Assembly: GCA_019746225.1 (NCBI GenBank)
Contig: JAIESE010000013.1
Span: forward strand, 106,063 to 170,062
Direction: 5' to 3'
Length of the DNA: 64,000 nt
From: Alphaproteobacteria bacterium
Lineage (GTDB): Bacteria > Pseudomonadota > Alphaproteobacteria > Paracaedibacterales > VGCI01
Part shown: positions 1 through 64,000 of the stretch, piece after piece
How positions within the stretch are numbered: the first letter of the stretch is position 1
How the letters are laid out: each line of letters starts with the position of its first letter
The notes under the pieces: generated by a model
What the model saw: the letters and a program-made list of their open reading frames with translations, nothing else
Databases searched by the model: none
What the model was told of the DNA's origin: nothing
Made by a program: the position numbers and the translations under genes

Positions 1-333
1 TGTGAAAGCGCCTTATCAACGACAACTATAAAAAAAATAACCGAGGCTCATCGTGGATCAACAGTGGAATGGAAAGGTCAACAATGGAATGTAGAAGATC
101 CGACTGGCTTTCCTACTCTTCCAACAAGAAATCGACTTTTTCTTGGAGAAAATAAGAATGATAGACTTGTATGTTACTACGATGTTTCTTATAAGGAAAA
201 ACGTGAAGCATTAAGACTTGCAATATCGATTAAATTCTGTGAGGATTCAAAAGAAATTGCCGGTCATCCACCCTTAGCGATTGAAGCAGCTCCTCCACCT
301 AAAGGCCTACCCCAAATTACTGGGGGTAAATGA
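1..333 (+). CDS. C-terminal part of a hypothetical protein; the ORF is open to the left window edge
   Basis: Frame 1 has no stop codon from nt 1 to the TGA at 331-333, so the track ORF 64..333 starts at an internal GTG. Its stop abuts the next ORF at 334, which looks operon-like. No domain recognised. Confidence 0.4.
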   Translation, partial: CESALSTTTIKKITEAHRGSTVEWKGQQWNVEDPTGFPTLPTRNRLFLGENKNDRLVCYYDVSYKEKREALRLAISIKFCEDSKEIAGHPPLAIEAAPPPKGLPQITGGK

Positions 334-1332
334 TTGAGTCAAGATAAAACACTAAACTACCCTGCAGATTTAATAAAAGAAATGACAGATGAAAACATTA
401 ACAACCTTTTGATTGGTAATGGATTTTGTTTGTCTCATCCTGATTTAAAGGACTGTTTTGAGTGGGACATGGAAAAAGCTCTCATCCCATTTTGGAAAGA
501 TATGGTTCCAACTGATTTCGAAGACTGTCCCGAAAAAGATTTGAATACTATACGAATCAATATCACAAAGAGAATTTTGCAATATTATATTGATAACTTA
601 AAAGAAAAATTATCACTCGAATCTGAAAATCTCTATGATCTGCGTTACAGTTATCAATCGCAAATAAAATATAAGTGCTCTGATTTTTTAAATGCACCTA
701 CTCTGAAAAGTGGTAATATATTCACCCTAAACTATGATCCACTTTTGTATTTTGAAATCTTGGAAGTCCTTGAGAATTTATCAGCTGACTACTTTGATGG
801 TTTTATTGGTAAAAATAATGGATTTTTAGACCAGAATTACATTGCTTGCAACTTGTGCAGAGAAAGCAAGTCAAGTTCTTCTAACATTAAGGTACACTAC
901 CTCCACGGATCTTGGTTCATTCAAGCTAATGCAGAGGAAAAATTAAGAAAATTAAGTTTTAGAAAGGGCAGTGACGATACCATTGACTCACTCTTTGAGA
1001 ATGAACGGAGGCCCTTTTTAATCCTTGAAGATAGGTGGCAAACCAAAGAAGCTATTCTTAGTGCTGATCCATATCTAAAATTCTGTCATGATCAGTTAAA
1101 AACAATAGAGGGTAATTTACTTATATTTGGATGTTCATTTAAAAACGATGAACATATTCTTAGGGCTATAAAAGGTAACTCATCTTTAAAAAAAATCTTT
1201 GTAACATATATAATTGATAAGGACAAAGATAACCTAGCAGGAAAGTTTAATGGATCGAGCAAAAATATTCAATTTTTACAAATTAGTGAAAATGTAATTT
1301 GGAAACTACCGCAAATACCTTTGGCATTTTAG
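334..1332 (+). CDS. SIR2-like fold protein of the DUF4917/AbiH-like type (hypothetical)
   Basis: The blocks LLIGNGFCLSH (N-terminal), FTLNYDPLLY, YLHGS and LLIFGCSFKNDEHI occur in the order I recall for DUF4917/AbiH-type proteins. TTG start directly after the upstream stop. Strongly AT-rich. Confidence 0.45.
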   Translation: MSQDKTLNYPADLIKEMTDENINNLLIGNGFCLSHPDLKDCFEWDMEKALIPFWKDMVPTDFEDCPEKDLNTIRINITKRILQYYIDNLKEKLSLESENLYDLRYSYQSQIKYKCSDFLNAPTLKSGNIFTLNYDPLLYFEILEVLENLSADYFDGFIGKNNGFLDQNYIACNLCRESKSSSSNIKVHYLHGSWFIQANAEEKLRKLSFRKGSDDTIDSLFENERRPFLILEDRWQTKEAILSADPYLKFCHDQLKTIEGNLLIFGCSFKNDEHILRAIKGNSSLKKIFVTYIIDKDKDNLAGKFNGSSKNIQFLQISENVIWKLPQIPLAF

Positions 1333-1409
1333 CTGTTTCACCCCCCCCACACAAACACTCTCCCGCCCCACTATGAACGTAACCTCCCTCTAAACCCTCC
1401 TCCACGATC

Positions 1410-2342
1410 TCATCTGAACAGATCTAAAATCAGGGTCATAAAAACAACCGTGAGGATAATTTGAACGATCATCACGCGATTAAATGCCCCCCAATAACTT
1501 CTCAACCGTTTAGGGTTTTCAACCTTTATAGAAGCATCAAGGGATTGAAGTTCTTCATAGAAATTTTCAAACTCCCGGTAATATTGCTCGAAGGGCTGAT
1601 CATCTGAAAATGACATGGTAAGGAGATAATACAACTGAGGATTTTGTTGAAATTTATGCGCTTCACTTAAAGCATCTTTCACGATAGCTTTGGCTAATTT
1701 TAAATTTCCCACTTGCTTAAAATAAGCAGCGTGATGCGCTAAAAGAATGGCGTTAAGATGGGGGGGCCGAATGCCGCCTAAAAGATTGGTGAAAAGAGAC
1801 TGTAGAGACTTAAACACACCCCAGGGGAATTGGCCCCACCACCCAAATAGCCAGGTTGTTATACTGGCTTTTAAAGAAACGATAGAAGCGCATTTTAAAC
1901 AGAAGGTGCCCTCAACGCGCTGTTGCTCGCTAAAGGTTAGAAAGCTTCGAACGACATAAAAAATAAGATAGCGGGGTTGTGCGGAAATAGCGCCACAGTT
2001 CGTACATTTGATAGGAGCATCTTTCGGAATGGCATCAGATTGACGGGTTTGATAGGTTTGAGACTGACTTGAATGGGGGTGTGACCTTCGCGTTTGATGA
2101 CTATAGGAAGAATGGGAAGAGCTCGATTGGAGCGAATCATACTGAGCTCTTAATTTCGGATCTTTCAAAACATTAAAGGCTTCTTGCAAGAGTTGAAAAC
2201 TGCGCGTGGTATCTTTGTTACGATTTTTATCCGGATGAAGTTCTTTGGCCTTGAGACGATACGCCTTCTTAATCTCAACAGATGAGGCAGAAGGCGATAC
2301 TCCTAAAATCTCATAATACTTCTTGCTATCATTTTTTTTCAT
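1410..2342 (-). CDS. J-domain (DnaJ-like) membrane protein
   Basis: YYEILGV...KKAYRLKAKELHPDKN J-domain with HPD. It is followed by a Ser/His/Gln-rich linker, CxxC...CxxC pairs and C-terminal hydrophobic helices. I chose the ATG at 2342 (weak GAGAA RBS) over the track start at 2360. Confidence 0.85.
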   Translation of the reverse strand: MKKNDSKKYYEILGVSPSASSVEIKKAYRLKAKELHPDKNRNKDTTRSFQLLQEAFNVLKDPKLRAQYDSLQSSSSHSSYSHQTRRSHPHSSQSQTYQTRQSDAIPKDAPIKCTNCGAISAQPRYLIFYVVRSFLTFSEQQRVEGTFCLKCASIVSLKASITTWLFGWWGQFPWGVFKSLQSLFTNLLGGIRPPHLNAILLAHHAAYFKQVGNLKLAKAIVKDALSEAHKFQQNPQLYYLLTMSFSDDQPFEQYYREFENFYEELQSLDASIKVENPKRLRSYWGAFNRVMIVQIILTVVFMTLILDLFR

Positions 2343-2636
2343 GGCACATTCTCGACTCATTTACTGAGTTTTCTTAAGGAACTCATTTGGAATTGTTCAT
2401 TTTATACAGGATGTCTGGCCTTCGCGCAAATGACGTGTCTTGTAAGCTGTAGGAGGCAGATATTTCTAATTAAGCACATAACCCAACGAATCTTCAACAC
2501 ACCCTCCCCAATATATATGTTGACTTCCTCATGAATTAGGCGGTTATATGATTGGTTCCTCTTCATTAATAAACAAGTCAATTTTCAGGGAACACAATAG
2601 ACCACAAACTTTTACTTTACAGATTGGATAAATATC

Positions 2637-3041
2637 ATGATTCATCATAATACATTTACAAAGCGAACCCCCCTCACCCATTCAAACCATAATTTAAAAT
2701 CCAATAATTCCAAAGCCTCCCTCTTGAAGCGTCCTTTAGCGTTGTTGAGTGTTGCAGTTTTGGTATCTGCTTGCGCTGCTTTTTCGGGTCGGGAAACCGC
2801 CGGGGAATATGTGGACGATGCCTCCATTACAACCTCTGTCAAAAGCAACATTCTTCAAGATTCTTCCTTAAAAATGTTCCAAATTCATGTTGAGACATTC
2901 AAGAATCAAGTTCAATTAAGTGGTTTTGTTGATTCTGCTGCCGAAATAAGCCGTGCAGGACAGATTGCAAAAAGTGTAGATGGCGTTCAAGGCGTAAAGA
3001 ATAACTTAGTGTTACGCAAAAAAGGCCACACCGTAAAGTAG
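2637..3041 (+). CDS. BON-domain lipoprotein (OsmY-like)
   Basis: Lipobox LVSAC followed by a BON-like segment: DASITTSVKSNIL...IHVETFKNQVQLSGFV...A...VDGVQGVKNNL. Confidence 0.8.
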   Translation: MIHHNTFTKRTPLTHSNHNLKSNNSKASLLKRPLALLSVAVLVSACAAFSGRETAGEYVDDASITTSVKSNILQDSSLKMFQIHVETFKNQVQLSGFVDSAAEISRAGQIAKSVDGVQGVKNNLVLRKKGHTVK

Positions 3042-3068
3042 AGCCTTTATATAGGCCCTTCTGAATCA

Positions 3069-3102
3069 CCTTCTCCCCTTGCTCAATGGTAAGGGGAGAA
3101 GG
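3069..3102 (+). terminator. Perfect 12-bp stem hairpin downstream of the BON gene
   Basis: CCTTCTCCCCTT (3069-3080) pairs with AAGGGGAGAAGG (3091-3102) around a 10-nt loop. There is no clear T-tract. Confidence 0.4.
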
Positions 3103-3236
3103 GGGGTGCGGACTAACTTAGGCTACAAACATACCCACTTCCTTGCAAATGTCCCCTTTGCATATGAATTTTACGGTTTCTTATCTATTATGAGAGTAGA
3201 ATTTAGATGCAGCTTAAGACAAATGGGGCGAGGAAA

Positions 3237-3443
3237 ATGTTTAACCTTTTGAATAAATTTAAAAATTATGTGACTCGCCATCCAAAAGATGTCTTGCTCA
3301 TTCTGGCAAGTATAACGATCGTCGGTGGCGGTCTGTTTTACTATTTTAAAACATCGAATGCGAATGTCTGGGAAATTAAGATGCAAGATGACGCCATTAA
3401 AATAACCATTCCTGAGAATTTGCTTCCGCCCCGTCAACAATAA
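3237..3443 (+). CDS. Small single-pass membrane protein (hypothetical)
   Basis: GAGGA RBS 5 nt before the ATG at 3237. One clear TM helix (VLLILASITIVGGGLFYYF). The opposite-strand ORF 3171..3473 looks like a shadow ORF. Confidence 0.35.
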   Translation: MFNLLNKFKNYVTRHPKDVLLILASITIVGGGLFYYFKTSNANVWEIKMQDDAIKITIPENLLPPRQQ

Positions 3444-3476
3444 TTCCCCGGCATCGATACATTTCCCCCTCACCCA

Positions 3477-3884
3477 TTACCCCGTGCGCATGCATGTCGC
3501 GAGGCGCACGGCTCTTTGCCCCACCTCATTGGCCCACTCGCTATTCAACATGGCATCGGCCGCCCCGTTCCAATCTTGCGCTTCTATGGCGCTCCACATC
3601 TCTTTAAATTCCATGACGCCGCTACGGCCCATATTAAATGTCATTTCGATGAGGACACGCTGGCGAATATCAGATAACTGAGGAAAATATTGGACAGAAG
3701 CCAACTCTGTTTCTACCCGTTGAATATCATTATTTAACAGATAAAGCGCCTCCGCCTCAGTGATGCCTTCATCATCCAAATTGCGCCCCACACCAATGGT
3801 TAGTTTTCCAACAGAATCCCGATAGGGTTTCAATTTGAGTCCCTCATCGTTGATCAAATCTTGTTTCAAGATGTCATTATCCAT
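3477..3884 (-). CDS. T4-type lysozyme (glycoside hydrolase family 24)
   Basis: NDEGLKLKPYRDSVGKLTIGVGRNL matches the T4 lysozyme E-D-T catalytic block ([23 protein letters not shown]). No signal peptide. Confidence 0.85.
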   Translation of the reverse strand: MDNDILKQDLINDEGLKLKPYRDSVGKLTIGVGRNLDDEGITEAEALYLLNNDIQRVETELASVQYFPQLSDIRQRVLIEMTFNMGRSGVMEFKEMWSAIEAQDWNGAADAMLNSEWANEVGQRAVRLATCMRTG

Positions 3885-3914
3885 TTTTTAATCTCCCTTA
3901 AAAATTGAATTTCT

Positions 3915-4952
3915 TTACCCATCCAACAGCTGCGCAATTTGCGTCAATTCACTTTGAGAATTTTGGATGAGATTCTTGGCATATAATTCCAAAGCCTTGA
4001 TATTTAACGGGCTCACGTCATCGAAGGCCGTGTGTTGTGCATCGAGCGTCACTTGGAATCGGTGGTAATCTTTTTTGCCATCATCGCCTTTGAAAACTTC
4101 TTCCATTTGATAATCGACAACTTCATTGGTTGCATTCATCAACACGGAAACAATATCCGGTGCCCACTCCAACTTGCCGCCAGATTTGATTACCTTCCCC
4201 TCAAATGACAATTTTCCAGGAGCCACGGGATTGTTCGTTCCTGTGCCAATCGAAACCACCAGAAAATCATTGTCTCGGCCAAACAATTTAAGCGCATGCA
4301 CGCATGCGGACATCGTGGGATTATTGACAGCCACACCGCCATCAATCAATGTATGATGTTTTTGCAAAGCAATATCTCGAACGTGGGCGGGCCTAAAGAA
4401 GGTCGGTGCCGCACTCGTCGCCCGGGCAACGTCCGTGAAGAAATAATCTCGAGATAAATCGCGCTTTGCTTTGTCGCTTTTGAAAAAGATGGTGTCGTCC
4501 TGACTGATATCGTAGGAAGGAATAATAATATTGGTGAGCGCATCCCGCAAACGGCAGTCCCCAAAAAATTTCTGGAGGGTCAATTCCAAGTTGGCGGATG
4601 AATATTTTTCCCCAATCCACCCATTCAAACTGGTCAAATATTTCCCCCACGATTGGTGAAAAACCGTAGCTCCTAGATTCTGATACAAGGTCACCACATC
4701 GGCCGTTCGATATTTTGGCTTATGTTGAGAGTCAGGGGTGTTCAAAAGAAGCACAATGATCCCACCCGTAGAAGTCCCCGACATCAAATCAAAACATTCC
4801 GATAAATGGCTTTTACGTGTCAATTTCTTCTCAATTTCTTGTAAAATGAGCGCAGGGATAATGCCCCGAATCCCGCCCCCATCAAGGGAAAGAATTTTAA
4901 TAAGCCTTCTCTTGGGCGCCTTTGGTGCCTTCTTCTTGGGTGTCTTTGCCAT
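3915..4952 (-). CDS. Patatin-like phospholipase
   Basis: DGGGIRG oxyanion motif, GTSTGG (GxSxG) and DGGVAVNNP (catalytic Asp). AAGGAGAG RBS before the ATG at 4952. Lys-rich N-terminus. Confidence 0.9.
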   Translation of the reverse strand: MAKTPKKKAPKAPKRRLIKILSLDGGGIRGIIPALILQEIEKKLTRKSHLSECFDLMSGTSTGGIIVLLLNTPDSQHKPKYRTADVVTLYQNLGATVFHQSWGKYLTSLNGWIGEKYSSANLELTLQKFFGDCRLRDALTNIIIPSYDISQDDTIFFKSDKAKRDLSRDYFFTDVARATSAAPTFFRPAHVRDIALQKHHTLIDGGVAVNNPTMSACVHALKLFGRDNDFLVVSIGTGTNNPVAPGKLSFEGKVIKSGGKLEWAPDIVSVLMNATNEVVDYQMEEVFKGDDGKKDYHRFQVTLDAQHTAFDDVSPLNIKALELYAKNLIQNSQSELTQIAQLLDG

Positions 4953-5141
4953 CGATCTCTCCTTAAACATCTTCCAAATGGGGCGTTTATGTATACCTCA
5001 AGTTTACGCCAAAAAGATAAATAGGATATTAAGAAGGCACGTCGAACGGGCCCTTTTGCTTGCGTCTTGTCTCCACCTTCTATCTCATTTACTATGGCCC
5101 TTAGATCTTCACTAAACTTGTTTTAAAAAGAAACTTGTCCT

Positions 5142-5837
5142 ATGAAAAAAAACCACATCATTCTGATTGTCCTTGGAACGCTCCTGGCTCTTCTCTTCGG
5201 CTACCTGATCTGGCGCTTTCCCCACGTTATGGAGTCGGAAGATCACTTTGGACATTTTTTCTACTCGATCCTTCTTCTATGCCTTCTGGTGCCTTCCTTT
5301 TTTTTACATCGGGAATTTCCCCATGCGCTGAAATCCGCCGCCGCTTGGGTTGGCATTTTCTTGGTTTTGTTCGTCGGCTATAGTTATCACGAGGATTTGG
5401 GGAGTGTTTGGGAGCGTCTGAAGAGCAACCTCTTGCCCTTTGCTGGCACACAACACAGCGATGGATCCATCACCTTCACCCGCGCGGAAGGGGGACACTT
5501 TTATGTGGAAGCGCTTGTGAATGGCACCCCCATACACTTTATGGTGGATACGGGGGCCACGCGCATCGCGTTGACGCAAGAAGACGCCAAGCGGGCAGGA
5601 TTTGATGTGGATAATTTACCCTACTCCGAGCTCATTCACACGGCCAATGGCGACACCATGGCGGCCCCCGTTTATCTCAATGAATTTAAGATTGGGCCGA
5701 TCGTCATGACCGATCTTTCGGCTTCCGTGAATAAGAATCTTTCTACACACTCCTTGCTGGGCATGAATTTCTTGAAGAAACTCAAAGGCTTTAAGATCGA
5801 GGGCAACCGCTTGACCTTTGAAATTCCTCAGTCTTGA
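5142..5837 (+). CDS. Retropepsin-like aspartic protease, TIGR02281 type, membrane-anchored
   Basis: N-terminal TM helices followed by FMVDTGATRIALT (DTGA active site). This architecture is typical of the alphaproteobacterial TIGR02281 family. Confidence 0.8.
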   Translation: MKKNHIILIVLGTLLALLFGYLIWRFPHVMESEDHFGHFFYSILLLCLLVPSFFLHREFPHALKSAAAWVGIFLVLFVGYSYHEDLGSVWERLKSNLLPFAGTQHSDGSITFTRAEGGHFYVEALVNGTPIHFMVDTGATRIALTQEDAKRAGFDVDNLPYSELIHTANGDTMAAPVYLNEFKIGPIVMTDLSASVNKNLSTHSLLGMNFLKKLKGFKIEGNRLTFEIPQS

Positions 5838-5865
5838 TGGGTTGATAAGTAACATAATTCCACCC

Positions 5866-6050
5866 CTGTCATCCTGGCACTTAGATTTTGTTCGTCTTTT
5901 TCGAAGAAAACAATCACGTCCTTGCGAGGACGGCGAAGGGAGCGAAACAGGACGCGGCAATCCATGTATTCAAAATCCTTCAAACAACCATGACGTTGAA
6001 ATCGTCAAATACATGGATTGCCGCGTCGCTAGCGCCCCTCGCAATGACAG
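5866..6050. repeat. Composite palindromic repeat element of the GTCATTGCGAGG family
   Basis: The ends are CTGTCATCC... and ...CCTCGCAATGACAG. Inside are CGTCCTTGCGAGGACG and a perfect 20-nt inverted repeat, GACGCGGCAATCCATGTATT (5951-5970) with AATACATGGATTGCCGCGTC (6008-6027). It lies between convergently ending genes. Confidence 0.7.
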
Positions 6051-6157
6051 AATGCTTTTGATCATAAAATCTATTCTGCAATCACCCCCCCATCTTAACG
6101 AATTCTTAAACCTTCTTGGCCGACTCTAGACTCAAAGACTGTCGGTGAGGAGCTTCC

Positions 6158-6721
6158 ATGAAACGCGTCAAAAAACTGAAAATACCGTCTTCGGTTTTGT
6201 TTATCGTCCTGATCATGATTGGCTTTGGAGCTGGATATGGCGCCCACGAATATGGAGATACTCCGCAAGTCGCCCCGCTGTTAGACAATTCAATTTCCGT
6301 GTGTTTTACCCCCAACAAACAGTGCCAATCTCAAATTTTAGGACAAATTGAAAAAGCAAAGAAATCGATCTTTGTTCAAGCTTATTCTTTTACGGATAAG
6401 GACATTGCGAGTGCGCTTGTAAACGCGGCGCGGCGCGGTGTTGCAGTCAAGGTTTTGTTGGATCGAAGCAACCGAAAAGATGATCGCTCCGCCAAAGATA
6501 TTCTCGAGGGAAACCACTTACCGTTGCGGTTTGATGCGCCCAGTGGTATTGCCCACAACAAGATCATTATTATTGATGAAGCTACGATCATCAGCGGAAG
6601 TTATAATTTTTCAGCCGCCGCCTATAAGCGCAATACAGAGAATCTCCTCGTGATCACGAACCCTTCCCTTGCCCATCAATATATCCAAAATTGGCAGGCA
6701 CGGTGGCAGGTTTCGGAGTAG
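6158..6721 (+). CDS. Secreted single-HKD phospholipase D / Nuc-like endonuclease family protein
   Basis: Signal or anchor peptide, HNKIIIID (HxKxxxxD) and GSYNFS. The ~190 aa size is typical of Nuc and Rickettsia-type Pld. Confidence 0.85.
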   Translation: MKRVKKLKIPSSVLFIVLIMIGFGAGYGAHEYGDTPQVAPLLDNSISVCFTPNKQCQSQILGQIEKAKKSIFVQAYSFTDKDIASALVNAARRGVAVKVLLDRSNRKDDRSAKDILEGNHLPLRFDAPSGIAHNKIIIIDEATIISGSYNFSAAAYKRNTENLLVITNPSLAHQYIQNWQARWQVSE

Positions 6722-6749
6722 AGATTTTTCGCAGAATTAATCTTAGACA

Positions 6750-9700
6750 TTAATTCATCTTACTCCCAATATTATAAACAACATCCAACATTTTCCAAAG
6801 ATTTCCTAAAAATTTTCGATCAAAACCATCAAATGTTTGTCCATGATTCCTGTGGGTGCCGCACGTTCCGTTTCGTTTCGTAATCCGATTGACCGCGCTT
6901 ATATAAAACCCAGATTTTGTTTTGAAAATCTGTATCTGACTCATAAAAAAAGGATCCGAAAACAGTCTTTCAAGATCGCTGTGATCTACACTTTTGTCTT
7001 TGATTTTGTCGAGAATACGGAAAGATGTATCCGTAAGCTTAGATTCACCTTCCTCTTCTTGATTATGAAGATCGATCCCCTTGGCCAATCTAACAAGCTG
7101 AGCTCCTTTCTTGCGAATAACCGGTAAGGGCTCGGACAACTCCTCCTGGATTTCTACGTCTGAAAACGTATCCGTCTCCTCTTCAGCTACTTCTGACAAA
7201 ACATGAATGGGCTCTCTTTTCCCCATGATAGCGTAAATCGTTCTAATGGTTCGTGATGCAACCAGTTTTGGAGATTCAAGTTTTCCGGGCGTGGTTATTG
7301 CTTGATCTCTTAAAGCGTCAATTTCTGTATCCGTCATGTCATCAACGTGATCCCCTTTATCCCCATCCCCTCCCGATTCATGGAGTTTTCTCAAAGCGAG
7401 GTCTTCGAGGTCTCTTGTCACTGAAGGATCTGTCTGTCGCGCTATTTCAAACCAATGTTCTGCTTTAATGAGATCATCAAATTCAAACAGATATACTTTG
7501 CATAAGGCCATCATCGCTGGAGCATATCCTTTATGAGCTGCCATCGTGAAATGAGAAACGGCCTGGTGTATAGACTTCCGATCTTTGAGTCCCATCAAAG
7601 TAACGCCCGCATTATAACAACACGTTATATCACCAAGGGCGGCACCCTTTTTGAAATAACTTAAAGCCTTATTTACATCAGGCTCCTGGCCATTAAACCC
7701 CTTTAACCAAACAATTCCTGCCATTCCCATTGAACGGACATCCTTTTGAGCTGCTCCCTCTTCAAAATACTTTAAGGCGGATCTTGTAGCTGAAAATTGT
7801 AAAAGACTTACACCAGCGTGGTGCATCGACAGAGAATCACCAAGAGCCGCAGATCTTTTGTAACAGTCTAATGCAGCAGCTTCATCCGGTTCCTGACCTT
7901 CAAACCCTTTTGAGAGCATGCACCCCTTATTACAAATCGCTTTGACATGGCTTGCTTGCGCCGCATTGGTGAAAAGTCGGAAGGCTTCTTTTAAATCGGG
8001 AGATTGCCCCTCAAATCCATCCCTCAATAAACATGCCGCATTGTAAGTGGCTTCCAAATGTCCATACTCAGCAGCAATTCTAAGATATTTCAAAGCAGCT
8101 TTTAAGTCTCCTTTCACTTTGTGAGATCCAAGTAATAAATCACCTGCATGGTAATGGGCGTCTCTATACACCTCAGAACCTGCTTCTGCATGCGCGGCCG
8201 CTCGTTTGAAATAATCCAAAGCTTGATCATCATCCTCAACAAAACCAAATAGGAGCATGGCATAGTGAAGCATGGCCTGAAGATGTCCATGATCCGCTGC
8301 TTGCCGAAGATAATTTAAGGCTTTTGCCCAAAGTTTTTGAATGTTTGGTTCTTTTAATTTCCGTCTAAATTCCCCATCCTCAAAATCATTGCCACTGATG
8401 GTTTTGAAAATCATCAAACCGGTATCAAACATCGCTTCTACATGACCATTTTCGGCTGCTTGTTCAAAATAAACCAAAGCTGCTTTATGATCTGGCTTGC
8501 GTCGTTTAAATCCCTTTAAGAGATTAAGGCCAGCATGGTACATCCCCTCTCTACTTCCCCTAGACGCCGCTTTTTTGAAATACTCTAGAGCCCTATTCCC
8601 ATCAGGTTCTAGACCCTCACAGCCATTGCTACAAATCACAGCGACGTTCATTATGGAATCGACATCCCCTCCTGCAGCAGCCTGTTCGAATAACCCCAAG
8701 GCTCTTATCTTATTTACTGCTTGACCATAAGTACCTTTCACAAGTGCAAATCCTGCATTAAAAGCGGAATCCACATGACCTTGAGCGGCAGCCATGAGAA
8801 TATAATGGAAAGCTTCCTGTTCATTAGGCTCTCGGCCTTTAAACCCAGTTTTCAGAGCATGTGCGGCTTGAAGCATCGCAGGAACATTTTTGAGCCGTGC
8901 TGCTTTGATATAACATTGCAGCGCTTCTTCTTCATTGGGCTCTAATCCCCCATAACCAGAGATATAGATGGCCGCCGCATTCATATAAGCTTCAGCATCC
9001 CCCCGTTCTCCCGCCATTAAGTAGTATTTCAAAGCCATTGCAAAATTGGGCTCTTGACCTTTAAACCCGGTATGAAAGAGACACCCTACATTAAATAGAG
9101 ATCCGACATCTCCATGACGAACTGCCTCGAGGAGTAAATCCAACGCTTGTTTGTCATCTGGTTCATGACCGTCAAAGCACTTGCGCGCAACGGTTGCCCC
9201 ATTGACCATCGCTTTGACATGCCCAGCTCTAGCTGCCGCTAAAAAGTATTCGAGAGCTTTTGCGTAATTTGGCTTTTGATCATCATATCCTTCTAAATGG
9301 ATGCATCCCACATTAAACATGCCACCAGCATCTCCAAGGGCGGCTGCACGTTCAAATAAACGTAAGGCTGCCCTTTTATCCGGTGGATGGTCTTTATAAC
9401 CGTCTCGAATAATACACCCTGCATTAAAAATTGAATGGACATCCTGGAATGCTGCTGCTCTATTAAATTGCTGTAAGGCTGCATGACGGTCTTGCTCGAT
9501 GCCAATGCCGCCATCCATCAGGAGACAACCCGCATGGTACATTGCCGATATAATTCCAAGATCTGCAGCATCCAAATAATGCCTCAACCCTTCTGCAGGA
9601 TTGGGTGGCAGACCACTACCACCGTCGGTGAGTAAGGTTGCCAGTTTAGATAGGGCTATTGGATCACGTTGTAACGCGCCTGCTCTATAATAGAGAAGCG

Positions 9701-10670
9701 CCTGTTTTCCATCTGGCTCTTGTCCTTCAAATCCCTTAAGACAGAAATCCCCCATGCGGCACATGGAAAATACATCGCCCAGTTCGGCCCCTCTCCTTGC
9801 GAATTCTAATGTTTTGGGCACATGTTGGCCCTGAGCTGAAGATTCGAGCATACTCCATAAACAACGCGTGGCTTTAAAGTGACCGAGTCGTGCTGCATGC
9901 TCAAAGTAAACAAGAGCCATTGCATTGTTCTGGCCCCTCACATAAGTACAAGCAATCTCAAAGAGGTCGTCTTTGTCTCCTTGCAACGTTGCAATTTCTT
10001 TCTCCAGATCCTTGTAGAGACCGATGCCATTTTTTAGGAGAAAACCATTTAAGTCGCTTAAGGCAACGCTGTACTTCTTGCCCCGCCATTCCTCATAAAA
10101 CGCCTGAATCTGCTGTTTGGGGGTAGGGGGTAGTTTCACAAGAAAAAAGGGATAATTCCGTTTAGAATAACCGGCCGCAACATATTTTTTGGCAGGCTCA
10201 TATCCTCGACTCGCGGCTAAGTAATGCCAAGATGTAAAAGGATTTGTGTCGGTCTTTTCACGCTCTCCCCTTTCAAAATAAGCCCAGGGTAACTGGAGTT
10301 CAACTCCAAAATCTATGAGCTGAGCCAGAATGCCATTTCTATCCTGGTTCGCCGTAATATCAAGCTTTGAAAAGGGTTTGGTCAAGAATCCATAGAGTCT
10401 TCCAACCGATTCAGGAGCGCGGTTTTGAATGGCATCATATTGATAAGCACTTAAAAATAATTCAGAGGATATTTCATCATTAAAAAGAGCACTATTGATC
10501 ACCTTGTGATTCAACAACATCGGAGAGAATGGATATTTTCTTTCAAAAAACTTCTGAGCTTTTGTGAGAACGGAAGCATCAATAGGTGTGGATTCATTCT
10601 CAGCACCTAAAATGGATAAACCAAATAGTGTAAATAACATTACCGCAAGAGAAAAAGTACGTAGCATCAA
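6750..10670 (-). CDS. Giant Sel1-repeat (SLR/TPR-like) protein, EnhC-like, with a non-repeat C-terminal region
   Basis: Signal peptide. More than 20 consecutive ~36-aa units of the type A..YY..AA..G...A...LG.....G. The last ~280 aa are acidic and unique, without repeats. Confidence 0.9.
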   Translation of the reverse strand: MMLRTFSLAVMLFTLFGLSILGAENESTPIDASVLTKAQKFFERKYPFSPMLLNHKVINSALFNDEISSELFLSAYQYDAIQNRAPESVGRLYGFLTKPFSKLDITANQDRNGILAQLIDFGVELQLPWAYFERGEREKTDTNPFTSWHYLAASRGYEPAKKYVAAGYSKRNYPFFLVKLPPTPKQQIQAFYEEWRGKKYSVALSDLNGFLLKNGIGLYKDLEKEIATLQGDKDDLFEIACTYVRGQNNAMALVYFEHAARLGHFKATRCLWSMLESSAQGQHVPKTLEFARRGAELGDVFSMCRMGDFCLKGFEGQEPDGKQALLYYRAGALQRDPIALSKLATLLTDGGSGLPPNPAEGLRHYLDAADLGIISAMYHAGCLLMDGGIGIEQDRHAALQQFNRAAAFQDVHSIFNAGCIIRDGYKDHPPDKRAALRLFERAAALGDAGGMFNVGCIHLEGYDDQKPNYAKALEYFLAAARAGHVKAMVNGATVARKCFDGHEPDDKQALDLLLEAVRHGDVGSLFNVGCLFHTGFKGQEPNFAMALKYYLMAGERGDAEAYMNAAAIYISGYGGLEPNEEEALQCYIKAARLKNVPAMLQAAHALKTGFKGREPNEQEAFHYILMAAAQGHVDSAFNAGFALVKGTYGQAVNKIRALGLFEQAAAGGDVDSIMNVAVICSNGCEGLEPDGNRALEYFKKAASRGSREGMYHAGLNLLKGFKRRKPDHKAALVYFEQAAENGHVEAMFDTGLMIFKTISGNDFEDGEFRRKLKEPNIQKLWAKALNYLRQAADHGHLQAMLHYAMLLFGFVEDDDQALDYFKRAAAHAEAGSEVYRDAHYHAGDLLLGSHKVKGDLKAALKYLRIAAEYGHLEATYNAACLLRDGFEGQSPDLKEAFRLFTNAAQASHVKAICNKGCMLSKGFEGQEPDEAAALDCYKRSAALGDSLSMHHAGVSLLQFSATRSALKYFEEGAAQKDVRSMGMAGIVWLKGFNGQEPDVNKALSYFKKGAALGDITCCYNAGVTLMGLKDRKSIHQAVSHFTMAAHKGYAPAMMALCKVYLFEFDDLIKAEHWFEIARQTDPSVTRDLEDLALRKLHESGGDGDKGDHVDDMTDTEIDALRDQAITTPGKLESPKLVASRTIRTIYAIMGKREPIHVLSEVAEEETDTFSDVEIQEELSEPLPVIRKKGAQLVRLAKGIDLHNQEEEGESKLTDTSFRILDKIKDKSVDHSDLERLFSDPFFMSQIQIFKTKSGFYISAVNRITKRNGTCGTHRNHGQTFDGFDRKFLGNLWKMLDVVYNIGSKMN

Positions 10671-10724
10671 ATATTAAATTCCCATTTAAATTGTCACCCT
10701 TAAGGGAGGGAATGACGTTTCCCC

Positions 10725-11546
10725 TTAAGCAACTTTGGGAACGTACCACTTATGCGTCTCGGTACGCGACAAAGCCTCCACGCCATGGGCGTCAATAAAC
10801 GTGACAACCGCCCACCGGGCATAGGGTTTGCCAATCTGTGACTTATCGACTTGAATGACATCATGCCATCCGGGTGAGAATTTATCCGTGGTCATCACTT
10901 TTTGATAATTGCTCGACAGCATAAAAATGGCCGTGCCGGATTGATGCTCCACGGGCGTCAGATTTTCAGGGCAACTGCCAATGCGAAGCCCGGGACAACT
11001 TTCCGCAATCGCAAGCGTAAACGAACCTGCATCAAAATGCGGTTTAGCCAGAAACTCACCCGAATTTTGCCACTTATACCTCAAAAACCGTAATTGAACA
11101 TGAACATCTTTTGTATCAAAAACTTTGTCACAGATTCCCGGAAAATCTGGCTCAAAAGTTTGAAGGATATCTTTTACTGTTTTGTATGCGGCCTCCCAAA
11201 TGGGTTTTGCTTTCATCATAAAATCCATGACAACCGGATGCTTTTCGAGAAAATCACCATACCTTTCGAACAATGCGGGATTAAAATGGAAAAATTCCTT
11301 ATCGTCATTATATATATGGTCACTCGCGTCACGATGCACATACCCCACATCTCCCCGACGATGGAGAGGGGAGATGGAAAACTGAATATGCTCCTTCACC
11401 GAATCGGGCTCTTCCAAAAATTTAAAAAAAGCCTCAACGGCGGATTCAATCGTTGGTCGTTCAATGGGAAAGGGCACTGTCGCATAAGATTTCTCTGCCA
11501 AGGACTTTTGAAGATTTTCGAAGGTGAGATCGTCATTCTTTTTCAT
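10725..11546 (-). CDS. Probable 2OG-Fe(II) oxygenase superfamily protein
   Basis: LRFLRY...KPHFDAGSFTL (HxD), GLRIG, a distal WHDV histidine and RWAVVTF resemble the isopenicillin-N-synthase-like layout. Confidence 0.55.
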   Translation of the reverse strand: MKKNDDLTFENLQKSLAEKSYATVPFPIERPTIESAVEAFFKFLEEPDSVKEHIQFSISPLHRRGDVGYVHRDASDHIYNDDKEFFHFNPALFERYGDFLEKHPVVMDFMMKAKPIWEAAYKTVKDILQTFEPDFPGICDKVFDTKDVHVQLRFLRYKWQNSGEFLAKPHFDAGSFTLAIAESCPGLRIGSCPENLTPVEHQSGTAIFMLSSNYQKVMTTDKFSPGWHDVIQVDKSQIGKPYARWAVVTFIDAHGVEALSRTETHKWYVPKVA

Positions 11547-11552
11547 TTGCGC

Positions 11553-11631
11553 TTTCCTTATTCATATCCAACACCTGATTTAATGAGATGCTTATTGCAT
11601 ATCATAGGACTACGGAAATATAAAGATGGCC
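11553..11631. repeat. Copy 1 of a ~79-bp direct repeat; this is the 5' UTR and upstream region of the oxygenase gene
   Basis: The core CCTGATTTAATGAGATGCTTATTGCATATCATAGGACTACGGAAATATAAAGATGGCC (11574-11631) recurs at 13430-13487 with one mismatch. Weaker homology extends from TTTCCTTATT. Confidence 0.9.
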
Positions 11632-11847
11632 AATAAACTCTATAATAGTCCATGTCAGTTTACCCATTTATAAGGATTTTGCAATAAGCATACCTCAAAG
11701 CCAATTGAGGTCATCACCACTCCGGGACTAAAATAGCACCCTACGCACTTCACGAATTTTCTTAGTGGGTGAGAGAACACCTCTTAGGGTATGGATGAAA
11801 TATTTTTTATTGCCAAAATCATGCTCTAAACTATACAAACAATGAAA

Positions 11848-11870
11848 CTAGCGTATTTTTACGGTATTGC
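11848..11870 (+). promoter_or_regulatory. Conserved box CTAGCGTATTTTTACGGTATTGC overlapping a putative -35 (site 1)
   Basis: Identical to 49918-49940 and near-identical to 45865-45887. TTGCAT is followed after 16 nt by TATTAT. It lies ~170 nt upstream of the 12042 ATG. Confidence 0.5.
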
Positions 11871-12041
11871 ATAATATAAATATCTTGTTATTATAAAAAA
11901 CTTCAAACGTTTTCAGTTGTTTTTGCTATTAGAAAAGCTCATTTAGCAAGCATGCTAAATATTATATATATTGATGCGCCACAATGCAAAACCAATTTAT
12001 AATTTAATTTTTATATTTAAAAAATAAGGCAAATATTTAAA

Positions 12042-13109
12042 ATGAAGTTTAAAAATTTAATAATTAACATAATTATACCATATATTTCTCTTTTTATTAT
12101 GATATTAATATCCCGTTTTATGATGGGCAATACGTCAATAGGGGTATTTATTGGATTTATTGGATGGTTAATCTTCTTGGCAGGGTATTGGTGGATCAGT
12201 TGTGTGTCAGCGACCTGGAGAAATGAGAAAGGACATTTTTTACATTATTGTACCAGAAAGGATGAATTAACATCGATCAAAATTTTTGAAAATGAGGACC
12301 CAAAGAAAGCAAAAATTATTGAAAGCAGCTATGCCCTCGTCGCCGCAATTAGAGTCAACAAGGAACAAACTCCGAAGCTAAAAGATAGCAAGTTTGGCGG
12401 CGTACCATATTGGCCTAAAGGCAAAGAATACCCAGTAACATCAGGGGGAAAAAGATTAGGCATGCTTGCCCAAATTAACTGCAAAGATGTGCCAAAAGAA
12501 TTAGGCTGGCCAAAGCGGGGGATTGTTCAGTTCTTCCTGAATGATGATGAGGATCATGATTCCTTTCATCCCTTAAATAAAAATCGCTCCCGCGTCATAT
12601 ACCATGAAGACACCAAGTTAGATTCAATAGAATTGAGCGTGGAGCAAGAGCCCATTTACTGGGGAAAAAACTACCCATTCAATTTTTCTCAACCCATGAA
12701 AATTGACTTCATGCTTGGTCATATGTTGCCCGTTCATCCTTCGGCAGATGTACTTTTAAACCCAATGCTAGCAGATCTTCTTGGGGCCACTGACTTTAGA
12801 TATGACACAAAAAATCCAGACCTTACATCCTCCTACTGGATCTATTGGGATCTCAAATGGCATGAATCATTTCCTAATTTCCCTAAACACTATATTGGGG
12901 GTTTTCCCGCAACAGACTATATTGCTGGGATGAGATTTGAGAATTACCCTCGTTATTCTAATCTTCTGCTTCAGATAAGTTCGGAGGGAAAAAAGGATGG
13001 GATCGGCTGGGTTGACGGAGGCCAGGGACAGTTTTTTACTTCTTCTCAAAAGCTAAAAGATAAAGATTTTACAGACGTCTGCTTTGCGGATTATTTTTCG
13101 CATTTCTAA
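12042..13109 (+). CDS. DUF1963 (YwqG-like) domain protein with two N-terminal TM helices
   Basis: KFGGVPYWPKGKEYP...MLAQINC...GIVQFF matches the blocks I recall for DUF1963. AT-rich gene preceded by a ~400-nt very AT-rich leader. Confidence 0.65.
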   Translation: MKFKNLIINIIIPYISLFIMILISRFMMGNTSIGVFIGFIGWLIFLAGYWWISCVSATWRNEKGHFLHYCTRKDELTSIKIFENEDPKKAKIIESSYALVAAIRVNKEQTPKLKDSKFGGVPYWPKGKEYPVTSGGKRLGMLAQINCKDVPKELGWPKRGIVQFFLNDDEDHDSFHPLNKNRSRVIYHEDTKLDSIELSVEQEPIYWGKNYPFNFSQPMKIDFMLGHMLPVHPSADVLLNPMLADLLGATDFRYDTKNPDLTSSYWIYWDLKWHESFPNFPKHYIGGFPATDYIAGMRFENYPRYSNLLLQISSEGKKDGIGWVDGGQGQFFTSSQKLKDKDFTDVCFADYFSHF

Positions 13110-13154
13110 TCAATCTTAAATCTTGATACTCATGATGAGCCCGGTACAAATTCA

Positions 13155-13405
13155 CCCGTACAAATTGAGTATTAACGCAATCCACGGCTTGGGTGAGCTG
13201 AATAGATTTGGGATCTTCCATGGGCAACATGGGCAACATGAAAAACAAATCAAGCTGAACTTGCTGATCCCGTGGCAACAGATCAAACACCATGACCCCT
13301 GCTTTATGGTACGCAAAGCCGAGCTTAAATATACTCTCAAATGCTTTCGTTGTGGCTTTAATCAGACTCAAATCATCATCAACGGGACAAGGCAAAATAA
13401 GGGTT
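13155..13405 (-). pseudogene. Internal fragment of umuC (duplicate of 13942-14184)
   Basis: The translation PCPVDDDLSLIKATTKAFESIFKLGFAYHKAGVM...DPKSIQLTQAVD.VNTQF is near-identical to UmuC residues in the full copy. There is a 9-nt internal duplication (MLPMLPM). It lacks the 5' ~900 nt and the last ~115 nt of the gene. Confidence 0.9.
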
Positions 13406-13408
13406 ACA

Positions 13409-13487
13409 TTTCCTTATTTAAATTCACTGCCTGATTTAATGAGATGCTTATTGCATATCATAGGACCACGGAAATATAAAGATGGCC
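13409..13487. repeat. Copy 2 of the ~79-bp direct repeat, fused to the umuC fragment
   Basis: See 11553-11631. It starts 3 nt after the point where umuC homology ends. Confidence 0.9.
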
Positions 13488-13826
13488 TTAAAGCATTAAA
13501 AAGTTTGTATACCACCAGTATCATTTTAAGTCAGATCTGACGAGGTCCTGTTTCCTCACAATCTTTAAGAGTTTTTTCGACAAACTTGAGTTTTTCTTAT
13601 ATTACTCCGACAACAAAACAGATGATGCTTGAACCTTCCCTCGGGGGAAGGGAAGAGTATGACTGAATAAATGCTATAATTCAACATGTTACGTCATTGC
13701 ATGACCAGAATACATGGTAATTCACCGTGCTGCTCCGGTTTTCTGAGAAAAGTACGGATCACTAAGGACTCTTGAGGTATTGAATAAAGTAGCTGCAACA
13801 ATCTCAGAATCCTTACCTTCCCCCCC

Positions 13827-15095
13827 CTACCGCGCATACGCCTTGGGGAGATCCTGCCAGCAGGTGGTGTAAGCGGGTGAGACATTGCGTTTCTGGTCCC
13901 GCCATCGCAAGCGCTTTCCGCAGGCGGCCGAAAAAAGTGTCCCCCGTCCAAATTGAGTATTCACACGATCCACGGCTTGGGTGAGTTGAATAGATTTTGG
14001 GTCTTCCATGGGCAGCATGGAGAAAAGATCAAGCTGAATTTGCTGATCCCGGGGCAATAGATCAAGCGCCATGACCCCTGCTTTATGGTACGCAAAACCG
14101 GGCTTGAAGATGCTCTCAAACGCCTTCGTTGTGGCTTTAATCAGGCTCAAATCATCATCAACGGGACAGGGCAAAATAAGGGTTGCGTGATTTCGATATT
14201 GGGGCTGATTTTTGCGAAAAAAATTCGTGCGAATCTCCACCAAAACACTGCGCGTCTTTAAGCCATTGATGCGCAACTTTTGGGCCAATCGGGTGGCATA
14301 GGTCGCAACCGCCGCTCGAACATCTTCTTCCTTGACCATGGGCACGGCAAAGCTACGGGATACTTGGATTGATTTTTTAGGATCCTGAATGTCCTCGACC
14401 TCAAGGCAAGACAGCCCATTCAGTTCATGAATGAGACGCTCCCCCACAACCGTAAAGGTGCGCCGCATCCAACGAGGATCGATTTCCTTCAACTGCAGCC
14501 CTGTATAAATACCATAAGCCTGCAGGCGCTCCGTGATGCGACGTCCAATGCCCCAAATGTCCTCAATCTTGATGGCCTTTAGCGCCCCATTCACACGCGC
14601 GTCCGTATCCAAAACACACACGGACCGATACGCCCCCACCCGCTTAGCAAAGTAGTTAGCCACCTTCGCCAAGGTCTTTGTCTTAGCAATGCCGATGGAC
14701 GTGGGAAGTCCCAAAGATTGATAGATCTGATTCCTCAAATGATGCGCCCTTTCCTCTATGCTCACCACACCTGAAAAGTCGATAAATGCTTCATCAATGG
14801 AATAGACTTCGAGGCGCGGAACATGAGATTCAATCAGCGTCATCATGCGCGCGGACATATCCCCATAAAGGGAAAAGTTTGACGAAAAAACGGCAACGTG
14901 ATTTTTAAGGAGAATATCTTTGATTTTGAAATATGGCGCGCCCATGGGGATACCGAGTGCCTTGACCTCTGCGGATCGGGCAATGATGCAGCCATCGTTA
15001 TTCGACAGAACCGCAACGGGACGCCCCACAAGATCGGGGCGAAAGACCCGCTCGCACGAAGCAAAAAAATTATTGCCATCGAGAAGACCAATCAT
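13827..15095 (-). CDS. umuC: Y-family DNA polymerase V catalytic subunit UmuC
   Basis: MIGLLDGNNFFASCERVFRPDL...SIDEAF motifs and a C-terminal SPAYTTCWQDLP. Overlaps the upstream umuD-like gene by 4 nt. Confidence 0.9.
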   Translation of the reverse strand: MIGLLDGNNFFASCERVFRPDLVGRPVAVLSNNDGCIIARSAEVKALGIPMGAPYFKIKDILLKNHVAVFSSNFSLYGDMSARMMTLIESHVPRLEVYSIDEAFIDFSGVVSIEERAHHLRNQIYQSLGLPTSIGIAKTKTLAKVANYFAKRVGAYRSVCVLDTDARVNGALKAIKIEDIWGIGRRITERLQAYGIYTGLQLKEIDPRWMRRTFTVVGERLIHELNGLSCLEVEDIQDPKKSIQVSRSFAVPMVKEEDVRAAVATYATRLAQKLRINGLKTRSVLVEIRTNFFRKNQPQYRNHATLILPCPVDDDLSLIKATTKAFESIFKPGFAYHKAGVMALDLLPRDQQIQLDLFSMLPMEDPKSIQLTQAVDRVNTQFGRGTLFSAACGKRLRWRDQKRNVSPAYTTCWQDLPKAYAR

Positions 15096-15712
15096 GATGA
15101 CCCCTTAAATTCATGAATCACGGATGTGACGACGCCCCAAATCTGAAACGCCATTTCTTCTGTGATGACAAGGGGCGGGTAATTTGGATTTTCAGGCAGG
15201 AGGGTTATAATTTCCCCCTTCATATGAAGACGCTTTACGGTAAGCTCCCCATTGACAACTGCAATCACAATGGCACCGCTTTTCGCTTCCACGGAACGAT
15301 CCACCACCAAAATATCATTGTTGTGAATACCGGCCTGAATCATGGAATCGCCAGATGTTCTGACAAAAAAAGTAGCGGCAGGATGCTGAATCAAGTGCTG
15401 GTTTAAATCCAAAGCCATTTCTAAAAAATCATCAGCGGGCGACGGAAATCCGGCCGACACCCGGCTCGCGTAAAAGGGAAGATTGAGATTGCTTGGCTTT
15501 GAGATACGAATGTCTTGCAAAGTGGCAGAATCAAGGGTAAAAGATGGCTCTGCCTTTCCCTCTTTCCAGGTGCGAATAATGTGATCAAGACTGGGGACAA
15601 GAGAGGCCGGAATACGCTTCGCAACCGTCTTTTCCCCATACACACCGGAGTTCGCCTTGCGCCCCGCTCCGGGTCGTGCTCCCCCTCTTGAATCCTTGTT
15701 AGACATCTTCAT
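15092..15712 (-). CDS. umuD: UmuD-like S24 peptidase with an ~85-aa basic N-terminal extension
   Basis: AG/FPSPADD cleavage-site region, the GDSM serine and the VKRL lysine. The N-terminal GGARPGAGRK...KRIPASLVPSLDHII part is not found in canonical UmuD. Confidence 0.8.
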   Translation of the reverse strand: MKMSNKDSRGGARPGAGRKANSGVYGEKTVAKRIPASLVPSLDHIIRTWKEGKAEPSFTLDSATLQDIRISKPSNLNLPFYASRVSAGFPSPADDFLEMALDLNQHLIQHPAATFFVRTSGDSMIQAGIHNNDILVVDRSVEAKSGAIVIAVVNGELTVKRLHMKGEIITLLPENPNYPPLVITEEMAFQIWGVVTSVIHEFKGSS

Positions 15713-16007
15713 AAATCCTGCTTGATTGAAACTTGTACAACAATCATAACAACAAAAATTTGAAGATGTCTAATAAAACAATTTGAGGAAAATTTTCCCT
15801 CCTTAAATTTAAGGGACACGCTCCTCGAGCTCCAGAGGGAGAGGCCAGGAAATAGCGAAAATCTCATAAATCGAAACACTTGGCGCATTTCATCTTGTCA
15901 TCTTCCCCCACCTCGTGGCATAAAGAGAAAACATTTGGATATGACTTTAGTAGCCAATGCTGGAAAACATCCTAAAAATTACCCAATAATAGTGGAGTTT
16001 TGCAATC

Positions 16008-16547
16008 GTGTTGAAAATAATAGAAAAAAAAATTATCTTTGCCCTCTCTTCAACCCTGATCCTTCTGTCAGGATGCGGCGGTGATTTATCTGCAAAAGAA
16101 GGTCAATCAGTTCCCATGGGACGCGATGAAACGCGAAAGAAAAATTTCGGCAACTTGTTTGGAGATGACTTCCTGGCCTTTGGTGGACCGAAAAAAGGAA
16201 GCTCAACGGGCATGCCGTCTGCAACCGTAAACCCTTTCATTTGGCGCGCATCCCTGGATACCCTGTCCTTTATGCCACTGTCCTCAGCGGATGCTGTTGG
16301 TGGTGTCATCGTAACCGATTGGTTCACGGCCCAAAAGACACCACAGGAAAGAATAAAAGTTACCGTTTATGTTACAAATCCACAATTGCGAGCAGATGCC
16401 ATAAAGGTTACCATTTATAAACAAGCCTATAAGAGTGGAACCTGGGTAAGTGCGCCAGCTGATGCTAATTCAGCGACAGAAATGGAAAATATTATTCTGT
16501 CCAAGGCACGGCAACTACGGGTAAAACACTTAGAAGCGAATAAGTAA
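16008..16547 (+). CDS. DUF3576-type lipoprotein
   Basis: Lipobox LLSGC, FIWRASLDTLSFMPL...GGVIVTDWF, and the position immediately upstream of leuS that is common in alphaproteobacteria. Confidence 0.65.
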   Translation: MLKIIEKKIIFALSSTLILLSGCGGDLSAKEGQSVPMGRDETRKKNFGNLFGDDFLAFGGPKKGSSTGMPSATVNPFIWRASLDTLSFMPLSSADAVGGVIVTDWFTAQKTPQERIKVTVYVTNPQLRADAIKVTIYKQAYKSGTWVSAPADANSATEMENIILSKARQLRVKHLEANK

Positions 16548-16565
16548 CTTTGAGATATTACGAGC

Positions 16566-19112
16566 ATGACAGCCTATCCCTTTAAAGAGTTTGAGCATAA
16601 ATGGCAAAAGGCATGGGGCGATGCAAAGGCGTTTGAAGTTAAAGAAGATTCGTCAAAACCAAAATCCTATATCCTAGAAATGTTTCCCTACCCCTCTGGG
16701 CGTGTCCACATGGGGCATGTGCGAAACTATGCCATTGGAGATGCGATTGCCCGATACAAGCGCGCCCAAGGGTATGCGGTTCTTCATCCCATGGGATGGG
16801 ATGCGTTTGGCTTACCCGCCGAAAACGCAGCGGCCGAACATCAAATTGACCCAGCCGTGTGGACCGTTGACAACATCAAGACCATGAAGGAACAGCTTCA
16901 GTCTTTGGGGTTTGCCTTTGATTGGACACGGGAAGTCACCACCTGTCAGCCAGATTATTATGCCCATGAACAAAAGATATTCCTGGATTTTTGGCGACAA
17001 GGTCTTGCCTATCGCAAAGAAATTTGGGTGAATTGGGATCCGATTGAAGGCTCTGTTCTTGCCAACGAACAAGTCATTAATGGTCGAGGATGGCGCTCGG
17101 GCGCTCTTGTTGAAAAGCGAAAGCTGACACAGTGGTCCTTACAAATCACCCGCTATGCCCAAGAACTCTTAAGCGATTTAGCAAAGCTTGAAGAAGGGTG
17201 GCCCGACAAAGTCATTCGCATGCAAGAAAATTGGATTGGCCGATCAGAAGGGGCTTTTGTTCAGTTTGCGCTTGTTGGACGAGACAATGAAGCTGTAGAC
17301 GTTTTCACAACGCGCCCCGAAACGTTGTTTGGCGCGGCCTTTTGTGCCATTTCTCCCGCACACCCTGTGGCAGAAGCATTGATGAAAACCAACCCCGCCC
17401 TTGCGGAATTTGTTACCATGTGTCAACGCACACCGACCACAGAAGAAGCTTTGAGCACAGAGGAAATGCAAGGCTTTGATACAGGTTTGTCCGTTCACCA
17501 CCCCTTTATTGAAGGGCACACTCTGCCCGTATATATCGCAAACTTTGTGTTGATGGATTATGGAACGGGCGCCGTCTTTGGCTGCCCCGCGCACGATGAG
17601 CGGGACTTTGAATTTGCAACAAAATACAAGTTGCCCATCACCATCGTCGTCCAACCCCAAGAAGAAGCCCTCACATCTCCCTTGAGTGCTGCTTACACAG
17701 GTCCGGGAACATTGATCAAGTCTGACTTTTTAGATGGCTTGTCCGTCGAAGCGGCACGGGTACGTGCCATCGAGGAAATTGAGCATCGCAAAATGGGCGA
17801 GCGTCGAATTACTTATCGATTACGCGATTGGTGCATCTCTCGCCAACGCTACTGGGGATGTCCCATTCCCGTTATTTACTGCGATGATTGTGGCCCTCTG
17901 CCTGTGCCAGATAAAGATCTGCCTGTAACATTGCCAAAGGATGTCGTCTTTGGGCAAGGGGGAAATCCCTTGGCCAATCATCCAACTTGGAAGCATGTGA
18001 ATTGTCCTCATTGCAACAAGGCGGCAACGCGCGAAACCGATACGTTCGATACGTTCGTTGAATCCTCATGGTATTTCTTGCGCTACTGCAACCCGAAGTC
18101 TCCCGCCCCTGTTGATAAAGCGGCTTGCCAAAAATGGATGCCCGTGGATTGGTATATTGGCGGCGTCGAGCATGCGGTCCTTCATCTCCTTTATGCACGC
18201 TTCTTTACCAAGGCCTTGCGAGATTGTGGATATGTTCATGTGGATGAGCCGTTTAAGAACCTCCTCACCCAAGGGATGGTTTGTCATCAGACCTTTCAGG
18301 GCGCGGATGGCCATTGGCTCTTACCTCAAGAGGTTGAGAAGAATACAAAAGGCCAATATGTAACGGTGAAAGACGGATCGCCCGTGACCGTGGGACGCTC
18401 TGAAAAAATGAGCAAATCAAAGAAGAACGTGGTGGATCCCCAATCGATAATTGATACCTATGGCACGGACTCTGCCCGTCTTTTTGTACTTTCAGATACT
18501 CCGCCAGAGCGCGACTTTGACTGGAGTGAAGAAGGCCTCGAAGGCGCGTGGCGATACATCAATCGCGTGTGGCGCCTTGGTCTTCAAACCATCGAATTGG
18601 CAGATCGAAAGGGTGAGACAGAACCAACGCTCGTTTTGCGAAAAGCAACGCACCAATCCATCCGAAAATTTCAGCAAGCTTATGAACGAAATGCCTTTAA
18701 CAAAGCCATCGCTTTTTTGCGTGAACTGACCAACACCCTTGAGAAAGCCATCGAAAATACAGCCATCAGTCGGGAAGCCTTGATCGAAGGCTTCGAAGTG
18801 GTTGTGCAAGGATTGAGCCCCATTGTTCCCCACTTGACCTCCGAATTATGGAGCAAGCTTGGACATCAGGTTAGCTTGGTCGATGCGCCTTGGCCGCTCG
18901 CTGATCCAACGCTCGCCATGATTGAAGAAGTCACGATTGCGGTGCAAGTTAACGGCAAAATGCGGGGATCTTTTCAAGCAGCCGTTGATGCAGAAAAATC
19001 AGCATTGGAAGAAGAAGCTCAGGCGCTCCCCGGTGTGGTCCGCGATATAGCCGGCCGACCAACGAAACGCATCATTACCATTCCAAACCGGATTGTGAAC
19101 ATTGTGGTGTAG
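16566..19112 (+). CDS. leuS: Leucine--tRNA ligase
   Basis: MFPYPSGRVHMGHVRNY (HIGH region), the KMSKS motif, ~850 aa. Confidence 0.97.
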   Translation: MTAYPFKEFEHKWQKAWGDAKAFEVKEDSSKPKSYILEMFPYPSGRVHMGHVRNYAIGDAIARYKRAQGYAVLHPMGWDAFGLPAENAAAEHQIDPAVWTVDNIKTMKEQLQSLGFAFDWTREVTTCQPDYYAHEQKIFLDFWRQGLAYRKEIWVNWDPIEGSVLANEQVINGRGWRSGALVEKRKLTQWSLQITRYAQELLSDLAKLEEGWPDKVIRMQENWIGRSEGAFVQFALVGRDNEAVDVFTTRPETLFGAAFCAISPAHPVAEALMKTNPALAEFVTMCQRTPTTEEALSTEEMQGFDTGLSVHHPFIEGHTLPVYIANFVLMDYGTGAVFGCPAHDERDFEFATKYKLPITIVVQPQEEALTSPLSAAYTGPGTLIKSDFLDGLSVEAARVRAIEEIEHRKMGERRITYRLRDWCISRQRYWGCPIPVIYCDDCGPLPVPDKDLPVTLPKDVVFGQGGNPLANHPTWKHVNCPHCNKAATRETDTFDTFVESSWYFLRYCNPKSPAPVDKAACQKWMPVDWYIGGVEHAVLHLLYARFFTKALRDCGYVHVDEPFKNLLTQGMVCHQTFQGADGHWLLPQEVEKNTKGQYVTVKDGSPVTVGRSEKMSKSKKNVVDPQSIIDTYGTDSARLFVLSDTPPERDFDWSEEGLEGAWRYINRVWRLGLQTIELADRKGETEPTLVLRKATHQSIRKFQQAYERNAFNKAIAFLRELTNTLEKAIENTAISREALIEGFEVVVQGLSPIVPHLTSELWSKLGHQVSLVDAPWPLADPTLAMIEEVTIAVQVNGKMRGSFQAAVDAEKSALEEEAQALPGVVRDIAGRPTKRIITIPNRIVNIVV

Positions 19113-19156
19113 GGTTTAGATGTTATACTTTTTATAAGTGTTATAATATTAGTTAC

Positions 19157-19190
19157 GTCATTGCGAGGAGTTAAGCCGAAGCCTTGGCGG
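19157..19190. repeat. Solo half-copy of the GTCATTGCGAGG repeat family
   Basis: GTCATTGCGAGGAGTTAAGCCGAAGCC lies in the leuS-lptE spacer. Confidence 0.6.
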
Positions 19191-19231
19191 AATATTGAAG
19201 TTTGTACCGTGCAATTGATTGGAACAACAAA

Positions 19232-19771
19232 ATGTCTTTCAAAAAGCTCTTGGCCATCTCCTTCTTATCCCTTCCCCTAACAGGTTGTGGATTTCAACCC
19301 CTCATGTCAGGACAGCAAGAGTACCCCCAGCGCTTTAATTTAAAAATTAATGGTACTGGCTATTCTGCTTATAAATTCCGACGGGAATTAGAAAAGCAAT
19401 TGGCCCTTACTCCAAGGGTTAATAACAAAGCTTACATCGTGTCCATTACAGTAAATGAAGGATATGTCCCCATCGCTTATGGCTCAGACGCAACTGTATC
19501 TCGCAGCCAAATTCAAGCAACCGCCAATTACAAGATCTATGATGGCAATAAGTTCAGAGCCCAAGGAACGGTTACCGCCTACAGTAGTTATATTCTCAAC
19601 TACACGGAAGAATTCAGTACGCGAAGCGCAGAATCCGCAGCCAGTGAGCGTACAATCCTCAGTCTCTCAGAAGAGGTTGCCCGCGAAATTATGCTTAAAA
19701 TTCGCTCCCTTCCAGAAAAGGAAGACAGACAAATAGCGGAAACAAAAGCTGAAAAAGACGATAATTGGTGA
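19232..19771 (+). CDS. lptE: LPS-assembly lipoprotein LptE
   Basis: Lipobox LPLTGC, ~180 aa, and the conserved position directly after leuS. I preferred the ATG at 19232 to the track start at 19202. Confidence 0.7.
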   Translation: MSFKKLLAISFLSLPLTGCGFQPLMSGQQEYPQRFNLKINGTGYSAYKFRRELEKQLALTPRVNNKAYIVSITVNEGYVPIAYGSDATVSRSQIQATANYKIYDGNKFRAQGTVTAYSSYILNYTEEFSTRSAESAASERTILSLSEEVAREIMLKIRSLPEKEDRQIAETKAEKDDNW

Positions 19772-19778
19772 GGGTTAA

Positions 19779-19919
19779 CGAAAGGATATTTCAGACTCTA
19801 GGAATATCAAATCATAGAAATCAAAATAACTGTAGGCGTCATTGCTTCGCTTTCGCTCGCAATGACGATAAAACTTTGTTTACTAAATATGTAATGTAGC
19901 TATCATATATATCCTTTCG
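19779..19919. repeat. MITE-like element with 11-bp terminal inverted repeats and an internal GTCATTGC palindrome
   Basis: CGAAAGGATAT (19779-19789) pairs with ATATCCTTTCG (19909-19919). Internally, CGTCATTGC (19837-19845) pairs with GCAATGACG (19859-19867). It fills the lptE/csaA convergent spacer. Confidence 0.55.
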
Positions 19920-19927
19920 GATAAGTT

Positions 19928-20275
19928 CTAAAACAGCTTCTGCCCGTTGGGAACCCGCGGGTCGGCAGTCGCAAGACACACAGCGCCCGCCTCATCAGGA
20001 AATCCAACTAGGAGAAATTCGGACATGAACCCAGCGATATTGCGAGGGGCTAGGTTCACGCATCCCATCACTTGCCGTCCAACAAGATCTTCAAGGGTGT
20101 AGTGTTTGGTAACTTGGGCGGACGTCTGCTTGATGCCAAGGTCACCCCCGAAATCAACCCACACTTTGTAAGCTGGCTTTTGCGCTCTTGGAAAAGCTTC
20201 TGCTTTGACAACAGTGCCGGAACGCAATTCAACACGACTAAAATCTTCATAAGTAATAATATTCATATTCTTCAT
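19928..20275 (-). CDS. csaA: tRNA-binding domain protein (CsaA-like)
   Basis: F..VELRSGTVVKAEAFPRAQKPAYKVWVDFG matches the EMAP/CsaA-type OB fold. ~115 aa. Confidence 0.8.
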   Translation of the reverse strand: MKNMNIITYEDFSRVELRSGTVVKAEAFPRAQKPAYKVWVDFGGDLGIKQTSAQVTKHYTLEDLVGRQVMGCVNLAPRNIAGFMSEFLLVGFPDEAGAVCLATADPRVPNGQKLF

Positions 20276-20479
20276 CCATAAACAATTGATTTATATAATA
20301 ATAACGTAAATAACAGGGAACGGACCTCTTTCATCAAAAGGCCACAGAGAGGCTGATATAAACGTTACCGCTTATAGAGAAAACATGGATTAAATGAGTG
20401 TCGGCTTTTCGTCATAGTCTTTATGTAGAAGGTCAATGGACAGATTTCAAGAAAAAATTAAGATCCTCACAAAAAATCC

Positions 20480-21706
20480 TCACACCACCAGCTGGGTGGG
20501 GAATCCACCGGCTTCAAGACGAGCGATGATATTTGTCGCATGATCAGCATCTCGTGTTTCAACAACCGCGTCCAACACGGCCATCTTGACCGTGATGTGA
20601 TTAAAGAGGCGTTGATGGTTCACCTCAAAAATATTGCCGCCCGCATCCCCAATGATCTTCGAGATCTGCCCTAAAACACCAGGTGCATCGTTGATGTCGA
20701 TCTTGAGGCGCACCAGTTTGCCATGGTGCACAAGACCGCGTAAGAGCAAAGAGGACAGGATGCGCGCATCAATATTTCCCCCACAGATCACCGTGCCCAC
20801 CTTTCGTCCGGTGAAACGGTCAGGCTCAGCCGCCAACGCAGCAACGCCCGCGGCTCCCGCCCCTTCCGCGATCAGTTTCCCATGAATCAACACGTCTTCA
20901 ATGGCCGCTTCAATCTGATCTTCGGTGACAATAATAATATCCGACAAATGTTTCTTCAAAATCTGTCGAGTCAGAACACCAGGCGATTTAACGGCAATAC
21001 CTTCCGCAAGGGATGTGGAAATAATCTCTGTTGGTGTAAAGCTGCGCTCCGGATAGAGCACTTGCGCCATCGCTGGACAAGACGCTGCCTGAACTCCAAT
21101 AATCTCAATCTTGGGATTGATCGATTTGGCCGCGATCGCCATACCCGCGGCAAGGCCGCCACCGCCAATCGGAATAATCAAAACATCGAGGTCCGGCACA
21201 TCAGCCAGCATTTCTAAGGCCACAGTCCCCTGTCCCGCAATTACTGCAGGATCATCATAAGGATGGATGACCGTCAAACCCTCCTCTTTGGCCAATTGGG
21301 AGGCATAGTCACCCGCTTCATGGAGATTTTGTCCCTCCAAAATGACCCTTGCCCCAAGGCACTGGGTACTCTCAATCTTCGAAAAGGGGGTTGTTTTGGG
21401 CATCACAATCGTCGCGGGAATCCCAAGGGCGCGCGCATGGTACGCCACACCTTGAGCATGGTTTCCAGCCGACATGGCGATAATACCTTTGCCCTGCTGG
21501 TCTTTTGAGAGCGCCGAAATTTTAATGTACGCCCCTCGAACCTTGAAAGACGACATCACTTGCAAGTTTTCCAGCTTTAAAAAGATAGAAGCTTTAGCTT
21601 GTTCACTCAGCCAAGGCGACAGAAGCATGGGCGTGCGCAAAATCACAGACTCAAGAGTTTTTGCCGCTTCTTGGATATCCTCAAAGGTGGTCTCAAGCAT
21701 CGTCAA
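20480..21706 (-). CDS. ilvA: Threonine ammonia-lyase (short form with one ACT-like domain)
   Basis: The PLP lysine motif SSFKVRGA, the GGGGL loop and a C-terminal regulatory domain. ~408 aa. Confidence 0.88.
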   Translation of the reverse strand: MTMLETTFEDIQEAAKTLESVILRTPMLLSPWLSEQAKASIFLKLENLQVMSSFKVRGAYIKISALSKDQQGKGIIAMSAGNHAQGVAYHARALGIPATIVMPKTTPFSKIESTQCLGARVILEGQNLHEAGDYASQLAKEEGLTVIHPYDDPAVIAGQGTVALEMLADVPDLDVLIIPIGGGGLAAGMAIAAKSINPKIEIIGVQAASCPAMAQVLYPERSFTPTEIISTSLAEGIAVKSPGVLTRQILKKHLSDIIIVTEDQIEAAIEDVLIHGKLIAEGAGAAGVAALAAEPDRFTGRKVGTVICGGNIDARILSSLLLRGLVHHGKLVRLKIDINDAPGVLGQISKIIGDAGGNIFEVNHQRLFNHITVKMAVLDAVVETRDADHATNIIARLEAGGFPTQLVV

Positions 21707-21708
21707 TT

Positions 21709-22191
21709 TTAAAGAGCCTTTAAGAGGGTTTCCGCTGCACTCACCGTACAGACACCGGAATCTTCTTCCAAATTGAAAATGGCAACAACACCGTCTTTAA
21801 CCAACATGTTGTATCGCTTAGACCGAATTCCCAAACCGTTTTTTGATCCATCAAAAGTAAGTCCCATGGCTTTTGAAAACTCGGCACTCCAGTCGGCGAG
21901 AAAGATTATATCCGGATGAGAAATCTCTAATTTACCCCAAGCAGCCAAAGCAAAAGGGTCATTGACAGCAACACACACCACCTCAATGCCCTTTCGTTTA
22001 AATTCATCCATATTCTTGGCAAAACTGGGCAAGTGAACATTACTGCAAGGGGGGGTAAAAGCACCAACCAAGCCAAAAAGAGCGATTGTCTTTCCTTTGA
22101 ATAGGTTTTGGGTATCCGCATCTTGAAAGCCGTCTTTCGTGATTTGTTTTACGGTCGCATTTGGAAGATGGTCGCCAACTTTAATCGTCAT
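21709..22191 (-). CDS. Peroxiredoxin (Prx5-like)
   Basis: GAFTPPCS peroxidatic Cys motif. 160 aa. Confidence 0.85.
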   Translation of the reverse strand: MTIKVGDHLPNATVKQITKDGFQDADTQNLFKGKTIALFGLVGAFTPPCSNVHLPSFAKNMDEFKRKGIEVVCVAVNDPFALAAWGKLEISHPDIIFLADWSAEFSKAMGLTFDGSKNGLGIRSKRYNMLVKDGVVAIFNLEEDSGVCTVSAAETLLKAL

Positions 22192-22324
22192 GAAAAATAA
22201 TCCTCTTTTGTTGTTTTTAATAGTAACAGCATAACCTCCTTTATTCCCTTAAGGAAAGGGGGACGTTAATTTTATAGAAAGGAATTTTCTGATACAGTGA
22301 GATTATGTAAAACTCAACGGAAGC

Positions 22325-22924
22325 TTGGAAATCGTGGCAACAGAACAAACACCCTCCTCATTGCAAGACGGTTACGACCTAACGGGCAAGATATTGATTG
22401 CTATGCCTTTTTTGCCTGACCCACGCTTTACTCATGCTGTTATTTATATTTGTGGCCACGATGCGCAAGGTGCCATGGGACTTATCGTCAATAAAGGCCT
22501 CCCTGCGATCACCTTCGAAGAATTATTGACGCAGATGGAAGTAGATATATCGACGATCGCCACCCAGGTACCCATTCATTATGGGGGCCCTGTCGAGGTG
22601 GGTCGTGGGTTTGTCCTTCATTCAAGTGATTACGTAAGCGAATCTACAGTCCTCATTGAAAATGGTTTCGCGATGACCGCAACCCTAGATATTCTGCGGG
22701 CCATTGCCTTGAATGAAGGCCCTCGCGAGACATTATTAGCATTAGGCTATGTTGGGTGGGGCGCAGGCCAGTTGGAACATGAAATTCAAGAAAACGGGTG
22801 GCTCACTATCGATGCAAGCCCTGAACTCATTTTTGGGTCTGATCTTGATGGAAAGTGGCGCCAGGCTTTGGCAACCCTTGGAATTGACCCCGCCGGATTG
22901 TCTTTTGAGATCGGCCACGCTTAA
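22325..22924 (+). CDS. YqgE/AlgH family protein (UPF0301)
   Basis: GKILIAMPFLPDPRFTHAVIYICGHDAQGAMGLIVNK is the family signature region. Confidence 0.85.
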   Translation: MEIVATEQTPSSLQDGYDLTGKILIAMPFLPDPRFTHAVIYICGHDAQGAMGLIVNKGLPAITFEELLTQMEVDISTIATQVPIHYGGPVEVGRGFVLHSSDYVSESTVLIENGFAMTATLDILRAIALNEGPRETLLALGYVGWGAGQLEHEIQENGWLTIDASPELIFGSDLDGKWRQALATLGIDPAGLSFEIGHA

Positions 22925-23017
22925 CGGCCGAGTGTCCATTCTTAAATCCCTATCGAAATCAATCGTCCGTTTACCCGAATCTTTTATTCTTTCATGCTCT
23001 CATGTAACCCAGCACCC

Positions 23018-23061
23018 AGTCACTAAGTCACTAAGTCACTAAGTCACTAAGTCACTAAGTC
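23018..23061. repeat. Octanucleotide tandem repeat (AGTCACTA) x5.5
   Basis: Five perfect head-to-tail copies (23018-23057) plus a 4-nt partial copy. Intergenic, followed by a ~230-nt extremely AT-rich spacer. Confidence 0.95.
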
Positions 23062-23289
23062 GTTAATACCCCCCCGTTTTTAATACAAACTATTTTTCAA
23101 AACTCTCATCTATAATTAAACACAATGAAATTTATCTATTCTTTATTTTATAATACAATTTTTATAAGTAACAAAAAGTATTAAACATTTTCTTCTTTGT
23201 CATTTTATTTAATTAAAATTTTTTGCTTGCACAAAGGTTAATTTTGTATTAATTGTTAATGAATATTAATAATTCGTTAAGGAAACCTT

Positions 23290-23838
23290 GTGTTCATTCA
23301 GACAGAAGAAACACCCAATCCTGAAACCTTAAAGTTTCTCCCCGGATGCGTTGTGATGCCTGAAGGAACCGCATCTTATATAGAGGGTCAGCCTTGCGAT
23401 AATTCCCCCTTGGCTTTCTCTTTAATGAATGTTGAGGGCATAACAGGTGTTTTTTTTGGGTCGGATTTTATAACAATCACCAAAGACCCCACCCAAGAAT
23501 GGACGCTGTTGAAGCCCTCTATTTTGGGCTTATTAATGGAGCATTTTGTCGCAAATCTACCGGTAGTCACGGATGTTGTGGCTGGTGGGGCCTCCCAAGC
23601 AATTTCGACTGATCCTCTTGTTCACCAAATCCGGGAACTGTTAGACACGCGGATTCGTCCCGCCGTTGCCCAAGACGGAGGAGACATCGTCTTTCATTCC
23701 TTTGAAGAGGGGATTGTTTATTTAAAAATGCAAGGAGCTTGCTCAGGCTGTCCAAGCTCAACAGCAACATTAAAGTCGGGCATTGAAAATATGCTGCGAT
23801 ATTATGTCCCGGAAGTTCTAGAAGTCCGGGCGATTTGA
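23290..23838 (+). CDS. NifU-family Fe-S cluster protein (Nfu N-terminal domain plus NifU C-terminal domain)
   Basis: MFIQTEETPNPETLKFLPG and a C-terminal CSGCPSS motif. Confidence 0.85.
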   Translation: MFIQTEETPNPETLKFLPGCVVMPEGTASYIEGQPCDNSPLAFSLMNVEGITGVFFGSDFITITKDPTQEWTLLKPSILGLLMEHFVANLPVVTDVVAGGASQAISTDPLVHQIRELLDTRIRPAVAQDGGDIVFHSFEEGIVYLKMQGACSGCPSSTATLKSGIENMLRYYVPEVLEVRAI

Positions 23839-23852
23839 AGGAGAGTCCATCC

Positions 23853-24560
23853 ATGAAGCTGACAACATTAATACGAATCACTATGGCTGCAGGGTTTCTC
23901 TCAACACAATTTATCGCTCTTGCGGATGAAAAAACAGCAGAAAAGCCAGCTCTCCCTCCCCAACCTATTGCAAAACCATCTTCAGTAGCCGAAGTTATTA
24001 CCAAACAAGAAACGGAAAAAGGGATTCCTCAAAACTTATTAAGAGCCATTGCCAAGATTGAATCTGGACTTTCTCCTTGGGCTGTGAATGCGGGCGGACG
24101 TGCCCATATGTTTCGATCCAAAGAAGCTGCCGCAAGTTATGTTCGGGAACTGGTTGACCAGGGAACGACAAATTTTTCCGTGGGCTGTATGCAATTGCAT
24201 TATGCGTCTCACCGTCGCAACTTCAAGTCCATTGAAGCGATGTTAGAGCCCCAAAACAACATTGCTCACGCCGCTAAGCTGATAAAGAATCTCGAGCGTC
24301 GCCACGGATCTATTGAGCGCGCCATCAAATATTACCATTCCGCTTCCCCTGCGCATCATAACGCGTATAAAAGTCGTGTTTATGGCATGTGGGCGAAATT
24401 GGGCCGCCGTTCTAGCCTCCAAAAAGGTGACTATTTAAAGACAGTTGCTTTGAAAACTCAAACTCAAAAACCTCAACTTAAGACGTCTAAGCGTATCTCT
24501 AAAATCAAGTTTGGCGTTGGAGCTGCGTCTTCAAAAAAGAGAAAAACGAATAAAGTCTAA
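23853..24560 (+). CDS. Lytic transglycosylase (SLT domain) protein, secreted
   Basis: Signal peptide and LLRAIAKIESGLSPWAVN (catalytic Glu-Ser block). GAAGGAGAG RBS before the ATG at 23853. Confidence 0.75.
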   Translation: MKLTTLIRITMAAGFLSTQFIALADEKTAEKPALPPQPIAKPSSVAEVITKQETEKGIPQNLLRAIAKIESGLSPWAVNAGGRAHMFRSKEAAASYVRELVDQGTTNFSVGCMQLHYASHRRNFKSIEAMLEPQNNIAHAAKLIKNLERRHGSIERAIKYYHSASPAHHNAYKSRVYGMWAKLGRRSSLQKGDYLKTVALKTQTQKPQLKTSKRISKIKFGVGAASSKKRKTNKV

Positions 24561-24679
24561 TTTAGCCTAAAAAACATATCTCTTTTTCTCATTTCATTAC
24601 AATTGCTTGCCTTATGGGTGAAAATTTCTGTATGGTAAGTTCATTGAAGAAATGCACCTTTTAGACTGTGGTTAATTTT

Positions 24680-26029
24680 ATGGTTATTCGCGTTCGTTTT
24701 GCTCCAAGTCCAACTGGATTACTTCACATTGGAAATGCCCGTGCAGCATTGATCAATTGGCTATTTGCACGCCATCACGCTTTAAAAGGCGAAGATGCCT
24801 CTTTTCTCTTTCGCCTGGATGATACGGATTTAGAACGCTCTGATCCAGTCTATGCGAAGGCCATCGAAGAAGATCTGGCTTGGCTTGGCCTGACCCATGA
24901 CCGTTTTGCGCGCCAATCTGATCGGTTTGGTGAGTATGATAAAGCCGTCGAACACCTAAAGACTTCTGGCAGATTGTATCCCTGTTATGAAACACCTGAA
25001 GAATTAGATTTCAAGCGAAAGCGACAATTAGCGCGCCATGAGCCCCCCATTTATGATCGCACAGGCTTAAAATTGACCGATGAGGAGCGCCAGGCATTTG
25101 AGGCAGAAGGGCGTCGTCCCCATTGGCGTTTCAAATTGCTGCCCGAAGCCATCCACTGGGATGATCTGATTCGAGGACCTAATGATTTTCATGGGAGCCA
25201 CCTCAGTGACCCCGTTTTGGTTCGTGGCGATGGGGCATATCTGTATACTCTTACTTCTGTTGTGGATGATATAGATTTTGGCATTACCCATATTATTCGC
25301 GGTGAAGATCATGTCACGAATACAGCTGTCCAAATTCAATTATTTACGGCCCTTGGTGGAGACATTTCAAAGATGCACTTTGCCCATTCTACCTTGCTTG
25401 TTGATGTGAATGGGGCTTCCTTATCCAAACGCCTCGGGAGCTTGAGTTTAGCTTCTTTGCGTGAGTCTGGTCTTGAGCCTATGTCCATTAACAGTTTTCT
25501 TGCGCGACTTGGAACATCCATGCCCATTGAGCCGCACTTGACACTGGATGAGCTGGCGGAAAATTTCACCTTGTCCATCTTTAGCCGGACTGCGCCTCAT
25601 TTTGATCAGGCAGAGTTGGGAACAATCAATCACAAACTATTACAAATGACGCCTTTTGAACGGGTTAGAGATCGTTTGAAAGTGATCTCTCCTTCACTCA
25701 ACGAGCCCTTCTGGAATGTCATTCGTGGAAACTTGAAAACAATTCAAGAGGCCAAAGACTGGGAACCAATTATCAGTGGGGGTATGACACCCATCATCGA
25801 AGACCAAAATTATCTGAATCAAGCCTTGAGTTGCTTGCCAGGAGAACCTTGGAATACGGAGACTTGGGGTATATGGACTAACCAACTGAAAGAGATGACA
25901 GGACGCAAAGGCAAAGAATTGTTTATGCCTTTGAGGCAAGCCATAACAGGAATGGATCATGGGCCCGAAATGAAAGAACTGTTGCCCTTGATAGGTTATA
26001 CAAAAATAAAAGAACGACTTAAGGGATAA
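24680..26029 (+). CDS. gltX: Glutamate--tRNA ligase
   Basis: RFAPSPTGLLHIGNARAAL (HIGH region) and a KLSKR-like LSKRLGS motif. Confidence 0.93.
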   Translation: MVIRVRFAPSPTGLLHIGNARAALINWLFARHHALKGEDASFLFRLDDTDLERSDPVYAKAIEEDLAWLGLTHDRFARQSDRFGEYDKAVEHLKTSGRLYPCYETPEELDFKRKRQLARHEPPIYDRTGLKLTDEERQAFEAEGRRPHWRFKLLPEAIHWDDLIRGPNDFHGSHLSDPVLVRGDGAYLYTLTSVVDDIDFGITHIIRGEDHVTNTAVQIQLFTALGGDISKMHFAHSTLLVDVNGASLSKRLGSLSLASLRESGLEPMSINSFLARLGTSMPIEPHLTLDELAENFTLSIFSRTAPHFDQAELGTINHKLLQMTPFERVRDRLKVISPSLNEPFWNVIRGNLKTIQEAKDWEPIISGGMTPIIEDQNYLNQALSCLPGEPWNTETWGIWTNQLKEMTGRKGKELFMPLRQAITGMDHGPEMKELLPLIGYTKIKERLKG

Positions 26030-26042
26030 GCAAACAACCATC

Positions 26043-27410
26043 ATGAGCCTTCTACTTTTCAATACACTGACCAAAACAAAAGAGATTTTTAAACCCATAA
26101 ATCCAGATCAGGTGGGGATGTATGTGTGCGGACCAACCGTCTACGATTTAGCTCACATTGGAAATGCACGACCTGTGGTTGTATTTGATGTGTTAGCCCG
26201 ATTATTGCGCCGGATCTACCCCAACGTTTGTTATGTTCGGAATATTACAGATGTTGATGATAAGATTAATGCGGCCGCAAAGCGACAGGGCATATCAATT
26301 GGGGAATTAACGCAACAAACGACGGCAGCTTATCATCAGGACATGGGAGCTTTGGGAGCATTGCCTCCCGATGTGGAACCTCGGGCAACACACCATATTG
26401 CAGAGATGATAGAGATCATCAAAAATCTTATTGAAAAGGACCATGCCTATGAAGTCGAAGGCCATGTATTGTTTAGTGTCACAAGCTTTTCAGAGTATGG
26501 ACTTCTTTCTCGGCGCAATAAGGATGAGATGCTGGCGGGTGCCCGTGTAGAAGTGGCTCCCTTTAAGCGGGATCCGGGCGATTTCGTTCTCTGGAAGCCC
26601 TCCGATGATCAAACACCCGGGTGGGAAAGTCCTTGGGGCTTTGGGCGTCCCGGTTGGCATATTGAATGTTCGGCAATGAGCAGTCGTTATCTTGGAAACA
26701 CCTTTGATATTCATGGAGGAGGACTCGATTTAATCTTCCCACATCATGAAAATGAAATTGCCCAAAGCCGCTGTGCGCATGAAACGCCCATATTTGCACG
26801 ATATTGGATGCACAATGGTCATTTGACAATTGACGGAAACAAGATGTCAAAGTCCTTAGGCAATATTTTAACAGTTCGAGAGATTCTCGCCCATTACCCA
26901 GGAGAAGTAATTCGCTTTGCTTTGCTCTCTAGCCACTATCGTCAATCCTTAGATTGGACACAAACAGCTATTGAACAAGCGAAGAGCGGGGTCGATCGCC
27001 TTTATACGGCCTTGAAGGCTTGTGAAGGGTTGACGGATAGCACTGAGATCGATTCGAACGTGTTGGAAGCTTTGGAGGACGATTTGAATGTGCCTTTGGC
27101 AATTTCACATTTACATGAGTTAGCTACAGCCATTAACAAAGCAACAGATGACAAAGAACGGTTGCGTCTTGGGAGCCTCTTAAAAGCCAGTGGGAACATT
27201 ATGGGTATCCTTCAGCAAAATCCTGAAACTTGGTTTCAGGGGGGCGAATTAGGAATGACACCTCAAGAGATTGAAGCCCAAATTCAAAGCCGTCGAGAGG
27301 CCAGAACACGCAAAGATTTTGCAGAATCCGATCGCATTCGAGATGCTCTTCTGGCCAGTGGTATTGTGTTGGAAGATGGCCCAGAAGGTACGACCTGGCG
27401 ACGGGAATAA
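26043..27410 (+). CDS. cysS: Cysteine--tRNA ligase
   Basis: CGPTVYDLAHIGNAR, HIECSAM, HHENE and KMSKSLGN motifs. Confidence 0.95.
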   Translation: MSLLLFNTLTKTKEIFKPINPDQVGMYVCGPTVYDLAHIGNARPVVVFDVLARLLRRIYPNVCYVRNITDVDDKINAAAKRQGISIGELTQQTTAAYHQDMGALGALPPDVEPRATHHIAEMIEIIKNLIEKDHAYEVEGHVLFSVTSFSEYGLLSRRNKDEMLAGARVEVAPFKRDPGDFVLWKPSDDQTPGWESPWGFGRPGWHIECSAMSSRYLGNTFDIHGGGLDLIFPHHENEIAQSRCAHETPIFARYWMHNGHLTIDGNKMSKSLGNILTVREILAHYPGEVIRFALLSSHYRQSLDWTQTAIEQAKSGVDRLYTALKACEGLTDSTEIDSNVLEALEDDLNVPLAISHLHELATAINKATDDKERLRLGSLLKASGNIMGILQQNPETWFQGGELGMTPQEIEAQIQSRREARTRKDFAESDRIRDALLASGIVLEDGPEGTTWRRE

Positions 27411-27411
27411 T

Positions 27412-28137
27412 ATGCCTACCCCTTTCGCCCCCACCGTCATTCTCGTTCGCCCCCAACTCCCGGAAAATGGGGGGGCAGTTGCTCGAGTAATGGCAAATTT
27501 TGGCTTGAAAAAGCTTCATTTGGTGGCCCCTCTTTTTTCCCCCCTCGACCCAAAAGCACTTGCGATGGCAGCAGGTGCAGATGACGTTTTAGAAAATGCA
27601 TTGATCTTTGAGTCCCTTGAAGAAGCCATTGCTGATTTGCTTTATGTTTATGGGACATGTGCCGTTGAACGGTTGATGGTCAAAAAATATGTACCCGTTC
27701 GCGAAGCCATGCCAGAAATTGCTGCATCTGACGGGGTAGGCATCGTCTTTGGGCCAGAGCGCACAGGTCTAAACAATGATGAGTTGGCAAAGTTCAGAGC
27801 CATCTTACATGTGCCTGTTGATGAAACCTTTTCTTCGCTTAACTTAGCGCAAAGTGTTGCGATTACAGCCTATGAATGGTTTCAAACCCAAGCCGTGTTT
27901 AAAGGAAAGCTCCACCTTGGCGACACAGTTCCAGCGACCCATAACCAAATCCAAGGGTTTTTGACCGCCTTGGAACAATCGTTGGATGCGGCTCATTTCT
28001 GGCGCATCGACCATAAAAAACCCATCATGTGGCGAAACTTGCAAAACATTTTCACCCGCATGGACTTGACAGAACAAGAAGTGAGAACCCTTCATGGGAT
28101 GATTCAGTCTTTGAAAGCAACCGCCACGACGACTTGA
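27412..28137 (+). CDS. trmJ: SpoU/TrmJ-type tRNA 2'-O-methyltransferase
   Basis: ILVRPQLPENGGAVARVMANFG and FGPERTGL...LNLAQSV motifs. I chose the ATG at 27412, just after the cysS stop. The track start at 27271 overlaps cysS. Confidence 0.8.
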   Translation: MPTPFAPTVILVRPQLPENGGAVARVMANFGLKKLHLVAPLFSPLDPKALAMAAGADDVLENALIFESLEEAIADLLYVYGTCAVERLMVKKYVPVREAMPEIAASDGVGIVFGPERTGLNNDELAKFRAILHVPVDETFSSLNLAQSVAITAYEWFQTQAVFKGKLHLGDTVPATHNQIQGFLTALEQSLDAAHFWRIDHKKPIMWRNLQNIFTRMDLTEQEVRTLHGMIQSLKATATTT

Positions 28138-28233
28138 GAATCGTCTCCAAAATATTTGTTAATAATTTGTTCATAAATACCCCCATAGAATTGAAGATAG
28201 GAATGTTTTGGAATTCTATTAAGGGAGATCGAC

Positions 28234-29073
28234 ATGCGTCATTATGTATATGGTTTATTATTTGCAAGCGCTCTATTTAGTCAAGAAGCTATCTCCATGC
28301 AAGAAGAAAAGATGGCGATTTCTCCGGAGTTGCATAAATTATTAGAGGATATCAAAGGTATCAAACCTGGCGCCGCACTTGATAAGCATCTAGCTGGTAT
28401 CAAAGAATCAAACAGTGACCATTGGAGATCAATGTGTAAGGAAATTACAGATAACCGGTTCATAAAAATATCTCAACCGGCTGTTGGTAATATGAAAGCA
28501 GCTGCATTGGGCAGATGGTGTGATAACTATCAAGTTGTTCAGGTGATGAAAAAATCTGTTCAAGGAGCAAAAGTCGCAGCAGCTGTAGCAGAAATGCCTA
28601 AATTGAGGCCAGTTCAATTAAAGCAAGGCGCCAAGGGCTTTGAGGCGAAAGAACAGCAGCTCAAAGAAAATCAAAAAGAAGCCGATGAGCGTGTTCGACA
28701 AATGGCTCAGGAAAAAGATGTGCGAATGCAAGAGCGCGCACGAGAGTATGAGAAAAGGATTTTACTCGTAAGAAAAGATATAGAAGAAGCAAGAGAGTCT
28801 TATGACAATTTAAGTGCTGCAATGAATGGTTTGCGCGAAGATTTTCAACAAGTTGCTATGCTGAAGCAGTTTAATAACGAGCACAAGCATGACACCGCAG
28901 AAGAATTTTTGAATGCATACGACGCCTATGTTAAAGCCACGCCTAATATTAGAAATTATGTACAAGGACTTGATCAAGTAGATGCAGCACGCATAAAGTT
29001 AAAAGAAGCCTTAACAGCTCAGGAGCGTGGTGAGGAAGTTATAGCGGCTCTCATAAAAGAGATGAATCAATAG
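28234..29073 (+). CDS. Secreted coiled-coil protein (hypothetical)
   Basis: Signal peptide and long charged heptad-like regions. AT-rich. No family recognised. Confidence 0.5.
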   Translation: MRHYVYGLLFASALFSQEAISMQEEKMAISPELHKLLEDIKGIKPGAALDKHLAGIKESNSDHWRSMCKEITDNRFIKISQPAVGNMKAAALGRWCDNYQVVQVMKKSVQGAKVAAAVAEMPKLRPVQLKQGAKGFEAKEQQLKENQKEADERVRQMAQEKDVRMQERAREYEKRILLVRKDIEEARESYDNLSAAMNGLREDFQQVAMLKQFNNEHKHDTAEEFLNAYDAYVKATPNIRNYVQGLDQVDAARIKLKEALTAQERGEEVIAALIKEMNQ

Positions 29074-29122
29074 TCCAAATATCGGGAATTTTGCTCTAGA
29101 TTCTATGTATTTAAAAACGAGC

Positions 29123-29149
29123 AAGGAGGGATTTATTCCCTCCTTTTTA
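29123..29149. terminator. Bidirectional rho-independent terminator
   Basis: AAGGAGGGA-TTTAT-TCCCTCCTT followed by TTT. It lies between convergent genes ending at 29073 and 29157. Confidence 0.65.
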
Positions 29150-29156
29150 TGAAAGA

Positions 29157-29978
29157 TCAGAACCCTTCCGGCCACTGTTCCTTGAGACGCGCGCCCACAC
29201 AAATGGGATGGATGGATTTGGCAAGGCCTGTGGCGTCATCGGTTTCCACAAAAACGCCACATAATGTCCCTGGACCTTGGGCGGGTTGCATACGATCCGT
29301 TGGCATTTTTCGGGTGAACTTGAGAATAGGAACGGTTTTTTCCATACCCACAACGGAATTATAATCTCCACACATGCCTGCATCCGTTTGGTAAGCTGTC
29401 CCACCCGGCAGGATTTGCATATCCGATGTTGGTACATGGGTGTGGGAGCCAACAACCAGGCTGACGCGACCATCACAAAAGTGACCCATGGCCATCTTTT
29501 CGGAAGTCGCTTCACCATGAAAATCAAGAATGGTTGCGCCAATGGATCCACCGCCTAAGGGATATTTCTTCAAAATAGCATCCACGGCAGGAAAAGGGTC
29601 ATCCAAAGTTTCCATGAACAGACGCGCCATAGCATTGATAACCAGGACGTCTTTTCCTTTGCGATTTGGGATAATGGTAAATCCACGCCCCGGTGAGGTA
29701 GCAGGATAGTTGATGGGCCGCAGTAAGTGTTTATCTTGGTCAATGTAGCTGATCATTTCCTTTTGATCCCACACGTGATTACCCGTGGTGATCACATCAA
29801 CCCCAATTTTGTATAAATCATGACAGATACCTTTTGTAAGCCCAAAGCCATGGGCTGCATTTTCTGCATTAATAATGACAAAATCAATGTTTAGATCTTT
29901 GACAATTTGGGGGGTGCGCTCGACGACAATATCCCGTCCAGATCGGCCAACGATATCTCCGCAAAATAATATTCTCAT
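29157..29978 (-). CDS. YmdB-like metallophosphoesterase (TIGR00282 family)
   Basis: MRILFCGDIVGRSGR, NAENAAHGFG and GNHVWD motifs. Confidence 0.85.
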   Translation of the reverse strand: MRILFCGDIVGRSGRDIVVERTPQIVKDLNIDFVIINAENAAHGFGLTKGICHDLYKIGVDVITTGNHVWDQKEMISYIDQDKHLLRPINYPATSPGRGFTIIPNRKGKDVLVINAMARLFMETLDDPFPAVDAILKKYPLGGGSIGATILDFHGEATSEKMAMGHFCDGRVSLVVGSHTHVPTSDMQILPGGTAYQTDAGMCGDYNSVVGMEKTVPILKFTRKMPTDRMQPAQGPGTLCGVFVETDDATGLAKSIHPICVGARLKEQWPEGF

Positions 29979-30565
29979 GTGTTAATCTCGATCACTCGCG
30001 TAGGGGTGATAATATAATTCATCGGCTCGTCATATTCATGACAGGGGATAGATTCTACTTCCTGACAGTCGTAGGCAATACCGATCGCGATGATGTTGTT
30101 ATTTTTGCGTAAACTTTCGAGGGTACGGTCATAGTATCCCTCTCCATGACCAAGACGGTGGCCCTTTGTGTCAAAGCCCAGAATCGGTACAAACAATACG
30201 GTCGGTGTGACGACTTTTGCCCCTTCGTCAGGTGTTAAGATATTATAGAGCCCCGATACCAGTAAATTACCCGGGCGCCATTCGCGAAACACTAATGGTT
30301 GTTTAGAAGTTTGCACGACAGGCAGCGCGCAGACATGCCCGTGCTCATAGAAATAGGTTAACAGAGGCCGCACATCCGCCTCTGACTTGACGGGCCAATA
30401 ACTCGCCACGATGGCCCCGGTTGGAATAATCTCAGCGGATAGCACTTTATTCAGCAATGCCTGACCAGTAGCTTTTAAGTCATTCGATTTGGTGTACTGA
30501 TCCCGTCGCTGAAGCAACTCCGTGCGTAATTGTAATTTGAAAGTGTCTGTCATGGAGGTATTCAT
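29975..30565 (-). CDS. 5-formyltetrahydrofolate cyclo-ligase
   Basis: LFVPILGFD..GHRLGHGEGYYDR signature. ~196 aa. Confidence 0.85.
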   Translation of the reverse strand: MNTSMTDTFKLQLRTELLQRRDQYTKSNDLKATGQALLNKVLSAEIIPTGAIVASYWPVKSEADVRPLLTYFYEHGHVCALPVVQTSKQPLVFREWRPGNLLVSGLYNILTPDEGAKVVTPTVLFVPILGFDTKGHRLGHGEGYYDRTLESLRKNNNIIAIGIAYDCQEVESIPCHEYDEPMNYIITPTRVIEINT

Positions 30566-30626
30566 AGACGAATTTGTCGAAAAAGGGAAGACAATACAGC
30601 TTAAAGATAACTTCTAACTAAGATCT

Positions 30627-30875
30627 CTAATGGTGATGATGGTGGTGATGCCCCCAGCCGTATCCATAGTTATGATACCCATAATAAGGGTAATAAAGAG
30701 GATAGGGGTCATAGAATTCGTAAGAATAGTAACTCGGATGGTATGGATAGGTATCATAATAATAGAGCGAATGATAACGTGGATATCCTGAGGAAACGTA
30801 AGCTGTTTCACATCCGCCTAAACTTAGGCAAGGGATAGCTAAAAGAAGAAAAGAGGTTGTCAAGCGCCTCTTCAT
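30627..30875 (-). CDS. Tyr/Pro/His-rich mini-lipoprotein ending in seven histidines
   Basis: Lipobox LSLGGC. The mature part is roughly one-third Tyr. C-terminal GHHHHHHH. ATGA overlap with the upstream paralogue. Confidence 0.55.
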   Translation of the reverse strand: MKRRLTTSFLLLAIPCLSLGGCETAYVSSGYPRYHSLYYYDTYPYHPSYYSYEFYDPYPLYYPYYGYHNYGYGWGHHHHHHH

Positions 30876-31078
30876 TCTCTGGCTCTCGCTTCGTAATGAT
30901 AATAGTGATGATCATAAAATTCCGGTGAGTTTTTTGGCATATAAATAACAGCATCGTAATCGGGCGCTATATTGTCCGAATGATGGTAATGAGAGAATTC
31001 GGGCGATTGACATCCTCCCAAACTTACCAATCCCAGCAATGCCAAAAGGACATTTTTCTTATTTTGTAATATAGTCAT
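30872..31078 (-). CDS. Tyr/His-rich mini-lipoprotein (paralogue of 30627..30875)
   Basis: Lipobox VSLGGC. The HYHH and DHHYYHY clusters. Confidence 0.5.
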   Translation of the reverse strand: MTILQNKKNVLLALLGLVSLGGCQSPEFSHYHHSDNIAPDYDAVIYMPKNSPEFYDHHYYHYEARARE

Positions 31079-31355
31079 CTCTTTGCCTCCTCCCCATATT
31101 AGAGCCCATTATTCTTTAAGATCGGGTTAAGAGAGAGTTGTATATTTGTTAAAGTTCTCTTAAGGGCTATTGACGAAAAGCGTGCTTTTTCTAGAAAGGG
31201 TTTCAATTTATTAGGAGTCCTCCCTTTAAAAATGGGAGGAGCATGCCTCTAATGATAAGCCTTTTTGATTGAAGTAAAATATTCATAAATCAGTAATTTC
31301 TATATAGTATAATGTATTTACAATGCATCTAATTGTCTTTTGAGGTGGTTTTAAA

Positions 31356-32111
31356 ATGAACAATATTTCTTTTATTTTCATCAATATGTCTTTGAGCTTA
31401 GCTTTGATTTATGGAGCTATTGCTTCAGAGAATTCAACGATGATGCCGTCAACTCCGGCTCAAGATATTGCAGCCCCTAATCTAGGTGATAATACGCAAA
31501 CCTCTGGGGAACCTGGGAATAAAAAATTAGCCAAACAAGGGGATGATTTTCAAACAGTCTTGAATCAATCATTTAGAGCAAGTCGGATCAAGAGTTTAAA
31601 AGAAAAAACAAATCCAATGTTAACAGACATTGAGACAGCCCCAGATTTGCCGCAAGTTAATTTTTTCAATAATTCGAAGAGCTTCTTAACGAACATGAAG
31701 AAAGTAGGTGCAAACCCCTATGTCGCTTTGAGCAAACTTGCCTTTATGGATCAGGATAAATCCAAACAATGGGTTCAAATCGGGAATGGCAAGTATATTT
31801 TACCTCTTGGAACTCAAGTTTGGACAAATGCAGTTACGCCTCCTGAAGTTATACAACATCCCAACGATAAGAATTTGTGGGTGGTGAATACGGAACCTAG
31901 CGGTCCTTACCTACGGTCACCTGGACCCATTCTTTTAAGGCTACCTAAGACTTATAAAGTTTTGCAATTGAAAGAAGATGATCATGAAGGCACTGGACAA
32001 CCCTGCATGGCAACAACAGAAATAAATGACTTTAGCATATACTCTAAAAAGGGAATATGTATGTCTATCCCTAGTCAAAAGTTCTTAAAAGATTTTGATT
32101 TAATTGATTGA
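31356..32111 (+). CDS. Secreted hypothetical protein
   Basis: Signal peptide. AT-rich. No family recognised. Confidence 0.5.
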   Translation: MNNISFIFINMSLSLALIYGAIASENSTMMPSTPAQDIAAPNLGDNTQTSGEPGNKKLAKQGDDFQTVLNQSFRASRIKSLKEKTNPMLTDIETAPDLPQVNFFNNSKSFLTNMKKVGANPYVALSKLAFMDQDKSKQWVQIGNGKYILPLGTQVWTNAVTPPEVIQHPNDKNLWVVNTEPSGPYLRSPGPILLRLPKTYKVLQLKEDDHEGTGQPCMATTEINDFSIYSKKGICMSIPSQKFLKDFDLID

Positions 32112-32123
32112 GGATGGGCTGCT

Positions 32124-32160
32124 GTTCTGTGGTGATGTAAATGAATTCATCACAACGAAC
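32124..32160. terminator. Imperfect hairpin between convergent genes
   Basis: GTTCTGTGGTGATG pairs with CATCACAACGAAC around a 10-nt loop. No T-tract. Confidence 0.35.
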
Positions 32161-32162
32161 AT

Positions 32163-33353
32163 CTAATTCTCAATCTTAAGCCATTTGATGAAGCGGGCGG
32201 CAAGACCTCCTTGCACGAGGAAGGAAATGAGCACAACAAAGAAGACGAGATTGAAGATGGTATTGGCCTTAGGAATGCCCATCACCATAGGGAAGGTGGC
32301 AAGCACAATGGGAACGGCGCCTCGTAATCCGAGCCAGGAGACCAAGAATTTATCCTTACCGGAATAGCCGGAGAATGCCAAGGATACGAAAACACTAACG
32401 GGTCTTGCAAAAAAGATAAGGAAGAAGGGTAAGAGCAAATCAAGGTTGAAGATTTCATGCAGTTGTTTTGGAAAGACCAGCAATCCAAGGACCAAAAACA
32501 TGCTGATTTCACAAAGCCATGTTAAGGCGGCGTGAAATTTCTTGATGTTATATTTGTGATGAAAGTCATGTTGATACAAAACAATTCCCAGAAGGTAAGT
32601 TGCCAGGAATCCACTTCCCCCGATCGCGGAAGTTGCACCATAAGTGAACAGCACGAGCGAAATGGTGAACACAGGGTATAGCTCTCGATATTCAAGCTTC
32701 ATTTTTCGAAAGAGATGAACCGCAATCTTACCGACCAAAATACCAACAACAATGCCTCCCAGAACTTGGGTCAAAAACATTGTTGATAAACCGAATACCG
32801 TATAGCTTGGATCTTTCATCATGTTCAAGATGATAAAGACGAGAAGAATCGCCATAGGGTCATTGCTGCCGGATTCGAACTCGACGAGCATACGCAAATT
32901 TCGCTTTACCAAAAAATACCGAGAGCGGAAGAGGGAGAAAATAGCCGCCGCATCTGTGGCTGAAACAATGGCGCCTAAGAGAAACCCTTCCATGAGCGTG
33001 AAATCCAGAAGCGAATAGGCAAAAATAGCAACGAGGCCTGTTGAAATAAGGACCCCAAGAGTTGAAAGGGCAAGCCCTGACCAAAAGATGGGTTTGACGA
33101 GTTTCCAAGGTGTATCAAGTCCCCCAGAAAACAGAGAAAAAGATAAAGCTATGATCCCAATGTCTTTGGCGAGTTCAACATTGTCGAAGTAAATTCCACC
33201 GATACCATCGGAACCAGCAAGCATACCCGTAATCAGGAAAAGCAAAGGTGCTGGGACTTTGAGTCGTTTGGACAAGTCACTGGCAAGAATGGCGAGCAAC
33301 AACAGGAGAGAGATAATCAGAACCCATCCATCAAGGCTATAGTTAGAATGCAT
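32163..33353 (-). CDS. Cation:proton antiporter (CPA1 / NhaP-like), membrane domain only
   Basis: About 11 TM helices and FESGSNDPMAILL, a motif typical of Na+/H+ exchangers. Confidence 0.85.
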   Translation of the reverse strand: MHSNYSLDGWVLIISLLLLLAILASDLSKRLKVPAPLLFLITGMLAGSDGIGGIYFDNVELAKDIGIIALSFSLFSGGLDTPWKLVKPIFWSGLALSTLGVLISTGLVAIFAYSLLDFTLMEGFLLGAIVSATDAAAIFSLFRSRYFLVKRNLRMLVEFESGSNDPMAILLVFIILNMMKDPSYTVFGLSTMFLTQVLGGIVVGILVGKIAVHLFRKMKLEYRELYPVFTISLVLFTYGATSAIGGSGFLATYLLGIVLYQHDFHHKYNIKKFHAALTWLCEISMFLVLGLLVFPKQLHEIFNLDLLLPFFLIFFARPVSVFVSLAFSGYSGKDKFLVSWLGLRGAVPIVLATFPMVMGIPKANTIFNLVFFVVLISFLVQGGLAARFIKWLKIEN

Positions 33354-33473
33354 TCGGGTATAAAATCCTCCTGTATTTTTTGCTCTTGAGCGACTTTATG
33401 CGGAATACTTCCCCACAATCAAGCCTGAAATTTGAAAATATGATGTTTCTTTGAAGATTGATTTTCTTTGAGA

Positions 33474-33845
33474 TTAAGGTGTACTTGTTGCTATTTGAAA
33501 GGCCTCGTTTATTTTCAGACAAACTTGATGATGCTGATCGGGCTTAGGGCTCCAGATCAGCTCGACCGAGTTGGGTGTTACTTTCAAAATGCGGAATATA
33601 GAGGAGGTTTCACCCGCTTTGAGGACGCGACCGTTCAGCCATATGGTCCAAGAAGTCGGATTTGTGTAAATAATACCATCCAGCCGGACTTGTGTTGCCC
33701 CTTTGATCTGACCTCTATTTTGAGCTTGCTCAAGGGCTGTTTTTATTGCTTCTTCTTCTGTAGAACTGAGCATGAGGCATAAATCGGAGGCCTGAGCTGA
33801 ACAGATCATTAGACAAAATAGAAGTCTCTTCATCGGTGAATCCAT
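33474..33845 (-). CDS. Small periplasmic protein, last gene of the GspE/F operon (PilP/MshK-like by position only)
   Basis: Signal peptide. 123 aa. Overlaps the upstream gene by 16 nt. No sequence motif recognised. Confidence 0.35.
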   Translation of the reverse strand: MDSPMKRLLFCLMICSAQASDLCLMLSSTEEEAIKTALEQAQNRGQIKGATQVRLDGIIYTNPTSWTIWLNGRVLKAGETSSIFRILKVTPNSVELIWSPKPDQHHQVCLKINEAFQIATSTP

Positions 33846-34396
33846 GTGGCTGTTATCTTTCCATCAAATAGCGCTTGAGGCTTTCCAGAAGCAATTTTTT
33901 CCAACATTTCTTCATTTAAAGAGCTGACTCGATGGATGGTTACGGTGTGAATTTGAAAGAGACCGGGGCCCTTTTCCATCAATTGCTCGAGTAGGGTAAA
34001 CACGTTGGTGTCCTGCAAACAGGGTATGGATATAGAGACCTCTTGGTAAACCAGATTTTTGTTCGTTGATTCTTGATCTTGGGAGGAAACAGATCCAAAG
34101 GTGATGGGGTGAGCAATCTCTTTTTGAAGGTCTTCCTGGGTAATAGGGTGATCAAATTTGCAACTCTCAAATTTCTCAAAATCACTGGCATAAGATTTTA
34201 TTAACATCTCGGCCTCTTGAGAGCGAAGGGATGATTGAGTCAAGGTCAACAACCGATGCTTGAGGAGCTCAATTTGGTGGTGAAGATTGTATGCATGAAT
34301 GCCCAGAGCAAACAGGAGCATGAGAGAAAAACCAAAGATGCCGAGGCTAAAGCCCGGGAGGAATTTTATCTTTATCAGGAGGGATTTTACCATCAA
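33830..34396 (-). CDS. Bitopic membrane protein (GspM/PilO/MshJ-like by architecture)
   Basis: N-terminal TM helix followed by a coiled coil and a periplasmic domain. 188 aa. 4-nt overlap with the upstream gene. Confidence 0.4.
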   Translation of the reverse strand: MMVKSLLIKIKFLPGFSLGIFGFSLMLLFALGIHAYNLHHQIELLKHRLLTLTQSSLRSQEAEMLIKSYASDFEKFESCKFDHPITQEDLQKEIAHPITFGSVSSQDQESTNKNLVYQEVSISIPCLQDTNVFTLLEQLMEKGPGLFQIHTVTIHRVSSLNEEMLEKIASGKPQALFDGKITATWIHR

Positions 34397-35514
34397 CTTT
34401 CCTCCTGATTGGGTACTTGCTTGTCAATTGTCAAAGTACCTCTTAACCCGTCATTTTCTGCTTGTTTCCAGGTTAAAGTGTGGTTCGGTAGTTCGGATCT
34501 GATGGTTAAGAGAAGCGGTTCGATTTGTGTAGTGGGGTGTAGTTCCAGATGAAGTATGAGGCTTTCAGGGTGACGCGCCCACTGAAGATGGGTGGCAACA
34601 GCAGCATCTCTCAAAATCGGCATCAACTGCCGTAAGAGGGGAAGGATATTGGGGCGATCTTTTGTCAAATGATGAAAGGCCGCCAAAGTTTCGACTCTCT
34701 TTTCATCAATATGATTAGAGGCTGGAAGCTGGCTGATTTGGGTAATGAGAGCGCGCTCTAACTCGTTTGTAGATTTTATTTTCAAACTAAAATAGCCGAT
34801 GCCAATCGTGTTCAGAAATGCAATCGCATAGGCGGCGACCTTGATCTGTCGAGGCCAAGAATAGAGGCGTCGTGCATTCTTTAGTTCTGGAATGGAAAGC
34901 ACAATTCCCGCATAAACAAGGTCGTTTGGAATGCGAATTTCAGCATTCATGAAGAGCGGCAAGGGGTCCGGAAAAAGAGAAGACTTCAGGAGGGTTATCG
35001 GCATTTCTTCCTGATACCCAAAACGCTTTAGGTATCGCAAGATCGCAGGCAATTCGTTGGCCAATGGTTGATAGCAAGGACGGCTTAAACGCAATATACC
35101 ATCCTCGCAAATTAAAAGGTGATGATTGTGCCATATCATCGTCCATCCCGGATCGAAGGGCCCATAGGATTTGGTGATCAAATCTGTCCATAAATAGGCA
35201 CCTTTCACAGGTATGGAATGGTCAGAAATTACTTTGAGGATCGATCTCATAAAAGGAGTGGGAAGAATGCCCCCAATAAATGTTTCTCCTTTTGGAAGAT
35301 GCCTTTCTCCTACCCAATATTCAATTGAGTACTCAGCGGAGATGACAAACGGAACAGCTTTCTTGATGGGACAAAAATAATAAAGAGCATCATGGGACTT
35401 AATGACTAAGGTAATTTCACTCTTTGGGGGGAGTCTTTTAAGATAGGCAGGGAGATTCGAGATTTCATGGTCATTTTCTAATATTTGATTTTCTTCCAGT
35501 GTCAGAATGATCAT
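34393..35514 (-). CDS. Bitopic protein with a ~235-aa cytoplasmic domain, one TM helix and a ~115-aa periplasmic domain (GspL/MshI-like by architecture)
   Basis: The ATG at 35514 forms an ATGA overlap with the GspF stop; the track start at 35613 would overlap by 100 nt. TM helix VAAYAIAFLNTIGIGYFSL. Confidence 0.4.
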   Translation of the reverse strand: MIILTLEENQILENDHEISNLPAYLKRLPPKSEITLVIKSHDALYYFCPIKKAVPFVISAEYSIEYWVGERHLPKGETFIGGILPTPFMRSILKVISDHSIPVKGAYLWTDLITKSYGPFDPGWTMIWHNHHLLICEDGILRLSRPCYQPLANELPAILRYLKRFGYQEEMPITLLKSSLFPDPLPLFMNAEIRIPNDLVYAGIVLSIPELKNARRLYSWPRQIKVAAYAIAFLNTIGIGYFSLKIKSTNELERALITQISQLPASNHIDEKRVETLAAFHHLTKDRPNILPLLRQLMPILRDAAVATHLQWARHPESLILHLELHPTTQIEPLLLTIRSELPNHTLTWKQAENDGLRGTLTIDKQVPNQEES

Positions 35515-36719
35515 GTTAGATGCCCGAGTGTTCCATAAAACGGGACGATGACGGCCATTACAATCCACACCATTAACCCGCCCATCAGAAGGATAAGGCA
35601 TGGCTCTAACCACGAAATGACTGTATCAACTTTTCGAAAGGTTTGATGTTCATAGTAGGAGGCTGCTTGAGGAATAAGCTCCTTCAAGCGGCCCGTTTGC
35701 TCACTGAGTTTCAACAATCTCACCATCAATGGCGACAAGAGGGCTTTTTCATTTGAAAAAGTATCCGATAATCCCTCTCCTGCCGTAATTTTGCTTGAAA
35801 GAGTCGTAAGTTGTGCTTTGAGATAGGGATTGTGAATCACTTGAATCGCTTGGGTGAGAGAGGGAAGTAGGTCAACTCCTGCACTAATGAGCACGCCAAA
35901 AACATGCCAAAAATGCGTTAAGGCGATTGGACCATACAAAGGAAGACTTAAAGCAAATCGCGCTACATAATACCGCGTTTTCGGAAACACATACCCTAGA
36001 GCCAGACCCACCCCCATCATTAAAAGAACCAAAGGAATATAGGAGAGAATCGGCGCCAGATAAAGCAACAAACGCGTGGACAATGGGAGTTCTTTGATGC
36101 CCAGAGATCCAAGAAGAGCGGTCATGTTGGGAATGACAAAATCGATCATCACCAAAACCAAAATGATCATCAAACCAAAGAGGATGAGAGGTGATCTTAA
36201 GGCTTTTTGAATCTGATGATTCATTTTTTCAAGGTGTCTCAAATGACCTTCGAGGTGACGAAATTGAGGGGCAAACGTGCCTGTTTGTTCGGCTGCAGCA
36301 ATGAGTTTTTGAAACACCCTGTCAAATACTTTTGGATGTCGCGCTAATGCCTCAGACAACGGAATGCCAACTTGGACATCATCATGAAGGATATGCAGAA
36401 GCGTTTGAAACCCTCTATGAGATGATGATAAAGCCAAGTCATGTAAAGCTGTATCGATGGGAACGCCAGCCGCATCCAATTGAGCCATGTGGTGGCAAAA
36501 ATCGATCAGAAGTTCTCTTGGAATCTTGCGAAAAAGTCCGCCAGAAAACTTGTGGGACAGACGCGGCAAAAATCGCTCCGCACGACTTTCTTCACAACTG
36601 GTTAAGAGCAACCCCTCTTCTTTTAAGGATTTATAAACGCTATCGGTGGAAGCCGCGAAGCGATACCCGGAATGCCGTGTTCCTTTGGAGGATGTTGCTT
36701 TATAGGCATAGAGGGGCAT
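35511..36719 (-). CDS. Type II secretion / type IV pilus platform protein (GspF/PilC family)
   Basis: ~400 aa with two repeated cytoplasmic domains and three TM segments. Motifs typical of the T2SS F family. Confidence 0.88.
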   Translation of the reverse strand: MPLYAYKATSSKGTRHSGYRFAASTDSVYKSLKEEGLLLTSCEESRAERFLPRLSHKFSGGLFRKIPRELLIDFCHHMAQLDAAGVPIDTALHDLALSSSHRGFQTLLHILHDDVQVGIPLSEALARHPKVFDRVFQKLIAAAEQTGTFAPQFRHLEGHLRHLEKMNHQIQKALRSPLILFGLMIILVLVMIDFVIPNMTALLGSLGIKELPLSTRLLLYLAPILSYIPLVLLMMGVGLALGYVFPKTRYYVARFALSLPLYGPIALTHFWHVFGVLISAGVDLLPSLTQAIQVIHNPYLKAQLTTLSSKITAGEGLSDTFSNEKALLSPLMVRLLKLSEQTGRLKELIPQAASYYEHQTFRKVDTVISWLEPCLILLMGGLMVWIVMAVIVPFYGTLGHLT

Positions 36720-38449
36720 TAGGCATAGACTCCAATGACGCGGTCAATCTCTGAAAATGTCGTTTTGCCTTTCAAAACCTTTTTCACACCTCGATCCCAC
36801 AACGTTGGAATGTCCTGATCCTTTCCTTCTTTTCGTAAAATGCATTGTGGGCTTCCCTCTGCAATGAGGGTGGAAAGATCCTCATCAAAGAGGACAAGTT
36901 CTGCGACAGCTTCCCGGCCGCGATACCCTGTGAGTTGGCAAGCAGAACATCCGCTGGATTGGTACACATGTTTGATGGATTCGGGGAGGGCAAATTTGTT
37001 TCTCGTTTCATGGGTGATAATTTTCGTATGTCGACACTCTTCACATAAGCAGCGGATCAGACGTTGAGCCATACCAGCAATTAAATTTCCACTTAGAAGA
37101 GCTGGAGAAATGCCCAAATCTAAGAGGCGTTGAGGAATTGTAAAGCTATCTCGGGCATGTAGGGTTCCCAACACTAAATGTCCCGTCATAGCGGCTCGCA
37201 AGGCCATTTGCGCCGTTTCAGCATCTCGTATTTCGGAAATGAAAATCACATCTGGATCCTGGCGCAAAAGCGAACGCACACCCTCCGCAAATCGAAAAGG
37301 ACCGCCCTCACGAATTTCCGTTTGGTGAATATGGGGCAGATAATATTCGACGGGCTCTTCCAAGGTCATGATGTTTCGCGTCAGGGCGTCCATATGACTG
37401 AGGAGCGCATAAAGGGTGGTTGTCTTTCCAGCGCCGGTTGGACCACTCAAGACAATGAGACCTTGAGGGAGCTGGACAAGTCGTTCCAGAATTTGAATGT
37501 CTTCATCTTCAAAACCCAATTCATCTAAGGATCGAAGAGATTGGGTTTTGTCCAGGATTCGCAACACCAAATTTTCTCCATGAATCGTGGGGTGGCACGA
37601 TAGCCGAAAGTCAATCTCGCGTCCGCCAAGAGTCAAACTAAAGCGTCCATTTTGCGGGCGTCGCGACTCTGCAATATCAAGGCTTCCCATGATCTTCAAT
37701 CGCACAAGAATCCCTGACCACCGATCCTTATGTAAGGTGTGGGCTTGATGGAGTATTCCATCTTGTCGATAGTGGATATGAACACTGTGCGCCGTTGGGG
37801 ACAAATGAATATCAGAAGCATTGAGCCGAACAGCTGCTTGAATAAGCTCATTCACGAGGCGAACAACTTCCCCTTCTTGGGTGTCGACAGTGGGTTGAGG
37901 GTAGTAAATTTCAAGGGCTTGGGTAATTTCATCTTGTGTTGTGTGGTAGGGGATGAGAACGACTTGAGCCCCTAAAAGTTGGTGCAAGCGATCAAGAGCC
38001 ATAAGGTCTTCAGGATCAGACATGGCAATGTGAAACCCGCGGTCATCTTGGGCAAAGAGAATAAGGTTATAACGTTGCGCGAGTTCCATCGGAATTTGCT
38101 GCACAACAGACAGATCAAGGATTTGCTGGGAAAGAAGGATGTGAGGTAATCCTGACAAAGTCGACAAAGCTGTTACGAGTTGCGGTGAGGAAAGGAATCC
38201 CAAAGCCAACAATACTTCGCCTAACCGCTTCTGACGTCGGGACTGCTCTTTTAAGGCAACGGCCAGTTGATCCGGGGTAATCCAATTTTTTGAAACCAAC
38301 CAATCCCCTAACTTAATGCCTTTGGGACGCTGATTCTGAGGTGGTGGGAGGGCAATGGAAGGTTGAAAGGATGGGGTATAATCAGTTTGAAAATTATCAA
38401 ATTGGTCGGTGAAGGTCTCGTTTTTCTTATATAAGGGATACCCCATCAT
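36719..38449 (-). CDS. GspE/PilB/MshE-family secretion ATPase with an N-terminal MshEN-like domain
   Basis: Walker A GPTGAGKTTT, Asp and His boxes, and the tetracysteine CLCEEC...GCSAC. Tandem N-terminal (K/R)LGxxL(V/L)xx..(I/L)xxxxLxxxL motifs. Confidence 0.92.
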   Translation of the reverse strand: MMGYPLYKKNETFTDQFDNFQTDYTPSFQPSIALPPPQNQRPKGIKLGDWLVSKNWITPDQLAVALKEQSRRQKRLGEVLLALGFLSSPQLVTALSTLSGLPHILLSQQILDLSVVQQIPMELAQRYNLILFAQDDRGFHIAMSDPEDLMALDRLHQLLGAQVVLIPYHTTQDEITQALEIYYPQPTVDTQEGEVVRLVNELIQAAVRLNASDIHLSPTAHSVHIHYRQDGILHQAHTLHKDRWSGILVRLKIMGSLDIAESRRPQNGRFSLTLGGREIDFRLSCHPTIHGENLVLRILDKTQSLRSLDELGFEDEDIQILERLVQLPQGLIVLSGPTGAGKTTTLYALLSHMDALTRNIMTLEEPVEYYLPHIHQTEIREGGPFRFAEGVRSLLRQDPDVIFISEIRDAETAQMALRAAMTGHLVLGTLHARDSFTIPQRLLDLGISPALLSGNLIAGMAQRLIRCLCEECRHTKIITHETRNKFALPESIKHVYQSSGCSACQLTGYRGREAVAELVLFDEDLSTLIAEGSPQCILRKEGKDQDIPTLWDRGVKKVLKGKTTFSEIDRVIGVYA

Positions 38450-38535
38450 GAACTCTTTTCACGTTATTGGTTGCATGTTGAGGTTTACATCCAGCATCAG
38501 TAGATAAACTGGACTCCCCATCCTCGTCGTTTCAC

Positions 38536-38549
38536 TCCTCACAATGACA
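38536..38549. repeat. Degenerate half-copy of the GTCATTGCGAGG family (reverse orientation)
   Basis: The reverse complement of CTCCTCACAATGAC is GTCATTGTGAGGAG. Confidence 0.45.
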
Positions 38550-38724
38550 CCGCTTAAAATGATAAATTTACATACTAAACGGATAAATCACCTTAGAGGA
38601 TATCCCCCTAGAAACAAACGAGTAACATTGTCACGGTTGCTCATTTTTCAGAAAACCTTGGTTTCTCATAAACTTAATATTAATGATTTTTTGGAATAAT
38701 GAAGGCTGAGGGTGGAATACATTC

Positions 38725-39894
38725 ATGAAGAGCAGACTATTTATTTTTTCGTTAATTATGCAATTGATCCTCATTTGCCAAAATTTAGCATCCGTAAAAT
38801 TTGCGCAAGTGTCAGACCCCCACATCTTTGAAGACGCAAAACGGGCGGAGGATGCGAAAATTTCTGCCGCTGATTTTCTTGTCGTGGTCGAAAAAATAAA
38901 TAACATGTCAAAAGAGTCAAAGGTGCCGCTAAGTTTCATTGTTTTAACAGGAGATCTTGGGATTGGTAAACTTATAAAGCCGAAGGAGGTCGGAACCCTA
39001 CATCTGATCAAAGATGTGGACAAGTGGGACCAAGCTAAAGTGACTCTGGCTCAAATTCTCAAAGTCTCAACCGTAAAGAAGTGGCTGATTGTGCCCGGAA
39101 ACAACGACCTTTTTGAAGAGAATCCAGAATCGGTCAAGTTTTATGAGGATTTCTTGAAAGAAGTTCAAGAGATGCCGGAGATCAAGGCCGCAGGTCTTTC
39201 AATTGTGGATTTCCGCCTTGAAGCCCCTCGAAGCGCCCAACCAAAATCCCCCCCGGGGGTGTATGTGATTAAAGATTACGTCTTTGTGGGCTGGGACAAT
39301 GCCTTCTTTAAAAACAATGATTCTGTCAAACCCTTTATGACCAAGGACCATAAGGTTGTCCCTTTTGCCAAGACCCTTGAGTATAAAAGCGTGCAAAAAT
39401 TGTCGAGAGCCTTGCAATCCTCAAAGGCAAAATATGCTTATATTTTTTATCACATCCCGGAAATTGATGACCCTTACATGATCAAGCTCAATGAAAATGA
39501 AAAAGGAAATGTGGTCTCGAAGCGAATGGATGAGGCCAAAAGTTTGTCCCTTGAATTTGCGAAAGGAATTTATCCGTATTCTGCTTGGACGGTGCCCTTA
39601 GAAGTGCGCCAACTATGGGAGAAAGTTGCGACGAACCAGGCTTTCCGAACGCCCGTTATCAAAGGTTTATTTGCCGGTCATTTCCACGATCATAAGAAAA
39701 ATACGTACGAGACAACGACCTGGGTAAAAGATACGCGCTATAAATCAGATATATTGAAGAAGCTTTATCTGGATCCCCCTATATCCATAAAGTATCAAGA
39801 AAAAAAGCCCCCTACCGATCGTGCCCGGGGAGCCCAAATCGTGACCATTGACGATCAGGGCAACGTGAGCCGTGAGATCTTTTGGTTGGATTAG
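38725..39894 (+). CDS. Secreted calcineurin-like metallophosphoesterase
   Basis: Signal peptide plus the SDPH, LTGDLG, PGNND, YHIPE and GHFHDH metal-ligand blocks in canonical order. Confidence 0.8.
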   Translation: MKSRLFIFSLIMQLILICQNLASVKFAQVSDPHIFEDAKRAEDAKISAADFLVVVEKINNMSKESKVPLSFIVLTGDLGIGKLIKPKEVGTLHLIKDVDKWDQAKVTLAQILKVSTVKKWLIVPGNNDLFEENPESVKFYEDFLKEVQEMPEIKAAGLSIVDFRLEAPRSAQPKSPPGVYVIKDYVFVGWDNAFFKNNDSVKPFMTKDHKVVPFAKTLEYKSVQKLSRALQSSKAKYAYIFYHIPEIDDPYMIKLNENEKGNVVSKRMDEAKSLSLEFAKGIYPYSAWTVPLEVRQLWEKVATNQAFRTPVIKGLFAGHFHDHKKNTYETTTWVKDTRYKSDILKKLYLDPPISIKYQEKKPPTDRARGAQIVTIDDQGNVSREIFWLD

Positions 39895-39997
39895 ATGAGC
39901 TTCACTATTCTGTGGTGTTGGTTTCGAAAGCAAGGACTTTCACATCTTTTTGGGGGTGGCAGGCTCCATTTAACGGGCCTACCACCCTACTCAAGCT

Positions 39998-41593
39998 TTA
40001 CTTAATGAGTGGCTTCATGATTTTTTCAAACCAGTTATATAAATGTAGATTTAACGTCAATGCACGTCTGCCATGGTAAACCCGGGTATGATCCGTGTCG
40101 GTTTCTGTTCCAAAGATAAAGGATTGGATATCCCCACCCATAATGTCACTCAACGTTTCTTGCTTGAAAATTTCAGCGAGTGTAACTTTTTCGAAATTGT
40201 CCCCCACACACTCAACAAATTCCATATTTTGGAGAAGGTCATCGAATGTTAACTCACGATATGAGTCTCTTAAATACGTTGTTTGAAGGAGCTGTTCTGC
40301 TTTTATGCTTCCTACAAGCTCTAAAAGCTGAGCATCTGAATTATACCCAATAAAGTCAGAGAATTTTACATCTTTATAAATGTCACATACCCTCTTGTCA
40401 GCATAAATATCCGCTATTGAAATGGCTTCATCGCTATGGAAACGTTCTGTATAGCAAAAAGGATCACTTTGTTTGGGATCTGATTTCTCTTCTATTTTTT
40501 TAAAAAATAGCTGCGTTTTTGTCATTGTTGAAATGGGCATTTGTGAACCGACAACGAAGAGACCCGTTGTTAGTGAATGCTTCCATCTTTCCATTAAAAT
40601 GTGAAAGGAGTTAGCTGGATTGAAAGACTCAGCGAGCAAGGGGGTAATCTGATAAATATGATTTTCATGAAGCAAGCGAAAACCTGCTGCTATCGCTAGA
40701 GGTCGTGATTCAGCAGGTACAACGCCACTATTAACAACGGCTAATAGTCGTCCAGCTATATCTGCAATTATATTTGCAATTTTCATATAGTTTTGAGGTG
40801 AGCCGCCTTCAGTATTAGGCATGAGTTGGTCATTCATATGGGCTTGATCATGAATAAATAAAAGAATGGGAAGGTCAAATAAATACCCATGAGCCTTTGC
40901 AAAATCTTTATTGAGCCCATAAAGAGCTTTCTTTTGCCACGTTGCATAAAGGTAATCCTCTTCAGTGTAGATTGCATTTTCACCGGTTAAAATAACGGGC
41001 ATAAAATGCTCGCAAGTTAGTTCATAACCAAAGCTTGTTCTTTCTTCAAAAGGTGCGTCTAAGCCTTTATCTATATGGTGTGTGCCCTTTTTAGCATAGA
41101 AGAGTTTATGATTCGTAACCTCATTATAAATTCCATCATTCGTCGTATTTTTAGGGAGAGAATAACTAGGATCAAAAATTTCTGGTGATAATAACAAGCT
41201 TGCAGCCTCAGCTACTTTTAACATATCAACCCCAGTTAATTCTTGTTTTGTTGTTGCCTCATGCAATCTGCAGGCAGCACCAAACATGGTATTGTAGGTA
41301 AGATCTGAAGGGGTAATATCTTCCTTGCCTGTCTGAGGTAAGTCCATCTTTACAAGCCCCGTCTTTTGAAATATTTCAGCGTAGGGTAGATTCTTGAATC
41401 GAGCATTATTTTCATCCAAAACAGTTTTTACTGTAAAGGCTATAACCTCTTTAACATTAGAGGGAAATGTTTGAGGGGTGTATCGATCACTTATTGGTCT
41501 TTGTCCGTCATGCTCCATTGCTTTTGTGCAGTCAGCACCCACAAGAAGCGTTAAAAGTACGGGTATTGCGTAATGTAATTTGAATTTAAACAT
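39998..41593 (-). CDS. Large secreted hypothetical protein (ORFan)
   Basis: Signal peptide MFKFKLHYAIPVLLTLLVGADC. 531 aa, AT-rich, no family recognised. Confidence 0.55.
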   Translation of the reverse strand: MFKFKLHYAIPVLLTLLVGADCTKAMEHDGQRPISDRYTPQTFPSNVKEVIAFTVKTVLDENNARFKNLPYAEIFQKTGLVKMDLPQTGKEDITPSDLTYNTMFGAACRLHEATTKQELTGVDMLKVAEAASLLLSPEIFDPSYSLPKNTTNDGIYNEVTNHKLFYAKKGTHHIDKGLDAPFEERTSFGYELTCEHFMPVILTGENAIYTEEDYLYATWQKKALYGLNKDFAKAHGYLFDLPILLFIHDQAHMNDQLMPNTEGGSPQNYMKIANIIADIAGRLLAVVNSGVVPAESRPLAIAAGFRLLHENHIYQITPLLAESFNPANSFHILMERWKHSLTTGLFVVGSQMPISTMTKTQLFFKKIEEKSDPKQSDPFCYTERFHSDEAISIADIYADKRVCDIYKDVKFSDFIGYNSDAQLLELVGSIKAEQLLQTTYLRDSYRELTFDDLLQNMEFVECVGDNFEKVTLAEIFKQETLSDIMGGDIQSFIFGTETDTDHTRVYHGRRALTLNLHLYNWFEKIMKPLIK

Positions 41594-41740
41594 CTGTTGC
41601 TCTCATAAAATTATTAATAAATTGGGATTCAAAATATATATAGTTATTTATTTTAGAAATGCAATAAATAAATTTTTAACTATGGAGAATACTAACCAAA
41701 TGACGACGACGGCTGAAATCTCACTTCTTATACAGATCGA

Positions 41741-41822
41741 CCACCGTGTCTCGACACGGGTGAGATCTTCTTTAGCATTTGTCAGACTTTGCATGACTTT
41801 CATAAATTCTTTGGGATGGTTA
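41741..41822 (-). pseudogene. Decayed duplicate of the 3' end of the ABC-F gene uup
   Basis: The translation NHPKEFMKVMQSLTNAKEDLTRVETRW compares with NHPQEFMKVTEALTKAKEELARTETRW at the Uup C-terminus. By eye about 70% nt identity to 42701-42782, same orientation. Confidence 0.6.
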
Positions 41823-41927
41823 ACGCCTCCAGAGGCTTTTAATAATAATTTACGCCGTGTTGCACTTCGCGCTCGAAGGTGGCGTAGGTTCTTGTTTACA
41901 TATATAGACAACTATTTCTTGTTTCGT

Positions 41928-41953
41928 TTATGTAAAAACTTTATGTAAAAACT
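41928..41953 (+). promoter_or_regulatory. Perfect 13-bp tandem direct repeat TTATGTAAAAACT x2 upstream of the 42018 gene
   Basis: Units at 41928-41940 and 41941-41953, about 65 nt upstream of the ATG. Confidence 0.35.
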
Positions 41954-42017
41954 TCTTGAAAATAAATATATATGTTCATATATATAGCTTACAGTACATG
42001 TTGAACCTACCCAATTT

Positions 42018-42647
42018 ATGAAGGAACAAAATATGATCAACGCAATACTAAGTAAAATCAATCAACTAGTTTTTATGGGGCTTTTTCTTGTAAGCAGTGT
42101 CATAGCCATGGACCAAGTTGAAAAGAAGGTAATAACACCTCAGAATTCAACGGTCGTTTATTATAAGTTAGCAAATGAAGCTTGCACACTCCTTCTACAA
42201 GAGTACGCAGCAAAAGGCGGTGATGAGATCGTCCCTGGTTTTGCCCATGAGACGGTAACTGCTCAAAACGCTATAACACGGGTTAAAACAGCTTTCCGGA
42301 CAAACATCCTTGGGTGTGGATTGCATCCGGGAATTCCCGAAAAACTTTGGAGTGAGAAGCCCTATAGCGGGTTGAGGGGTACAATAAAATTCGGAAATCA
42401 CAGATTGATTCTTAAGGTTCGTGAACTGTACGAGCAATACTATGTCCTTAATGATGGTGTCAAACTAAGAGACATAGTCAATAATTTTGACTATATCGAG
42501 CATCCTTACATTGATTATAGTAAAGGCTTTTCTCCAAAAATGCCTGGAGAGATGAACGAGGGCGAGAGAGCCTATGTTCAAGGGTTAATAGAGGCGTATG
42601 ATCAGGCAAATCCTAATCAACAAACCCCTGATTGTGTTGTTATGTAA
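42018..42647 (+). CDS. Secreted hypothetical protein (ORFan)
   Basis: Signal/anchor segment LVFMGLFLVSSVIAMD. 209 aa, AT-rich. Confidence 0.5.
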   Translation: MKEQNMINAILSKINQLVFMGLFLVSSVIAMDQVEKKVITPQNSTVVYYKLANEACTLLLQEYAAKGGDEIVPGFAHETVTAQNAITRVKTAFRTNILGCGLHPGIPEKLWSEKPYSGLRGTIKFGNHRLILKVRELYEQYYVLNDGVKLRDIVNNFDYIEHPYIDYSKGFSPKMPGEMNEGERAYVQGLIEAYDQANPNQQTPDCVVM

Positions 42648-42664
42648 AATTCCAATATGAGTCC

Positions 42665-44446
42665 CTATGAAGAGCTGGTCATCACTTCATCCAATTCCAG
42701 CCACCGCGTTTCAGTACGTGCCAGCTCTTCCTTGGCTTTTGTGAGCGCTTCAGTAACTTTCATGAATTCTTGTGGGTGGTTTTGATAGAAAGAGGGGTCT
42801 TCGAGGCGCGCTTCAGCGGTCGAAATCTTTTTCATCAATTCATCCATGCGAGCGGGCAGAAGGTCGTATTCGCGCTTTTCATTGTAGGTGATTTTCCGAA
42901 TCTGTTTGGGCCGTTCCACAACTTCTTTAGGCACTTTAAGGGATTTCACAGCCTCTTTTTGGTGAGGAAATTGCCGGATATAATCTTGATAACCGCCGAC
43001 ACATTCACGAATCAAGCCATCGCCTTCGAGGGCAATAATCGACGTGGTGAGGCGATCCAGAAAGTCACGATCGTGGCTGACGATAAGGAGAGTCCCTGTA
43101 AAGTCGCTGACCATCTCAATCAACAAATCGAGGGTATCCATATCAAGGTCGTTGGTGGGCTCATCGAGGATCAAAACATTGCCGGGGCGTGTAAGCGCTT
43201 TGGCCAGAGCCAGGCGATTTTTCTCGCCACCAGATAAGATGCTCACGGGAGAACGCGCTTGTTTTTCTTCAAACAAAAAGTCTTTGAGGTACGCCATCAC
43301 ATGGCGGGGTTGCCCTTGAACCAAGACGTGATCACCGCCGGTGTCACACAAGGTTTGCCATAAGGTATCGTTGGGTTTTAAGGTGTCACGCAGCTGATCA
43401 AAATAGATAAGATCGATATTGGTCCCAAGGCGAACGGTTCCTGAATCAGGGGGCATAACGCCGGCCAACATGCGGATGAGAGTCGTTTTTCCCGTGCCAT
43501 TGGGGCCGATAATGCCTATGCGATCTCCGCGTAAAATCCGTGTTGAAAAGTCCTGAATAAGGGGTTTGCCGCCCAGTGTTTTGCTGATGGATTTGGCTTC
43601 GATGACCAATCTGCTCCCGCCTTCCGCATCCGCCCCGGCCATTTTCAATTTTCCAATTTGTCCTGACAAGAAGGCACGCTTTTCCTCTCGTAACGTATGG
43701 AGTTGGCGCAAGCGCCCTTGGTTGCGTTTCCGCCTGGCTGTAACACCCCGATGCAACCATTCCATTTCTTGTTTGAGTTTGGTGTTCATCTTACTGAAGG
43801 TCTTTTCTTCCTCCGCGAGCAAATGATCGGACCAATTTTCAAAGTCCGCGAACCCTTTATTATGGCGATGCAACAGACCCCGATCCAACCAAAGGCAAGA
43901 GGTTGAAACGCGCTCTAGAAACGTGCGGTCATGGCTGATACTAAGCAACGCGCCGGTATATTGACGCAAATACTCTTCGAGCCATTCGATAGTGGGAAGG
44001 TCCAGATGGTTGGTGGGCTCATCCAGTAACAGCACGTCCGGATCACCTACGAGCGCACGCGCCAAAGCTACACGACGACGCTCGCCGCCTGAAAAACCAT
44101 CCATCATCCGATCACGATCCATTTTCAGAAGGTCAAGAATCTCGTCCGCTTCGAACGGGGCACAGCCTGACTGCATGACAAATTGCTTGGGAGTTTGGTC
44201 CGCCTCGAGCCACACATCTTGCGGTAAATAGGAGATGCGGGTGCCAGGTTGAACAAAGCGCTCGCCGTTATCTATGTCCATTTGACCACAAACAATTTTT
44301 AAGAAGGTAGATTTGCCAGACCCATTTCGCCCCACCAAACAGGTTTTATCACCTTTGGAAATATTGTTGAATAACCCCTCAAATAAGGGCTTTCCCCCAA
44401 AGGTCAGCGAGATATCGCGCAAAGAAATAAGAGGAGGGAGTGCCAT
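42665..44446 (-). CDS. uup: ABC-F family ATPase (Uup-like)
   Basis: Two ABC cassettes (GRNGSGKST and GPNGTGKTT; two LSGGE signatures), no TM domain, C-terminal coiled coil. Confidence 0.9.
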   Translation of the reverse strand: MALPPLISLRDISLTFGGKPLFEGLFNNISKGDKTCLVGRNGSGKSTFLKIVCGQMDIDNGERFVQPGTRISYLPQDVWLEADQTPKQFVMQSGCAPFEADEILDLLKMDRDRMMDGFSGGERRRVALARALVGDPDVLLLDEPTNHLDLPTIEWLEEYLRQYTGALLSISHDRTFLERVSTSCLWLDRGLLHRHNKGFADFENWSDHLLAEEEKTFSKMNTKLKQEMEWLHRGVTARRKRNQGRLRQLHTLREEKRAFLSGQIGKLKMAGADAEGGSRLVIEAKSISKTLGGKPLIQDFSTRILRGDRIGIIGPNGTGKTTLIRMLAGVMPPDSGTVRLGTNIDLIYFDQLRDTLKPNDTLWQTLCDTGGDHVLVQGQPRHVMAYLKDFLFEEKQARSPVSILSGGEKNRLALAKALTRPGNVLILDEPTNDLDMDTLDLLIEMVSDFTGTLLIVSHDRDFLDRLTTSIIALEGDGLIRECVGGYQDYIRQFPHQKEAVKSLKVPKEVVERPKQIRKITYNEKREYDLLPARMDELMKKISTAEARLEDPSFYQNHPQEFMKVTEALTKAKEELARTETRWLELDEVMTSSS

Positions 44447-44448
44447 AC

Positions 44449-45693
44449 TTACCCTTCAGAATGCGTGGTAAGGGCATCCGGTTGGGGGCTATATTTGGCG
44501 GTTGTGGAAAACATCCACGCACATAAAACGCCACTGGCGAGCATCATCATGGTGCAAGGTATGAGCGTACCATTGCTCAGCAGGCTTACAATTAAAACAC
44601 ATAAGGAAGAAACGCCCATTTCGAGAGTGCTTAATAAGGCGGATGCACTTCCCCGTTGGGACGGAATAACTGAGACTGCTTTTGTGACCGCATTAGCAAA
44701 GACGGGTGCCAGACCCATCGTATACACCGAGAAGGGGATGTAAAGCATCACGAGTGATGTAGGCCAATATACTGTTGCCAAGAGGGCGAAACTTGCCCCC
44801 AAGATCATCAACCATAACCCAAATGCGAGCATGCGCTCCACCCCATAAAATCCAACACATCGTCTGTTGAGGAGCGTCCCAATAATGTAGGCGCCTGGGC
44901 CAATGGCAGCGTAATAGCCATAGTTGACGCTTTTGATGCCCAGCACATTGATCAAATAAAAGGGAGCCGCAACAATCCATGCCCATAAACCCCCATAAGT
45001 TGCAGCTGAAATGAGAGCAAAGGTAATAATCTCTCGGCGTTTGATCAGCTGTATATAATTATGAAGGAGGAATCGCCCGGAAAGGAGGGATCGATGGGAC
45101 GTTCGATGCTCCGGGCTTAAGCTTTCTTTTAAGCAAATTCCGATGGCGAGCCATATGACAGTCGCCACGAGAGCGATTATGAAAAAGCAACTTTTCCATC
45201 CCCAAACGTCAGCGATTTTTCCGCCAAAAATTGGTGCAATCATAGGAGAAAGGGCAATCACGATGCCAAGAGTTGACAAAATCCGAGACAAATTTTTCTC
45301 GTCATAAATGTCTTTGAGAATTGCCGTCGAGACAACCATTGCCATACCGGCGCCGATGCCTTGAATAAAACGGGCAAGAATGAGTGTTGTCATGGTTGGG
45401 GCAAACCAACAACTGATGCTACCCAGGGCAAAAATCGACATGCTCCCCAGGATGACGGGACGACGCCCAATGCTGTCAGAAAGAGGCCCTGCAAGGAGCC
45501 CAAGCAAAGCAAATCCAAGAAGATAACCGCTTAAACTGGTTTGAGCCGCTGCATCGGGGACACTAAAGAACTGCGCGATTTCCGGCAGGCTCGGCAGATA
45601 TATGTCCGTGGACATTTCAAACGCCAAGACAGCAAACATCAGCAAAACCGGGGTTAAGCGATGAAGGTGCAGTCTGTCTATTTTCGCATTCAT
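44449..45693 (-). CDS. MFS transporter (Bcr/CflA-type drug resistance family)
   Basis: 12 TM helices, the DIYLPSLPEIAQFF block and the GPLSDSIGRRPV motif A. Confidence 0.85.
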   Translation of the reverse strand: MNAKIDRLHLHRLTPVLLMFAVLAFEMSTDIYLPSLPEIAQFFSVPDAAAQTSLSGYLLGFALLGLLAGPLSDSIGRRPVILGSMSIFALGSISCWFAPTMTTLILARFIQGIGAGMAMVVSTAILKDIYDEKNLSRILSTLGIVIALSPMIAPIFGGKIADVWGWKSCFFIIALVATVIWLAIGICLKESLSPEHRTSHRSLLSGRFLLHNYIQLIKRREIITFALISAATYGGLWAWIVAAPFYLINVLGIKSVNYGYYAAIGPGAYIIGTLLNRRCVGFYGVERMLAFGLWLMILGASFALLATVYWPTSLVMLYIPFSVYTMGLAPVFANAVTKAVSVIPSQRGSASALLSTLEMGVSSLCVLIVSLLSNGTLIPCTMMMLASGVLCAWMFSTTAKYSPQPDALTTHSEG

Positions 45694-45864
45694 ACTATAG
45701 CCGTATCGTTAATCATTATCGTTTGAAGCATCTCCTTCGTGAAATTTAAGCGATTCTGTTGAAAAAAGCCAGAAACTTGTTGGGGAGGCATCTCCATATA
45801 GGTATTTTTATTCGATGGAATATAACGTCTGTTTTTTTAAATCGTCCCTCTCTCAGAAGTGTCG

Positions 45865-45887
45865 CTAGCGTATTTATACCGTATTGC
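45865..45887 (+). promoter_or_regulatory. Conserved box CTAGCGTATTTATACCGTATTGC overlapping a putative -35 (site 3)
   Basis: 20 of 23 nt match sites 1 and 2. TTGCTG is followed after 16 nt by TATATA. It lies ~55 nt upstream of the ATG at 45941. Confidence 0.45.
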
Positions 45888-45940
45888 TGTTATTAAAAAC
45901 GCGAATATATACTAAATCTCAATTTTTAGGAGATGCCACC

Positions 45941-46771
45941 ATGAAACTTCAATCGTTGCTATTCGCTTTTGCCGCAAATACCCTCATGCCTTATCCGCTA
46001 ATGGCGAGTGATAGCAGAGTTCCAGATCTACCAATAGAAATGGATGTTCCCAAGTGTGCAGGAGTCGCTTCCCAAGGGGAAGTATTGAATCTGGAGGAGA
46101 AAAAGACTCTATTATTGAGCGCGTGTGGGGTTGAAAAAGACCGTCAAGCACTTATCAACGCCTTTAATGAACCTTCTTCTGAGGATGCATTAAGGCAAGT
46201 ATTAGCCTGGATGACGGAAGATAGGCTTAAAAGGAGCACAAAGACTTCAAATTGGTCTTCGTTTATGCTTGGTGTTCTCAAAATATTGGAAGAGTTTGAA
46301 GATGATAAACGACATGCCTTTGTTTTACGGCTAGAACAAAACGGCGTTATGACTAGGTGTAGTAATATTTTTGATATCCATCATTATCTCCAGATCTTTA
46401 GGAATTCTACTACTGAGAAAATGAATCAAGCTATGAGATGGGTTAAAGAAACGGGAATTTGGGAGGTTTGCAAAAGCGGTGAATTCCATTTACCTAACTT
46501 GGTGGAATTAGTAAAAGACTATGACCAGGAGCAACTCGGTTGTGTAACATCATTTCTCAAAACAACAGGGATTTTGAGCCAATATTGCCATCAAAATAAT
46601 CTGTATGAACCCAGAAGGCGTCTCGCAGAGATGCTTAATCTTCTTAAAACGTGCCGCACAGAACAACTAGAGTTTCTTGCGCAATGGATGAAAGCAACGA
46701 CTTACATCTATAAGCACTTGGATGAGGGAAACGGGCGCTTGGGAGAAACTCAGCTCCTGGTACTGCTTTAG
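45941..46771 (+). CDS. Secreted repeat protein, N-terminal part (probably split from 46722..48410 by a frameshift)
   Basis: AGGAG RBS and the ATG at 45941 give the signal peptide MKLQSLLFAFAANTL; the track TTG at 45884 lies inside the box. Recurrent W(M/V)(K/R)E(T/S)G-type modules. Confidence 0.55.
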   Translation: MKLQSLLFAFAANTLMPYPLMASDSRVPDLPIEMDVPKCAGVASQGEVLNLEEKKTLLLSACGVEKDRQALINAFNEPSSEDALRQVLAWMTEDRLKRSTKTSNWSSFMLGVLKILEEFEDDKRHAFVLRLEQNGVMTRCSNIFDIHHYLQIFRNSTTEKMNQAMRWVKETGIWEVCKSGEFHLPNLVELVKDYDQEQLGCVTSFLKTTGILSQYCHQNNLYEPRRRLAEMLNLLKTCRTEQLEFLAQWMKATTYIYKHLDEGNGRLGETQLLVLL

Positions 46772-48410
46772 TAATTTTATTCTTTTAGGTAAGAGGTATG
46801 ATGAATCATTATTTATCAAAGCCTTATCTGAAAATTATGTCACTAGTGCTGGCCTTACTCAGGAAATCTTTTTTGACTTTTTTATGAGACATTTTCCGGA
46901 TGGTGACTCGGTAGATTCTTTGCGCAAATTAAAAGCTGCTGCTACCTGGATTAATGAATCATATTCAGAAAAATTTTACTCTAGTGAGGTAAAAGAGCTA
47001 TTTTCTATTCTCAAAAAATACGATTTTGAATATTTAAAGCTAATTACATCCGTCCTAATGGAAATGCGTTGGTTGGATACAATGCAGCCTTGTAATTTAA
47101 CACTCGCATTAAGAAGATTAAAAAACTGTAACAAGGAAACCTTCACAACAATTATTTCATGGATGAAAGAATCTGGGGTTTTGGCAACCTGCAATGATGT
47201 GGAAAGTTTTCTTAACGTAATCAGTTCCATCCAAACATGTGGGCCAGAGGACCTCAGAAATCTTATAGAACAAGGGGTTGTTCCAGAAAACGTTATTGAA
47301 GTTTTGATCCGCGTGTTGGGTGAAACCCATCCCGTCACCCAAAATCTCATAGAATTAGCCATTGGGTATGACAATCAACGAAACCCCAATAGCCCATTTG
47401 CAGTTTACTGTGAAATGAGGAAAAAGAGTAGTGATGAGGTTGAACACCGCCAACTTCAATTAACGACAGGTCTATCTTTGCGGTTAAATAGTATCAAGGA
47501 ACCTCGACCAGCAATCAGTATTCATATGCCTTCCAATGTTTGGAAAAGACTTTTTGAACAGTTTGAGAAAATAGATCCATCTACTTACACTGAACTTTTG
47601 GGTGATATTTCCCTAGAAACTATCTTGAAACTTAAAAATCACCACGACATTGTAAGGCTTCTGGACCCCAAAGATAGTCTAAAAGTTAATAAAAAGATCT
47701 CTTCGCACAGTCATATGTTGAGAGAAGTTCTTAAAAAAGCGCAAGAGGATTTTAGACTAGACCACGAGAATATTGGCAGTTTTGTACAGCTCTTGGTCAA
47801 CATCACAACGTGTCAAACAGGAAAGCTCAACGGGATTACTCACAGTTATATCTATATGAACCAGGGTCGCGCGCTCGATGAAAGTGTATTGGGGGCAGAA
47901 GGGTTTAAGCAAGAAATTGTCAGTTTCTTTAAGGAAGAATTACGACGCTTTAGAGAAGCAACCTTAGCGGCAATTGTGAGGAATATTACGAGGAGGCCAC
48001 AGGCTGATCCTCATGATCTTTACTATGTACGTGGCATTATTGGTCATGAGACTGGCCTCTTTTTTGAGAATGAGACCCCAACGGTTGACATTTATGCTTG
48101 GGGTGTCTCTGGGAAATTGAGGGGAAAAACCAAACAACAATTGTTGGATTTGTTCTATCAATATTACAAGGTGGAAGATGTGGTGGATCGCGTTCACTCG
48201 ATGTTAAACAATGGCTCAATTAGTATCTCAAATGAGTACTTAAGGGATGAGGCTATGGACGAAACATTGAGTGCGTGGGATCCTGAACTCGTGGTGCTGG
48301 ATGGTCAACAAAAGCCTTTGGGTCTTACCCCAAAAGCAGCACAGCGCCTTCTGGAAATTCTCGGTTTTGTCGTGAACGAAAATAAACCAGAGGAAACCAT
48401 GAAAACTTAA
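46722..48410 (+). CDS. Repeat protein, C-terminal part with a unique ~330-aa C-terminal domain
   Basis: The same module (TWMRETGAWEKL, SWMKESGVLATC) continues here. This frame is open from 46692 and overlaps the upstream ORF by 80 nt. Confidence 0.55.
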   Translation: MRETGAWEKLSSWYCFSNFILLGKRYDESLFIKALSENYVTSAGLTQEIFFDFFMRHFPDGDSVDSLRKLKAAATWINESYSEKFYSSEVKELFSILKKYDFEYLKLITSVLMEMRWLDTMQPCNLTLALRRLKNCNKETFTTIISWMKESGVLATCNDVESFLNVISSIQTCGPEDLRNLIEQGVVPENVIEVLIRVLGETHPVTQNLIELAIGYDNQRNPNSPFAVYCEMRKKSSDEVEHRQLQLTTGLSLRLNSIKEPRPAISIHMPSNVWKRLFEQFEKIDPSTYTELLGDISLETILKLKNHHDIVRLLDPKDSLKVNKKISSHSHMLREVLKKAQEDFRLDHENIGSFVQLLVNITTCQTGKLNGITHSYIYMNQGRALDESVLGAEGFKQEIVSFFKEELRRFREATLAAIVRNITRRPQADPHDLYYVRGIIGHETGLFFENETPTVDIYAWGVSGKLRGKTKQQLLDLFYQYYKVEDVVDRVHSMLNNGSISISNEYLRDEAMDETLSAWDPELVVLDGQQKPLGLTPKAAQRLLEILGFVVNENKPEETMKT

Positions 48411-48443
48411 TGAGGCAGCTTCAGCAAGGCAGAAGATAAAGAC

Positions 48444-48623
48444 TCAATCATCCAAAGAGCTTTTCTCCCCTGCTTCTTCCGCATCTTCCTCTTCCGCTGT
48501 CTCTTGAGTGGGGATTTTGTAATCTTCCCTAAACCATTTGATGAGGTCAATGTTCTTACAGGTCTTTGAACAGAACGGTGCATAGGTTTTATCAGCGTGC
48601 TTTTGGCAAATAGGACACGGCAT
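48444..48623 (-). CDS. yacG: DNA gyrase inhibitor YacG (zinc finger); 59 aa, below the ORF-track cutoff
   Basis: My own translation is MPCPICQKHADKTYAPFCSKTCKNIDLIKWFREDYKIPTQE... It matches CPxC...PFCSxxCxxIDLxxW...IP of YacG. TAATG overlap with the upstream kinase gene. Confidence 0.75.
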   Translation of the reverse strand: MPCPICQKHADKTYAPFCSKTCKNIDLIKWFREDYKIPTQETAEEEDAEEAGEKSSLDD

Positions 48624-49654
48624 TAGAATTCGCCTCCTTTGATGAATTGAGATTTGAGAACGGCATGGGATAAAGGCTCCTGATCATGGTCTTTGAACCA
48701 GGCTTTAAGGGCGGCTAAATCGGGGTGTTCCAAACAGCTATGAAGCATTTTCCACATGCGGGGGAGATGATTGAGGTAATGGGTTTTGCCGTCCCGCACC
48801 GCAAGGCGGGTAAAGATGCCGATGTTTTTGGCATGGCGTCCAGCGGCCAATAGGCACCCTGATGATCTCAAAGCTTCTTCATCCAAATGAGGAAAGGCCC
48901 CTAAATATCGTTGCCAGCAATGCTCGATGAGCGCAGGCTCTAAATCGAGGCGTTCATCCTCCACAAGGGAGATAAGATCATAAGCAACGGGTCCCCATCC
49001 CGCATCTTGAAAATCCAGAAGTCCACAGGCGGCAACATCAGCGCGATCTTTCAAGAGCATCAAATTATCCACATGATAGTCCCGCAATGCTAAGGTATGG
49101 GGACTCTTAACTGCTTTTTCAAAAACAGGTCTCCAGAGATCGAGATAGTCTACTTTCTCGGAATTGGACAAGCTCTTATTGCAATTCGCAGGCACATACC
49201 AGTCAACAAATTGGGTGACTTCTCGCAGCATATGATCAACATCATAAGCGGGGATAAATTCTGGGCAATCCGTTGCCCGCTGATGAAGAGCGATGAGGGT
49301 ATCGACCGCCAACTCATAGAGGGGATAGGGATCATGGCCTGCTTGCAACAGTTTTGTATAAGTCGTCTCACCAAAATCCTCTATGGCCAGTAACCCTTGG
49401 GACAAATCTTCGGCGAGGATGGCAGGCGCTGAAAATCCAAGATCCTTCAAATGGGATGCCACGCGCACAAATTGGGTGGGATTTTCAGGAGGTGGTGCAT
49501 CCATCAAGAGTCCCCCCTCATAGCGGAAATATTGTCGCTTCGAGGCATCACAAGGCAACGCCGTCAGGGATTGATGGCCTAAAAAGAGATGCCGTTGCGC
49601 TACCCGGTCGAGGGGATCAACTTGTGGTTTCTGGTAAGGTTTTAAGCGACTCAT
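48623..49654 (-). CDS. Aminoglycoside-phosphotransferase-fold kinase (AmgK-like)
   Basis: LRDYHVDNLMLL (catalytic loop) and LLDFQDAG. The position after tsaE is common in alphaproteobacteria. Confidence 0.72.
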   Translation of the reverse strand: MSRLKPYQKPQVDPLDRVAQRHLFLGHQSLTALPCDASKRQYFRYEGGLLMDAPPPENPTQFVRVASHLKDLGFSAPAILAEDLSQGLLAIEDFGETTYTKLLQAGHDPYPLYELAVDTLIALHQRATDCPEFIPAYDVDHMLREVTQFVDWYVPANCNKSLSNSEKVDYLDLWRPVFEKAVKSPHTLALRDYHVDNLMLLKDRADVAACGLLDFQDAGWGPVAYDLISLVEDERLDLEPALIEHCWQRYLGAFPHLDEEALRSSGCLLAAGRHAKNIGIFTRLAVRDGKTHYLNHLPRMWKMLHSCLEHPDLAALKAWFKDHDQEPLSHAVLKSQFIKGGEF

Positions 49655-49825
49655 GGGGTCCTACTAAGGTTATGGTAATTTCTCGCGTTGTTTCATTGAC
49701 GATTTTTAATGTGATATCAATTCGTCGGCGGGGCAATAAATCAGCCAACCGCTCCGGCCATTCTATCAAGCATATGGCCTCATGAAAAGCATCTTCAAGG
49801 CCTAACTCAAAGTTTCCTGAGGGTA
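49608..49825 (-). pseudogene. Duplicated 3' end of tsaE (copy of 51475-51692)
   Basis: The core 49613-49803 differs from 51480-51670 at about 6 positions by eye. The translation FELGLEDAFHEAICLIEWPERLADLLPRRRIDIT.KIVNETTREITIT.VGPHESLKTLPETTS equals the TsaE C-terminus. Confidence 0.92.
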
Positions 49826-49917
49826 AAGAAAAATTTGAAGATCTGTAAGATAGAGACCTTTTTAGCAAATTAAACTGATATTCCTGAAATAACTCACCCT
49901 CTTTGAAACTTTAGGAA

Positions 49918-49940
49918 CTAGCGTATTTTTACGGTATTGC
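49918..49940 (+). promoter_or_regulatory. Conserved box CTAGCGTATTTTTACGGTATTGC overlapping a putative -35 (site 2)
   Basis: Identical to site 1, with 26 nt identical when flanks are included. TTGCAA is followed after 18 nt by TACAAT. It lies ~80 nt upstream of the 50019 ATG. Confidence 0.5.
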
Positions 49941-50018
49941 AAAAATATATTTTGTGTCTCTACAATAATGCTCATTTTTTAATAAGTACTTTATGTTTAT
50001 TAAAATTTATTATTTAGC

Positions 50019-51434
50019 ATGGAGAAAAAAATACATAAATATTTAAAACAAACAACTTTTGCTTTATTAGTGACAGGACTCTGTTCTCAAATAGGGTTTA
50101 CATCTGAAGAGGGTAAGGAAAGTAAGAAAAGAAAGTCTTCTCATTCTTCTATCGCTCATACTGAACGCTTACAGGGAGATCAAACTTCAGCAGTAATATC
50201 TCCTATGCTTAAGTCCCAGAAGACTGAGGATGAACCTCAAATAGATCTTCGTAATCTTGGTAAGCTTTTTGAGTTGCCTTATCACGTTCGTATGCAACTC
50301 TACGGACTTTTGGATAGCACAACTCTTAAGTTCTTAAATATTCAAAACAGAGCATTACGATGTGAGATCTTTCAACAAAGAGGAGGTAGAATAGACTTAA
50401 AAATAAACACTCCTGTAGAAGCTTTAAGGGGGATGCTTAGGAAAGTCGGAAAAATAGACCTAGTGGCTAACTGTCTGAGATATTTGAATGTTCAAGGCTT
50501 GAGTGTTCTTGCAAAGCAAGATGGAACAGTTGATAAAACTCAATTCTTGGATGACGAAATCGTGGACCTCCTTGCCAGGTGCAAAAATTTGAAATCTTTC
50601 GCATTGTCTAGCTGTATAATCTGTCCCGGTGGTAAGAATTGGACTGAAGAAAGTACGGAAAATTGGGGAAATAACCAAAACCCTTTAAGACCTGTGGCTA
50701 GAAACGCCCTTACTCGCCTTTGCGAGGTTATATCAACAGAAACTTTATGCGAAGAGTTGATTTACGATTCAACTCCTTATTCTGAAAATTGGGAGTGGGA
50801 CCACGAAGATTGCCATGTTAATGGTCCTTTCGATTCCGATTCTGCCCTAAAAATTGTGCGTAAATCTTTTAATTTTTCAAAATTGAAAAAATTAAAAATT
50901 GGTTTAAATTTTGATACCACCTCCCTTTCTAAAATAGTTAAAGAAAAAATAGAATATATGACTTCATTGGAATATTTAAATTTACATTTTTGTGGGGATT
51001 TTCAAGAACTATTTATTGAGCTCCTGGGAAAAGTCAAAAATAATAGCAAACTAAAAGTATTTAAATTAGAATCTGAAGAATACTCATACGGCTTTAATCT
51101 TAGAATGCTCACTGAAATTTTTAATTCTGATCTATATATACAAAGAATATATCTTCATAATTTATGGTTTGACTGTGATCATCAAAATATTTTTAGGGAA
51201 TTATGCCAAGCTGTAAACCAATCTAGAAGTTTAGTTAAACTGAAATTTTTAGCACTTAAATTGCCTTATGGACAAGGTTTTTATAATGGGCTCAACCTCT
51301 TATTCAGGATAAAAGTTTTTTGCCATAATTGTCGTGAACCAATAGAAAACAAATGTTTTGATCCGAAGAATTTTACAAGGAAAAGCTTAATAATTGAGAC
51401 TTTTTGCGAAGAGTGCAAGGCAAACGGTGAGTAA
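50019..51434 (+). CDS. Eukaryote-like F-box-like / leucine-rich-repeat protein with a signal peptide
   Basis: LFELPYHVRMQLYGLLDSTTLKFLNIQNRALRCEI fits the F-box spacing (LPxx...L..L......L). It is followed by RNI-type LRRs (LKSFALSSC, LKKLKIGLNF, LEYLNLHFCG, LKVFKLES, LVKLKFLALKL). C-terminal CxxC...CxxC. About one-third GC by eye. Confidence 0.6.
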   Translation: MEKKIHKYLKQTTFALLVTGLCSQIGFTSEEGKESKKRKSSHSSIAHTERLQGDQTSAVISPMLKSQKTEDEPQIDLRNLGKLFELPYHVRMQLYGLLDSTTLKFLNIQNRALRCEIFQQRGGRIDLKINTPVEALRGMLRKVGKIDLVANCLRYLNVQGLSVLAKQDGTVDKTQFLDDEIVDLLARCKNLKSFALSSCIICPGGKNWTEESTENWGNNQNPLRPVARNALTRLCEVISTETLCEELIYDSTPYSENWEWDHEDCHVNGPFDSDSALKIVRKSFNFSKLKKLKIGLNFDTTSLSKIVKEKIEYMTSLEYLNLHFCGDFQELFIELLGKVKNNSKLKVFKLESEEYSYGFNLRMLTEIFNSDLYIQRIYLHNLWFDCDHQNIFRELCQAVNQSRSLVKLKFLALKLPYGQGFYNGLNLLFRIKVFCHNCREPIENKCFDPKNFTRKSLIIETFCEECKANGE

Positions 51435-51484
51435 TGGGTCCAGTTTTTAAATTCGTCGTCTGGCCATCCCTTCAGTTGAGGAGA

Positions 51485-51946
51485 TCAACTTGTGGTTTCT
51501 GGTAAGGTTTTAAGCGACTCATGGGGTCCTACTATGGTTATGGTAATTTCTCGTGTTGTTTCATTGACGATTTTAAAAGTGATATCAATCCGTCGGCGGG
51601 GTAATAAATCAGCCAACCGCTCCGGCCATTCTATCAAGCATATGGCCTCATGAAAAGCATCTTCAAGGCCCAGTTCAAACACTTCCTCGGGGTCTTTGAG
51701 ACGATAAAGATCGCAATGCCACACTTCGCCTTGAGGGGTATCATAAGCTTGTACAAGCGTGAAAGTCGGACTGGGGACATCTATGTCTTGACCAACCATA
51801 GTTTGAATGAGAATGCGCGCAAATGTCGTTTTCCCGACGCCCAAATCCCCCCACAAGGCAATCACGTCTCCTGGCCGCAAAGCTTCTGCCAGAGGCTGCA
51901 CCAAGCTACTGAGGTCTTGTTGAGTGAGGGTGTAGGTGAATGTCAT
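51485..51946 (-). CDS. tsaE: tRNA t6A biosynthesis ATPase TsaE
   Basis: WGDLGVGKTTFAR (P-loop), SPTFTLV and HCDLYRL. Confidence 0.9.
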   Translation of the reverse strand: MTFTYTLTQQDLSSLVQPLAEALRPGDVIALWGDLGVGKTTFARILIQTMVGQDIDVPSPTFTLVQAYDTPQGEVWHCDLYRLKDPEEVFELGLEDAFHEAICLIEWPERLADLLPRRRIDITFKIVNETTREITITIVGPHESLKTLPETTS

Positions 51947-51961
51947 ATATCTTACAACTTA

Positions 51962-52285
51962 CTATGCTGCAACAACATGTGTTACTGCGGGACGAAATTT
52001 TGAATGGTTTCTTTTGATGACAATATCAACATCCCAATCGAGTAAATTGAGGAGATGGATTAAGCGATCAATAGAAAACTTGTGAAGACGTCCTCTAAAC
52101 AAATCAGAAACATCAGGTTGCTTTAGACCCAAGACACGGGCTGCCTGCGTCTGAGTCAGTTTTCTCGAAATGATGGTTTTTTGGATCTTTCGAGCCAATT
52201 CAGCCTTAGCCAGAACTTCCTCAGGCTCTTTAATCTTTAGGTCAGCAAATATATTATCGCTCGCCTTAATAATTTTTTCCGTCAT
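51962..52285 (-). CDS. XRE-family HTH antitoxin (HigA-like)
   Basis: LTQTQAARVLGLKQPDVSDLFRGRLHKFSIDRLI HTH. 4-nt overlap with the upstream toxin gene. Confidence 0.8.
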   Translation of the reverse strand: MTEKIIKASDNIFADLKIKEPEEVLAKAELARKIQKTIISRKLTQTQAARVLGLKQPDVSDLFRGRLHKFSIDRLIHLLNLLDWDVDIVIKRNHSKFRPAVTHVVAA

Positions 52286-52650
52286 TTCTTTCTCCTTTCA
52301 TAATCTTCTTGAGCTCTTTTAAACCGCGCCTCAATCAGATCAATTTCTTTCTTTGGTGTTGCAATTCCATGCTTAGACTTTTTTTGAAAGGCATGGAGAA
52401 CATATATAGCTTCTTTAAGTGTGACTGTATAAACAACTCTAAAGGTATTAGTGTTATGATCTTCAACAATCTCTAAAACTCCTGATCCCTTAAATCCTTT
52501 TAGAGGTTTTACTGAAGAATGTTTTTCTCCCATTTGTGCTAGGTAGAGAGCATAACCAGCTTCTTCTCGAACCTCCTCAGGAAAGTCTAGTAGATCAATT
52601 TTTGTGCTACCAACCCAATACAATGGTTTTATCACACCTAACTCCCTCAA
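52282..52650 (-). CDS. RelE/HigB-superfamily toxin (Gp49/DUF891-like)
   Basis: LKGFKGSGVLEIVEDHNTNTFRVVYTV...IYVLHAFQKKS matches the Gp49-like HigB family. Toxin-first gene order. Confidence 0.8.
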   Translation of the reverse strand: MRELGVIKPLYWVGSTKIDLLDFPEEVREEAGYALYLAQMGEKHSSVKPLKGFKGSGVLEIVEDHNTNTFRVVYTVTLKEAIYVLHAFQKKSKHGIATPKKEIDLIEARFKRAQEDYERRKK

Positions 52651-52657
52651 TCTTTAA

Positions 52658-52675
52658 TATAGTATTTTTACTATA
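52658..52675. promoter_or_regulatory. Inverted repeat TATAGTA-TTTT-TACTATA just upstream of the toxin gene (candidate TA operator or promoter)
   Basis: A 7-bp perfect inverted repeat 8 nt from the start codon, overlapping TATA-rich -10-like hexamers on the minus strand. Confidence 0.4.
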
Positions 52676-52820
52676 ATATTTCAAGGGGTAACTTGCTATA
52701 TCCAAATAGTCGCAGGGGTTGCAAGGTAAATGTGTATTTATTAACGAATTATTAAACATTTATTTTCTAAAATTATCAAAATCTGCGAATATATAATCTT
52801 AGAAAGTCAGTATCTCCCCC

Positions 52821-53606
52821 TCACTGCTCCAGCAACAATCGATCGTCATCCATGGCCGTGCCGAATTGTTTCAGCAAATCTGGAACGGTCAATTTCTTGC
52901 GTTCTTTACCAGAAACATCGTAAATGACTTTGCCTTCATGAAGCATCACGGTTCGAGTGCCGCTATGCAAGGCTTGTTGCAAACTGTGGGTGACCATGAG
53001 TGCCGTGAGACCTTTTGTGGTGATAATCTCTTCTGTTAGATTCATCACAAACGCAGCAGTCTTTGGATCAAGAGCAGAACTATGTTCATCGAGAAGCAGA
53101 ATCTTTAAGGGACTTAAACTTGCCATCAACAAACTGACCGCTTGGCGCTGACCACCGGAAAGGAGGGACATCGACGTGTCGAGCCGATTCTCCAACCCCA
53201 ATTTCAGGACTTTCAGCGTTTCGGCATAAAACTCCCGATCGGATTTAGACAGTCCTTTCGTCAACCCGCGACTCATGCCGCGACGATGGGCCAAGGCCAT
53301 GTTCTCCGCAATGGTCAAATCCCCACACGTTCCGGCGAGGGGGTCCTGAAAGACGCGGGCAACCAGATCGGCACGTGCATGGGCGGGGAGGCGCGTGACG
53401 TCCTTATCATCGATGTGAATGGTGCCGGCACTCGACATGACTTCTCCTGCAAGCGCATTCAACAGGGTCGACTTTCCGGCCCCATTACTTCCAATTACGG
53501 TGATGAATTCACCCTCGCCAATCTTTAAATTTATCCCTCGCAAGGCCTTTTTTTCCATCACTGTTCCTGGTGCGAAGGTAACTTTTAGGTGGGATACGGT
53601 AATCAT
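52821..53606 (-). CDS. ABC transporter ATP-binding protein
   Basis: GSNGAGKST, LSGGQRQ and LLLDEH motifs. Confidence 0.9.
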   Translation of the reverse strand: MITVSHLKVTFAPGTVMEKKALRGINLKIGEGEFITVIGSNGAGKSTLLNALAGEVMSSAGTIHIDDKDVTRLPAHARADLVARVFQDPLAGTCGDLTIAENMALAHRRGMSRGLTKGLSKSDREFYAETLKVLKLGLENRLDTSMSLLSGGQRQAVSLLMASLSPLKILLLDEHSSALDPKTAAFVMNLTEEIITTKGLTALMVTHSLQQALHSGTRTVMLHEGKVIYDVSGKERKKLTVPDLLKQFGTAMDDDRLLLEQ

Positions 53607-54484
53607 GCTTTCCTCCCCACGCGAAGTTTGCTGCTTAAACCGGGAAGAAGCATGGCGGATGCCACCAATATGGCCGTGACCAAATTTAAGTCAGAAGCTT
53701 GGAATCCTTCCACGTTTAAGGCCATCGCCCGAATGATGAAGTAGAGAATCCCCCCCAACATGCACGCGATGATGGACTGCAAGACGGTCCGAGTGGGGAA
53801 GAGAGCTTCCCCAATAATGACCGCGGCCAAGCCAATGATGATGGTTCCAAGCCCCATGGTGACGTCAGCAAATCCGTGGACTTGAGCATATAAAGCGCCC
53901 CCCAATGCCACAAGAGCATTAGAGGAACTAAGTCCGGTCATGACCATGCGACGGTCGTTAATACCTTGCGCACGGCCCATTTTGGGATTGCTTCCCGTGG
54001 CTCGAATGGCAAGCCCGAGGCGTGTGCTCAAAAACCAATACATCCCAAAGATAACCAAAAGGGTAATGAATCCTAAGGAAACAGAGTTGGGAACAAGCCC
54101 CATCCATCCGCTTAAAATCGTCCTCTCACCTAAGAGGGCGATGTTGGGTCGCCCCATGATGCGCAAGTTAACGGAGTATAGGGCCAACATGGACAAGATA
54201 CCCGCTAACAAATTTAACATACGCAAGTGTGTTGATAACCAGGCGGTAACAAGGCCTGCAGCGGAGCCTGCCAGCACGGCCGCAAACGTAGCTGCATAAG
54301 GGTTCACACCCCCCGTAATGAGGGTGGCTGCAACGGCAGCTCCCAAGGGAAAGCTGCCATCGACGGTCATGTCGGGAAATTGAAGGGTGCGAAAGGATAA
54401 GTAAACCCCAATCACAACCAAGCTATAGATGAACCCGAGCTCAACGGCTCCCACAAATTGGATCCAGTTTAAAGGTGCACTCAT
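53603..54484 (-). CDS. ABC transporter permease (BPD_transp_2-like)
   Basis: ~8 TM helices. 4-nt overlaps with both neighbouring genes. Confidence 0.85.
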   Translation of the reverse strand: MSAPLNWIQFVGAVELGFIYSLVVIGVYLSFRTLQFPDMTVDGSFPLGAAVAATLITGGVNPYAATFAAVLAGSAAGLVTAWLSTHLRMLNLLAGILSMLALYSVNLRIMGRPNIALLGERTILSGWMGLVPNSVSLGFITLLVIFGMYWFLSTRLGLAIRATGSNPKMGRAQGINDRRMVMTGLSSSNALVALGGALYAQVHGFADVTMGLGTIIIGLAAVIIGEALFPTRTVLQSIIACMLGGILYFIIRAMALNVEGFQASDLNLVTAILVASAMLLPGLSSKLRVGRKA

Positions 54485-55512
54485 GGTTTCTCTCCGATGA
54501 TCTTTGCTTGTGCTTTAAGATCTTCTGGAATTGTGACCCCCATGTCTTTGGCTGCCTTTAAATTGAGCATCAAAACCAAGGGATGATCCGTTTCAACAAT
54601 CAAATCACCCGCTTTTTCGCCTTTCAAGATTTTAGCAACTTTTGCGCCTGCGGCCCGGCCGAGTGTATCACGATCATATGCTTGTGCTGCGAGGGCGCCC
54701 CTTTCAACGGAGCCCGCATCACCAGCAAAGATCGGCAATTGAAATTTCTTACCCAAAATGACAATGCTCTCCATCGCCGCTACGGCTGTGTTGTCATTGG
54801 GAATATATATAGCATCCACTTTACCGACCAATTTCGTGGTTGCTGATACAATGTCGCTGGACTTGTCAGCAGTAGCTATGACAAGAGTGAAACCTCTTTT
54901 CATGGCTTCTTCTCTCAACTGTTGTACAGCTTTTACAGAGTTTGTTTCCCCAGGGTTATAGACAACACCAATATTTTTTACAGAAGGGACAAGCTTCTTC
55001 ACCAAGTCGAGTTGAGAACTGGCTTTTAAAGCATCGCTCACACCTGTAACGGCTTCAGGTCGCGCATCCAAACGGGTGACCAATTTTGCTTCTAAAGGGT
55101 CAGTTACGGCCGTGAAGACGATGGGGACATTTTGCTCAGCCATGGGTTTCATCAAAGATTGGGCCGATGGCGTTGAAATGGCCACAGCCACCGCTGGCTT
55201 CAAGCTGGCAAAGTTACTGGCAATGAGGTTAGAAGTTGCCATATTTCCTTGGGCATTTTCATAAACAATCTTCACCGTTTGGCCATCGATATAACCAGCG
55301 TCCTTCAGTGCCGCAAGGATGCCTTCCCGTTCTAGATCAAGGGAAACATGCTGTACAATTTGTGAAATCACAACAATTGGTAGGGGGGACGGATCATCGG
55401 CTTTAAGAGGACAGGTGAATAAGGAGAAGAGAAGAACAGGGAGAATACGAGAAATTGTTTTTATTGAGGCACAAAGAGATTTAAGAACGGTGTTTGTTAT
55501 GAGACCTTGCAT
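54481..55512 (-). CDS. ABC transporter substrate-binding protein (ABC_sub_bind / PF04392-like)
   Basis: Signal peptide and periplasmic-binding fold blocks (IGVVYNPGETNS, IYIPNDNT). First gene of the three-gene operon. Confidence 0.78.
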   Translation of the reverse strand: MQGLITNTVLKSLCASIKTISRILPVLLFSLFTCPLKADDPSPLPIVVISQIVQHVSLDLEREGILAALKDAGYIDGQTVKIVYENAQGNMATSNLIASNFASLKPAVAVAISTPSAQSLMKPMAEQNVPIVFTAVTDPLEAKLVTRLDARPEAVTGVSDALKASSQLDLVKKLVPSVKNIGVVYNPGETNSVKAVQQLREEAMKRGFTLVIATADKSSDIVSATTKLVGKVDAIYIPNDNTAVAAMESIVILGKKFQLPIFAGDAGSVERGALAAQAYDRDTLGRAAGAKVAKILKGEKAGDLIVETDHPLVLMLNLKAAKDMGVTIPEDLKAQAKIIGEKP

Positions 55513-55679
55513 TTTAATTGTCGCTTTCTTTTTCGTAATAAATTAATGTTTTCATTCATATTTTCATTTGTGTGCCAATAATAAAAACAGCTTCTAAATC
55601 GTAAATGCAACATGGTGACTACTCCTATTTAATTATAAATCATAAAAGATTAACAAAGGTTAATATACGAAAAAAATTC

Positions 55680-56924
55680 TTAAGCTGCAACCTTAAGATT
55701 AAGGCGATTCCATACATCCTCCAGGGCATCGCCGAGTTGATGGATCATTTCTGGGGTATGAGAAGGGGTGACAGTCAAGCGAAGACGCTCTTGACCGCGG
55801 GGGACTGTAGGGTAGTTGATTGGTTGAACATAGATACCATATTCCCGTCGTAAAATATCACACACCGTAAAGCATTGAAGCGGATCTCCAACAATAATGG
55901 GAACAATGTGACTGGATAAGCGTTGAAACGGGATCGAGCTTTTTTCCAAGCAGGCTTTTAGCTTCTCAACATTGCGCCATAATTGGTTGCGCAAGGTCGT
56001 GTCGTTACGCAAAATTGAGATGGATTTGTGGGCAGCTGCCACAACACCGGGGGGCAATGAGGTTGTGAAAATAAAACCAGAAGCCACACTTCGCACATAA
56101 TCAACAAGAGGGGTGGACCCAGTAATATACCCACCAATCACCCCATAAGCCTTAGCAAAGTTGGCTTGAATAATATCGATACGATCTTGCAAGCCGAGTT
56201 GAGCGGCAACCCCTGCGCCTCCTGGGCCATACAGTCCAACAGCGTGAACTTCATCCAGATACGTGATGGCATTAAACTCCTCAGCTAAATCGCAAATGCC
56301 CTCAATGGGGGCGATATCCCCATCCATAGAATACACAGAAATAAAGGCTATGATTTTGGGTCGCGCTGGATCAAGAGATTTTAAGTTTTCCCGCAAATCA
56401 TTTAAGTTGTTGTGGCGGAAAATCCTGCGTTCTGATTTACCGGCACGAATCCCTTGGATAATCGAAGCGTGGTTTTTCTCATCACTTAACACAACGCAAT
56501 GGGGTAGGGCTTGGGCGAGGGCAGAAATTGTGGCCTCGTTGGCATTATAGCCAGAGGTGAAAATCAATCCTTTTTCTTTGCCGTGAAGAGTCGCAACTTC
56601 TTGTTCTAAAAGCACATGGCTGTGAGCCGTGCCTGAGATATTGCGGGTACCACCCGATCCTGCACCATAGTGCTGTGCAGCTTGAACCATGGCTTCAATA
56701 ACTTCTGGGTGCTGGCTCATCCCAAGGTAGTCATTACTGCACCAAATAATGACCTTTTTCTCCCCATCCGGGCTATGCCACAGAGCATAAGGCGCTTCAC
56801 CAACGATGCGCTCCAGATCAGCAAATATTCTATAACGTCCTTCGCCTTTTAGAGACTGGATGTGCGTTGAAAAAATATGATCGTAGTTCATGAGCCTATA
56901 ATTTTTTATGCCGTAAAGGGACAC
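55680..56924 (-). CDS. hemA: 5-aminolevulinate synthase
   Basis: WCSNDYLGMSQHP, GAGSGGTRNISGT and the PLP-lysine region. Alphaproteobacterial C4 pathway enzyme. Confidence 0.92.
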   Translation of the reverse strand: MSLYGIKNYRLMNYDHIFSTHIQSLKGEGRYRIFADLERIVGEAPYALWHSPDGEKKVIIWCSNDYLGMSQHPEVIEAMVQAAQHYGAGSGGTRNISGTAHSHVLLEQEVATLHGKEKGLIFTSGYNANEATISALAQALPHCVVLSDEKNHASIIQGIRAGKSERRIFRHNNLNDLRENLKSLDPARPKIIAFISVYSMDGDIAPIEGICDLAEEFNAITYLDEVHAVGLYGPGGAGVAAQLGLQDRIDIIQANFAKAYGVIGGYITGSTPLVDYVRSVASGFIFTTSLPPGVVAAAHKSISILRNDTTLRNQLWRNVEKLKACLEKSSIPFQRLSSHIVPIIVGDPLQCFTVCDILRREYGIYVQPINYPTVPRGQERLRLTVTPSHTPEMIHQLGDALEDVWNRLNLKVAA

Positions 56925-56991
56925 TTAAATGATATGATTACATCATATCAAAAATGAGACCCACGTACCATGTCCTAAATAAGGTCATATA

Positions 56992-58320
56992 ATGACAGCA
57001 TTAGAAGTCGAATTACAAGAGGTTCCTGTCTACTCCGTCACAGAAATTTCACAAAACTTGAAGCAGATGGTCGAAAAAACCTATGGTCATGTTCGGGTTC
57101 GAGGCGAAATTTCTGGGCTGAAGCGTCATACATCAGGCCATACCTATTTTGCGTTGAAGGATGCGGATGCGGTGATGGACGCTGTTTCTTGGCGGGGAAG
57201 TCTGAAAAGAAGTCCCGTTGCCTTGGAAGAGGGGCTGGAAATCATCGCTCTTGGGCGCCTAACCACCTATCCTGGTCGCTCAAAGTATCAGATGGTTGTG
57301 GAAGAGTTTGAGCCAACGGGCCAAGGGGCCCTCCTGAAACTACTGGAGGAACGAAAAGCCCGTTTAGCAGCGGAAGGTCTCTTTGAAGTTGCGCGCAAAA
57401 AGCCCCTGCCCCCTTACCCTCAGAAAATTGGAGTCGTGACCTCACCAACAGGCGCGGTTCTTCAAGATATCCTCCATCGCTTGGAGGACCGATACCCCTG
57501 TCATGTGCTGGTTTGGCCCGTTTTGGTTCAAGGGCAAGGAGCGGCTGAACAGGTGGCGGCTGCGATTGAGGGGTTTAATGCGATGGCCAGTCCCCCCGAT
57601 TTGATAATCGTGGCGCGGGGCGGCGGAAGCCTGGAAGATCTTTGGGCGTTTAATGAAGAGATCGTGGTGCGGGCGGCTGCCAATAGTCGAATTCCCTTGA
57701 TCTCTGCCGTGGGCCATGAAACAGATACGACGCTCATTGATTATGCGTCTGATCGCCGGGCGCCTACACCGACGGCCGCAGCCGAAATGGCGGTGCCTGT
57801 CTTGGTGGATTTGTGGCAATATTTGCAAGATCGCCAGCAACGGATGACGGCTGTGATTGCCCAAGAATTAGAACGTCGTAAAATGACGCTTCTGGCAGCG
57901 TCTCGCGGGTTGCCAGATTTAACACGCCTTCTGGAAGACAAGATGCAACGCCTGGACGAGTGGGCCGAACGGTTACCGGCGTTAGTGCGCAATTATGTGC
58001 AGAACCTGGAACTTCGCCTGCCCACACTCGCCCAACAATTTAAGGCGTCTGCCCGTCGATATTATGAGGTCACAAACCAGCAATTTGAGTTGGTGGCCAG
58101 TCGGTTGAACCACGCCTCCTACCAGCGTATCCTTGATCGGGGATTTTGTTGGACGACCACGGCCGATGGCACCTTCATTACGCGCGCAAAACAAATAAAG
58201 AAGGGCGCCACCCTTACCCTTCATTATGGGGATGGCGATGTGCCCGTGGTAGAGGCCTCAGGTCCAGTAGTGCGCGGAAAGAAGACAGGAAATGATGAGC
58301 GGCAGAAAGAGTTGTTTTAA
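56992..58320 (+). CDS. xseA: Exodeoxyribonuclease VII large subunit
   Basis: [24 protein letters not shown] (OB fold), [16 protein letters not shown] and SAVGHETD. Confidence 0.92.
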
Positions 58321-58388
58321 TCTGTTTTCTTATGATAGTCTCCAATCAAATTTTATATATCTTATTAAAATAAAAATGGAGTGATTTT

Positions 58389-59102
58389 GTGTTCAGGAAA
58401 TCAGAGAAAATAGTTAATGCTCTCTTGCAAAAAAAACTCGTGTCATTCTTCTTTATGCTTTCATTCTCTGAAGTAAATGTTGCGATGGAAACACCTACTT
58501 CACAAGAAGGAGCACAAAAAAAGATATGTGAGTTAACACTCGAGAATGGATACAAATTGGTCCCTTATCAAAAGAAGCATAAACGTGATTTTAAGGCTGT
58601 TGTGAATAACGAAGGGGTTTATCCCTATATCAGGGATGGCAAGCTTTGGTCAGATGAGGTTATAGAAGCACGACATGTGGCCTATTTGAAGGGCAATTGT
58701 AATGACAACAGTGTCTATAAGCCGAATACGTTTCTTGCCTGCTGGGTTCTTCTCGCTCCCAAGGGGGAAGTTATTGGACGGGGAGGTTTTCAGGTTGAGG
58801 ATGGTTGCGCCCCAATAGCCACGGAAGTTTTTTTTGCCATAGAGAAAGATTTTCAAGGAAAGGGTTTGGGAACGGCATGTTTCAAAGCCATTGTGAACTG
58901 GTTTGATCAAACCGTTGGCTCTGATATCCTCTTACGCTGGCTTACTATGAAAGAAAATGCGATCTCCCGAAAACTTGCTAAAAGTCTTGGGTTTGAGCCC
59001 CGAATGACATTATGGTCTGGTCAACCCGGTCAGGTTTTCGTCAATCAATGGAATAAAAACTACCTTGTTTATGAGCGCAAGGGTCTAAATACGGACGGCT
59101 AA
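58389..59102 (+). CDS. GNAT-family N-acetyltransferase with a hydrophobic N-terminal segment
   Basis: QGKGLGTACFKAIVNW acetyl-CoA binding block. The start codon is uncertain. Confidence 0.7.
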   Translation: MFRKSEKIVNALLQKKLVSFFFMLSFSEVNVAMETPTSQEGAQKKICELTLENGYKLVPYQKKHKRDFKAVVNNEGVYPYIRDGKLWSDEVIEARHVAYLKGNCNDNSVYKPNTFLACWVLLAPKGEVIGRGGFQVEDGCAPIATEVFFAIEKDFQGKGLGTACFKAIVNWFDQTVGSDILLRWLTMKENAISRKLAKSLGFEPRMTLWSGQPGQVFVNQWNKNYLVYERKGLNTDG

Positions 59103-59187
59103 GAGAAAGGGGGTCTGAAAATCCACCACGAAGAGGTGAATTTGACAAATTGCTGCATTCATCTCCATCTTATGCTATTGTCTTGAA

Positions 59188-60318
59188 ATGACTGATTCAA
59201 AAAGAAAACTTGTCTTCCTCATCACGGAACTTGGGTACTTTTGCTCCCATCGCTTAAGCCTGGCTAAGGCTGCAAAGCAGGCGGGGTTTGAGGTGGGGAT
59301 CATCACGAATTGTGAGGCGCGCCCGCAATTGACGCGTTATGAAACCGATCTAAAGCAATTTGACATCTTTCATGTGCCCTTTCACCGCTCCCGCCTGAAT
59401 CCCTTTGCTGAACTCAAGACTCTTTGGCAGATTGGGAAGCTCTACCGCAAGCTTCGCCCGAATATTGTCCATCAAGTCGCCTTAAAGCCTGTGATTTACG
59501 GTACTATTTGGGCACGCCTCACGGGAATGCCGAGGATTATCAATGCTTTAGGGGGAATGGGATATTTATTTACGCACCGGACCTTGAAATCGGGGGTCAT
59601 TCGCCCTATATTATCTCTTACCCTTAGAATTCTGCTGAAAAGTCCCCAATGTGAGCTGATTTTGCAGAATCCGGATGATGCGGATTTAATGGCCCCCTTA
59701 GTGGGGCCTGATAAAATCCACTTGATTCGGGGAGCAGGTGTTGACTTGAAGGCATTTTATCCGACGCAGCCTTCACAAACTCAAACATTTAATGCCTTGA
59801 TGGTCAGTCGTTTGTTGTGGAGCAAGGGGTTGAGCGAACTTAATGAAGCTGCAAAGATTTTGAAACGAGAAGGTATTCCGCTCCAAATTCAAGTGGCGGG
59901 GGGCCTTGATCCTCAAAACCCAGCATCCGTACCAGCCGCGACAATAGAGGCTTGGAAGGCGGAGAACGTGATTACATGGCTTGGGCCAGTTGAAGATGTT
60001 GCTTCCCTGTATGCGCTAACTGACATCGCCGTTTTGCCGAGTTATCGAGAAGGATTGCCAAAATCCCTGTTGGAGGCCGCCGCCTGCGGTAAGCCCATTG
60101 TGACAACCGATGTCCCTGGTTGTCGGGAGGTTGTGTCTGAGGGTGAAAATGGCATTCTCGTGCCCCCAAAAGATGCTAAAGCTCTGGCAAATGCTTTAAA
60201 GACCCTCGTTGAATCTTCTGAACTTCGCCTGGAAATGGGAAGAAAGAGCCGCGTGAAGGCCGAGTTGGAATTTGATGAACAGAAGATAATTGCACAGACG
60301 CTCGAGGTTTATGGGTAG
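59188..60318 (+). CDS. Glycosyltransferase family 4 (GT-B)
   Basis: PSYREGLPKSLLEAAACGKPIVTTDVPGCREVV (the EX7E region). Confidence 0.85.
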   Translation: MTDSKRKLVFLITELGYFCSHRLSLAKAAKQAGFEVGIITNCEARPQLTRYETDLKQFDIFHVPFHRSRLNPFAELKTLWQIGKLYRKLRPNIVHQVALKPVIYGTIWARLTGMPRIINALGGMGYLFTHRTLKSGVIRPILSLTLRILLKSPQCELILQNPDDADLMAPLVGPDKIHLIRGAGVDLKAFYPTQPSQTQTFNALMVSRLLWSKGLSELNEAAKILKREGIPLQIQVAGGLDPQNPASVPAATIEAWKAENVITWLGPVEDVASLYALTDIAVLPSYREGLPKSLLEAAACGKPIVTTDVPGCREVVSEGENGILVPPKDAKALANALKTLVESSELRLEMGRKSRVKAELEFDEQKIIAQTLEVYG

Positions 60319-60353
60319 GGGTTTTTAGAATATCTATGTAAGGTCTCGTGTAC

Positions 60354-60365
60354 GTCATTGCGAGG
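60354..60365. repeat. Solo GTCATTGCGAGG motif
   Basis: An exact 12-mer in the GT4-ygfZ spacer. Confidence 0.5.
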
Positions 60366-60404
60366 CCAATCAAGAGGAAAGTAAATTATACAAAAGGACC
60401 ACAC

Positions 60405-61322
60405 ATGACCTTTGCAACGATACTTCCAAATCAAGGGATCTTAAAGATTACCGGCAAGGATCGGTCTGCCTTTTTGCAAGGGTTGATTACCAATGATGTG
60501 GAGAAAATTTCTCCAACCCAAGGAATCTATGCCGCCCTCTTAAGCCCTCAAGGTAAATTTCAGTATGATCTATTCATTGTCTCCATGAAGGACCCGAATG
60601 GAGAAGAATCTTGGCTGATGACATGTGACCTTGATCGAGCCGACGCCCTTCTCAAGCGCTTGTCCTTGTATAAGTTGCGCTCAGAAGTTGGACTCGAGAA
60701 TGTGAGCGATCGCTATACAGTTTCTGCGATTTGGGGCCCCAAAGCTCTCGAAATAGTGAATCTACCTTCCACCTCAGGTGCCACACGGTCCCTAGAAGGG
60801 GGTTGTGTCTTTGTGGATCCCCGGCTGACAGAACTGGGTGCTCGGGTCATCATGAATCGGGATAAAATACAAGAATTTTTTGAAAGTCATGGAATAACAC
60901 CAACATCCTTTGACGACTATGATCATCATCGCCTGATTGTTGGCGTGCCTGATGGCAGTCGAGACGTTTTGATTGATCGGGGTATTTTGTTGGAATGTGG
61001 ATTTGATGAGTTGAATGCTCTTGATTGGAATAAGGGATGTTATATGGGGCAGGAGCTCACGGCACGAACCCGCTATCGTGGTTTGGTTCGTAAACGCCTT
61101 ATCCCGGTTCGAATTGAGGGAAAGACCCCCCTCTTTCAAAGTCCCGTTCTTCAAGGAGGAGTAGAAGTTGGAGAAATGCGCACATCTATACAAAACATCG
61201 GCATTGCTATGATTCGCCTTGAGGCACTATCAAAGGCTTTGCCCTTTCAGTGTGAGGATGCTACCCTAACTCCACATATTCCTCATTGGATGTGCTTGCC
61301 TTCTTTAGATGAGGAAGTCTAG
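60405..61322 (+). CDS. ygfZ: Folate-binding Fe-S cluster repair / tRNA-modification protein YgfZ
   Basis: KGCYMGQELTARTRYRG signature. I preferred the ATG at 60405 to the track start at 60348. Confidence 0.8.
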   Translation: MTFATILPNQGILKITGKDRSAFLQGLITNDVEKISPTQGIYAALLSPQGKFQYDLFIVSMKDPNGEESWLMTCDLDRADALLKRLSLYKLRSEVGLENVSDRYTVSAIWGPKALEIVNLPSTSGATRSLEGGCVFVDPRLTELGARVIMNRDKIQEFFESHGITPTSFDDYDHHRLIVGVPDGSRDVLIDRGILLECGFDELNALDWNKGCYMGQELTARTRYRGLVRKRLIPVRIEGKTPLFQSPVLQGGVEVGEMRTSIQNIGIAMIRLEALSKALPFQCEDATLTPHIPHWMCLPSLDEEV

Positions 61323-61326
61323 GATA

Positions 61327-63192
61327 ATGTCAGATTTAGCGCCCTTTTTACAAACATTGCGAGATCGGTTGACGATCACTGAAGTGATTCGTCCTCACGT
61401 TAAATTGACGCGCAAAGGCCGTGAATCAACAGGGCTTTGCCCTTTTCATAAAGAGAAAAGTCCCTCGTTTACTGTTAGTGATGAAAAGGGTTTTTATCAT
61501 TGTTTTGGCTGCGGCGCTCATGGAGATATTTTTGATTTTGTCATGCAAAAACAAAATATGCCTTTTATGGAAGCGGTTGAAATGCTGGCAAACTTGCTGG
61601 GACTTGAGATCCCTAAGCTTCAGGCTGACTCCTTAGCCCAATCGTCCCAACCCAAACCAGACGCATCTTTATATGAAGTCATGGAAGCGGCCTGTTGTTG
61701 GTATCAGCAGCAACTCACCTTAAGTCATGGAGAGCCTGCCAGAACCTACTTTGAGCAGCGGGGTCTTGAATCACAAACCATCGCCCAATGGCGATTAGGA
61801 TACGCTCCGGAACAGGGTTTACAAAAGGCTCTTGAAAAGAAGGGCTTTTCTGAAGCACTTATGATCCAGGCTGGGTTGATTGGCCGGGCGGAAGAGCGTA
61901 ACACAACCTATGATCGGTTTCGCACCCGGTTGATGTTCCCGATTTGGGATGGTAAAGGCCGTGTGATTGCCTTTGGTGGTCGTATCCTGAAAGAGGGGGA
62001 CCCCAAATATCTGAATTCGCCAGATACCCCGACGTTTATTAAAGGCAAAACCTTATACGCCTATAATTTTGCTTTGCCCATAGCACGTCAAAAAGATGCA
62101 TCGGGAGAGGGGCTAATTGTTGTTGAAGGGTATATGGATGTCATCGCGATGCATCAGGCGGGATTCACAACAGCTGTGGCCCCTTTGGGCACGGCCTTAA
62201 CCCATGATCAGATGGCGCTTCTCTGGCGGGGAACAGAAGACCCAATCTTGTGTTTCGATGGGGATGCAGCCGGAACACGTGCAGCCCATCGGGCTGCTGA
62301 AAAGGCTTTAGGGATTCTAAAGGTTGGACAAACCTTGAGATTCTGTTTTTTGCCAGCTGGAGAAGATCCGGATAGTCTGTTACGATCAGGCCGGAAGGAC
62401 GCATTTCGCCAGATTTTAAGCAGTCCTCAACCTTTGGTGGATGTCCTATGGTCGATTTTTCAAAAGGGTCGCCTCTTTCAAACACCGGAACAGAAAGCTA
62501 AGGCACGACAAGATTTGGGAGAGTTAATGAAAGAAATTGGTGATCTTGACGTACGCCATTTTTATCGGGAGGAGTTGAATAATCGACTTCAGGCTCTAAC
62601 GGAGCCCAAAGGAAGAGATCAAGGGAGTTATGCTAAAGGGTATGATCAGGGGAAGTATTTCAAAAAATCCTCCATTAATTCAATCTCTTCAGCGGGATCT
62701 TCGCTGATGGTTGCCCGGGTGTCACCAAATAAAAATCATTTGGGACACAAGATTTTACTGGCAACTTTGATAAATCATCCTACATTAGTAGAAGACACTG
62801 CAGAATCATTACAGCTATTAGCGGATGATGCGGTGAGTTTTGATGAAATGCGCCAAGCTATTTTGTCCATTGTGGCTGATAATCCCACCATCCATGCAAC
62901 TGAGTTGCAGGAGTTGTTGAAACAACAGGGATTTGCTGCATTGTTAGCAGAAGTGTTAACGCCTCAGGTCTATTCATTTGCACCATTTGCAAAAGTATCA
63001 AGCACTTATGAGGAGGCACTGGCTGGTTGGAAAGAAGTTTGGTATAGAACCGTCGCCAAACATTATTTGGCGGCTGAAACACATCGAACAGCTGCGGCAG
63101 TTCGAGATCAATTTGATGAAGAAACATGGGAACGATTTAAGTTTTTAAAAAACCAGGTTGTTTTTAAAAAGGACGAAAAAAGAGGAGTATAA
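61327..63192 (+). CDS. dnaG: DNA primase
   Basis: CPFHKEKSPSFTVSDEKGFYHCFGCGAHGD zinc finger and the TOPRIM block VVEGYMDVIA. Confidence 0.93.
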   Translation: MSDLAPFLQTLRDRLTITEVIRPHVKLTRKGRESTGLCPFHKEKSPSFTVSDEKGFYHCFGCGAHGDIFDFVMQKQNMPFMEAVEMLANLLGLEIPKLQADSLAQSSQPKPDASLYEVMEAACCWYQQQLTLSHGEPARTYFEQRGLESQTIAQWRLGYAPEQGLQKALEKKGFSEALMIQAGLIGRAEERNTTYDRFRTRLMFPIWDGKGRVIAFGGRILKEGDPKYLNSPDTPTFIKGKTLYAYNFALPIARQKDASGEGLIVVEGYMDVIAMHQAGFTTAVAPLGTALTHDQMALLWRGTEDPILCFDGDAAGTRAAHRAAEKALGILKVGQTLRFCFLPAGEDPDSLLRSGRKDAFRQILSSPQPLVDVLWSIFQKGRLFQTPEQKAKARQDLGELMKEIGDLDVRHFYREELNNRLQALTEPKGRDQGSYAKGYDQGKYFKKSSINSISSAGSSLMVARVSPNKNHLGHKILLATLINHPTLVEDTAESLQLLADDAVSFDEMRQAILSIVADNPTIHATELQELLKQQGFAALLAEVLTPQVYSFAPFAKVSSTYEEALAGWKEVWYRTVAKHYLAAETHRTAAAVRDQFDEETWERFKFLKNQVVFKKDEKRGV

Positions 63193-63195
63193 AAT

Positions 63196-64000
63196 ATGGC
63201 TAGTAAAGTTGCCAAGAAATCAGAGAATCAAGACCTTCCTGCACATGATGTTGCTGGAGATGAAGTTGATATTCCATTGATGGAATTGAGTAAATCAAAT
63301 CCTTCCCTGAAGCGCCTCATCGCCCGTGGTAAAGATCGTGGATACATTACTTATGACGAACTGAATGAAACATTGCCTCAAAATCAATTGTCATCGGACC
63401 AAATCGATGAAGCCATGACAATGATTGCGGAAATGGGCATCAGCATTGTTGATAGTGATGAAGTTGATGAGACACTCACAGAGGTAGAGCAACCCGCCCG
63501 GGAATTGACCGGCTTTGAAACCGGTTTCGAGGCAGAGGAAGAAGCGACAGAATCAGCGGGTCGCACCGATGATCCTGTGCGCATGTATTTGCGTGAAATG
63601 GGGAATGTGGAGTTATTGTCTCGAGAAGGCGAAATCTCCATTGCGAAACGTATCGAGTCCGGTAAAGAGATGATGCTGGGGGGTTTATGTGAAAGTCCGT
63701 TAACGACACGTGCTCTTGATTATTGGCGAGAGCAATTGCATGCCGGCACAATGATGCTGCGAGAAATTATTGCTTTGGATACCAATGCAAATTTTGATGA
63801 AGATGGGGCCGAAGATGATGATCTATTGGAAGTCGAAAATGAGAACGCAGTAGAAGGTGAAGAGGAAGTAGCAGCTACTGCTGAACAGGCAGCTGAGCCC
63901 ACAACCCCTCCGTTATCTGTGGTTGAGCAAAGCATGTACCCAAAGGTTACAGATTTAATGGATCGGTATAGTGAAGTCTATGCCACGTTATGGAGCCATC
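63196..64000 (+). CDS. rpoD: RNA polymerase sigma-70 factor RpoD, N-terminal part (runs off the window)
   Basis: My own translation is MASKVAKKSEN...LIARGKDRGYITYDELNE...DDPVRMYLREMGNVELLSREGEISIAKRIE. The frame is open to the window end. Conserved dnaG-rpoD order. Confidence 0.92.
   Translation, partial: MASKVAKKSENQDLPAHDVAGDEVDIPLMELSKSNPSLKRLIARGKDRGYITYDELNETLPQNQLSSDQIDEAMTMIAEMGISIVDSDEVDETLTEVEQPARELTGFETGFEAEEEATESAGRTDDPVRMYLREMGNVELLSREGEISIAKRIESGKEMMLGGLCESPLTTRALDYWREQLHAGTMMLREIIALDTNANFDEDGAEDDDLLEVENENAVEGEEEVAATAEQAAEPTTPPLSVVEQSMYPKVTDLMDRYSEVYATLWSH

Follow-up and report, generated by a model that had tools for sequence, protein, structure and literature searches.

How did a DUF1963 gene come to lie between an oxygenase gene and umuC, bordered by a second copy of the oxygenase leader and by a piece of umuC itself? 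The question arises from a stretch of 64,000 nucleotides from an uncultured alphaproteobacterium (GCA_019746225.1, JAIESE010000013.1:106063-170062), here called the window, in which all coordinates are counted from the first letter. The oxygenase gene (10725-11546, minus strand) encodes a 273-aa isopenicillin-N-synthase-like 2OG-Fe(II) protein; its match to Pfam 2OG-FeII_Oxy is weak (E 8e-4, under the cut-off), and several of its 394 homologues carry the annotation isopenicillin N synthase-like dioxygenase. Its 5′ leader constitutes repeat A (11553-11631, -7 to -85 of the oxygenase start, RBS AAGGA included). Beyond A lie cassette 1 (11632-13151, plus strand, 1520 nt), an internal fragment of umuC (13152-13407, minus strand, approximately UmuC residues 305-385), 1 nt of filler (13408), the right-hand copy of the repeat, A′ (13409-13487), and a spacer, S (13488-13826), that extends to the stop codon of intact umuC. 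The latter (13827-15095, minus strand; 422 aa with IMS, IMS_C, and DUF4113 domains) forms an operon with umuD (15092-15712, minus strand, Peptidase_S24). The same order had been given in a preliminary description, all elements of which were recovered exactly or to within 3 nt, and the unrelated stretch that it placed before umuC proved to be 339 nt long. Spacer S contains no ORF, coding signal, or Rfam match, has no homology in relatives or in anything else fetched, and is taken to be the original oxygenase-umuC intergenic DNA.

Cassette 1, bounded by the ends of homology to A′ on the left and to umuC on the right, has a GC content of 36%, compared to 44% for the window, and comprises an AT-rich leader with a promoter-like box, the DUF1963 gene, and a terminator-like hairpin. 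The gene (12042-13109, plus strand) encodes a 355-aa protein of the DUF1963/YwqG family (TYPP domain; family described in PMC4275035) with two N-terminal hydrophobic helices, matching Pfam PF09234 at profile positions 1-212 of 216 (E = 1e-35) and the YwqG sequence of PDB 1PV5 (E = 1e-16). Its only close homolog is found in L018, the closest relative (90% aa identity), with the next best match at 42%. The 26-nt box AACTAGCGTATTTTTACGGTATTGCA (11846-11871, plus strand) ends in a -35-like TTGCAT, with ATTATA 17 nt further on. A second exact copy is present in the window at 49916-49941 (two found versus 0 expected), and the box is 100% conserved in L018 within a leader that is 90% identical. Because it lies well inside the cassettes (~215 nt into cassette 1 and ~115 nt into cassette 2) and overlaps the -35-like hexamer, the box resembles a promoter or operator more than a site of recombination, and we consider it a candidate promoter. 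The junction between the cassette and the umuC fragment (13140-13166) carries a local tandem duplication, CCCGGTACAAATT (13140-13152) and CCCGTACAAATT (13155-13166).

The umuC fragment lacks the first 304 and last 37 codons of the gene and aligns with the resident copy (13152-13405 versus 13940-14184) at 87% identity over 254 columns (BLAST, E = 8e-75). It contains the 9-nt internal duplication seen earlier, which is tandem and in frame (ATGGGCAAC twice, 13220-13237). The 27 differences in 234 sites are scattered along the entire length and are mostly synonymous, with 17 at codon position 3 (binomial p = 0.0015). By the NG86 method, dS is 0.46, dN is 0.051, and omega is 0.11, compared to 0.84 and 1.79 in the two wrong frames. 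The excess at third positions and the low dN/dS indicate that the fragment diverged as part of a working allele. Under a simulated null of in situ duplication followed by neutral decay of the fragment, nine or fewer non-synonymous differences occurred with a probability that ranged between 0.002 and 0.04 over kappa values from 1 to 6; for the umuC fragment and a tsaE fragment (described below) jointly, the probability was 0.003 at kappa 2-3, and non-coding DNA gave a neutral kappa of 2.2. The umuC test draws on 27 differences only and its p value weakens to ~0.04 if the transition bias is high, and the tsaE fragment by itself is non-significant (P ~0.2). Judged from its substitutions, the umuC fragment is evidently not a decayed local copy and diverged from resident umuC under purifying selection. 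Among the matches from this deeply sampled population, no umuC exceeded 80% identity to the resident gene, so a paralogue elsewhere in the genome was not the source of the fragment. That diverged umuC alleles recombine here is indicated by three clustered synonymous single-nucleotide differences in umuC (14952, 14958, and 14985) between the window and all JGI/Logan contigs.

The joint between the umuC fragment and A′ comprises 3 nt (13406-13408) when the BLAST ends are used, as originally described, and shrinks to 1 nt when GTA (GCA in umuC) is assigned to the fragment. The joint, 13407/13409, unites sequences that are 776 nt apart and in reverse order in the resident arrangement and is illegitimate, without useful microhomology. 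Since the full YRNxxT motif is present in all relatives, the joint does not represent an allelic indel.

Repeats A and A′ are identical at 72/79 positions (BLAST within the window, E 1e-23), and the mismatches are unevenly distributed (Fisher p = 0.001): six fall in the left 21 nt (11553-11573) and one in the right 58 nt (11574-11631), in agreement with the single core mismatch first reported. When L018 was included, A′ matched L018 and A differed at five sites in 11565-11573, and A matched A′ and L018 differed at eight sites in 11576-11628. This perfect segregation of sites (p ~0.002) defines a mosaic with a sharp switch at 11574/5. The pattern is as predicted for an A′ whose left part is donor DNA contiguous with the donor umuC fragment. 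The cores of A and A′ each differ from L018 at 9/58 sites and are identical to each other except at 13467, where reciprocal donor/recipient chimeras around a crossover would be expected; an origin by single crossover would thus call for gene conversion as well. The left A/cassette junction is the same in L018, whose contig ends within the DUF1963 gene. Relative to L018, dS is 0.446 for the oxygenase gene and 0.107 for the DUF1963 gene, and this approximately fourfold gap indicates that the history of the cassette is younger than that of its flank. The dS between the umuC fragment and resident umuC (0.46) equals that of the oxygenase gene versus L018 (0.45).

A second cassette with the same anatomy is present elsewhere in the window. 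Repeat T (49607-49802, 196 nt) contains the first 16 codons and upstream region of an APH-like kinase gene; these overlap the last 62 codons of tsaE, present here in a copy that is non-functional. It is followed by cassette 2 (49803-51474, plus strand, 1672 nt, 33% GC), with an AT-rich leader, the box at 49916-49941 (TTGCAA, 18 nt, TACAAT), and a gene (50019-51434, plus strand) for a 471-aa protein with a signal-peptide-like N terminus and without a Pfam match. Repeat T′ (51475-51670) then combines the 3′ end of intact tsaE (51485-51946, minus strand) with a non-functional copy of the kinase start, such that the 196-nt repeat of the tsaE/kinase overlap leaves both genes intact. T and T′ are identical at 188/196 positions (96%), and of the six differences inside tsaE, five are third-position changes. 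Identity is complete over the last 68 nt, and this tract adjoins the leader, as in A. The units at the two loci measure 1856 nt (first) and 1868 nt (second), and repeats A and T are unrelated host sequences of 79 and 196 nt. A single crossover necessarily leaves its insert exactly between two copies of a repeat.

The best explanation of these observations, to which we assign a probability of roughly one-half, is Campbell-type single-crossover integration of a recircularized 1.86-kb fragment from a related lineage. On this view, the foreign DUF1963 gene most probably arrived as a small DNA circle and was taken up into the chromosome through ordinary homologous recombination, with no integrase involved, and the duplicated flanks look like copies from a related strain. 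We infer that the recipient would have started with the arrangement oxygenase-A-S-umuC and that, in a related donor, an illegitimate recombination event would have put the DUF1963 cassette, with its own promoter box, leader, gene, and terminator, in place of S and the terminal 113 nt of umuC. A 1.86-kb piece of donor DNA (79 nt of A, the cassette, and 254 nt of umuC) would have closed to a circle, yielding the new joint 13407/13409 between the umuC fragment and A, with position 13408 as the proposed point of closure. The non-replicating circle would have recombined with the recipient chromosome in A, with the crossover or heteroduplex extending from ~11574 to the end of homology at 11631. The product would be a merodiploid, oxygenase-A-cassette-donor umuC fragment-A′-S-intact umuC. 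In this account, the anatomy, the junctions, the signature of selection, the mosaic, and the second cassette are observed, and the circle, its donor, and the sequence of steps are deduced from them. Integration of a circle through A, as the preliminary description had suggested, is favored by the low dN/dS of the fragment relative to resident umuC, by the L018-type left part of A′ but not of A, by the approximately fourfold more recent coalescence of the cassette with L018 than of the oxygenase gene, and by the second cassette with its insertion-plus-duplication anatomy.

Several observations fit single-crossover integration less comfortably. An empty site (oxygenase-A-S-umuC), the ancestral arrangement presumed at the outset, is seen in no relative or contig, the L018 contig being too short to tell, and a donor-type allele in which the cassette abuts a truncated umuC without duplication was likewise not recovered among the relatives and contigs. 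The insertion is present in all 40+ contigs with exact oxygenase, DUF1963, UmuC, or TsaE proteins, a weak negative given that the sampling is clonal. More distant relatives have other genes between umuC and the oxygenase block. A simple crossover alone would not explain why the A cores are identical, such that heteroduplex correction or a donor core matching the recipient is required. Finally, a truncated donor umuC sits poorly with a fragment that was under selection until lately, unless the truncation was recent.

A linear fragment, rather than a circle, might have been captured by homology-facilitated illegitimate recombination, with one end homologous and the other joined at 13407/13409, which we regard as unlikely. 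Either a cassette-bearing donor piece would have entered a naive recipient, or wild-type A′-S-umuC from a relative would have repaired a umuC truncated by the cassette. The process is known from naturally transformable bacteria as well as from E. coli (PMC3240628), the blunt, illegitimate fragment/A′ joint with its 1 nt of filler is suited to it, and allelic divergence with a low dN/dS is compatible with any import between lineages. However, if the anchor were in A or the oxygenase gene and the illegitimate end at the start of A in the recipient, the left parts of A and A′ should be identical and of recipient type; they are in fact the most different part (6/21), and that of A′ is L018-like, so the mosaic is the reverse of that predicted for a linear one-sided event. 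In the repair version, the oxygenase gene and cassette would both be resident, yet they differ fourfold in dS versus L018. In E. coli, moreover, this route is ~14 times rarer than recircularization with a single crossover and typically deletes rather than duplicates DNA (PMC3240628).

Tandem duplication followed by deletion, the alternative offered in the preliminary description, is disfavored, and we judge it improbable. In the form considered here, the 776-bp region from A through S to the 3′ part of umuC would have been duplicated in situ, the cassette would have replaced S and the 3′ end of umuC in the left copy, and short allelic imports would later have affected resident umuC and the left end of A. 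Such a duplication would produce the joint 14184 to 13409, the 1/58 difference between the cores would suit a recent local duplication, and the clustered umuC differences show that short diverged imports occur. However, at least three additional independent events are required, and the differences in the fragment are mainly synonymous and span its full length; neutral divergence of a copy does not account for the omega of 0.11 under the simulated null. The A/cassette junction is already present in L018 at 10% cassette divergence, an age at which ~6 core differences are expected, but one is seen. At the second locus, the insertion would have to hit the exact junction of a 196-bp tandem duplication.

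Low dN/dS could also reflect selection on the fragment after local duplication, if the chimeric 108-aa ORF (13069-13395, minus strand; "hypothetical" in the annotation of the metagenome-assembled genome) were an expressed neo-gene, which seems very improbable. The ORF exists as first described: 81 umuC-derived codons continue into cassette-derived sequence, the frame is open over 108 codons with the 9-nt duplication in frame, and a copy of the oxygenase RBS precedes the fragment. Its suggested expression from that RBS region is doubtful. One nucleotide after its RBS, A′ has ATG-TAA; the TTG start lies at a distance of 15 nt from that RBS, and a promoter-like site was not found in A′. The replacements specific to the fragment, G384V and P333L, alter family-conserved positions, a 3-aa insertion comes in addition, and the tsaE fragment with the same signature would need to be functional too.

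A site-specific mobile element (integrase islet, integron cassette, transposon, or MITE), for which A/A′ and T/T′ would be att sites or target site duplications, is hardly credible, although both cassettes lie between direct repeats and have the 26-nt box and a near-equal unit length in common. The repeats are unrelated host sequences of unequal length, and the shared box is internal and promoter/operator-like. No recombinase, integrase, or transposase was found among the Pfam-assigned called genes within ~10 kb of either cassette. The cassette ends have no similarity to each other and no terminal inverted repeats (no inverted match between the two ends scores above shuffled sequence), and no attC-like inverted repeat was found at the 3′ ends and no intI. 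An integron gene cassette was rejected on the lack of attC and intI and because each cassette has its own promoter-like box upstream; a transposon, IS, or MITE on the lack of terminal inverted repeats and on duplications of 79 and 196 nt rather than a fixed length; and an integrase islet or prophage remnant on the lack of a recombinase gene and because A and T, being unrelated, have no common att core. An assembly chimera of two co-occurring strains has a negligible probability: the data are metagenomic and several contigs break within A, A′, or the AT-rich leader, but contigs from at least 12 different JGI/Logan samples, assembled by two pipelines (JGI and Logan), cross the fragment/A′ junction at 99.9-100% identity to the window, the same joint is present in the NCBI metagenome-assembled genome, and with no k-mer-sized overlap at the junction to mislead a graph assembler, an assembly-graph artefact is impossible and the junction is real.

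With single-crossover integration, the genome would have gained the cassette while retaining the oxygenase RBS and a whole umuC, and the umuC fragment and A′ would be passengers with no demonstrated function. The near-identical 58-nt tract of A and A′ should permit occasional excision of the same circle. We tentatively suggest, as a rather unlikely extension, that both cassettes are members of a class of ~1.86-kb "promoter-box" gene units that have no integrase and cycle among related amoeba-symbiont-like alphaproteobacteria by popping out through flanking repeats and re-integrating by single crossover. Each round would then add a piece of the flanking gene of the previous host, the umuC fragment would be a fossil of an earlier insertion site, and the near-equal unit size would hint at a step governed by size, for example that of the fragment or of packaging.

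Among known systems, phage 21 and e14 at icd in E. coli are integrative elements that bring with them a substitute for one end of the target gene. The displaced end and its substitute then make up a direct repeat with mainly synonymous differences, because each copy evolved in a functional gene, and elements of this type encode an integrase and use a defined att core. The duplicated gene pieces described here likewise differ mainly at synonymous sites, but there is no recombinase, and a duplicated 5′ leader, an internal umuC piece, and a gene overlap do not fit a single att site. The formation of merodiploids in Streptococcus pneumoniae works by bridging repeats that already exist on sister chromosomes, and large regions are duplicated; in the present case, the event itself would have generated the repeats, and the unit measures 1.86 kb. 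The likeness is that recombination with exogenous DNA during transformation yields partial duplications (PMC3784515). Homology-facilitated illegitimate recombination, reported for Acinetobacter, S. pneumoniae, and E. coli conjugation (PMC3240628 and works cited there), similarly traps foreign DNA beside homology with an illegitimate joint at the other end; unlike the present case, it usually deletes recipient DNA, and the A/A′ mosaic does not fit a linear one-sided event.

The closest parallel is Campbell-type integration. In E. coli, linear DNA with one-sided homology mostly recircularizes and integrates by single crossover, producing duplications of 109-950 bp in 56/60 clones, compared to 4/60 attributable to homology-facilitated illegitimate recombination (PMC3240628). 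As in those experiments, the inserts described here lie between direct repeats of one homologous segment, there is one internal novel joint matching circle closure, the flanking genes are intact, and the duplications (79 and 196 bp) are on the order of 10^2-10^3 bp. The present case differs in being a natural, fixed event in an uncultured alphaproteobacterium, with no circle or empty site observed, and in that a further piece of host DNA, from umuC, would have travelled on the proposed circle as a passenger. The donor homology is also homeologous (~10% diverged), and the two copies can therefore be distinguished. On the favored reading, the locus is a natural example of an already known mechanism.

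The oxygenase gene (10725–11546, − strand) is bordered by repeat A (11553–11631), one of two copies of its 79-nt 5′ leader, and then, beyond A, by an AT-rich cassette (cassette 1, 11632–13151) containing a gene of the DUF1963/YwqG family (12042–13109, + strand). The cassette adjoins an internal fragment of umuC (13152–13405/7, − strand), which is joined through a filler of 1 to 3 nt (13406–13408) to the second copy of the leader, A′ (13409–13487). An anonymous 339-nt spacer, S (13488–13826), separates A′ from intact umuC (13827–15095, − strand), and umuD (15092–15712, − strand) lies beyond. The coordinates in the preliminary description were right to within 3 nt, and the duplications that it placed around the DUF1963 cassette are real: the repeats were found by self-comparison, and the joint between the fragment and A′ is spanned by contigs of at least 12 JGI and Logan samples that match the window at 99.9 to 100%. 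The sequences at this joint do not overlap enough to have misled a graph assembler, and the structure is not an assembly artefact. The A pair, the umuC pair, and a tsaE/kinase pair (49607/51475) are the only long repeats of the 64-kb window. An Rfam search of 11000–14500 returned zero matches; thus, A is no known riboswitch or sRNA. Nothing resembling spacer S was found in relatives or elsewhere in the window, and it shows no coding signal. A 12-nt inverted repeat (ATGCTTATTGCA / TGCAATAAGCAT, at 11589–11600 and 11682–11693) sits astride the A/cassette junction, and its TATTGCA motif, present again in A′ and in the 26-nt box described below, could serve as a common operator or −35 element. Another inverted repeat, with 16-nt arms that pair at 15/16 positions and stand 49 nt apart, overlaps the start of umuD and its upstream sequence (15696–15776).

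The fragment is 87% identical to 13940–14184 of the resident umuC and contains an in-frame 9-nt tandem duplication. In the UmuC frame, third codon positions account for 17 of the 27 differences (p = 0.0015), with a dS of 0.46, a dN of 0.051, and a dN/dS of 0.11; the two wrong frames give dN/dS values of 0.84 and 1.79. In a simulated null model, the fragment evolved by neutral drift after a local duplication and the resident umuC under selection. Nine or fewer nonsynonymous differences arose with a probability of 0.002 to 0.04, varying with the transition bias. Jointly with the second locus (see below), the null probability is 0.003 at a kappa of ∼2, the value measured in noncoding DNA, for samples of 27 differences in the umuC fragment and 6 in tsaE. 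The duplicates are probably homeologous imports rather than local copies. Replacements at conserved positions on the fragment branch (P333L and G384V), together with a 3-residue insertion, point to a short nonfunctional period, most of the divergence having likely accrued inside a working umuC. An intragenomic umuC paralogue is an unlikely source, as an identity to the resident gene above 80% was reached by no umuC among the protein-search hits from this deeply sampled population. Templated copying during repair (MMBIR-like) was rejected because the copies would start out identical. The possibility that the 3 nt at the joint reflect a donor umuC one codon shorter (an allelic indel) was also rejected, since the full YRNxxT motif is present in 12/12 relatives. 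The proteins nearest to the resident UmuC are from Paracaedibacter and Odyssella-type amoeba symbionts (50 to 59% identity).

The closest relative is represented by a wastewater contig from SRR628916 (L018) with 91% DNA identity to the window, which carries the oxygenase gene, A, the same A/cassette junction, the leader, and the DUF1963 gene, inside which the contig ends. Between L018 and the window, dS is 0.446 for the oxygenase and 0.107 for the DUF1963 gene, and the leader is 90% identical; this disparity indicates that cassette 1 was probably passed between lineages long after their split. The fragment-to-resident dS of 0.46 equals the inter-lineage core-gene distance between the window and L018. 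A and A′ are equal at 72/79 positions, with six of the seven mismatches within the 21 nt closest to the oxygenase start and one in the other 58 nt (Fisher p = 0.001). At five sites (11565–11573), A′ matches L018 and A differs, and at eight sites (11576–11628), A matches A′ and L018 differs, a perfect segregation of the two patterns (p about 0.002). By these sites, A′ appears to be of the relative's type at its left end, where it meets the foreign umuC fragment; the corresponding end of A, on the oxygenase side, does not. Downstream of the oxygenase, a 1306-aa Sel1-repeat gene (6750–10670) is missing from L018 (2322–2476 of that contig), where a PLD-like gene lies no more than 8 nt after the oxygenase stop; the Sel1-repeat gene appears to be a further lineage-specific insertion, without a flanking repeat.

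The reading that we favor, with a probability of about one-half, is Campbell-type single-crossover integration of a recircularized 1.86-kb fragment from a related lineage. Integration of a circle had been proposed in the preliminary description and is the best-supported model, given the foreign-type fragment, the mosaic A′, and the second locus. A circle of A, the cassette, and the umuC piece would have recombined with a chromosome carrying A-S-umuC to yield the observed merodiploid, which would hold both “alleles” of the interval, S with the umuC end and the cassette. Because the A and A′ cores are identical, a conversion step is required, and heteroduplex correction across the 58-nt core would have accompanied the crossover. 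Through a later crossover of A with A′, the locus would return to the cassette-free state; a crossover between the two umuC segments would leave the cassette abutting a truncated umuC. Capture of a linear molecule by one-sided illegitimate recombination, including a “repair” version of it, is a distinctly weaker candidate: the blunt joint fits, but identical left ends of A and A′ are predicted and the opposite is seen, and the repair version clashes with the four-fold dS gap between the oxygenase and the cassette.

At the second locus, 49607–49802 (T) is repeated at 51475–51670 (T′) over 196 nt with 96% identity. The repeat is the overlap of the tsaE 3′ end with the start of an APH-like kinase gene, and both genes are intact because of the duplication. 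Cassette 2, between the copies (49803–51474; 1672 nt, 33% GC), encodes a protein of 471 aa that starts with a signal-peptide-like sequence and matches no Pfam family. Within the tsaE frame, 5/6 differences between T and T′ are at third positions, and the 68 nt adjoining the cassette 2 leader are identical, mirroring the A core. The repeat units are 1856 nt (11553 to 13409) and 1868 nt (49607 to 51475) long, despite unrelated genes and flanks. A single crossover necessarily places its insert exactly between the repeat copies, an arrangement that would otherwise be improbable, and the second locus therefore supports a one-step origin. Tandem duplication followed by cassette replacement is unlikely, since it needs several extra allelic imports and an insertion at the second locus that falls exactly on the duplication joint. 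A site-specific element is highly improbable, as no recombinase is present within about 10 kb, the flanking repeats of the two cassettes are unrelated, and a search for terminal inverted repeats and common cassette ends found nothing above the shuffled-sequence score.

Several other features are found near cassette 2. An 83-aa ORF of the tsaE fragment (49617–49868) is annotated as TsaE in the MAG. In the contig of sample 3300056799, a 22-nt deletion (50451–50472) cuts the cassette 2 gene into ORFs of 316 and 146 aa; this could be a loss-of-function allele that segregates in the population. A HigB/HigA-like pair (Gp49 toxin and HTH_37 antitoxin) is located at 51962–52650, directly upstream of tsaE. 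Two unannotatable genes (295 and 562 aa; 45884–48410) separate yacG from an MFS transporter gene in the window, and the contig of a 73%-identical relative (L019) has a toxin-antitoxin pair (12057–12694) in their place; this interval appears to be a further variable islet amid conserved genes.

A 26-nt box, AACTAGCGTATTTTTACGGTATTGCA, is identical in both cassettes (11846–11871 and 49916–49941), where it lies upstream of each cassette gene. The window has no other copy, and L018 (91% identical) conserves the box fully at 1167–1195. It carries the palindrome CGTA-N4-TACG and ends in a −35-like TTGCA(T/A), with a −10-like hexamer 17 to 18 nt on, and is predicted to be an operator plus promoter. 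No copy turned up in the loci of more distant relatives. A scan with its 20-nt core of a genome collection that excludes the organism itself gave four chance matches, in Flavobacteriales, Burkholderiaceae, and Saprospiraceae. The preliminary description had also suggested that a chimeric 108-aa ORF (13069–13395, − strand) could be expressed from the copied oxygenase ribosome binding site (RBS). Such expression is unlikely, as is a selected neo-gene, since the RBS of A′ is followed by 1 nt and then ATG-TAA, the TTG start of the ORF is 15 nt from the RBS, and A′ has no promoter-like site.

The window is part of a 185-kb contig of an NCBI MAG (locus tags K2Y18) of an uncultured alphaproteobacterium. 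It differs from all 13 JGI/Logan contigs covering 14952, 14958, and 14985 (about 10 samples) at these three SNPs, which are synonymous third-position changes within 34 nt of umuC, with ∼20 kb around them otherwise identical. The cluster resembles a short tract imported from a diverged allele, and recombination of diverged umuC alleles appears to occur in this population. The searches recovered neither an empty site nor a donor-type allele or circle; the sampled population is clonal for the structure, and L018 ends inside the DUF1963 gene. Exact-protein look-ups of UmuC and TsaE returned the same strain only, with no empty site, and the clusters of the DUF1963, 108-aa, and 83-aa ORFs have members from the same organism only. 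A metagenome scan with the DUF1963 protein gave two distant matches (30 to 35% identity), the window's own contigs not being among them. The ancestral arrangement presumed earlier, with the oxygenase next to umuC and no cassette, was likewise not recovered in the searches; because in more distant relatives the oxygenase block and umuC are separated by other genes, we infer the cassette-free arrangement A-S-umuC from the window itself.

In endosymbiont-like bacteria, small accessory genes occur between conserved genes without visible mobile-element machinery, and their entry route is usually guesswork. The scar at DUF1963 is legible, its duplicated flanks still showing a recombination breakpoint, inside A, and differences of an allelic, mostly synonymous kind. 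From these traces, a single-gene cassette with its own predicted promoter may well have moved between related lineages and been added by ordinary homologous recombination, with umuC, tsaE, and their neighbors left intact. The presence of two such scars in 64 kb of sequence suggests that this integrase-free route is common in the organism. If so, the repeats are a searchable signature of gene gain without an integrase, and reversible loss is predicted via the identical tracts of 58 to 68 nt. With two examples that share a promoter box and are similar in unit size, the complete genome would be of interest.

On the favored reading, the DUF1963 locus is a natural case of a textbook recombination outcome and no new kind of element. 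E. coli usually trims and religates linear DNA that has homology on one side only and integrates it by a single crossover, a route that yielded duplications of 109 to 950 bp in 56/60 clones, with homology-facilitated illegitimate recombination in 4/60 (PMC3240628). These integrants arose by the same mechanism as that proposed for cassette 1 and provide its experimental precedent.

Follow-up and report, generated by a model that had tools for sequence, protein, structure and literature searches.

Elements that integrate at gene 3' ends, such as tRNA and tmRNA islands or ICESt1/CIME at fda, are bounded on both sides by a short identical core, occupy a recurrent target in different strains and come with a cognate recombinase; CIMEs are without an integrase of their own. 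In transformable bacteria, homology-facilitated illegitimate recombination, like the minimal mobile elements of Neisseria, replaces the sequence between flanking genes and leaves no direct duplications of them. Integron cassettes carry attC, an imperfect palindrome of about 57-140 nt downstream of the open reading frame, with an integron integrase and attI nearby. Campbell-type insertion-duplication, as in suicide-vector mutagenesis and natural plasmid integration, gives a direct host-insert-host order in which one gene copy is complete and the other truncated. The process does without a dedicated recombinase, and the unit can be released again as a circle when the repeats recombine. The microcin H47 island of E. 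coli contains no integrase, and extensive direct repeats that match imperfectly lie on both sides of it (PMC5426353). This 13-kb island occupies one specific site, its att-like repeats comprise four homology blocks, and it excises as a circle and re-integrates via host functions in a RecA-independent manner (PMC5426353).

The DNA analyzed here derives from an uncultured Finniella-like bacterial symbiont. The window, i.e. the whole stretch under analysis, has a length of 64 kb; together with 18 kb of flanks it makes up the ∼82 kb of the symbiont genome that were readable. Repeats were detected by self-BLASTN of the window and by a repeat search. By self-BLASTN, the window contains four pairs of direct repeats, distributed over three loci (tsaE/amgK, umuC and uup), and each pair accompanies one AT-rich lineage-specific gene, referred to as cargo. 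A sequence-only reading of this DNA had described three duplicate-flanked loci, and both searches proved them to be real.

The loci share with Campbell-type cases the direct order, the complete and the truncated copy and the dispensability of a dedicated recombinase. Unlike in those cases, circle and donor are hypothetical here, the repeats differ by 5-30%, and the cargo comes without replicon or selectable backbone. As at H47, integrase-less units are accompanied by long imperfect direct repeats. However, the H47 repeats are att-like, whereas those found here are fragments of neighbouring housekeeping genes, and mobility was demonstrated for H47, while the present units are known from sequence alone. 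Gene-3'-end elements likewise show an intact target, the element and a displaced direct 3' fragment, but a core, a recurrent target and a cognate recombinase were not found here and the umuC repeat is not a 3' end. Single accessory genes between conserved housekeeping genes, the lack of own mobility genes and host recombination recall the Neisseria-type exchange, from which the present units differ by carrying direct duplications of their flanks. Microhomology-mediated tandem duplication (unequal sister exchange or template switching), with DNA inserted at or near the joint, predicts exactly the order seen at umuC, where the joint ties a site inside umuC to the start of the neighbour's 5' region, and short repeated motifs are present at the joints here. 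In contrast to such duplications, the inserted DNA is compositionally foreign and holds a complete gene, and the microhomology evidence is weak.

Structure of the three loci

At the tsaE/amgK locus, intact tsaE (51485..51946, minus strand; Pfam) is followed by the cargo gene p471 and then by a 3' fragment of tsaE in the same orientation, the cargo filling exactly the space between the two copies. The pair detected by self-BLASTN (51475-51693 and 49607-49824) is 92.7% identical over 219 nt and 95% identical over an ungapped stretch of 205 nt (E 2e-71). The highest identity measured at any locus is therefore 93-95% and not ∼97%, as had been estimated before. The right copy (51475..51693, minus strand) consists of the 3' end of intact tsaE and a dead 16-codon amgK start. 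The left copy (49607..49824, minus strand) is a tsaE 3' fragment with an open 83-codon frame and a promoter-like site (49788->49760); it includes the true start codon (49654) and the first 16 codons of amgK, an intact gene for an APH-family kinase (48623..49654, minus strand; Pfam). The amgK start lies within the tsaE fragment here and within tsaE in relatives. Because tsaE and amgK overlap by 38 nt, one repeat copy completes tsaE, and the other retains the amgK start codon. The copy retaining this start also holds ∼170 nt upstream of it, including the promoter-like site. The cargo gene p471 (50019..51434, plus strand) encodes an ORFan with a signal-peptide-like N-terminus that belongs to no Pfam family; F-box and LRR matches were weak and sub-threshold. 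Its AT-rich upstream region (49825..50018, plus strand; GC 0.25), located between the left copy and p471, contains a 26-nt motif (49916-49941) and a promoter-like site (TTGCAA-18-TACAAT, 49937-49966).

The umuC locus is built in the order umuC, a 339-nt spacer, D5b joined to umuC', cargo, D5a and a 273-aa gene. Intact umuC (13827..15095, minus strand) encodes all four Pfam domains. Its segment 13940-14200, the parent of umuC', matches 13152-13418 with 85% identity over 270 nt and one 9-nt indel (89% in ungapped blocks; E 5e-71). The fragment umuC' (13152..13408, minus strand; self-BLASTN) corresponds to 13940-14187 and has an in-frame 9-nt insertion. The second pair at this locus, D5a and D5b, is 91% identical over 79 nt (E 8e-20). 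D5a (11553..11631, minus strand) directly precedes the 2OG-oxygenase-like 273-aa gene (10725-11546) as its 5' region, includes the ribosome-binding site and forms the left bracketing repeat of the insert. D5b (13409..13487, minus strand), the second copy of this 5' region, is joined directly to umuC', and both are fused as a 108-codon TTG open reading frame. The umuC duplicate had been taken for a bracketing repeat and for a copy of a gene 3' end. Instead, the insert is bracketed by the 79-nt 5' region belonging to the 273-aa gene and contains the umuC piece, and the copied umuC segment is internal, the final 113 nt of umuC being absent from umuC'.

The cargo at umuC is a gene for a DUF1963-domain protein (12042..13109, plus strand; Pfam) with a hydrophobic N-terminus, whose closest non-self homologues are 41-42% identical. 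It is preceded by an AT-rich region (11632..12041, plus strand; GC 0.30) with the 26-nt motif at 11846-11871. This cargo stands in for 452 nt of one copy and lies inside that copy rather than at the inter-copy joint. At 13408/13409, umuC' (at about umuC position 14188) abuts the start of D5b, and from the arrangement we take this junction to be the novel joint of a duplication or a circle. Such an arrangement is expected if the segment between umuC position 14200 and D5 was duplicated in tandem, or if a circle composed of D5, cargo and umuC' was integrated. A novel joint of this kind, from the far end to the near end of the duplicated segment, is direct at umuC and is occupied by cargo at tsaE and uup. 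TTGCG is found at both parent sites of the umuC'-D5b joint; with TTACA as the present sequence of the joint, however, any microhomology is weak. The closest relative of umuC' is the resident umuC. No other umuC homologue exceeds 80% identity to the resident, all of them are farther from umuC' than from the resident gene, and umuC' has derived amino-acid changes seen in no homologue.

At the uup locus, the intact gene for the ABC-F ATPase Uup (42665..44446, minus strand; Pfam) is followed by the cargo gene p209 and a same-orientation 3' fragment, uup', with the cargo exactly between the copies. The fragment uup' (41721..41821, minus strand) represents the final ∼115 nt of uup in decayed form, with a frameshift behind the ...ETRW codons. 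It shares 70% identity over 102 nt with its parent segment 42682-42781 (E 2e-7; 19 of 27 amino acids identical). p209 (42018..42647, plus strand) encodes a member of a very small family without Pfam assignment. The N-terminus of the protein is signal-peptide-like, and its C-terminus bears a CVVM (CaaX-like) box. A short single-gene insert had been assumed at this locus. Compared with the relative L014, however, the lineage-specific stretch measures 4.2 kb and contains three genes (p389, p531 and p209), with uup' in the middle. The distance from the cargo stop codon to the adjoining host-derived segment is 40 nt for p471, 42 nt for the DUF1963 gene and 17 nt for p209.

Composition, relatives and mobile-element hallmarks

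The cargo genes have a GC content of 0.34-0.40 and a GC3 of 0.28-0.39, compared to a GC3 of 0.40-0.56 in neighbouring housekeeping genes; the cargo upstream regions reach a GC of 0.25-0.33. The repeats are native-like (GC 0.43-0.49), with GC3 values of 0.39-0.48 in the fragments and 0.37-0.52 in the resident genes. p471 and the DUF1963 gene have an upstream stretch of ∼130 nt in common (11846-11972 in the DUF1963 region), within which the 26-nt motif matches exactly. This stretch lies inside the units, by 91 nt at p471 and 214 nt at the DUF1963 gene, and holds a promoter-like site, for which reasons it looks regulatory rather than like an att site. Signal-peptide-like N-termini were present in nearly all cargo proteins, and the units are cassette-sized with promoter-like sequence in each, as the sequence-only reading had described them.

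A presence/absence comparison, also proposed in that reading, revealed that the inserts are missing from relatives and that those at tsaE and umuC are present in every metagenome copy of the strain. No insert separates tsaE from amgK in ∼80 genomes of Alphaproteobacteria, Finniella MAGs among them; the two genes abut or overlap there. The relatives L014 and L013 have a compact tsaE-amgK-MFS-uup order; both reach uup and carry no insert there, and gspE directly follows uup in L014. The flanks of uup and umuC in relatives are likewise free of these inserts, and no cargo proteins were found at the corresponding loci. Since related genomes lack them, the inserts at tsaE, umuC and uup are derived. 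Synteny breaks in the interval from umuC to the 273-aa gene, the content of which differs in each relative. As a control, 1.43 Mb of other alphaproteobacterial loci were scanned for local direct duplicates 300-4000 bp apart. None of ≥85% identity and one of 76% was found, and the duplicate pattern at the three loci therefore exceeds chance.

No recombinase or transposase Pfam domain was detected in the genes scanned or the Pfam lists for the window and its 18-kb flanks, and the window contains no tRNA and no Rfam family; the earlier claim that integrase, transposase, attC-like hairpins and tRNA are missing from the window thus held. The six junctions have no core or motif in common, the repeats (79-260 nt, 70-95% identical) being unrelated between sites, and no terminal inverted repeats or hairpins were seen at the insert ends. 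An integron cassette was rejected, as the 17-42 nt between cargo stops and host sequence are too short for attC and neither an integrase nor an inverted repeat at the ends is present. An IS, transposon or MITE was rejected as well: there are no terminal inverted repeats, and the duplications (∼100, 219 and 79 or ∼790 nt) are not of fixed length. A palindromic repeat family was noticed at 5898-6086; it is not located at any insert boundary.

Divergence between the repeat copies

Differences between copies are dominated by the third codon position (first, second and third position: 5, 5 and 17 for umuC, 1, 0 and 5 for tsaE, 5, 3 and 16 for uup); umuC' differs from its parent at 27 of 243 positions. 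The resulting pN/pS is 0.15 for umuC, 0.15 for tsaE and 0.23 for uup, compared to ∼0.5 predicted for an in-place duplicate with a neutrally decaying fragment. Simulation gave P values of 0.035, 0.14 and 0.13 for such low ratios, with a marginal Fisher combination of ∼0.02. This suggests that, during much of their divergence, the two copies were parts of functional genes. Divergence is also uneven along the repeats. In D5, the right 58 nt contain one mismatch and the left 21 nt contain six; in the tsaE pair, a perfect 58-nt block adjoins a boundary that has diverged far more. Similarity in the non-coding D5 block amounts to 98%, versus a synonymous pS of 0.32 in umuC. The third-position bias and the uneven divergence sit uneasily with a simple in-place duplication and hint at later exchange with sister alleles.

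Origin of the duplications

The loci may well be three independent insertion-duplication scars left by the general recombination and replication machinery of the cell rather than by a dedicated mobile element. We favour this reading because of the topology, the derived state of the inserts, the native composition of the repeats, the origin of umuC', the absence of element hallmarks, the enrichment over controls and the precedent of H47. Indeed, direct repeats of native sequence flank the inserts, with one complete and one truncated gene copy, as insertion-duplication requires. Of the mechanisms suggested before, insertion based on homology or recombination is the best fit. We infer that a small piece of DNA, comprising a promoter and a single secreted-protein gene, would have been joined into a gene-dense region, with 0.1-0.8 kb of native sequence left directly duplicated. 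Joining could have occurred by unequal exchange at microhomologies of sister chromosomes, with the new DNA as a bridge, or equivalently by single-crossover integration of a small circle carrying a host fragment. Selection would have retained only outcomes that spared both neighbouring genes. The duplicates would then have decayed, and gene conversion or homologous exchange with sister alleles probably reshuffled them as well. Against this reading stand the extra exchange step, which must be assumed because the differences are biased to third positions, and the number of events, since three in 64 kb are many for a rare accident. Nothing found here marks a new mobile element, and the data point to ordinary host recombination.

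Less likely is an import from a sister strain, in which a ∼1.9-kb circle of host fragment and cargo was excised from a diverged strain already carrying the cargo by the same gene and integrated in Campbell fashion, the two copies representing donor and recipient alleles. The low pN/pS at all three loci would be explained, although its statistics are marginal, and the near-perfect blocks of tsaE and D5 are expected around a crossover or heteroduplex tract. The near-equal repeat periods (1868 nt at tsaE, 1856 nt at D5), the resemblance of the umuC'-D5b joint to a circle closure point and a related Holosporales genome in the same sample (umuC 73% identical) also agree with it. However, neither a donor nor an insert-polymorphic strain was found; the contigs of this strain are all identical and all carry the tsaE and umuC inserts. 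The contrast between the D5 block and the umuC pS is odd for two diverged alleles, the derived changes of umuC' imply that it also decayed in place, and the primary insertion is merely shifted to the donor lineage, where it still needs explaining. Unlikely is a two-step or coincidental origin, with short tandem duplications or remnants of rearrangement breakpoints arising first, for unrelated reasons, and later offering foreign DNA a neutral landing pad, or being chance neighbours of fast-evolving ORFans. The position of the umuC cargo within one copy, the synteny breakpoint at umuC and the absence of duplicates from at least five further ORFan sites of the window are in line with it. Yet all gene-fragment duplicates in the ∼82 kb examined adjoin a cargo gene, the cargo at tsaE and uup exactly fills the space between copies, and the 1.43 Mb of controls lack such duplicates. 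Moreover, unselected tandem duplications are generally short-lived.

It is likewise improbable that a dedicated process of this lineage, using a trans-acting recombinase or coupled to replication, places secreted-effector genes, each equipped with a promoter, into gene-dense DNA, duplicating 0.1-0.8 kb of target, with the 130-nt module as part of the mobile unit. If it did, overlapping or tightly packed essential genes would never be broken. Still less probable are non-autonomous site-specific cassettes (CIME-like or IMEX-like) that use a 3'-end target and a replacement end with a recombinase encoded elsewhere. The order of intact gene, cargo and displaced 3' fragment at tsaE and uup speaks for them, as do the compact units with promoter-like sequence upstream in each, the upstream region common to two units and the restriction of the recombinase search to the window and its flanks. 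This analogy with integrative elements, drawn by the sequence-only reading, does not fit the absence of a junction core and of inverted repeats or hairpins, nor the repeats, which are long, imperfect and different from site to site and have a native composition unlike that of the cargo. The umuC fragment is internal and inside the unit, the tsaE/amgK site is used in none of ∼80 related genomes, and the shared 130 nt are interior and regulatory-looking. An assembly artefact from chimeric metagenome contigs is exceedingly improbable: the sequence is metagenome-derived and several contigs end near the repeats, but copies differing by 5-30% are not expected to collapse or be mis-joined. In addition, the tsaE and umuC arrangements are 100% identical in contigs from ∼12 independent metagenomes, and these contigs span both copies.

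Anatomy of the three loci

Self-BLASTN and a repeat search of the window revealed four direct repeat pairs at three loci, and three cargo genes are located between or beside these repeats. At the tsaE locus, read on the minus strand, an intact tsaE comes first, then the 1650-nt cargo, and last a tsaE 3' fragment of 209 nt, which carries the real amgK start. The right repeat copy additionally holds a dead copy of the first 16 codons of amgK, and therefore the duplicated segment spans the 38-nt overlap of tsaE and amgK. In both copies (51475-51693 and 49607-49824; 92.7% over 219 nt, 95% over 205 nt ungapped) a promoter-like site lies ~105 nt upstream of the amgK ATG; the one at 49788->49760 is a predicted internal promoter of amgK. 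At the uup locus the cargo comes directly behind the stop codon of an intact uup, and beyond it lies a decayed copy of the gene's final ~115 nt (42682-42781 and 41721-41821; 70% over 102 nt, E 2e-7).

At the umuC locus the order is umuC, a 339-nt spacer, D5b, umuC', cargo, D5a and a 273-aa 2OG-oxygenase-like gene. D5 comprises the 5' region of the 273-aa gene with its ribosome-binding site (D5a at 11553-11631, D5b at 13409-13487; 91% over 79 nt). The duplicated fragment umuC' (13940-14200 and 13152-13418; 85% over 270 nt, with a 9-nt in-frame indel) is directly joined to D5b. The sequence-only reading had described copies of housekeeping genes bracketing the inserts at 3' ends. This holds for tsaE and uup, whereas umuC' stems from the interior of umuC and does not include its final 113 nt. 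Likewise, repeat identity reaches down to the ~70% claimed, but its upper end is the 92.7-95% of the tsaE pair and not ~97%. The order at the umuC locus is what a tandem duplication would give if it extended from a point within umuC up to just short of the 273-aa gene; integration of a circle consisting of D5, cargo and umuC' at D5 would be equally expected to produce it. Under either origin, the cargo stands in place of 452 nt of one copy.

Two further observations were made at this locus. D5b duplicates the 273-aa gene's promoter and ribosome-binding region, and its fusion to the umuC fragment (13069-13487) contains an open TTG-start frame of 108 codons, comprising part of the UmuC little-finger domain and a new tail, which may be expressed. 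At the joint of cargo and umuC' (13138-13170) a 10-nt motif is present in two copies 13 nt apart (GGTACAAATT and CGTACAAATT), which the joining event may have left as a footprint of microhomology or slippage.

Comparison with relatives and control loci

The window originates from an uncultured alphaproteobacterium of the Paracaedibacteraceae (Holosporales). Its AmgK is closest to that of Candidatus Finniella MAGs (66-69% amino-acid identity); identity to Ca. Paracaedibacter symbiosus is 49%. Across ~80 alphaproteobacterial genomes the 3' end of tsaE falls at the amgK start or within it, and among the four closest relatives the last codons of tsaE contain the amgK ATG. In two relatives, L013 and L014, the genes stand compactly in the order tsaE-amgK-MFS-uup, and in L014 gspE comes directly after uup. 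Compared to L014, the window contains extra DNA in most intergenic gaps of the tsaE-uup stretch: higBA, p471, p295 with p562, and a 4.2-kb block of p209, uup', p531 and p389. Around umuC, the flank with umuD-leuS is conserved, and the one 3' of umuC is different in every relative. The cargo proteins are encoded at none of the relatives' loci examined. This comparison shows that the inserts are the derived state.

Contigs from ~12 JGI and Logan metagenomes hold exact copies of proteins of this strain, and an identical copy of the DUF1963 protein is annotated on a 185-kb NCBI MAG contig. All strain contigs reaching the tsaE or umuC site carry the insert at 100% identity. Thus, no empty-site allele was found among contigs with the exact tsaE, amgK, DUF1963 or 273-aa proteins, and an assembly artefact is very unlikely.

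The readable genome of the strain covers ~82 kb, namely the window with 8.6 kb to its left and 9.2 kb to its right. The counter-case to the sequence-only reading, gene-fragment duplicates without inserted genes, did not appear in these ~82 kb. A six-frame self-comparison of the window yielded no additional gene-fragment duplicates, diverged ones included, and the flanks contained only a palindromic repeat family. The same method applied to 1.43 Mb of other alphaproteobacterial loci, mostly from free-living species and with only ~0.12 Mb from Holosporales, yielded no local direct duplicates with an identity of 85% or more and a single one of 76%. The proposed recurrent architecture is real, derived and unusually dense.

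Origin of the duplications

No recombinase or transposase domain was detected in any gene of the window and the 18-kb flanks, and the window contains neither a tRNA nor any Rfam family. The cargo stop codons lie 17-42 nt from host sequence, which leaves no room for an attC site. The absence of integrase, transposase, attC and tRNA had been claimed from the first reading and is borne out. The likeness drawn there to integrative elements that target gene 3' ends and bring a replacement end does not hold: terminal inverted repeats are missing at the insert ends and the junctions compared share no common motif. The architecture lacks the defining features of integrative elements, integron cassettes and transposons. 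Moreover, the base composition of the repeats is native and that of the cargo differs, and umuC' has the resident umuC as its nearest relative, so the repeats are host DNA and not ends from the source of the cargo. A donor allele for umuC' was not found, as none of 120 umuC homologues was nearer to the fragment than the resident gene. An AT-rich donor of the fragments was rejected because their GC3 is native-like.

The differences between the copies fall mostly at third codon positions in all three gene pairs. At first, second and third positions they number 5, 5 and 17 for umuC (pN/pS 0.15), 1, 0 and 5 for tsaE (0.15) and 5, 3 and 16 for uup (0.23). Simulations that kept the observed mutation spectrum gave P values of 0.0002, 0.03 and 0.0008, respectively, if all changes are neutral. 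Under an in-place model, with a neutral fragment and a resident gene accepting synonymous changes only, the P values were 0.035, 0.14 and 0.13 (Fisher combination ~0.02, our own calculation). Divergence is also uneven: D5 has one mismatch in its right 58 nt and umuC' differs at 11% of positions, and in the tsaE pair a 58-nt perfect block adjoins a boundary zone of ~35% divergence. By reasoning, gene conversion was rejected as the source of the third-position bias, since it removes differences but does not favour synonymous ones.

What the architecture does have is the topology that defines insertion-duplication by general recombination. We consider the chances about even that it arose by insertion-duplication through host recombination with a selective filter. 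Gene insertion would then be coupled to duplication of the target, and both neighbouring genes would stay whole. The third-position bias and the uneven divergence are suggestive, not decisive, for a later exchange of one copy with a sister allele or for arrival of the unit from a sister strain by single crossover. Import of the units from sister strains in this manner is only about half as probable as insertion-duplication by host recombination. Mobility of such units has a documented precedent in the H47 island of E. coli, which lacks an integrase and does not depend on RecA (PMC5426353). A recombinase acting in trans could also move the units, but with no common junction motif and no terminal inverted repeats this is rather improbable. 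Two-step or coincidental origins take up the remaining probability.

Obligate protist symbionts have compact genomes with few mobile elements, yet have gained many secreted host-directed proteins. It is poorly understood by what route such genomes take up new genes while their essential operons stay unbroken, and the three scars present one concrete solution, duplication of the target along with the insertion. If common in Holosporales, this would provide a simple sequence signature to date and count effector gains, and a testable example of gene mobility that does not depend on an integrase. As a lead towards a whole-genome census the finding is useful; a new mechanism is not yet demonstrated.

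Cargo genes, a shared upstream module and neighbouring features

The tsaE/amgK-locus cargo p471 (50019-51434) had no homologue among 5.8 billion proteins. Its F-box (E 0.02) and LRR (E 0.3) matches are both sub-threshold, and its single-sequence AlphaFold model (pLDDT 37) is too low in confidence for fold comparison. The nearest non-self homologues of the DUF1963 protein at the umuC locus (12042-13109) share 41-42% identity. For p209 at the uup locus (42018-42647), five remote homologues were found among 1.84 billion representatives, and no family relatives in the metagenome scan. GC3 is 0.28-0.39 in the cargo compared to 0.40-0.56 in housekeeping genes, and the cargo upstream regions have a GC content of 0.25-0.33. 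The N-termini of p471 and p209 are signal-peptide-like; that of the DUF1963 protein has a longer hydrophobic stretch. The C-terminus of p209, CVVM, is a CaaX-type prenylation box, and CaaX-like ends occur in two of the five remote homologues (PDCVVM, GCCIS). This suggests a protein lipidated by a eukaryotic host, though its N-terminus is also signal-peptide-like.

p471 and the DUF1963 gene have 130 nt in common in their upstream regions (11846-11972 and 49916-50043; 68% identity, E 3e-8). These 130 nt include a 26-nt exact match, AACTAGCGTATTTTTACGGTATTGCA, upstream of these two unrelated genes (11846-11871 and 49916-49941), where none is expected by chance; a third copy is absent from the readable 82 kb. 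A metagenome scan for the match gave no hit, not even the source strain, so the scanned collection lacks this genome. The match holds a small palindrome (CGTA-TTTT-TACG, i.e. CGTA-N4-TACG) and a -35-like TTGCA, and at p471 overlaps a -35-like hexamer of a promoter-like site. Its position, 91 and 214 nt into the units, makes it resemble a common regulatory module, which may be a shared regulator site or promoter module, and not the end of an element.

Further lineage-specific low-GC3 genes (p279, p251, p389, p531, p295, p562) and the higBA toxin-antitoxin pair lie between conserved genes without flanking duplication (28234-29073, 31356-32111, 38725-41593, 45884-48410, 51962-52650). Most of these additional ORFans have signal-peptide-like N-termini. 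GspE/PilB-like (T2SSE and MshEN) and GspF/PilC-like genes (35511-38449) adjoin the uup island and could serve secretion of signal-peptide proteins or DNA uptake. A gene for a 1306-aa Sel1/TPR-repeat protein (6750-10670), with 111- and 222-nt periodic DNA repeats, adjoins patatin, PLD, aspartic protease and lysozyme genes in an effector-like cluster.

A MITE- or REP-like palindromic element of ~150-190 nt is present in at least three copies in the 82 kb (window 5898-6086; 20027-20204 of L123 and 13910-14111 of L126, which hold the same strain's DNA beyond the window) and lies at no insert boundary. It has nested inverted repeats (CGTCATTGCGAGGAG...GACGCGGCAATCCATGTATT and AATACATGGATTGCCGCGTC...CTCGCAATGACG) and a DNA fold of -47.6 kcal/mol (z = -7.8). 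A second family of intergenic direct repeats (L123 13922-14154 and 20350-20574; 70% over 243 nt) is found immediately to the left of the window, upstream of two plus-strand genes.

Follow-up and report, generated by a model that had tools for sequence, protein, structure and literature searches.

What is the 23-bp sequence that lies at positions 11848–11870 of this DNA and recurs, almost unchanged, ahead of two further genes? A sequence-only reading had proposed a dedicated regulon box for host-interaction genes, with the geometry of an OmpR/PhoB-type regulator site and fused to the −35 element of each of three promoters, and had offered a conserved cassette end or recombination sequence as the alternative. 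We examined the box itself, the genes behind it and the segments in which these genes lie, in the window (the whole stretch of 64,000 nucleotides that was analysed) and in the relatives and public collections described below.

A 23-bp box with two tandem units occurs three times in one orientation

Scanning both strands of the 64-kb window, we found CTAGCGTATTTWTACSGTATTGC at positions 11848, 45865 and 49918, with every copy on the plus strand:

11848–11870, plus strand: box copy 1, CTAGCGTATTTTTACGGTATTGC, with units TAGCGTATT (11849–11857) and TACGGTATT (11860–11868)
45865–45887, plus strand: box copy 2, CTAGCGTATTTATACCGTATTGC, with units TAGCGTATT and TACCGTATT
49918–49940, plus strand: box copy 3, the same 23-mer as copy 1 (CTAGCGTATTTTTACGGTATTGC)

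With three mismatches permitted, dinucleotide shuffles gave an expectation of 0.00 matches, as against the three observed, and a search of the 64-kb window at up to 6/23 mismatches revealed no further copies. The three copies agree at 21 of 23 positions; the variable positions are 12, which belongs to the A/T spacer (T/A), and 16, where the second unit has a degenerate S (G/C). Between copies 1 and 3, identity covers 26 nt (AACTAGCG...TTGCA), a match that BLAST extends to 33/34 nt (94%). Alignment of the upstream regions showed that the three flanks are unrelated outside the 23 bp, and that similarity among the copies begins at CTAG and ends at TTGC in all three cases. The recurrence of the same abrupt borders between unrelated flanks suggests that the box is a discrete functional unit and not a decayed duplication. 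The window scan and the alignment agree with the sequence-only reading on the positions of the copies, the identity of copies 1 and 3, the shared 26-nt stretch and the unrelated flanks. The box is also directional and non-random, with all three copies on the plus strand and each of them upstream of a plus-strand gene.

Nearly all 23 positions are covered by two tandem 11-bp units, each consisting of TASSGTATT and 2 nt. In all three copies, TAGCGTATT is followed by TAC[G/C]GTATT, with the starts of the two units 11 nt apart; the two GTATT half-sites in this phase that had been described earlier are present in 3/3 copies, and the repeat of which they form part is longer than first noted. The extended motif TASSGTATT (TA[G/C][C/G]GTATT) occurs seven times in the window, compared with 0.96 expected, and six of the seven occurrences are box units, the seventh being a lone copy within a coding region. 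The shorter SSGTATT is not enriched in the window. GTATT-N6-GTATT, with at most one mismatch, is found in the window just at the three box copies, compared with 3.8 occurrences expected for so loose a pattern.

Three unrelated genes lie behind the box

Each of the three copies is intergenic, and each has a divergent, minus-strand gene as its upstream neighbour, encoding a 2OG-oxygenase-like protein (copy 1), an MFS transporter (copy 2) or an APH-family kinase (copy 3). On the other side, the end of the box is separated by 171 nt (ATG 12042), 53 nt (ATG 45941) or 78 nt (ATG 50019) from the start codon of one of the following genes:

12042–13109, plus strand: gene 1, 355 aa, DUF1963 (Pfam E=1e-35), GC 39%
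45941–48410, plus strand: gene 2, frameshifted, 276 aa + 562 aa, locus tag K2Y18_02665, GC 40%
50019–51434, plus strand: gene 3, 471-aa orphan with a signal-peptide-like N-terminus (by eye), GC 34%

Genes 1, 2 and 3 are mutually unrelated in sequence. The Pfam match of gene 1 confirms its earlier assignment to DUF1963; its N-terminus, read by eye, is long and hydrophobic, and we call its product a DUF1963 membrane protein. Gene 2, which had been described as split, does consist of two overlapping ORFs (45941–46771 and 46722–48410), and it is split in the same way in every sample assembly checked. Members of the gene 2 family elsewhere are unsplit proteins of ~830 aa (70 clusters in an exhaustive search, 8 in an indexed search) that have in common a conserved C-terminal domain (~370 aa) in which Cys and His residues are invariant. 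This domain, for which the model is moderately good, has no match in the PDB by sequence or by fold. The N-terminus of gene 2 is signal-peptide-like (read by eye). The F-box/LRR label that had been given to gene 3 fared less well: F-box_4 (E=0.02) and LRR_8 (E=0.3) both fall below Pfam cut-offs, and these sub-threshold signals, together with a repeating strand/helix pattern visible in a low-confidence model (pLDDT 37) of too low a quality for further use, point only weakly to such a protein. Gene 3 has no homologues among 5.8 billion proteins, and there are therefore no paralogous promoters with which to compare its own.

Judged by eye from the translations, the N-termini of all three proteins carry a signal-peptide-like or transmembrane segment, and "effector-like" would be a reasonable description of genes 2 and 3. 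Co-regulation of the three genes would be biologically sensible, since all of them are low in GC, lineage-specific (see below) and hydrophobic at the N-terminus of the product.

The box genes are lineage-specific insertions that look recent

The three box genes are cassette-like, low-GC insertions that look recent. The inserted segments have a GC content of 33–40%, compared with 45–51% in the flanking conserved genes, and each inserted gene is antisense to the string of conserved minus-strand genes that it interrupts; each inserted gene therefore needs a private promoter. Setting the junctions by synteny with relatives and by flanking duplications, we obtained the following segments:

11632–13408: inserted segment 1, with box 1 and gene 1, enclosed by a 79-nt direct repeat (11553–11631 and 13409–13487, 91% identical)
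45786–48443: inserted segment 2, with box 2 and gene 2; its neighbours are the MFS promoter region and the yacG stop
49812–51474: inserted segment 3, with box 3 and gene 3, enclosed by a 205-nt direct repeat (49607–49811 and 51475–51679, 95% identical)

Segments 2 and 3 are missing in relatives. In three relatives with ABC-F proteins 86–88% identical to that encoded here, the string tsaE-APH-yacG-MFS-ABC-F is unbroken, without genes 2 and 3 and without the box; yacG and MFS are adjacent there, and tsaE and APH overlap. The 205-nt repeat that encloses segment 3 is a duplicated tsaE-3'/APH-5' junction. In a sister species (ABC-F 96% identical, DNA 88–93%), homology to the window ends at 45785, and the place of gene 2 is taken by an HTH_3 module and a second small ORF (HipBA-like by eye). 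The insertion at locus 1 is inferred from internal evidence alone, namely the flanking repeat and the presence in segment 1 of a 254-nt copy (13152–13405, 87–89% identical) of the umuC segment at 13940–14184. Besides the box, the 79-nt repeat, the 205-nt repeat and the umuC fragment are the only internal repeats that BLAST detected in the 64-kb window. The spacings of the two flanking repeats are similar (1856 nt at locus 1, 1868 nt at locus 3).

A fourth insertion, similar in style, carries a 209-aa orphan gene (42018–42647), and a decayed duplicate of the 3' end of ABC-F (41722–41823) flanks it. It is missing in the sister species. This insertion has no box; upstream of its gene there is a different, 13-nt tandem repeat. 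We saw no motif common to the 3' tails of the cargos, and found no convincing terminators.

What is new here is that all three box genes are lineage-specific, low-GC insertions, two of which are bracketed by target duplications. In this lineage, new genes are slotted antisense between conserved genes, or into their ends; insertion duplicates the end of the interrupted gene, and every newcomer either arrives with a promoter or acquires one.

The box is known from three sites in one clonal population

We extended the search past both ends of the window, into ~15 kb of further sequence of this organism that includes the upstream region of an LRR protein gene, and found no box. Likewise, neither the syntenic regions of relatives nor the gene 2 site on the sister-species contig has a box, and there was none upstream of gene 2 homologues in three other organisms. 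Since the box is absent both from the gene 2 homologue loci elsewhere and from related species, there is no phylogenetic footprint. The public collections scanned were GTDB genomes, a metagenome collection and IMG/VR; the source MAG lies outside the GTDB representatives and the metagenome collection. A pattern with 17 specified bases gave 70 single matches in the metagenome collection, mostly in coding DNA and in unrelated organisms, a pattern with 18 specified bases gave 17 single matches in GTDB genomes, all in unrelated taxa, and a pattern scan of IMG/VR gave 1 match, each of these results being at chance level. The same clone is represented in about a dozen JGI and Logan assemblies, and all sample assemblies are 100% identical across the three intergenic regions, indicating a clonal population in which polymorphism provides no footprint. 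Every known copy of the box thus belongs to one of three sites, all within a single clonal population.

These searches do not establish a dedicated regulon, in that the window, the ~15 kb of flank, the relatives and the public collections together yielded just three near-identical copies. Nor do they establish the box as a mark of host-interaction genes, given that other effector-like genes (Sel1, patatin, DnaJ, PLD, the LRR gene that lies a little beyond the window, and the fourth inserted orphan) are without it. A literature search found no published regulator motif that matches the GTATT tandem repeats, and nothing on Paracaedibacter regulators.

Candidate promoter signals at and after the box

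The box terminates in TTGC(A/T), which had been interpreted as a −35 element followed at a suitable distance by a −10-like hexamer. The candidate hexamers are as follows:

11889–11894, plus strand: candidate −10 of copy 1, TATTAT, spacer 16 from TTGCAT; fails the consensus scan
11892–11897, plus strand: alternative candidate −10 of copy 1, TATAAA, spacer 19
45908–45913, plus strand: candidate −10 of copy 2, TATACT, spacer 18; fails the consensus scan
45906–45911, plus strand: alternative candidate −10 of copy 2, TATATA, spacer 16
49961–49966, plus strand: candidate −10 of copy 3, TACAAT, spacer 18 from TTGCAA; passes the sigma-70 consensus scan

The −10-like hexamers named in the sequence-only reading are present, but support for a functional −35/−10 fusion is weak, with only one of three copies (copy 3, TTGCAA-18-TACAAT) passing the sigma-70 consensus scan. 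The hexamers occur in AT-rich DNA at spacers of 16–19 nt, so that the distance from the box to the −10 is not strictly constant, and they carry little weight because such hexamers are common in AT-rich surroundings. A promoter at each box gene is plausible.

A proposed docking site for one transcription regulator

The combination of a discrete 23-bp unit, tandem structure, constant orientation and a position near genes argues for a protein-binding site, and the position just upstream of the genes favours a transcription regulator that acts at their private promoters. In our view, a single transcription regulator most likely docks at the box; with three copies this is a good hypothesis, and does not amount to the demonstration of a regulon. 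We judge the chances of this reading, in which a regulator binds in tandem to the box as its operator or activator site, with a geometry like that of OmpR/PhoB, to be about even. The geometry proposed earlier stands, in that the two direct repeats in 11-bp phase resemble those of pho-box-type sites, to which dimers of the OmpR/PhoB family bind head-to-tail; the identity of the regulator is suggested by that geometry.

In the mechanism that we propose, one regulator would bind with two of its subunits in tandem to the head-to-tail 11-bp units (xTA-S-S-GTATT-x), both subunits facing the same side of the helix. The site would either overlap the −35 position of the inserted gene's private promoter or abut it on the upstream side. 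Binding of the regulator would switch the three genes on together, in a class-II, pho-box-like manner in which the proximal subunit substitutes for a poor −35 (TTGCNN); it is less likely that binding would shut the three genes off together. The binder would most likely be an OmpR/PhoB-type winged-helix response regulator; a MarA/AraC-like two-HTH monomer, or another tandem binder, would be indistinguishable from the OmpR/PhoB type by sequence. Neither a response regulator (Response_reg + Trans_reg_C) nor another DNA-binding candidate was found in the 79 kb that comprise the window and its flank. The wider group does have OmpR/PhoB-type two-component pairs, one of them in a MAG that carries a gene 2 homologue.

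Real regulons usually show a range of site quality. The presence of three nearly identical copies, with no degenerate relatives at up to 6/23 mismatches, was counted against a regulator site, as were the other effector-like genes within 79 kb that have no box, the missing phylogenetic footprint, the lack of a regulator candidate in these 79 kb and the weak promoter signals.

Alternative explanations

The box might instead be linked to insertion or mobility, as an arm-type or subterminal recombinase or transposase site, or as carry-over from a donor plasmid or island, with no present role in transcription. Consistent with such a link, 3/3 box genes are lineage-specific, low-GC insertions, internal repeats other than the box occur in the 64-kb window solely around two of these insertions, at oddly similar spacings (1856 and 1868 nt), and the all-or-none conservation of the box is more like that of element ends than that of operator families. 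By contrast, the box lies 217 nt (locus 1), 80 nt (locus 2) or 107 nt (locus 3) inside the left insertion junction, no second or inverted box is found at the far end of any insert, and there is neither a minus-strand copy in the window nor a matching inverted repeat around locus 2 or 3. Moreover, no Pfam domain of a transposase, integrase or recombinase was found in the ORFs scanned, and direct rather than inverted half-sites would be unusual for recombinase core sites. The fourth insertion (209-aa gene, 42018–42647) has the same architecture without the box, indicating that the insertion process and the box are separable. On balance, we regard a link to insertion or mobility as unlikely. Because the box lies inside the junction, has no partner copy, is accompanied by no recombinase among the ORFs scanned against Pfam and by no shared 3' motif, and is absent from the fourth insertion, it does not itself form the junction or the recombination site. 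Of the cassette-end alternative offered by the sequence-only reading, the cassette-like nature of the three insertions survives, but the box itself, 80–217 nt inside the junction and without an inverted partner, does not mark their ends.

A non-functional relic, i.e. a promoter-proximal segment spread by gene conversion or shared 5' ancestry that has yet to decay, would account for the near-identity of the copies, including the 26 nt over which copies 1 and 3 are identical, and would be in keeping with insertions that look recent, their flanking duplications being still 91–95% identical and the population clonal. A relic is expected to have ragged, pair-specific ends, however, whereas the boundaries of the box are identical and abrupt on both sides in 3/3 copies, and the 11-bp tandem structure within the box would have to be put down to coincidence; we therefore find this explanation quite unlikely. 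A further reading, which we hold to be very unlikely, is that the box is the core promoter of a non-housekeeping polymerase, using either an alternative or ECF sigma factor or a phage-type single-subunit RNA polymerase. Promoters of phage-type single-subunit RNA polymerases are ~23 nt long, directional and highly conserved, and the box is a directional, all-or-none sequence of 23 nt directly upstream of genes. ECF promoters have a conserved AAC in the −35 and CGT in the −10, with a spacer of ~16–17 nt, and the GAAAC/GGAAC that precedes copies 1 and 3 resembles an ECF −35. However, copy 2 has GTCGC in place of the AAC motif, and the half-sites are 11 nt apart, compared with the ~17-nt spacer needed between a −35 and a −10. 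The GG-N10-GC of sigma-54 is absent, TTTTTA/TTTATA being found 12 nt upstream of TTGC, and no gene for such a polymerase or sigma factor lies nearby, with only rpoD just past the window.

Two other candidates were considered and rejected. Alphaproteobacterial LexA boxes are direct repeats, GTTC-N7-GTTC, and umuDC adjoins gene 1, but the upstream region of umuD has no GTATT motif, and we rejected a LexA/SOS box. An RNA element was rejected likewise: there are no Rfam matches in the window, and a possible 4-bp hairpin of copies 1 and 3 is lost in copy 2.

The host organism and the significance of the box

The ABC-F protein encoded in the window matches, at 100% identity, that of an NCBI MAG labelled "Alphaproteobacteria bacterium", in which gene 2 lies on a 185-kb contig. 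Among named organisms, Candidatus Paracaedibacter symbiosus (63% identity) and Candidatus Finniella inopinata (59%), each a protist endosymbiont, come closest by ABC-F, and the host is an uncultured, amoeba-symbiont-like alphaproteobacterium (Paracaedibacter/Finniella-like). It is possible, and in our view somewhat doubtful, that a lineage-specific regulator uses the box as its operator and so brings newly inserted orphan genes, with secreted or membrane products, under a single host-interaction programme. If true, the effector-like genes of this alphaproteobacterial group would have in the box their first defined cis-regulatory code, analogous to PmrA in Legionella, and the effector set of the organism would be predictable genome-wide from sequence alone. 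The Paracaedibacter/Finniella/Holospora group is uncultured or hard to manipulate, and its effectors are guessed from eukaryote-like domains alone. A tag on co-regulated, newly acquired secreted proteins would provide an independent means of finding effectors, as the PmrA and CpxR boxes do in Legionella and Coxiella, and would also point to the host-sensing regulator. If the regulon reading is right, the box would help in the discovery of effectors in a group that has been little studied, and would not be a conceptual surprise. No cis-regulatory element had been described for alphaproteobacterial effector genes, according to a published account in which a weak 10-nt motif, RRRSNTTTTY, is proposed (PMC3814349).

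Comparison with known systems

Integron attC sites, the terminal repeats of IS elements and MITEs, and cassette ends are, like the box, short conserved sequences at single-gene, lineage-specific, low-GC insertions. Unlike attC and IS or MITE ends, the box has no inverted-repeat structure, no partner at the other end and no recombinase among the ORFs scanned. The box is upstream of its gene, whereas attC is downstream, and, unlike cassette ends, it is set back from the junction by 80–217 nt; a fourth insertion of comparable kind does not have it.

In Legionella and Coxiella, PmrA and CpxR boxes precede genes for Dot/Icm effectors (PMC3814349). These boxes are tandem-repeat response-regulator sites near promoters, as the box would be, and like it are well conserved between sites; they are common to many unrelated, horizontally acquired, AT-rich, scattered effector genes, to which the box genes are comparable. 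By contrast, their hosts are gammaproteobacteria, whereas the host of the box is an alphaproteobacterium; their cores are TTAAT (PmrA) or GTAAA (CpxR), compared with GTATT in the box; and their regulons have tens of members, compared with the three sites here. No type IV secretion genes were seen in the region, which has only T2SS/T4P-type E and F genes, and none of its products is a proven effector. The PmrA consensus is cTTAATatT-N2-cTTAATatT, and the box, with its GTATT core, does not conform to it.

The pho box bound by PhoB in E. coli consists of direct repeats with an 11-bp period, made up of a ~7-bp core and a ~4-bp spacer that is A/T-rich or less conserved. The box likewise consists of two direct repeats with an 11-bp period, each with a conserved core and a spacer, and it likewise has a single orientation relative to the gene and would lie where a good −35 is missing. 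It differs from the pho box in its core, which is SSGTATT as against CTGTCAT, and in its distance from the −10, since, if the hexamers described above are real, the box ends ~19–22 nt upstream of the −10, compared with ~10 nt for the pho box. Here, moreover, there are three near-identical sites and no cognate regulator in 79 kb. By analogy, the box would work like the pho, PmrA and CpxR boxes, yet it lies outside those sequence families.

Repeats flanking the insertions of genes 1 and 3

The low-GC gene 3 (50019–51434, + strand) lies in an insertion that is flanked on both sides by a 205-nt direct duplication of the tsaE/APH junction. These overlapping, conserved genes are both left intact by the duplication, and the junction sequence is present in one copy in the related genomes compared by synteny, whereas the window has two. 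The insertion of gene 1 (12042–13109, + strand) is bracketed by a shorter direct repeat and includes a copy of an internal part of umuC, a layout that fits cargo partly replacing the first copy of a tandem duplication. The repeat spacing is oddly similar at the two loci, being 1856 nt at locus 1 and 1868 nt at locus 3.

Repeats and further insertions in the window
11553–11631 / 13409–13487: direct repeat, 79 nt, 91% identical, bracketing the gene 1 insertion
13152–13405 / 13940–14184: copy of an internal part of umuC, 254 nt, 87–89% identical; the copy (13152–13405) is within the gene 1 insertion and its counterpart (13940–14184) within umuC
41722–41823: degenerate copy of the 3' end of ABC-F, flanking the 209-aa orphan insertion
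41927–41952: tandem repeat TTTATGTAAAAAC, two units, upstream of the 209-aa orphan
42018–42647: 209-aa orphan, the fourth antisense single-gene insertion
49607–49811 / 51475–51679: direct duplication, 205 nt, 95% identical, at the junction of the tsaE 3' end and the APH start
51962–52650: Gp49/HTH_37 (HigBA-like) toxin-antitoxin pair, between tsaE and ABC transporter genes

The umuDC operon is immediately preceded by a direct repeat, TTGTTGT-N5-TTGTTGT, upstream of umuD (about 15730–15760, minus strand). This repeat is unrelated to the 23-nt box upstream of genes 1–3, and is a possible divergent LexA operator of the lineage.

Around box 1, independent metagenome assemblies are broken in the intergenic DNA: the first base of one contig is window position 11871, directly after the box, and two others end at 11822 and 11805. 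Such breaks are expected if the 26–34 nt shared between sites behave as a short repeat during assembly.

A hot spot of lineage-specific insertion

The 209-aa orphan is missing in the sister species, and its upstream region lacks the box, having instead a tandem repeat of different sequence. The neighbouring copy of the ABC-F end is closer to the sister species' ABC-F end than to that of the window, a hint that it was brought in from a related genome. The site of the toxin-antitoxin pair is empty in one relative and is occupied by a PAF-acetylhydrolase-like alpha/beta hydrolase in another. The whole tsaE–ABC-F stretch is a hot spot of lineage-specific insertion.

Gene 2 and the upstream regions of its homologues

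Gene 2 (45941–48410, + strand) has a frameshift at about 46722–46771 in every independent assembly, and may be a pseudogene in the window organism. Proteins of its family, 700–2250 aa long, share a conserved domain in their C-terminal part, about 370 aa in size, with the motif LVNITTCxTGKLNGITHSY and invariant C364, H374 and H431. This domain had no match in Pfam, PDB sequences or PDB folds, and may represent a new effector domain.

Two homologues of gene 2 from different organisms are preceded by GCGCTAGA (contigs L118, about 5595–5610, and L119, about 1220–1235), about 115–140 nt from their start codons; this may be a coincidence. In MAG GCA_034675325.1, the homologue of gene 2 and a nearby orphan gene have about 50 nt of upstream sequence in common, the module CTTCTCAGTTAACTnTATCAAACTTAACTGAAAnGACTATACATGAAAA (contig L130, 8349–8550 and 12011–12258), and a pair of genes for an OmpR-type response regulator and a histidine kinase (3178–5177) lies 3 kb away.

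Tandem GTATT in another organism

In an unrelated organism of 56% GC, three related contigs share an intergenic block in which the 20-mer GCGTATTTTTACCGTATTGC is conserved (L054, 3640–3659; L055, 4175–4194; L067, 4310–4329). A third GTAT lies upstream in the same 11-nt phase, and a GTAT/ATAC palindrome is close by. According to ORF translation by eye of L054 alone, the block lies just 3' of a PAS-LuxR-type regulator gene and 5' of a C_GCAxxG_C_C-like gene. An operator role of tandem GTATT is possible in other organisms too.
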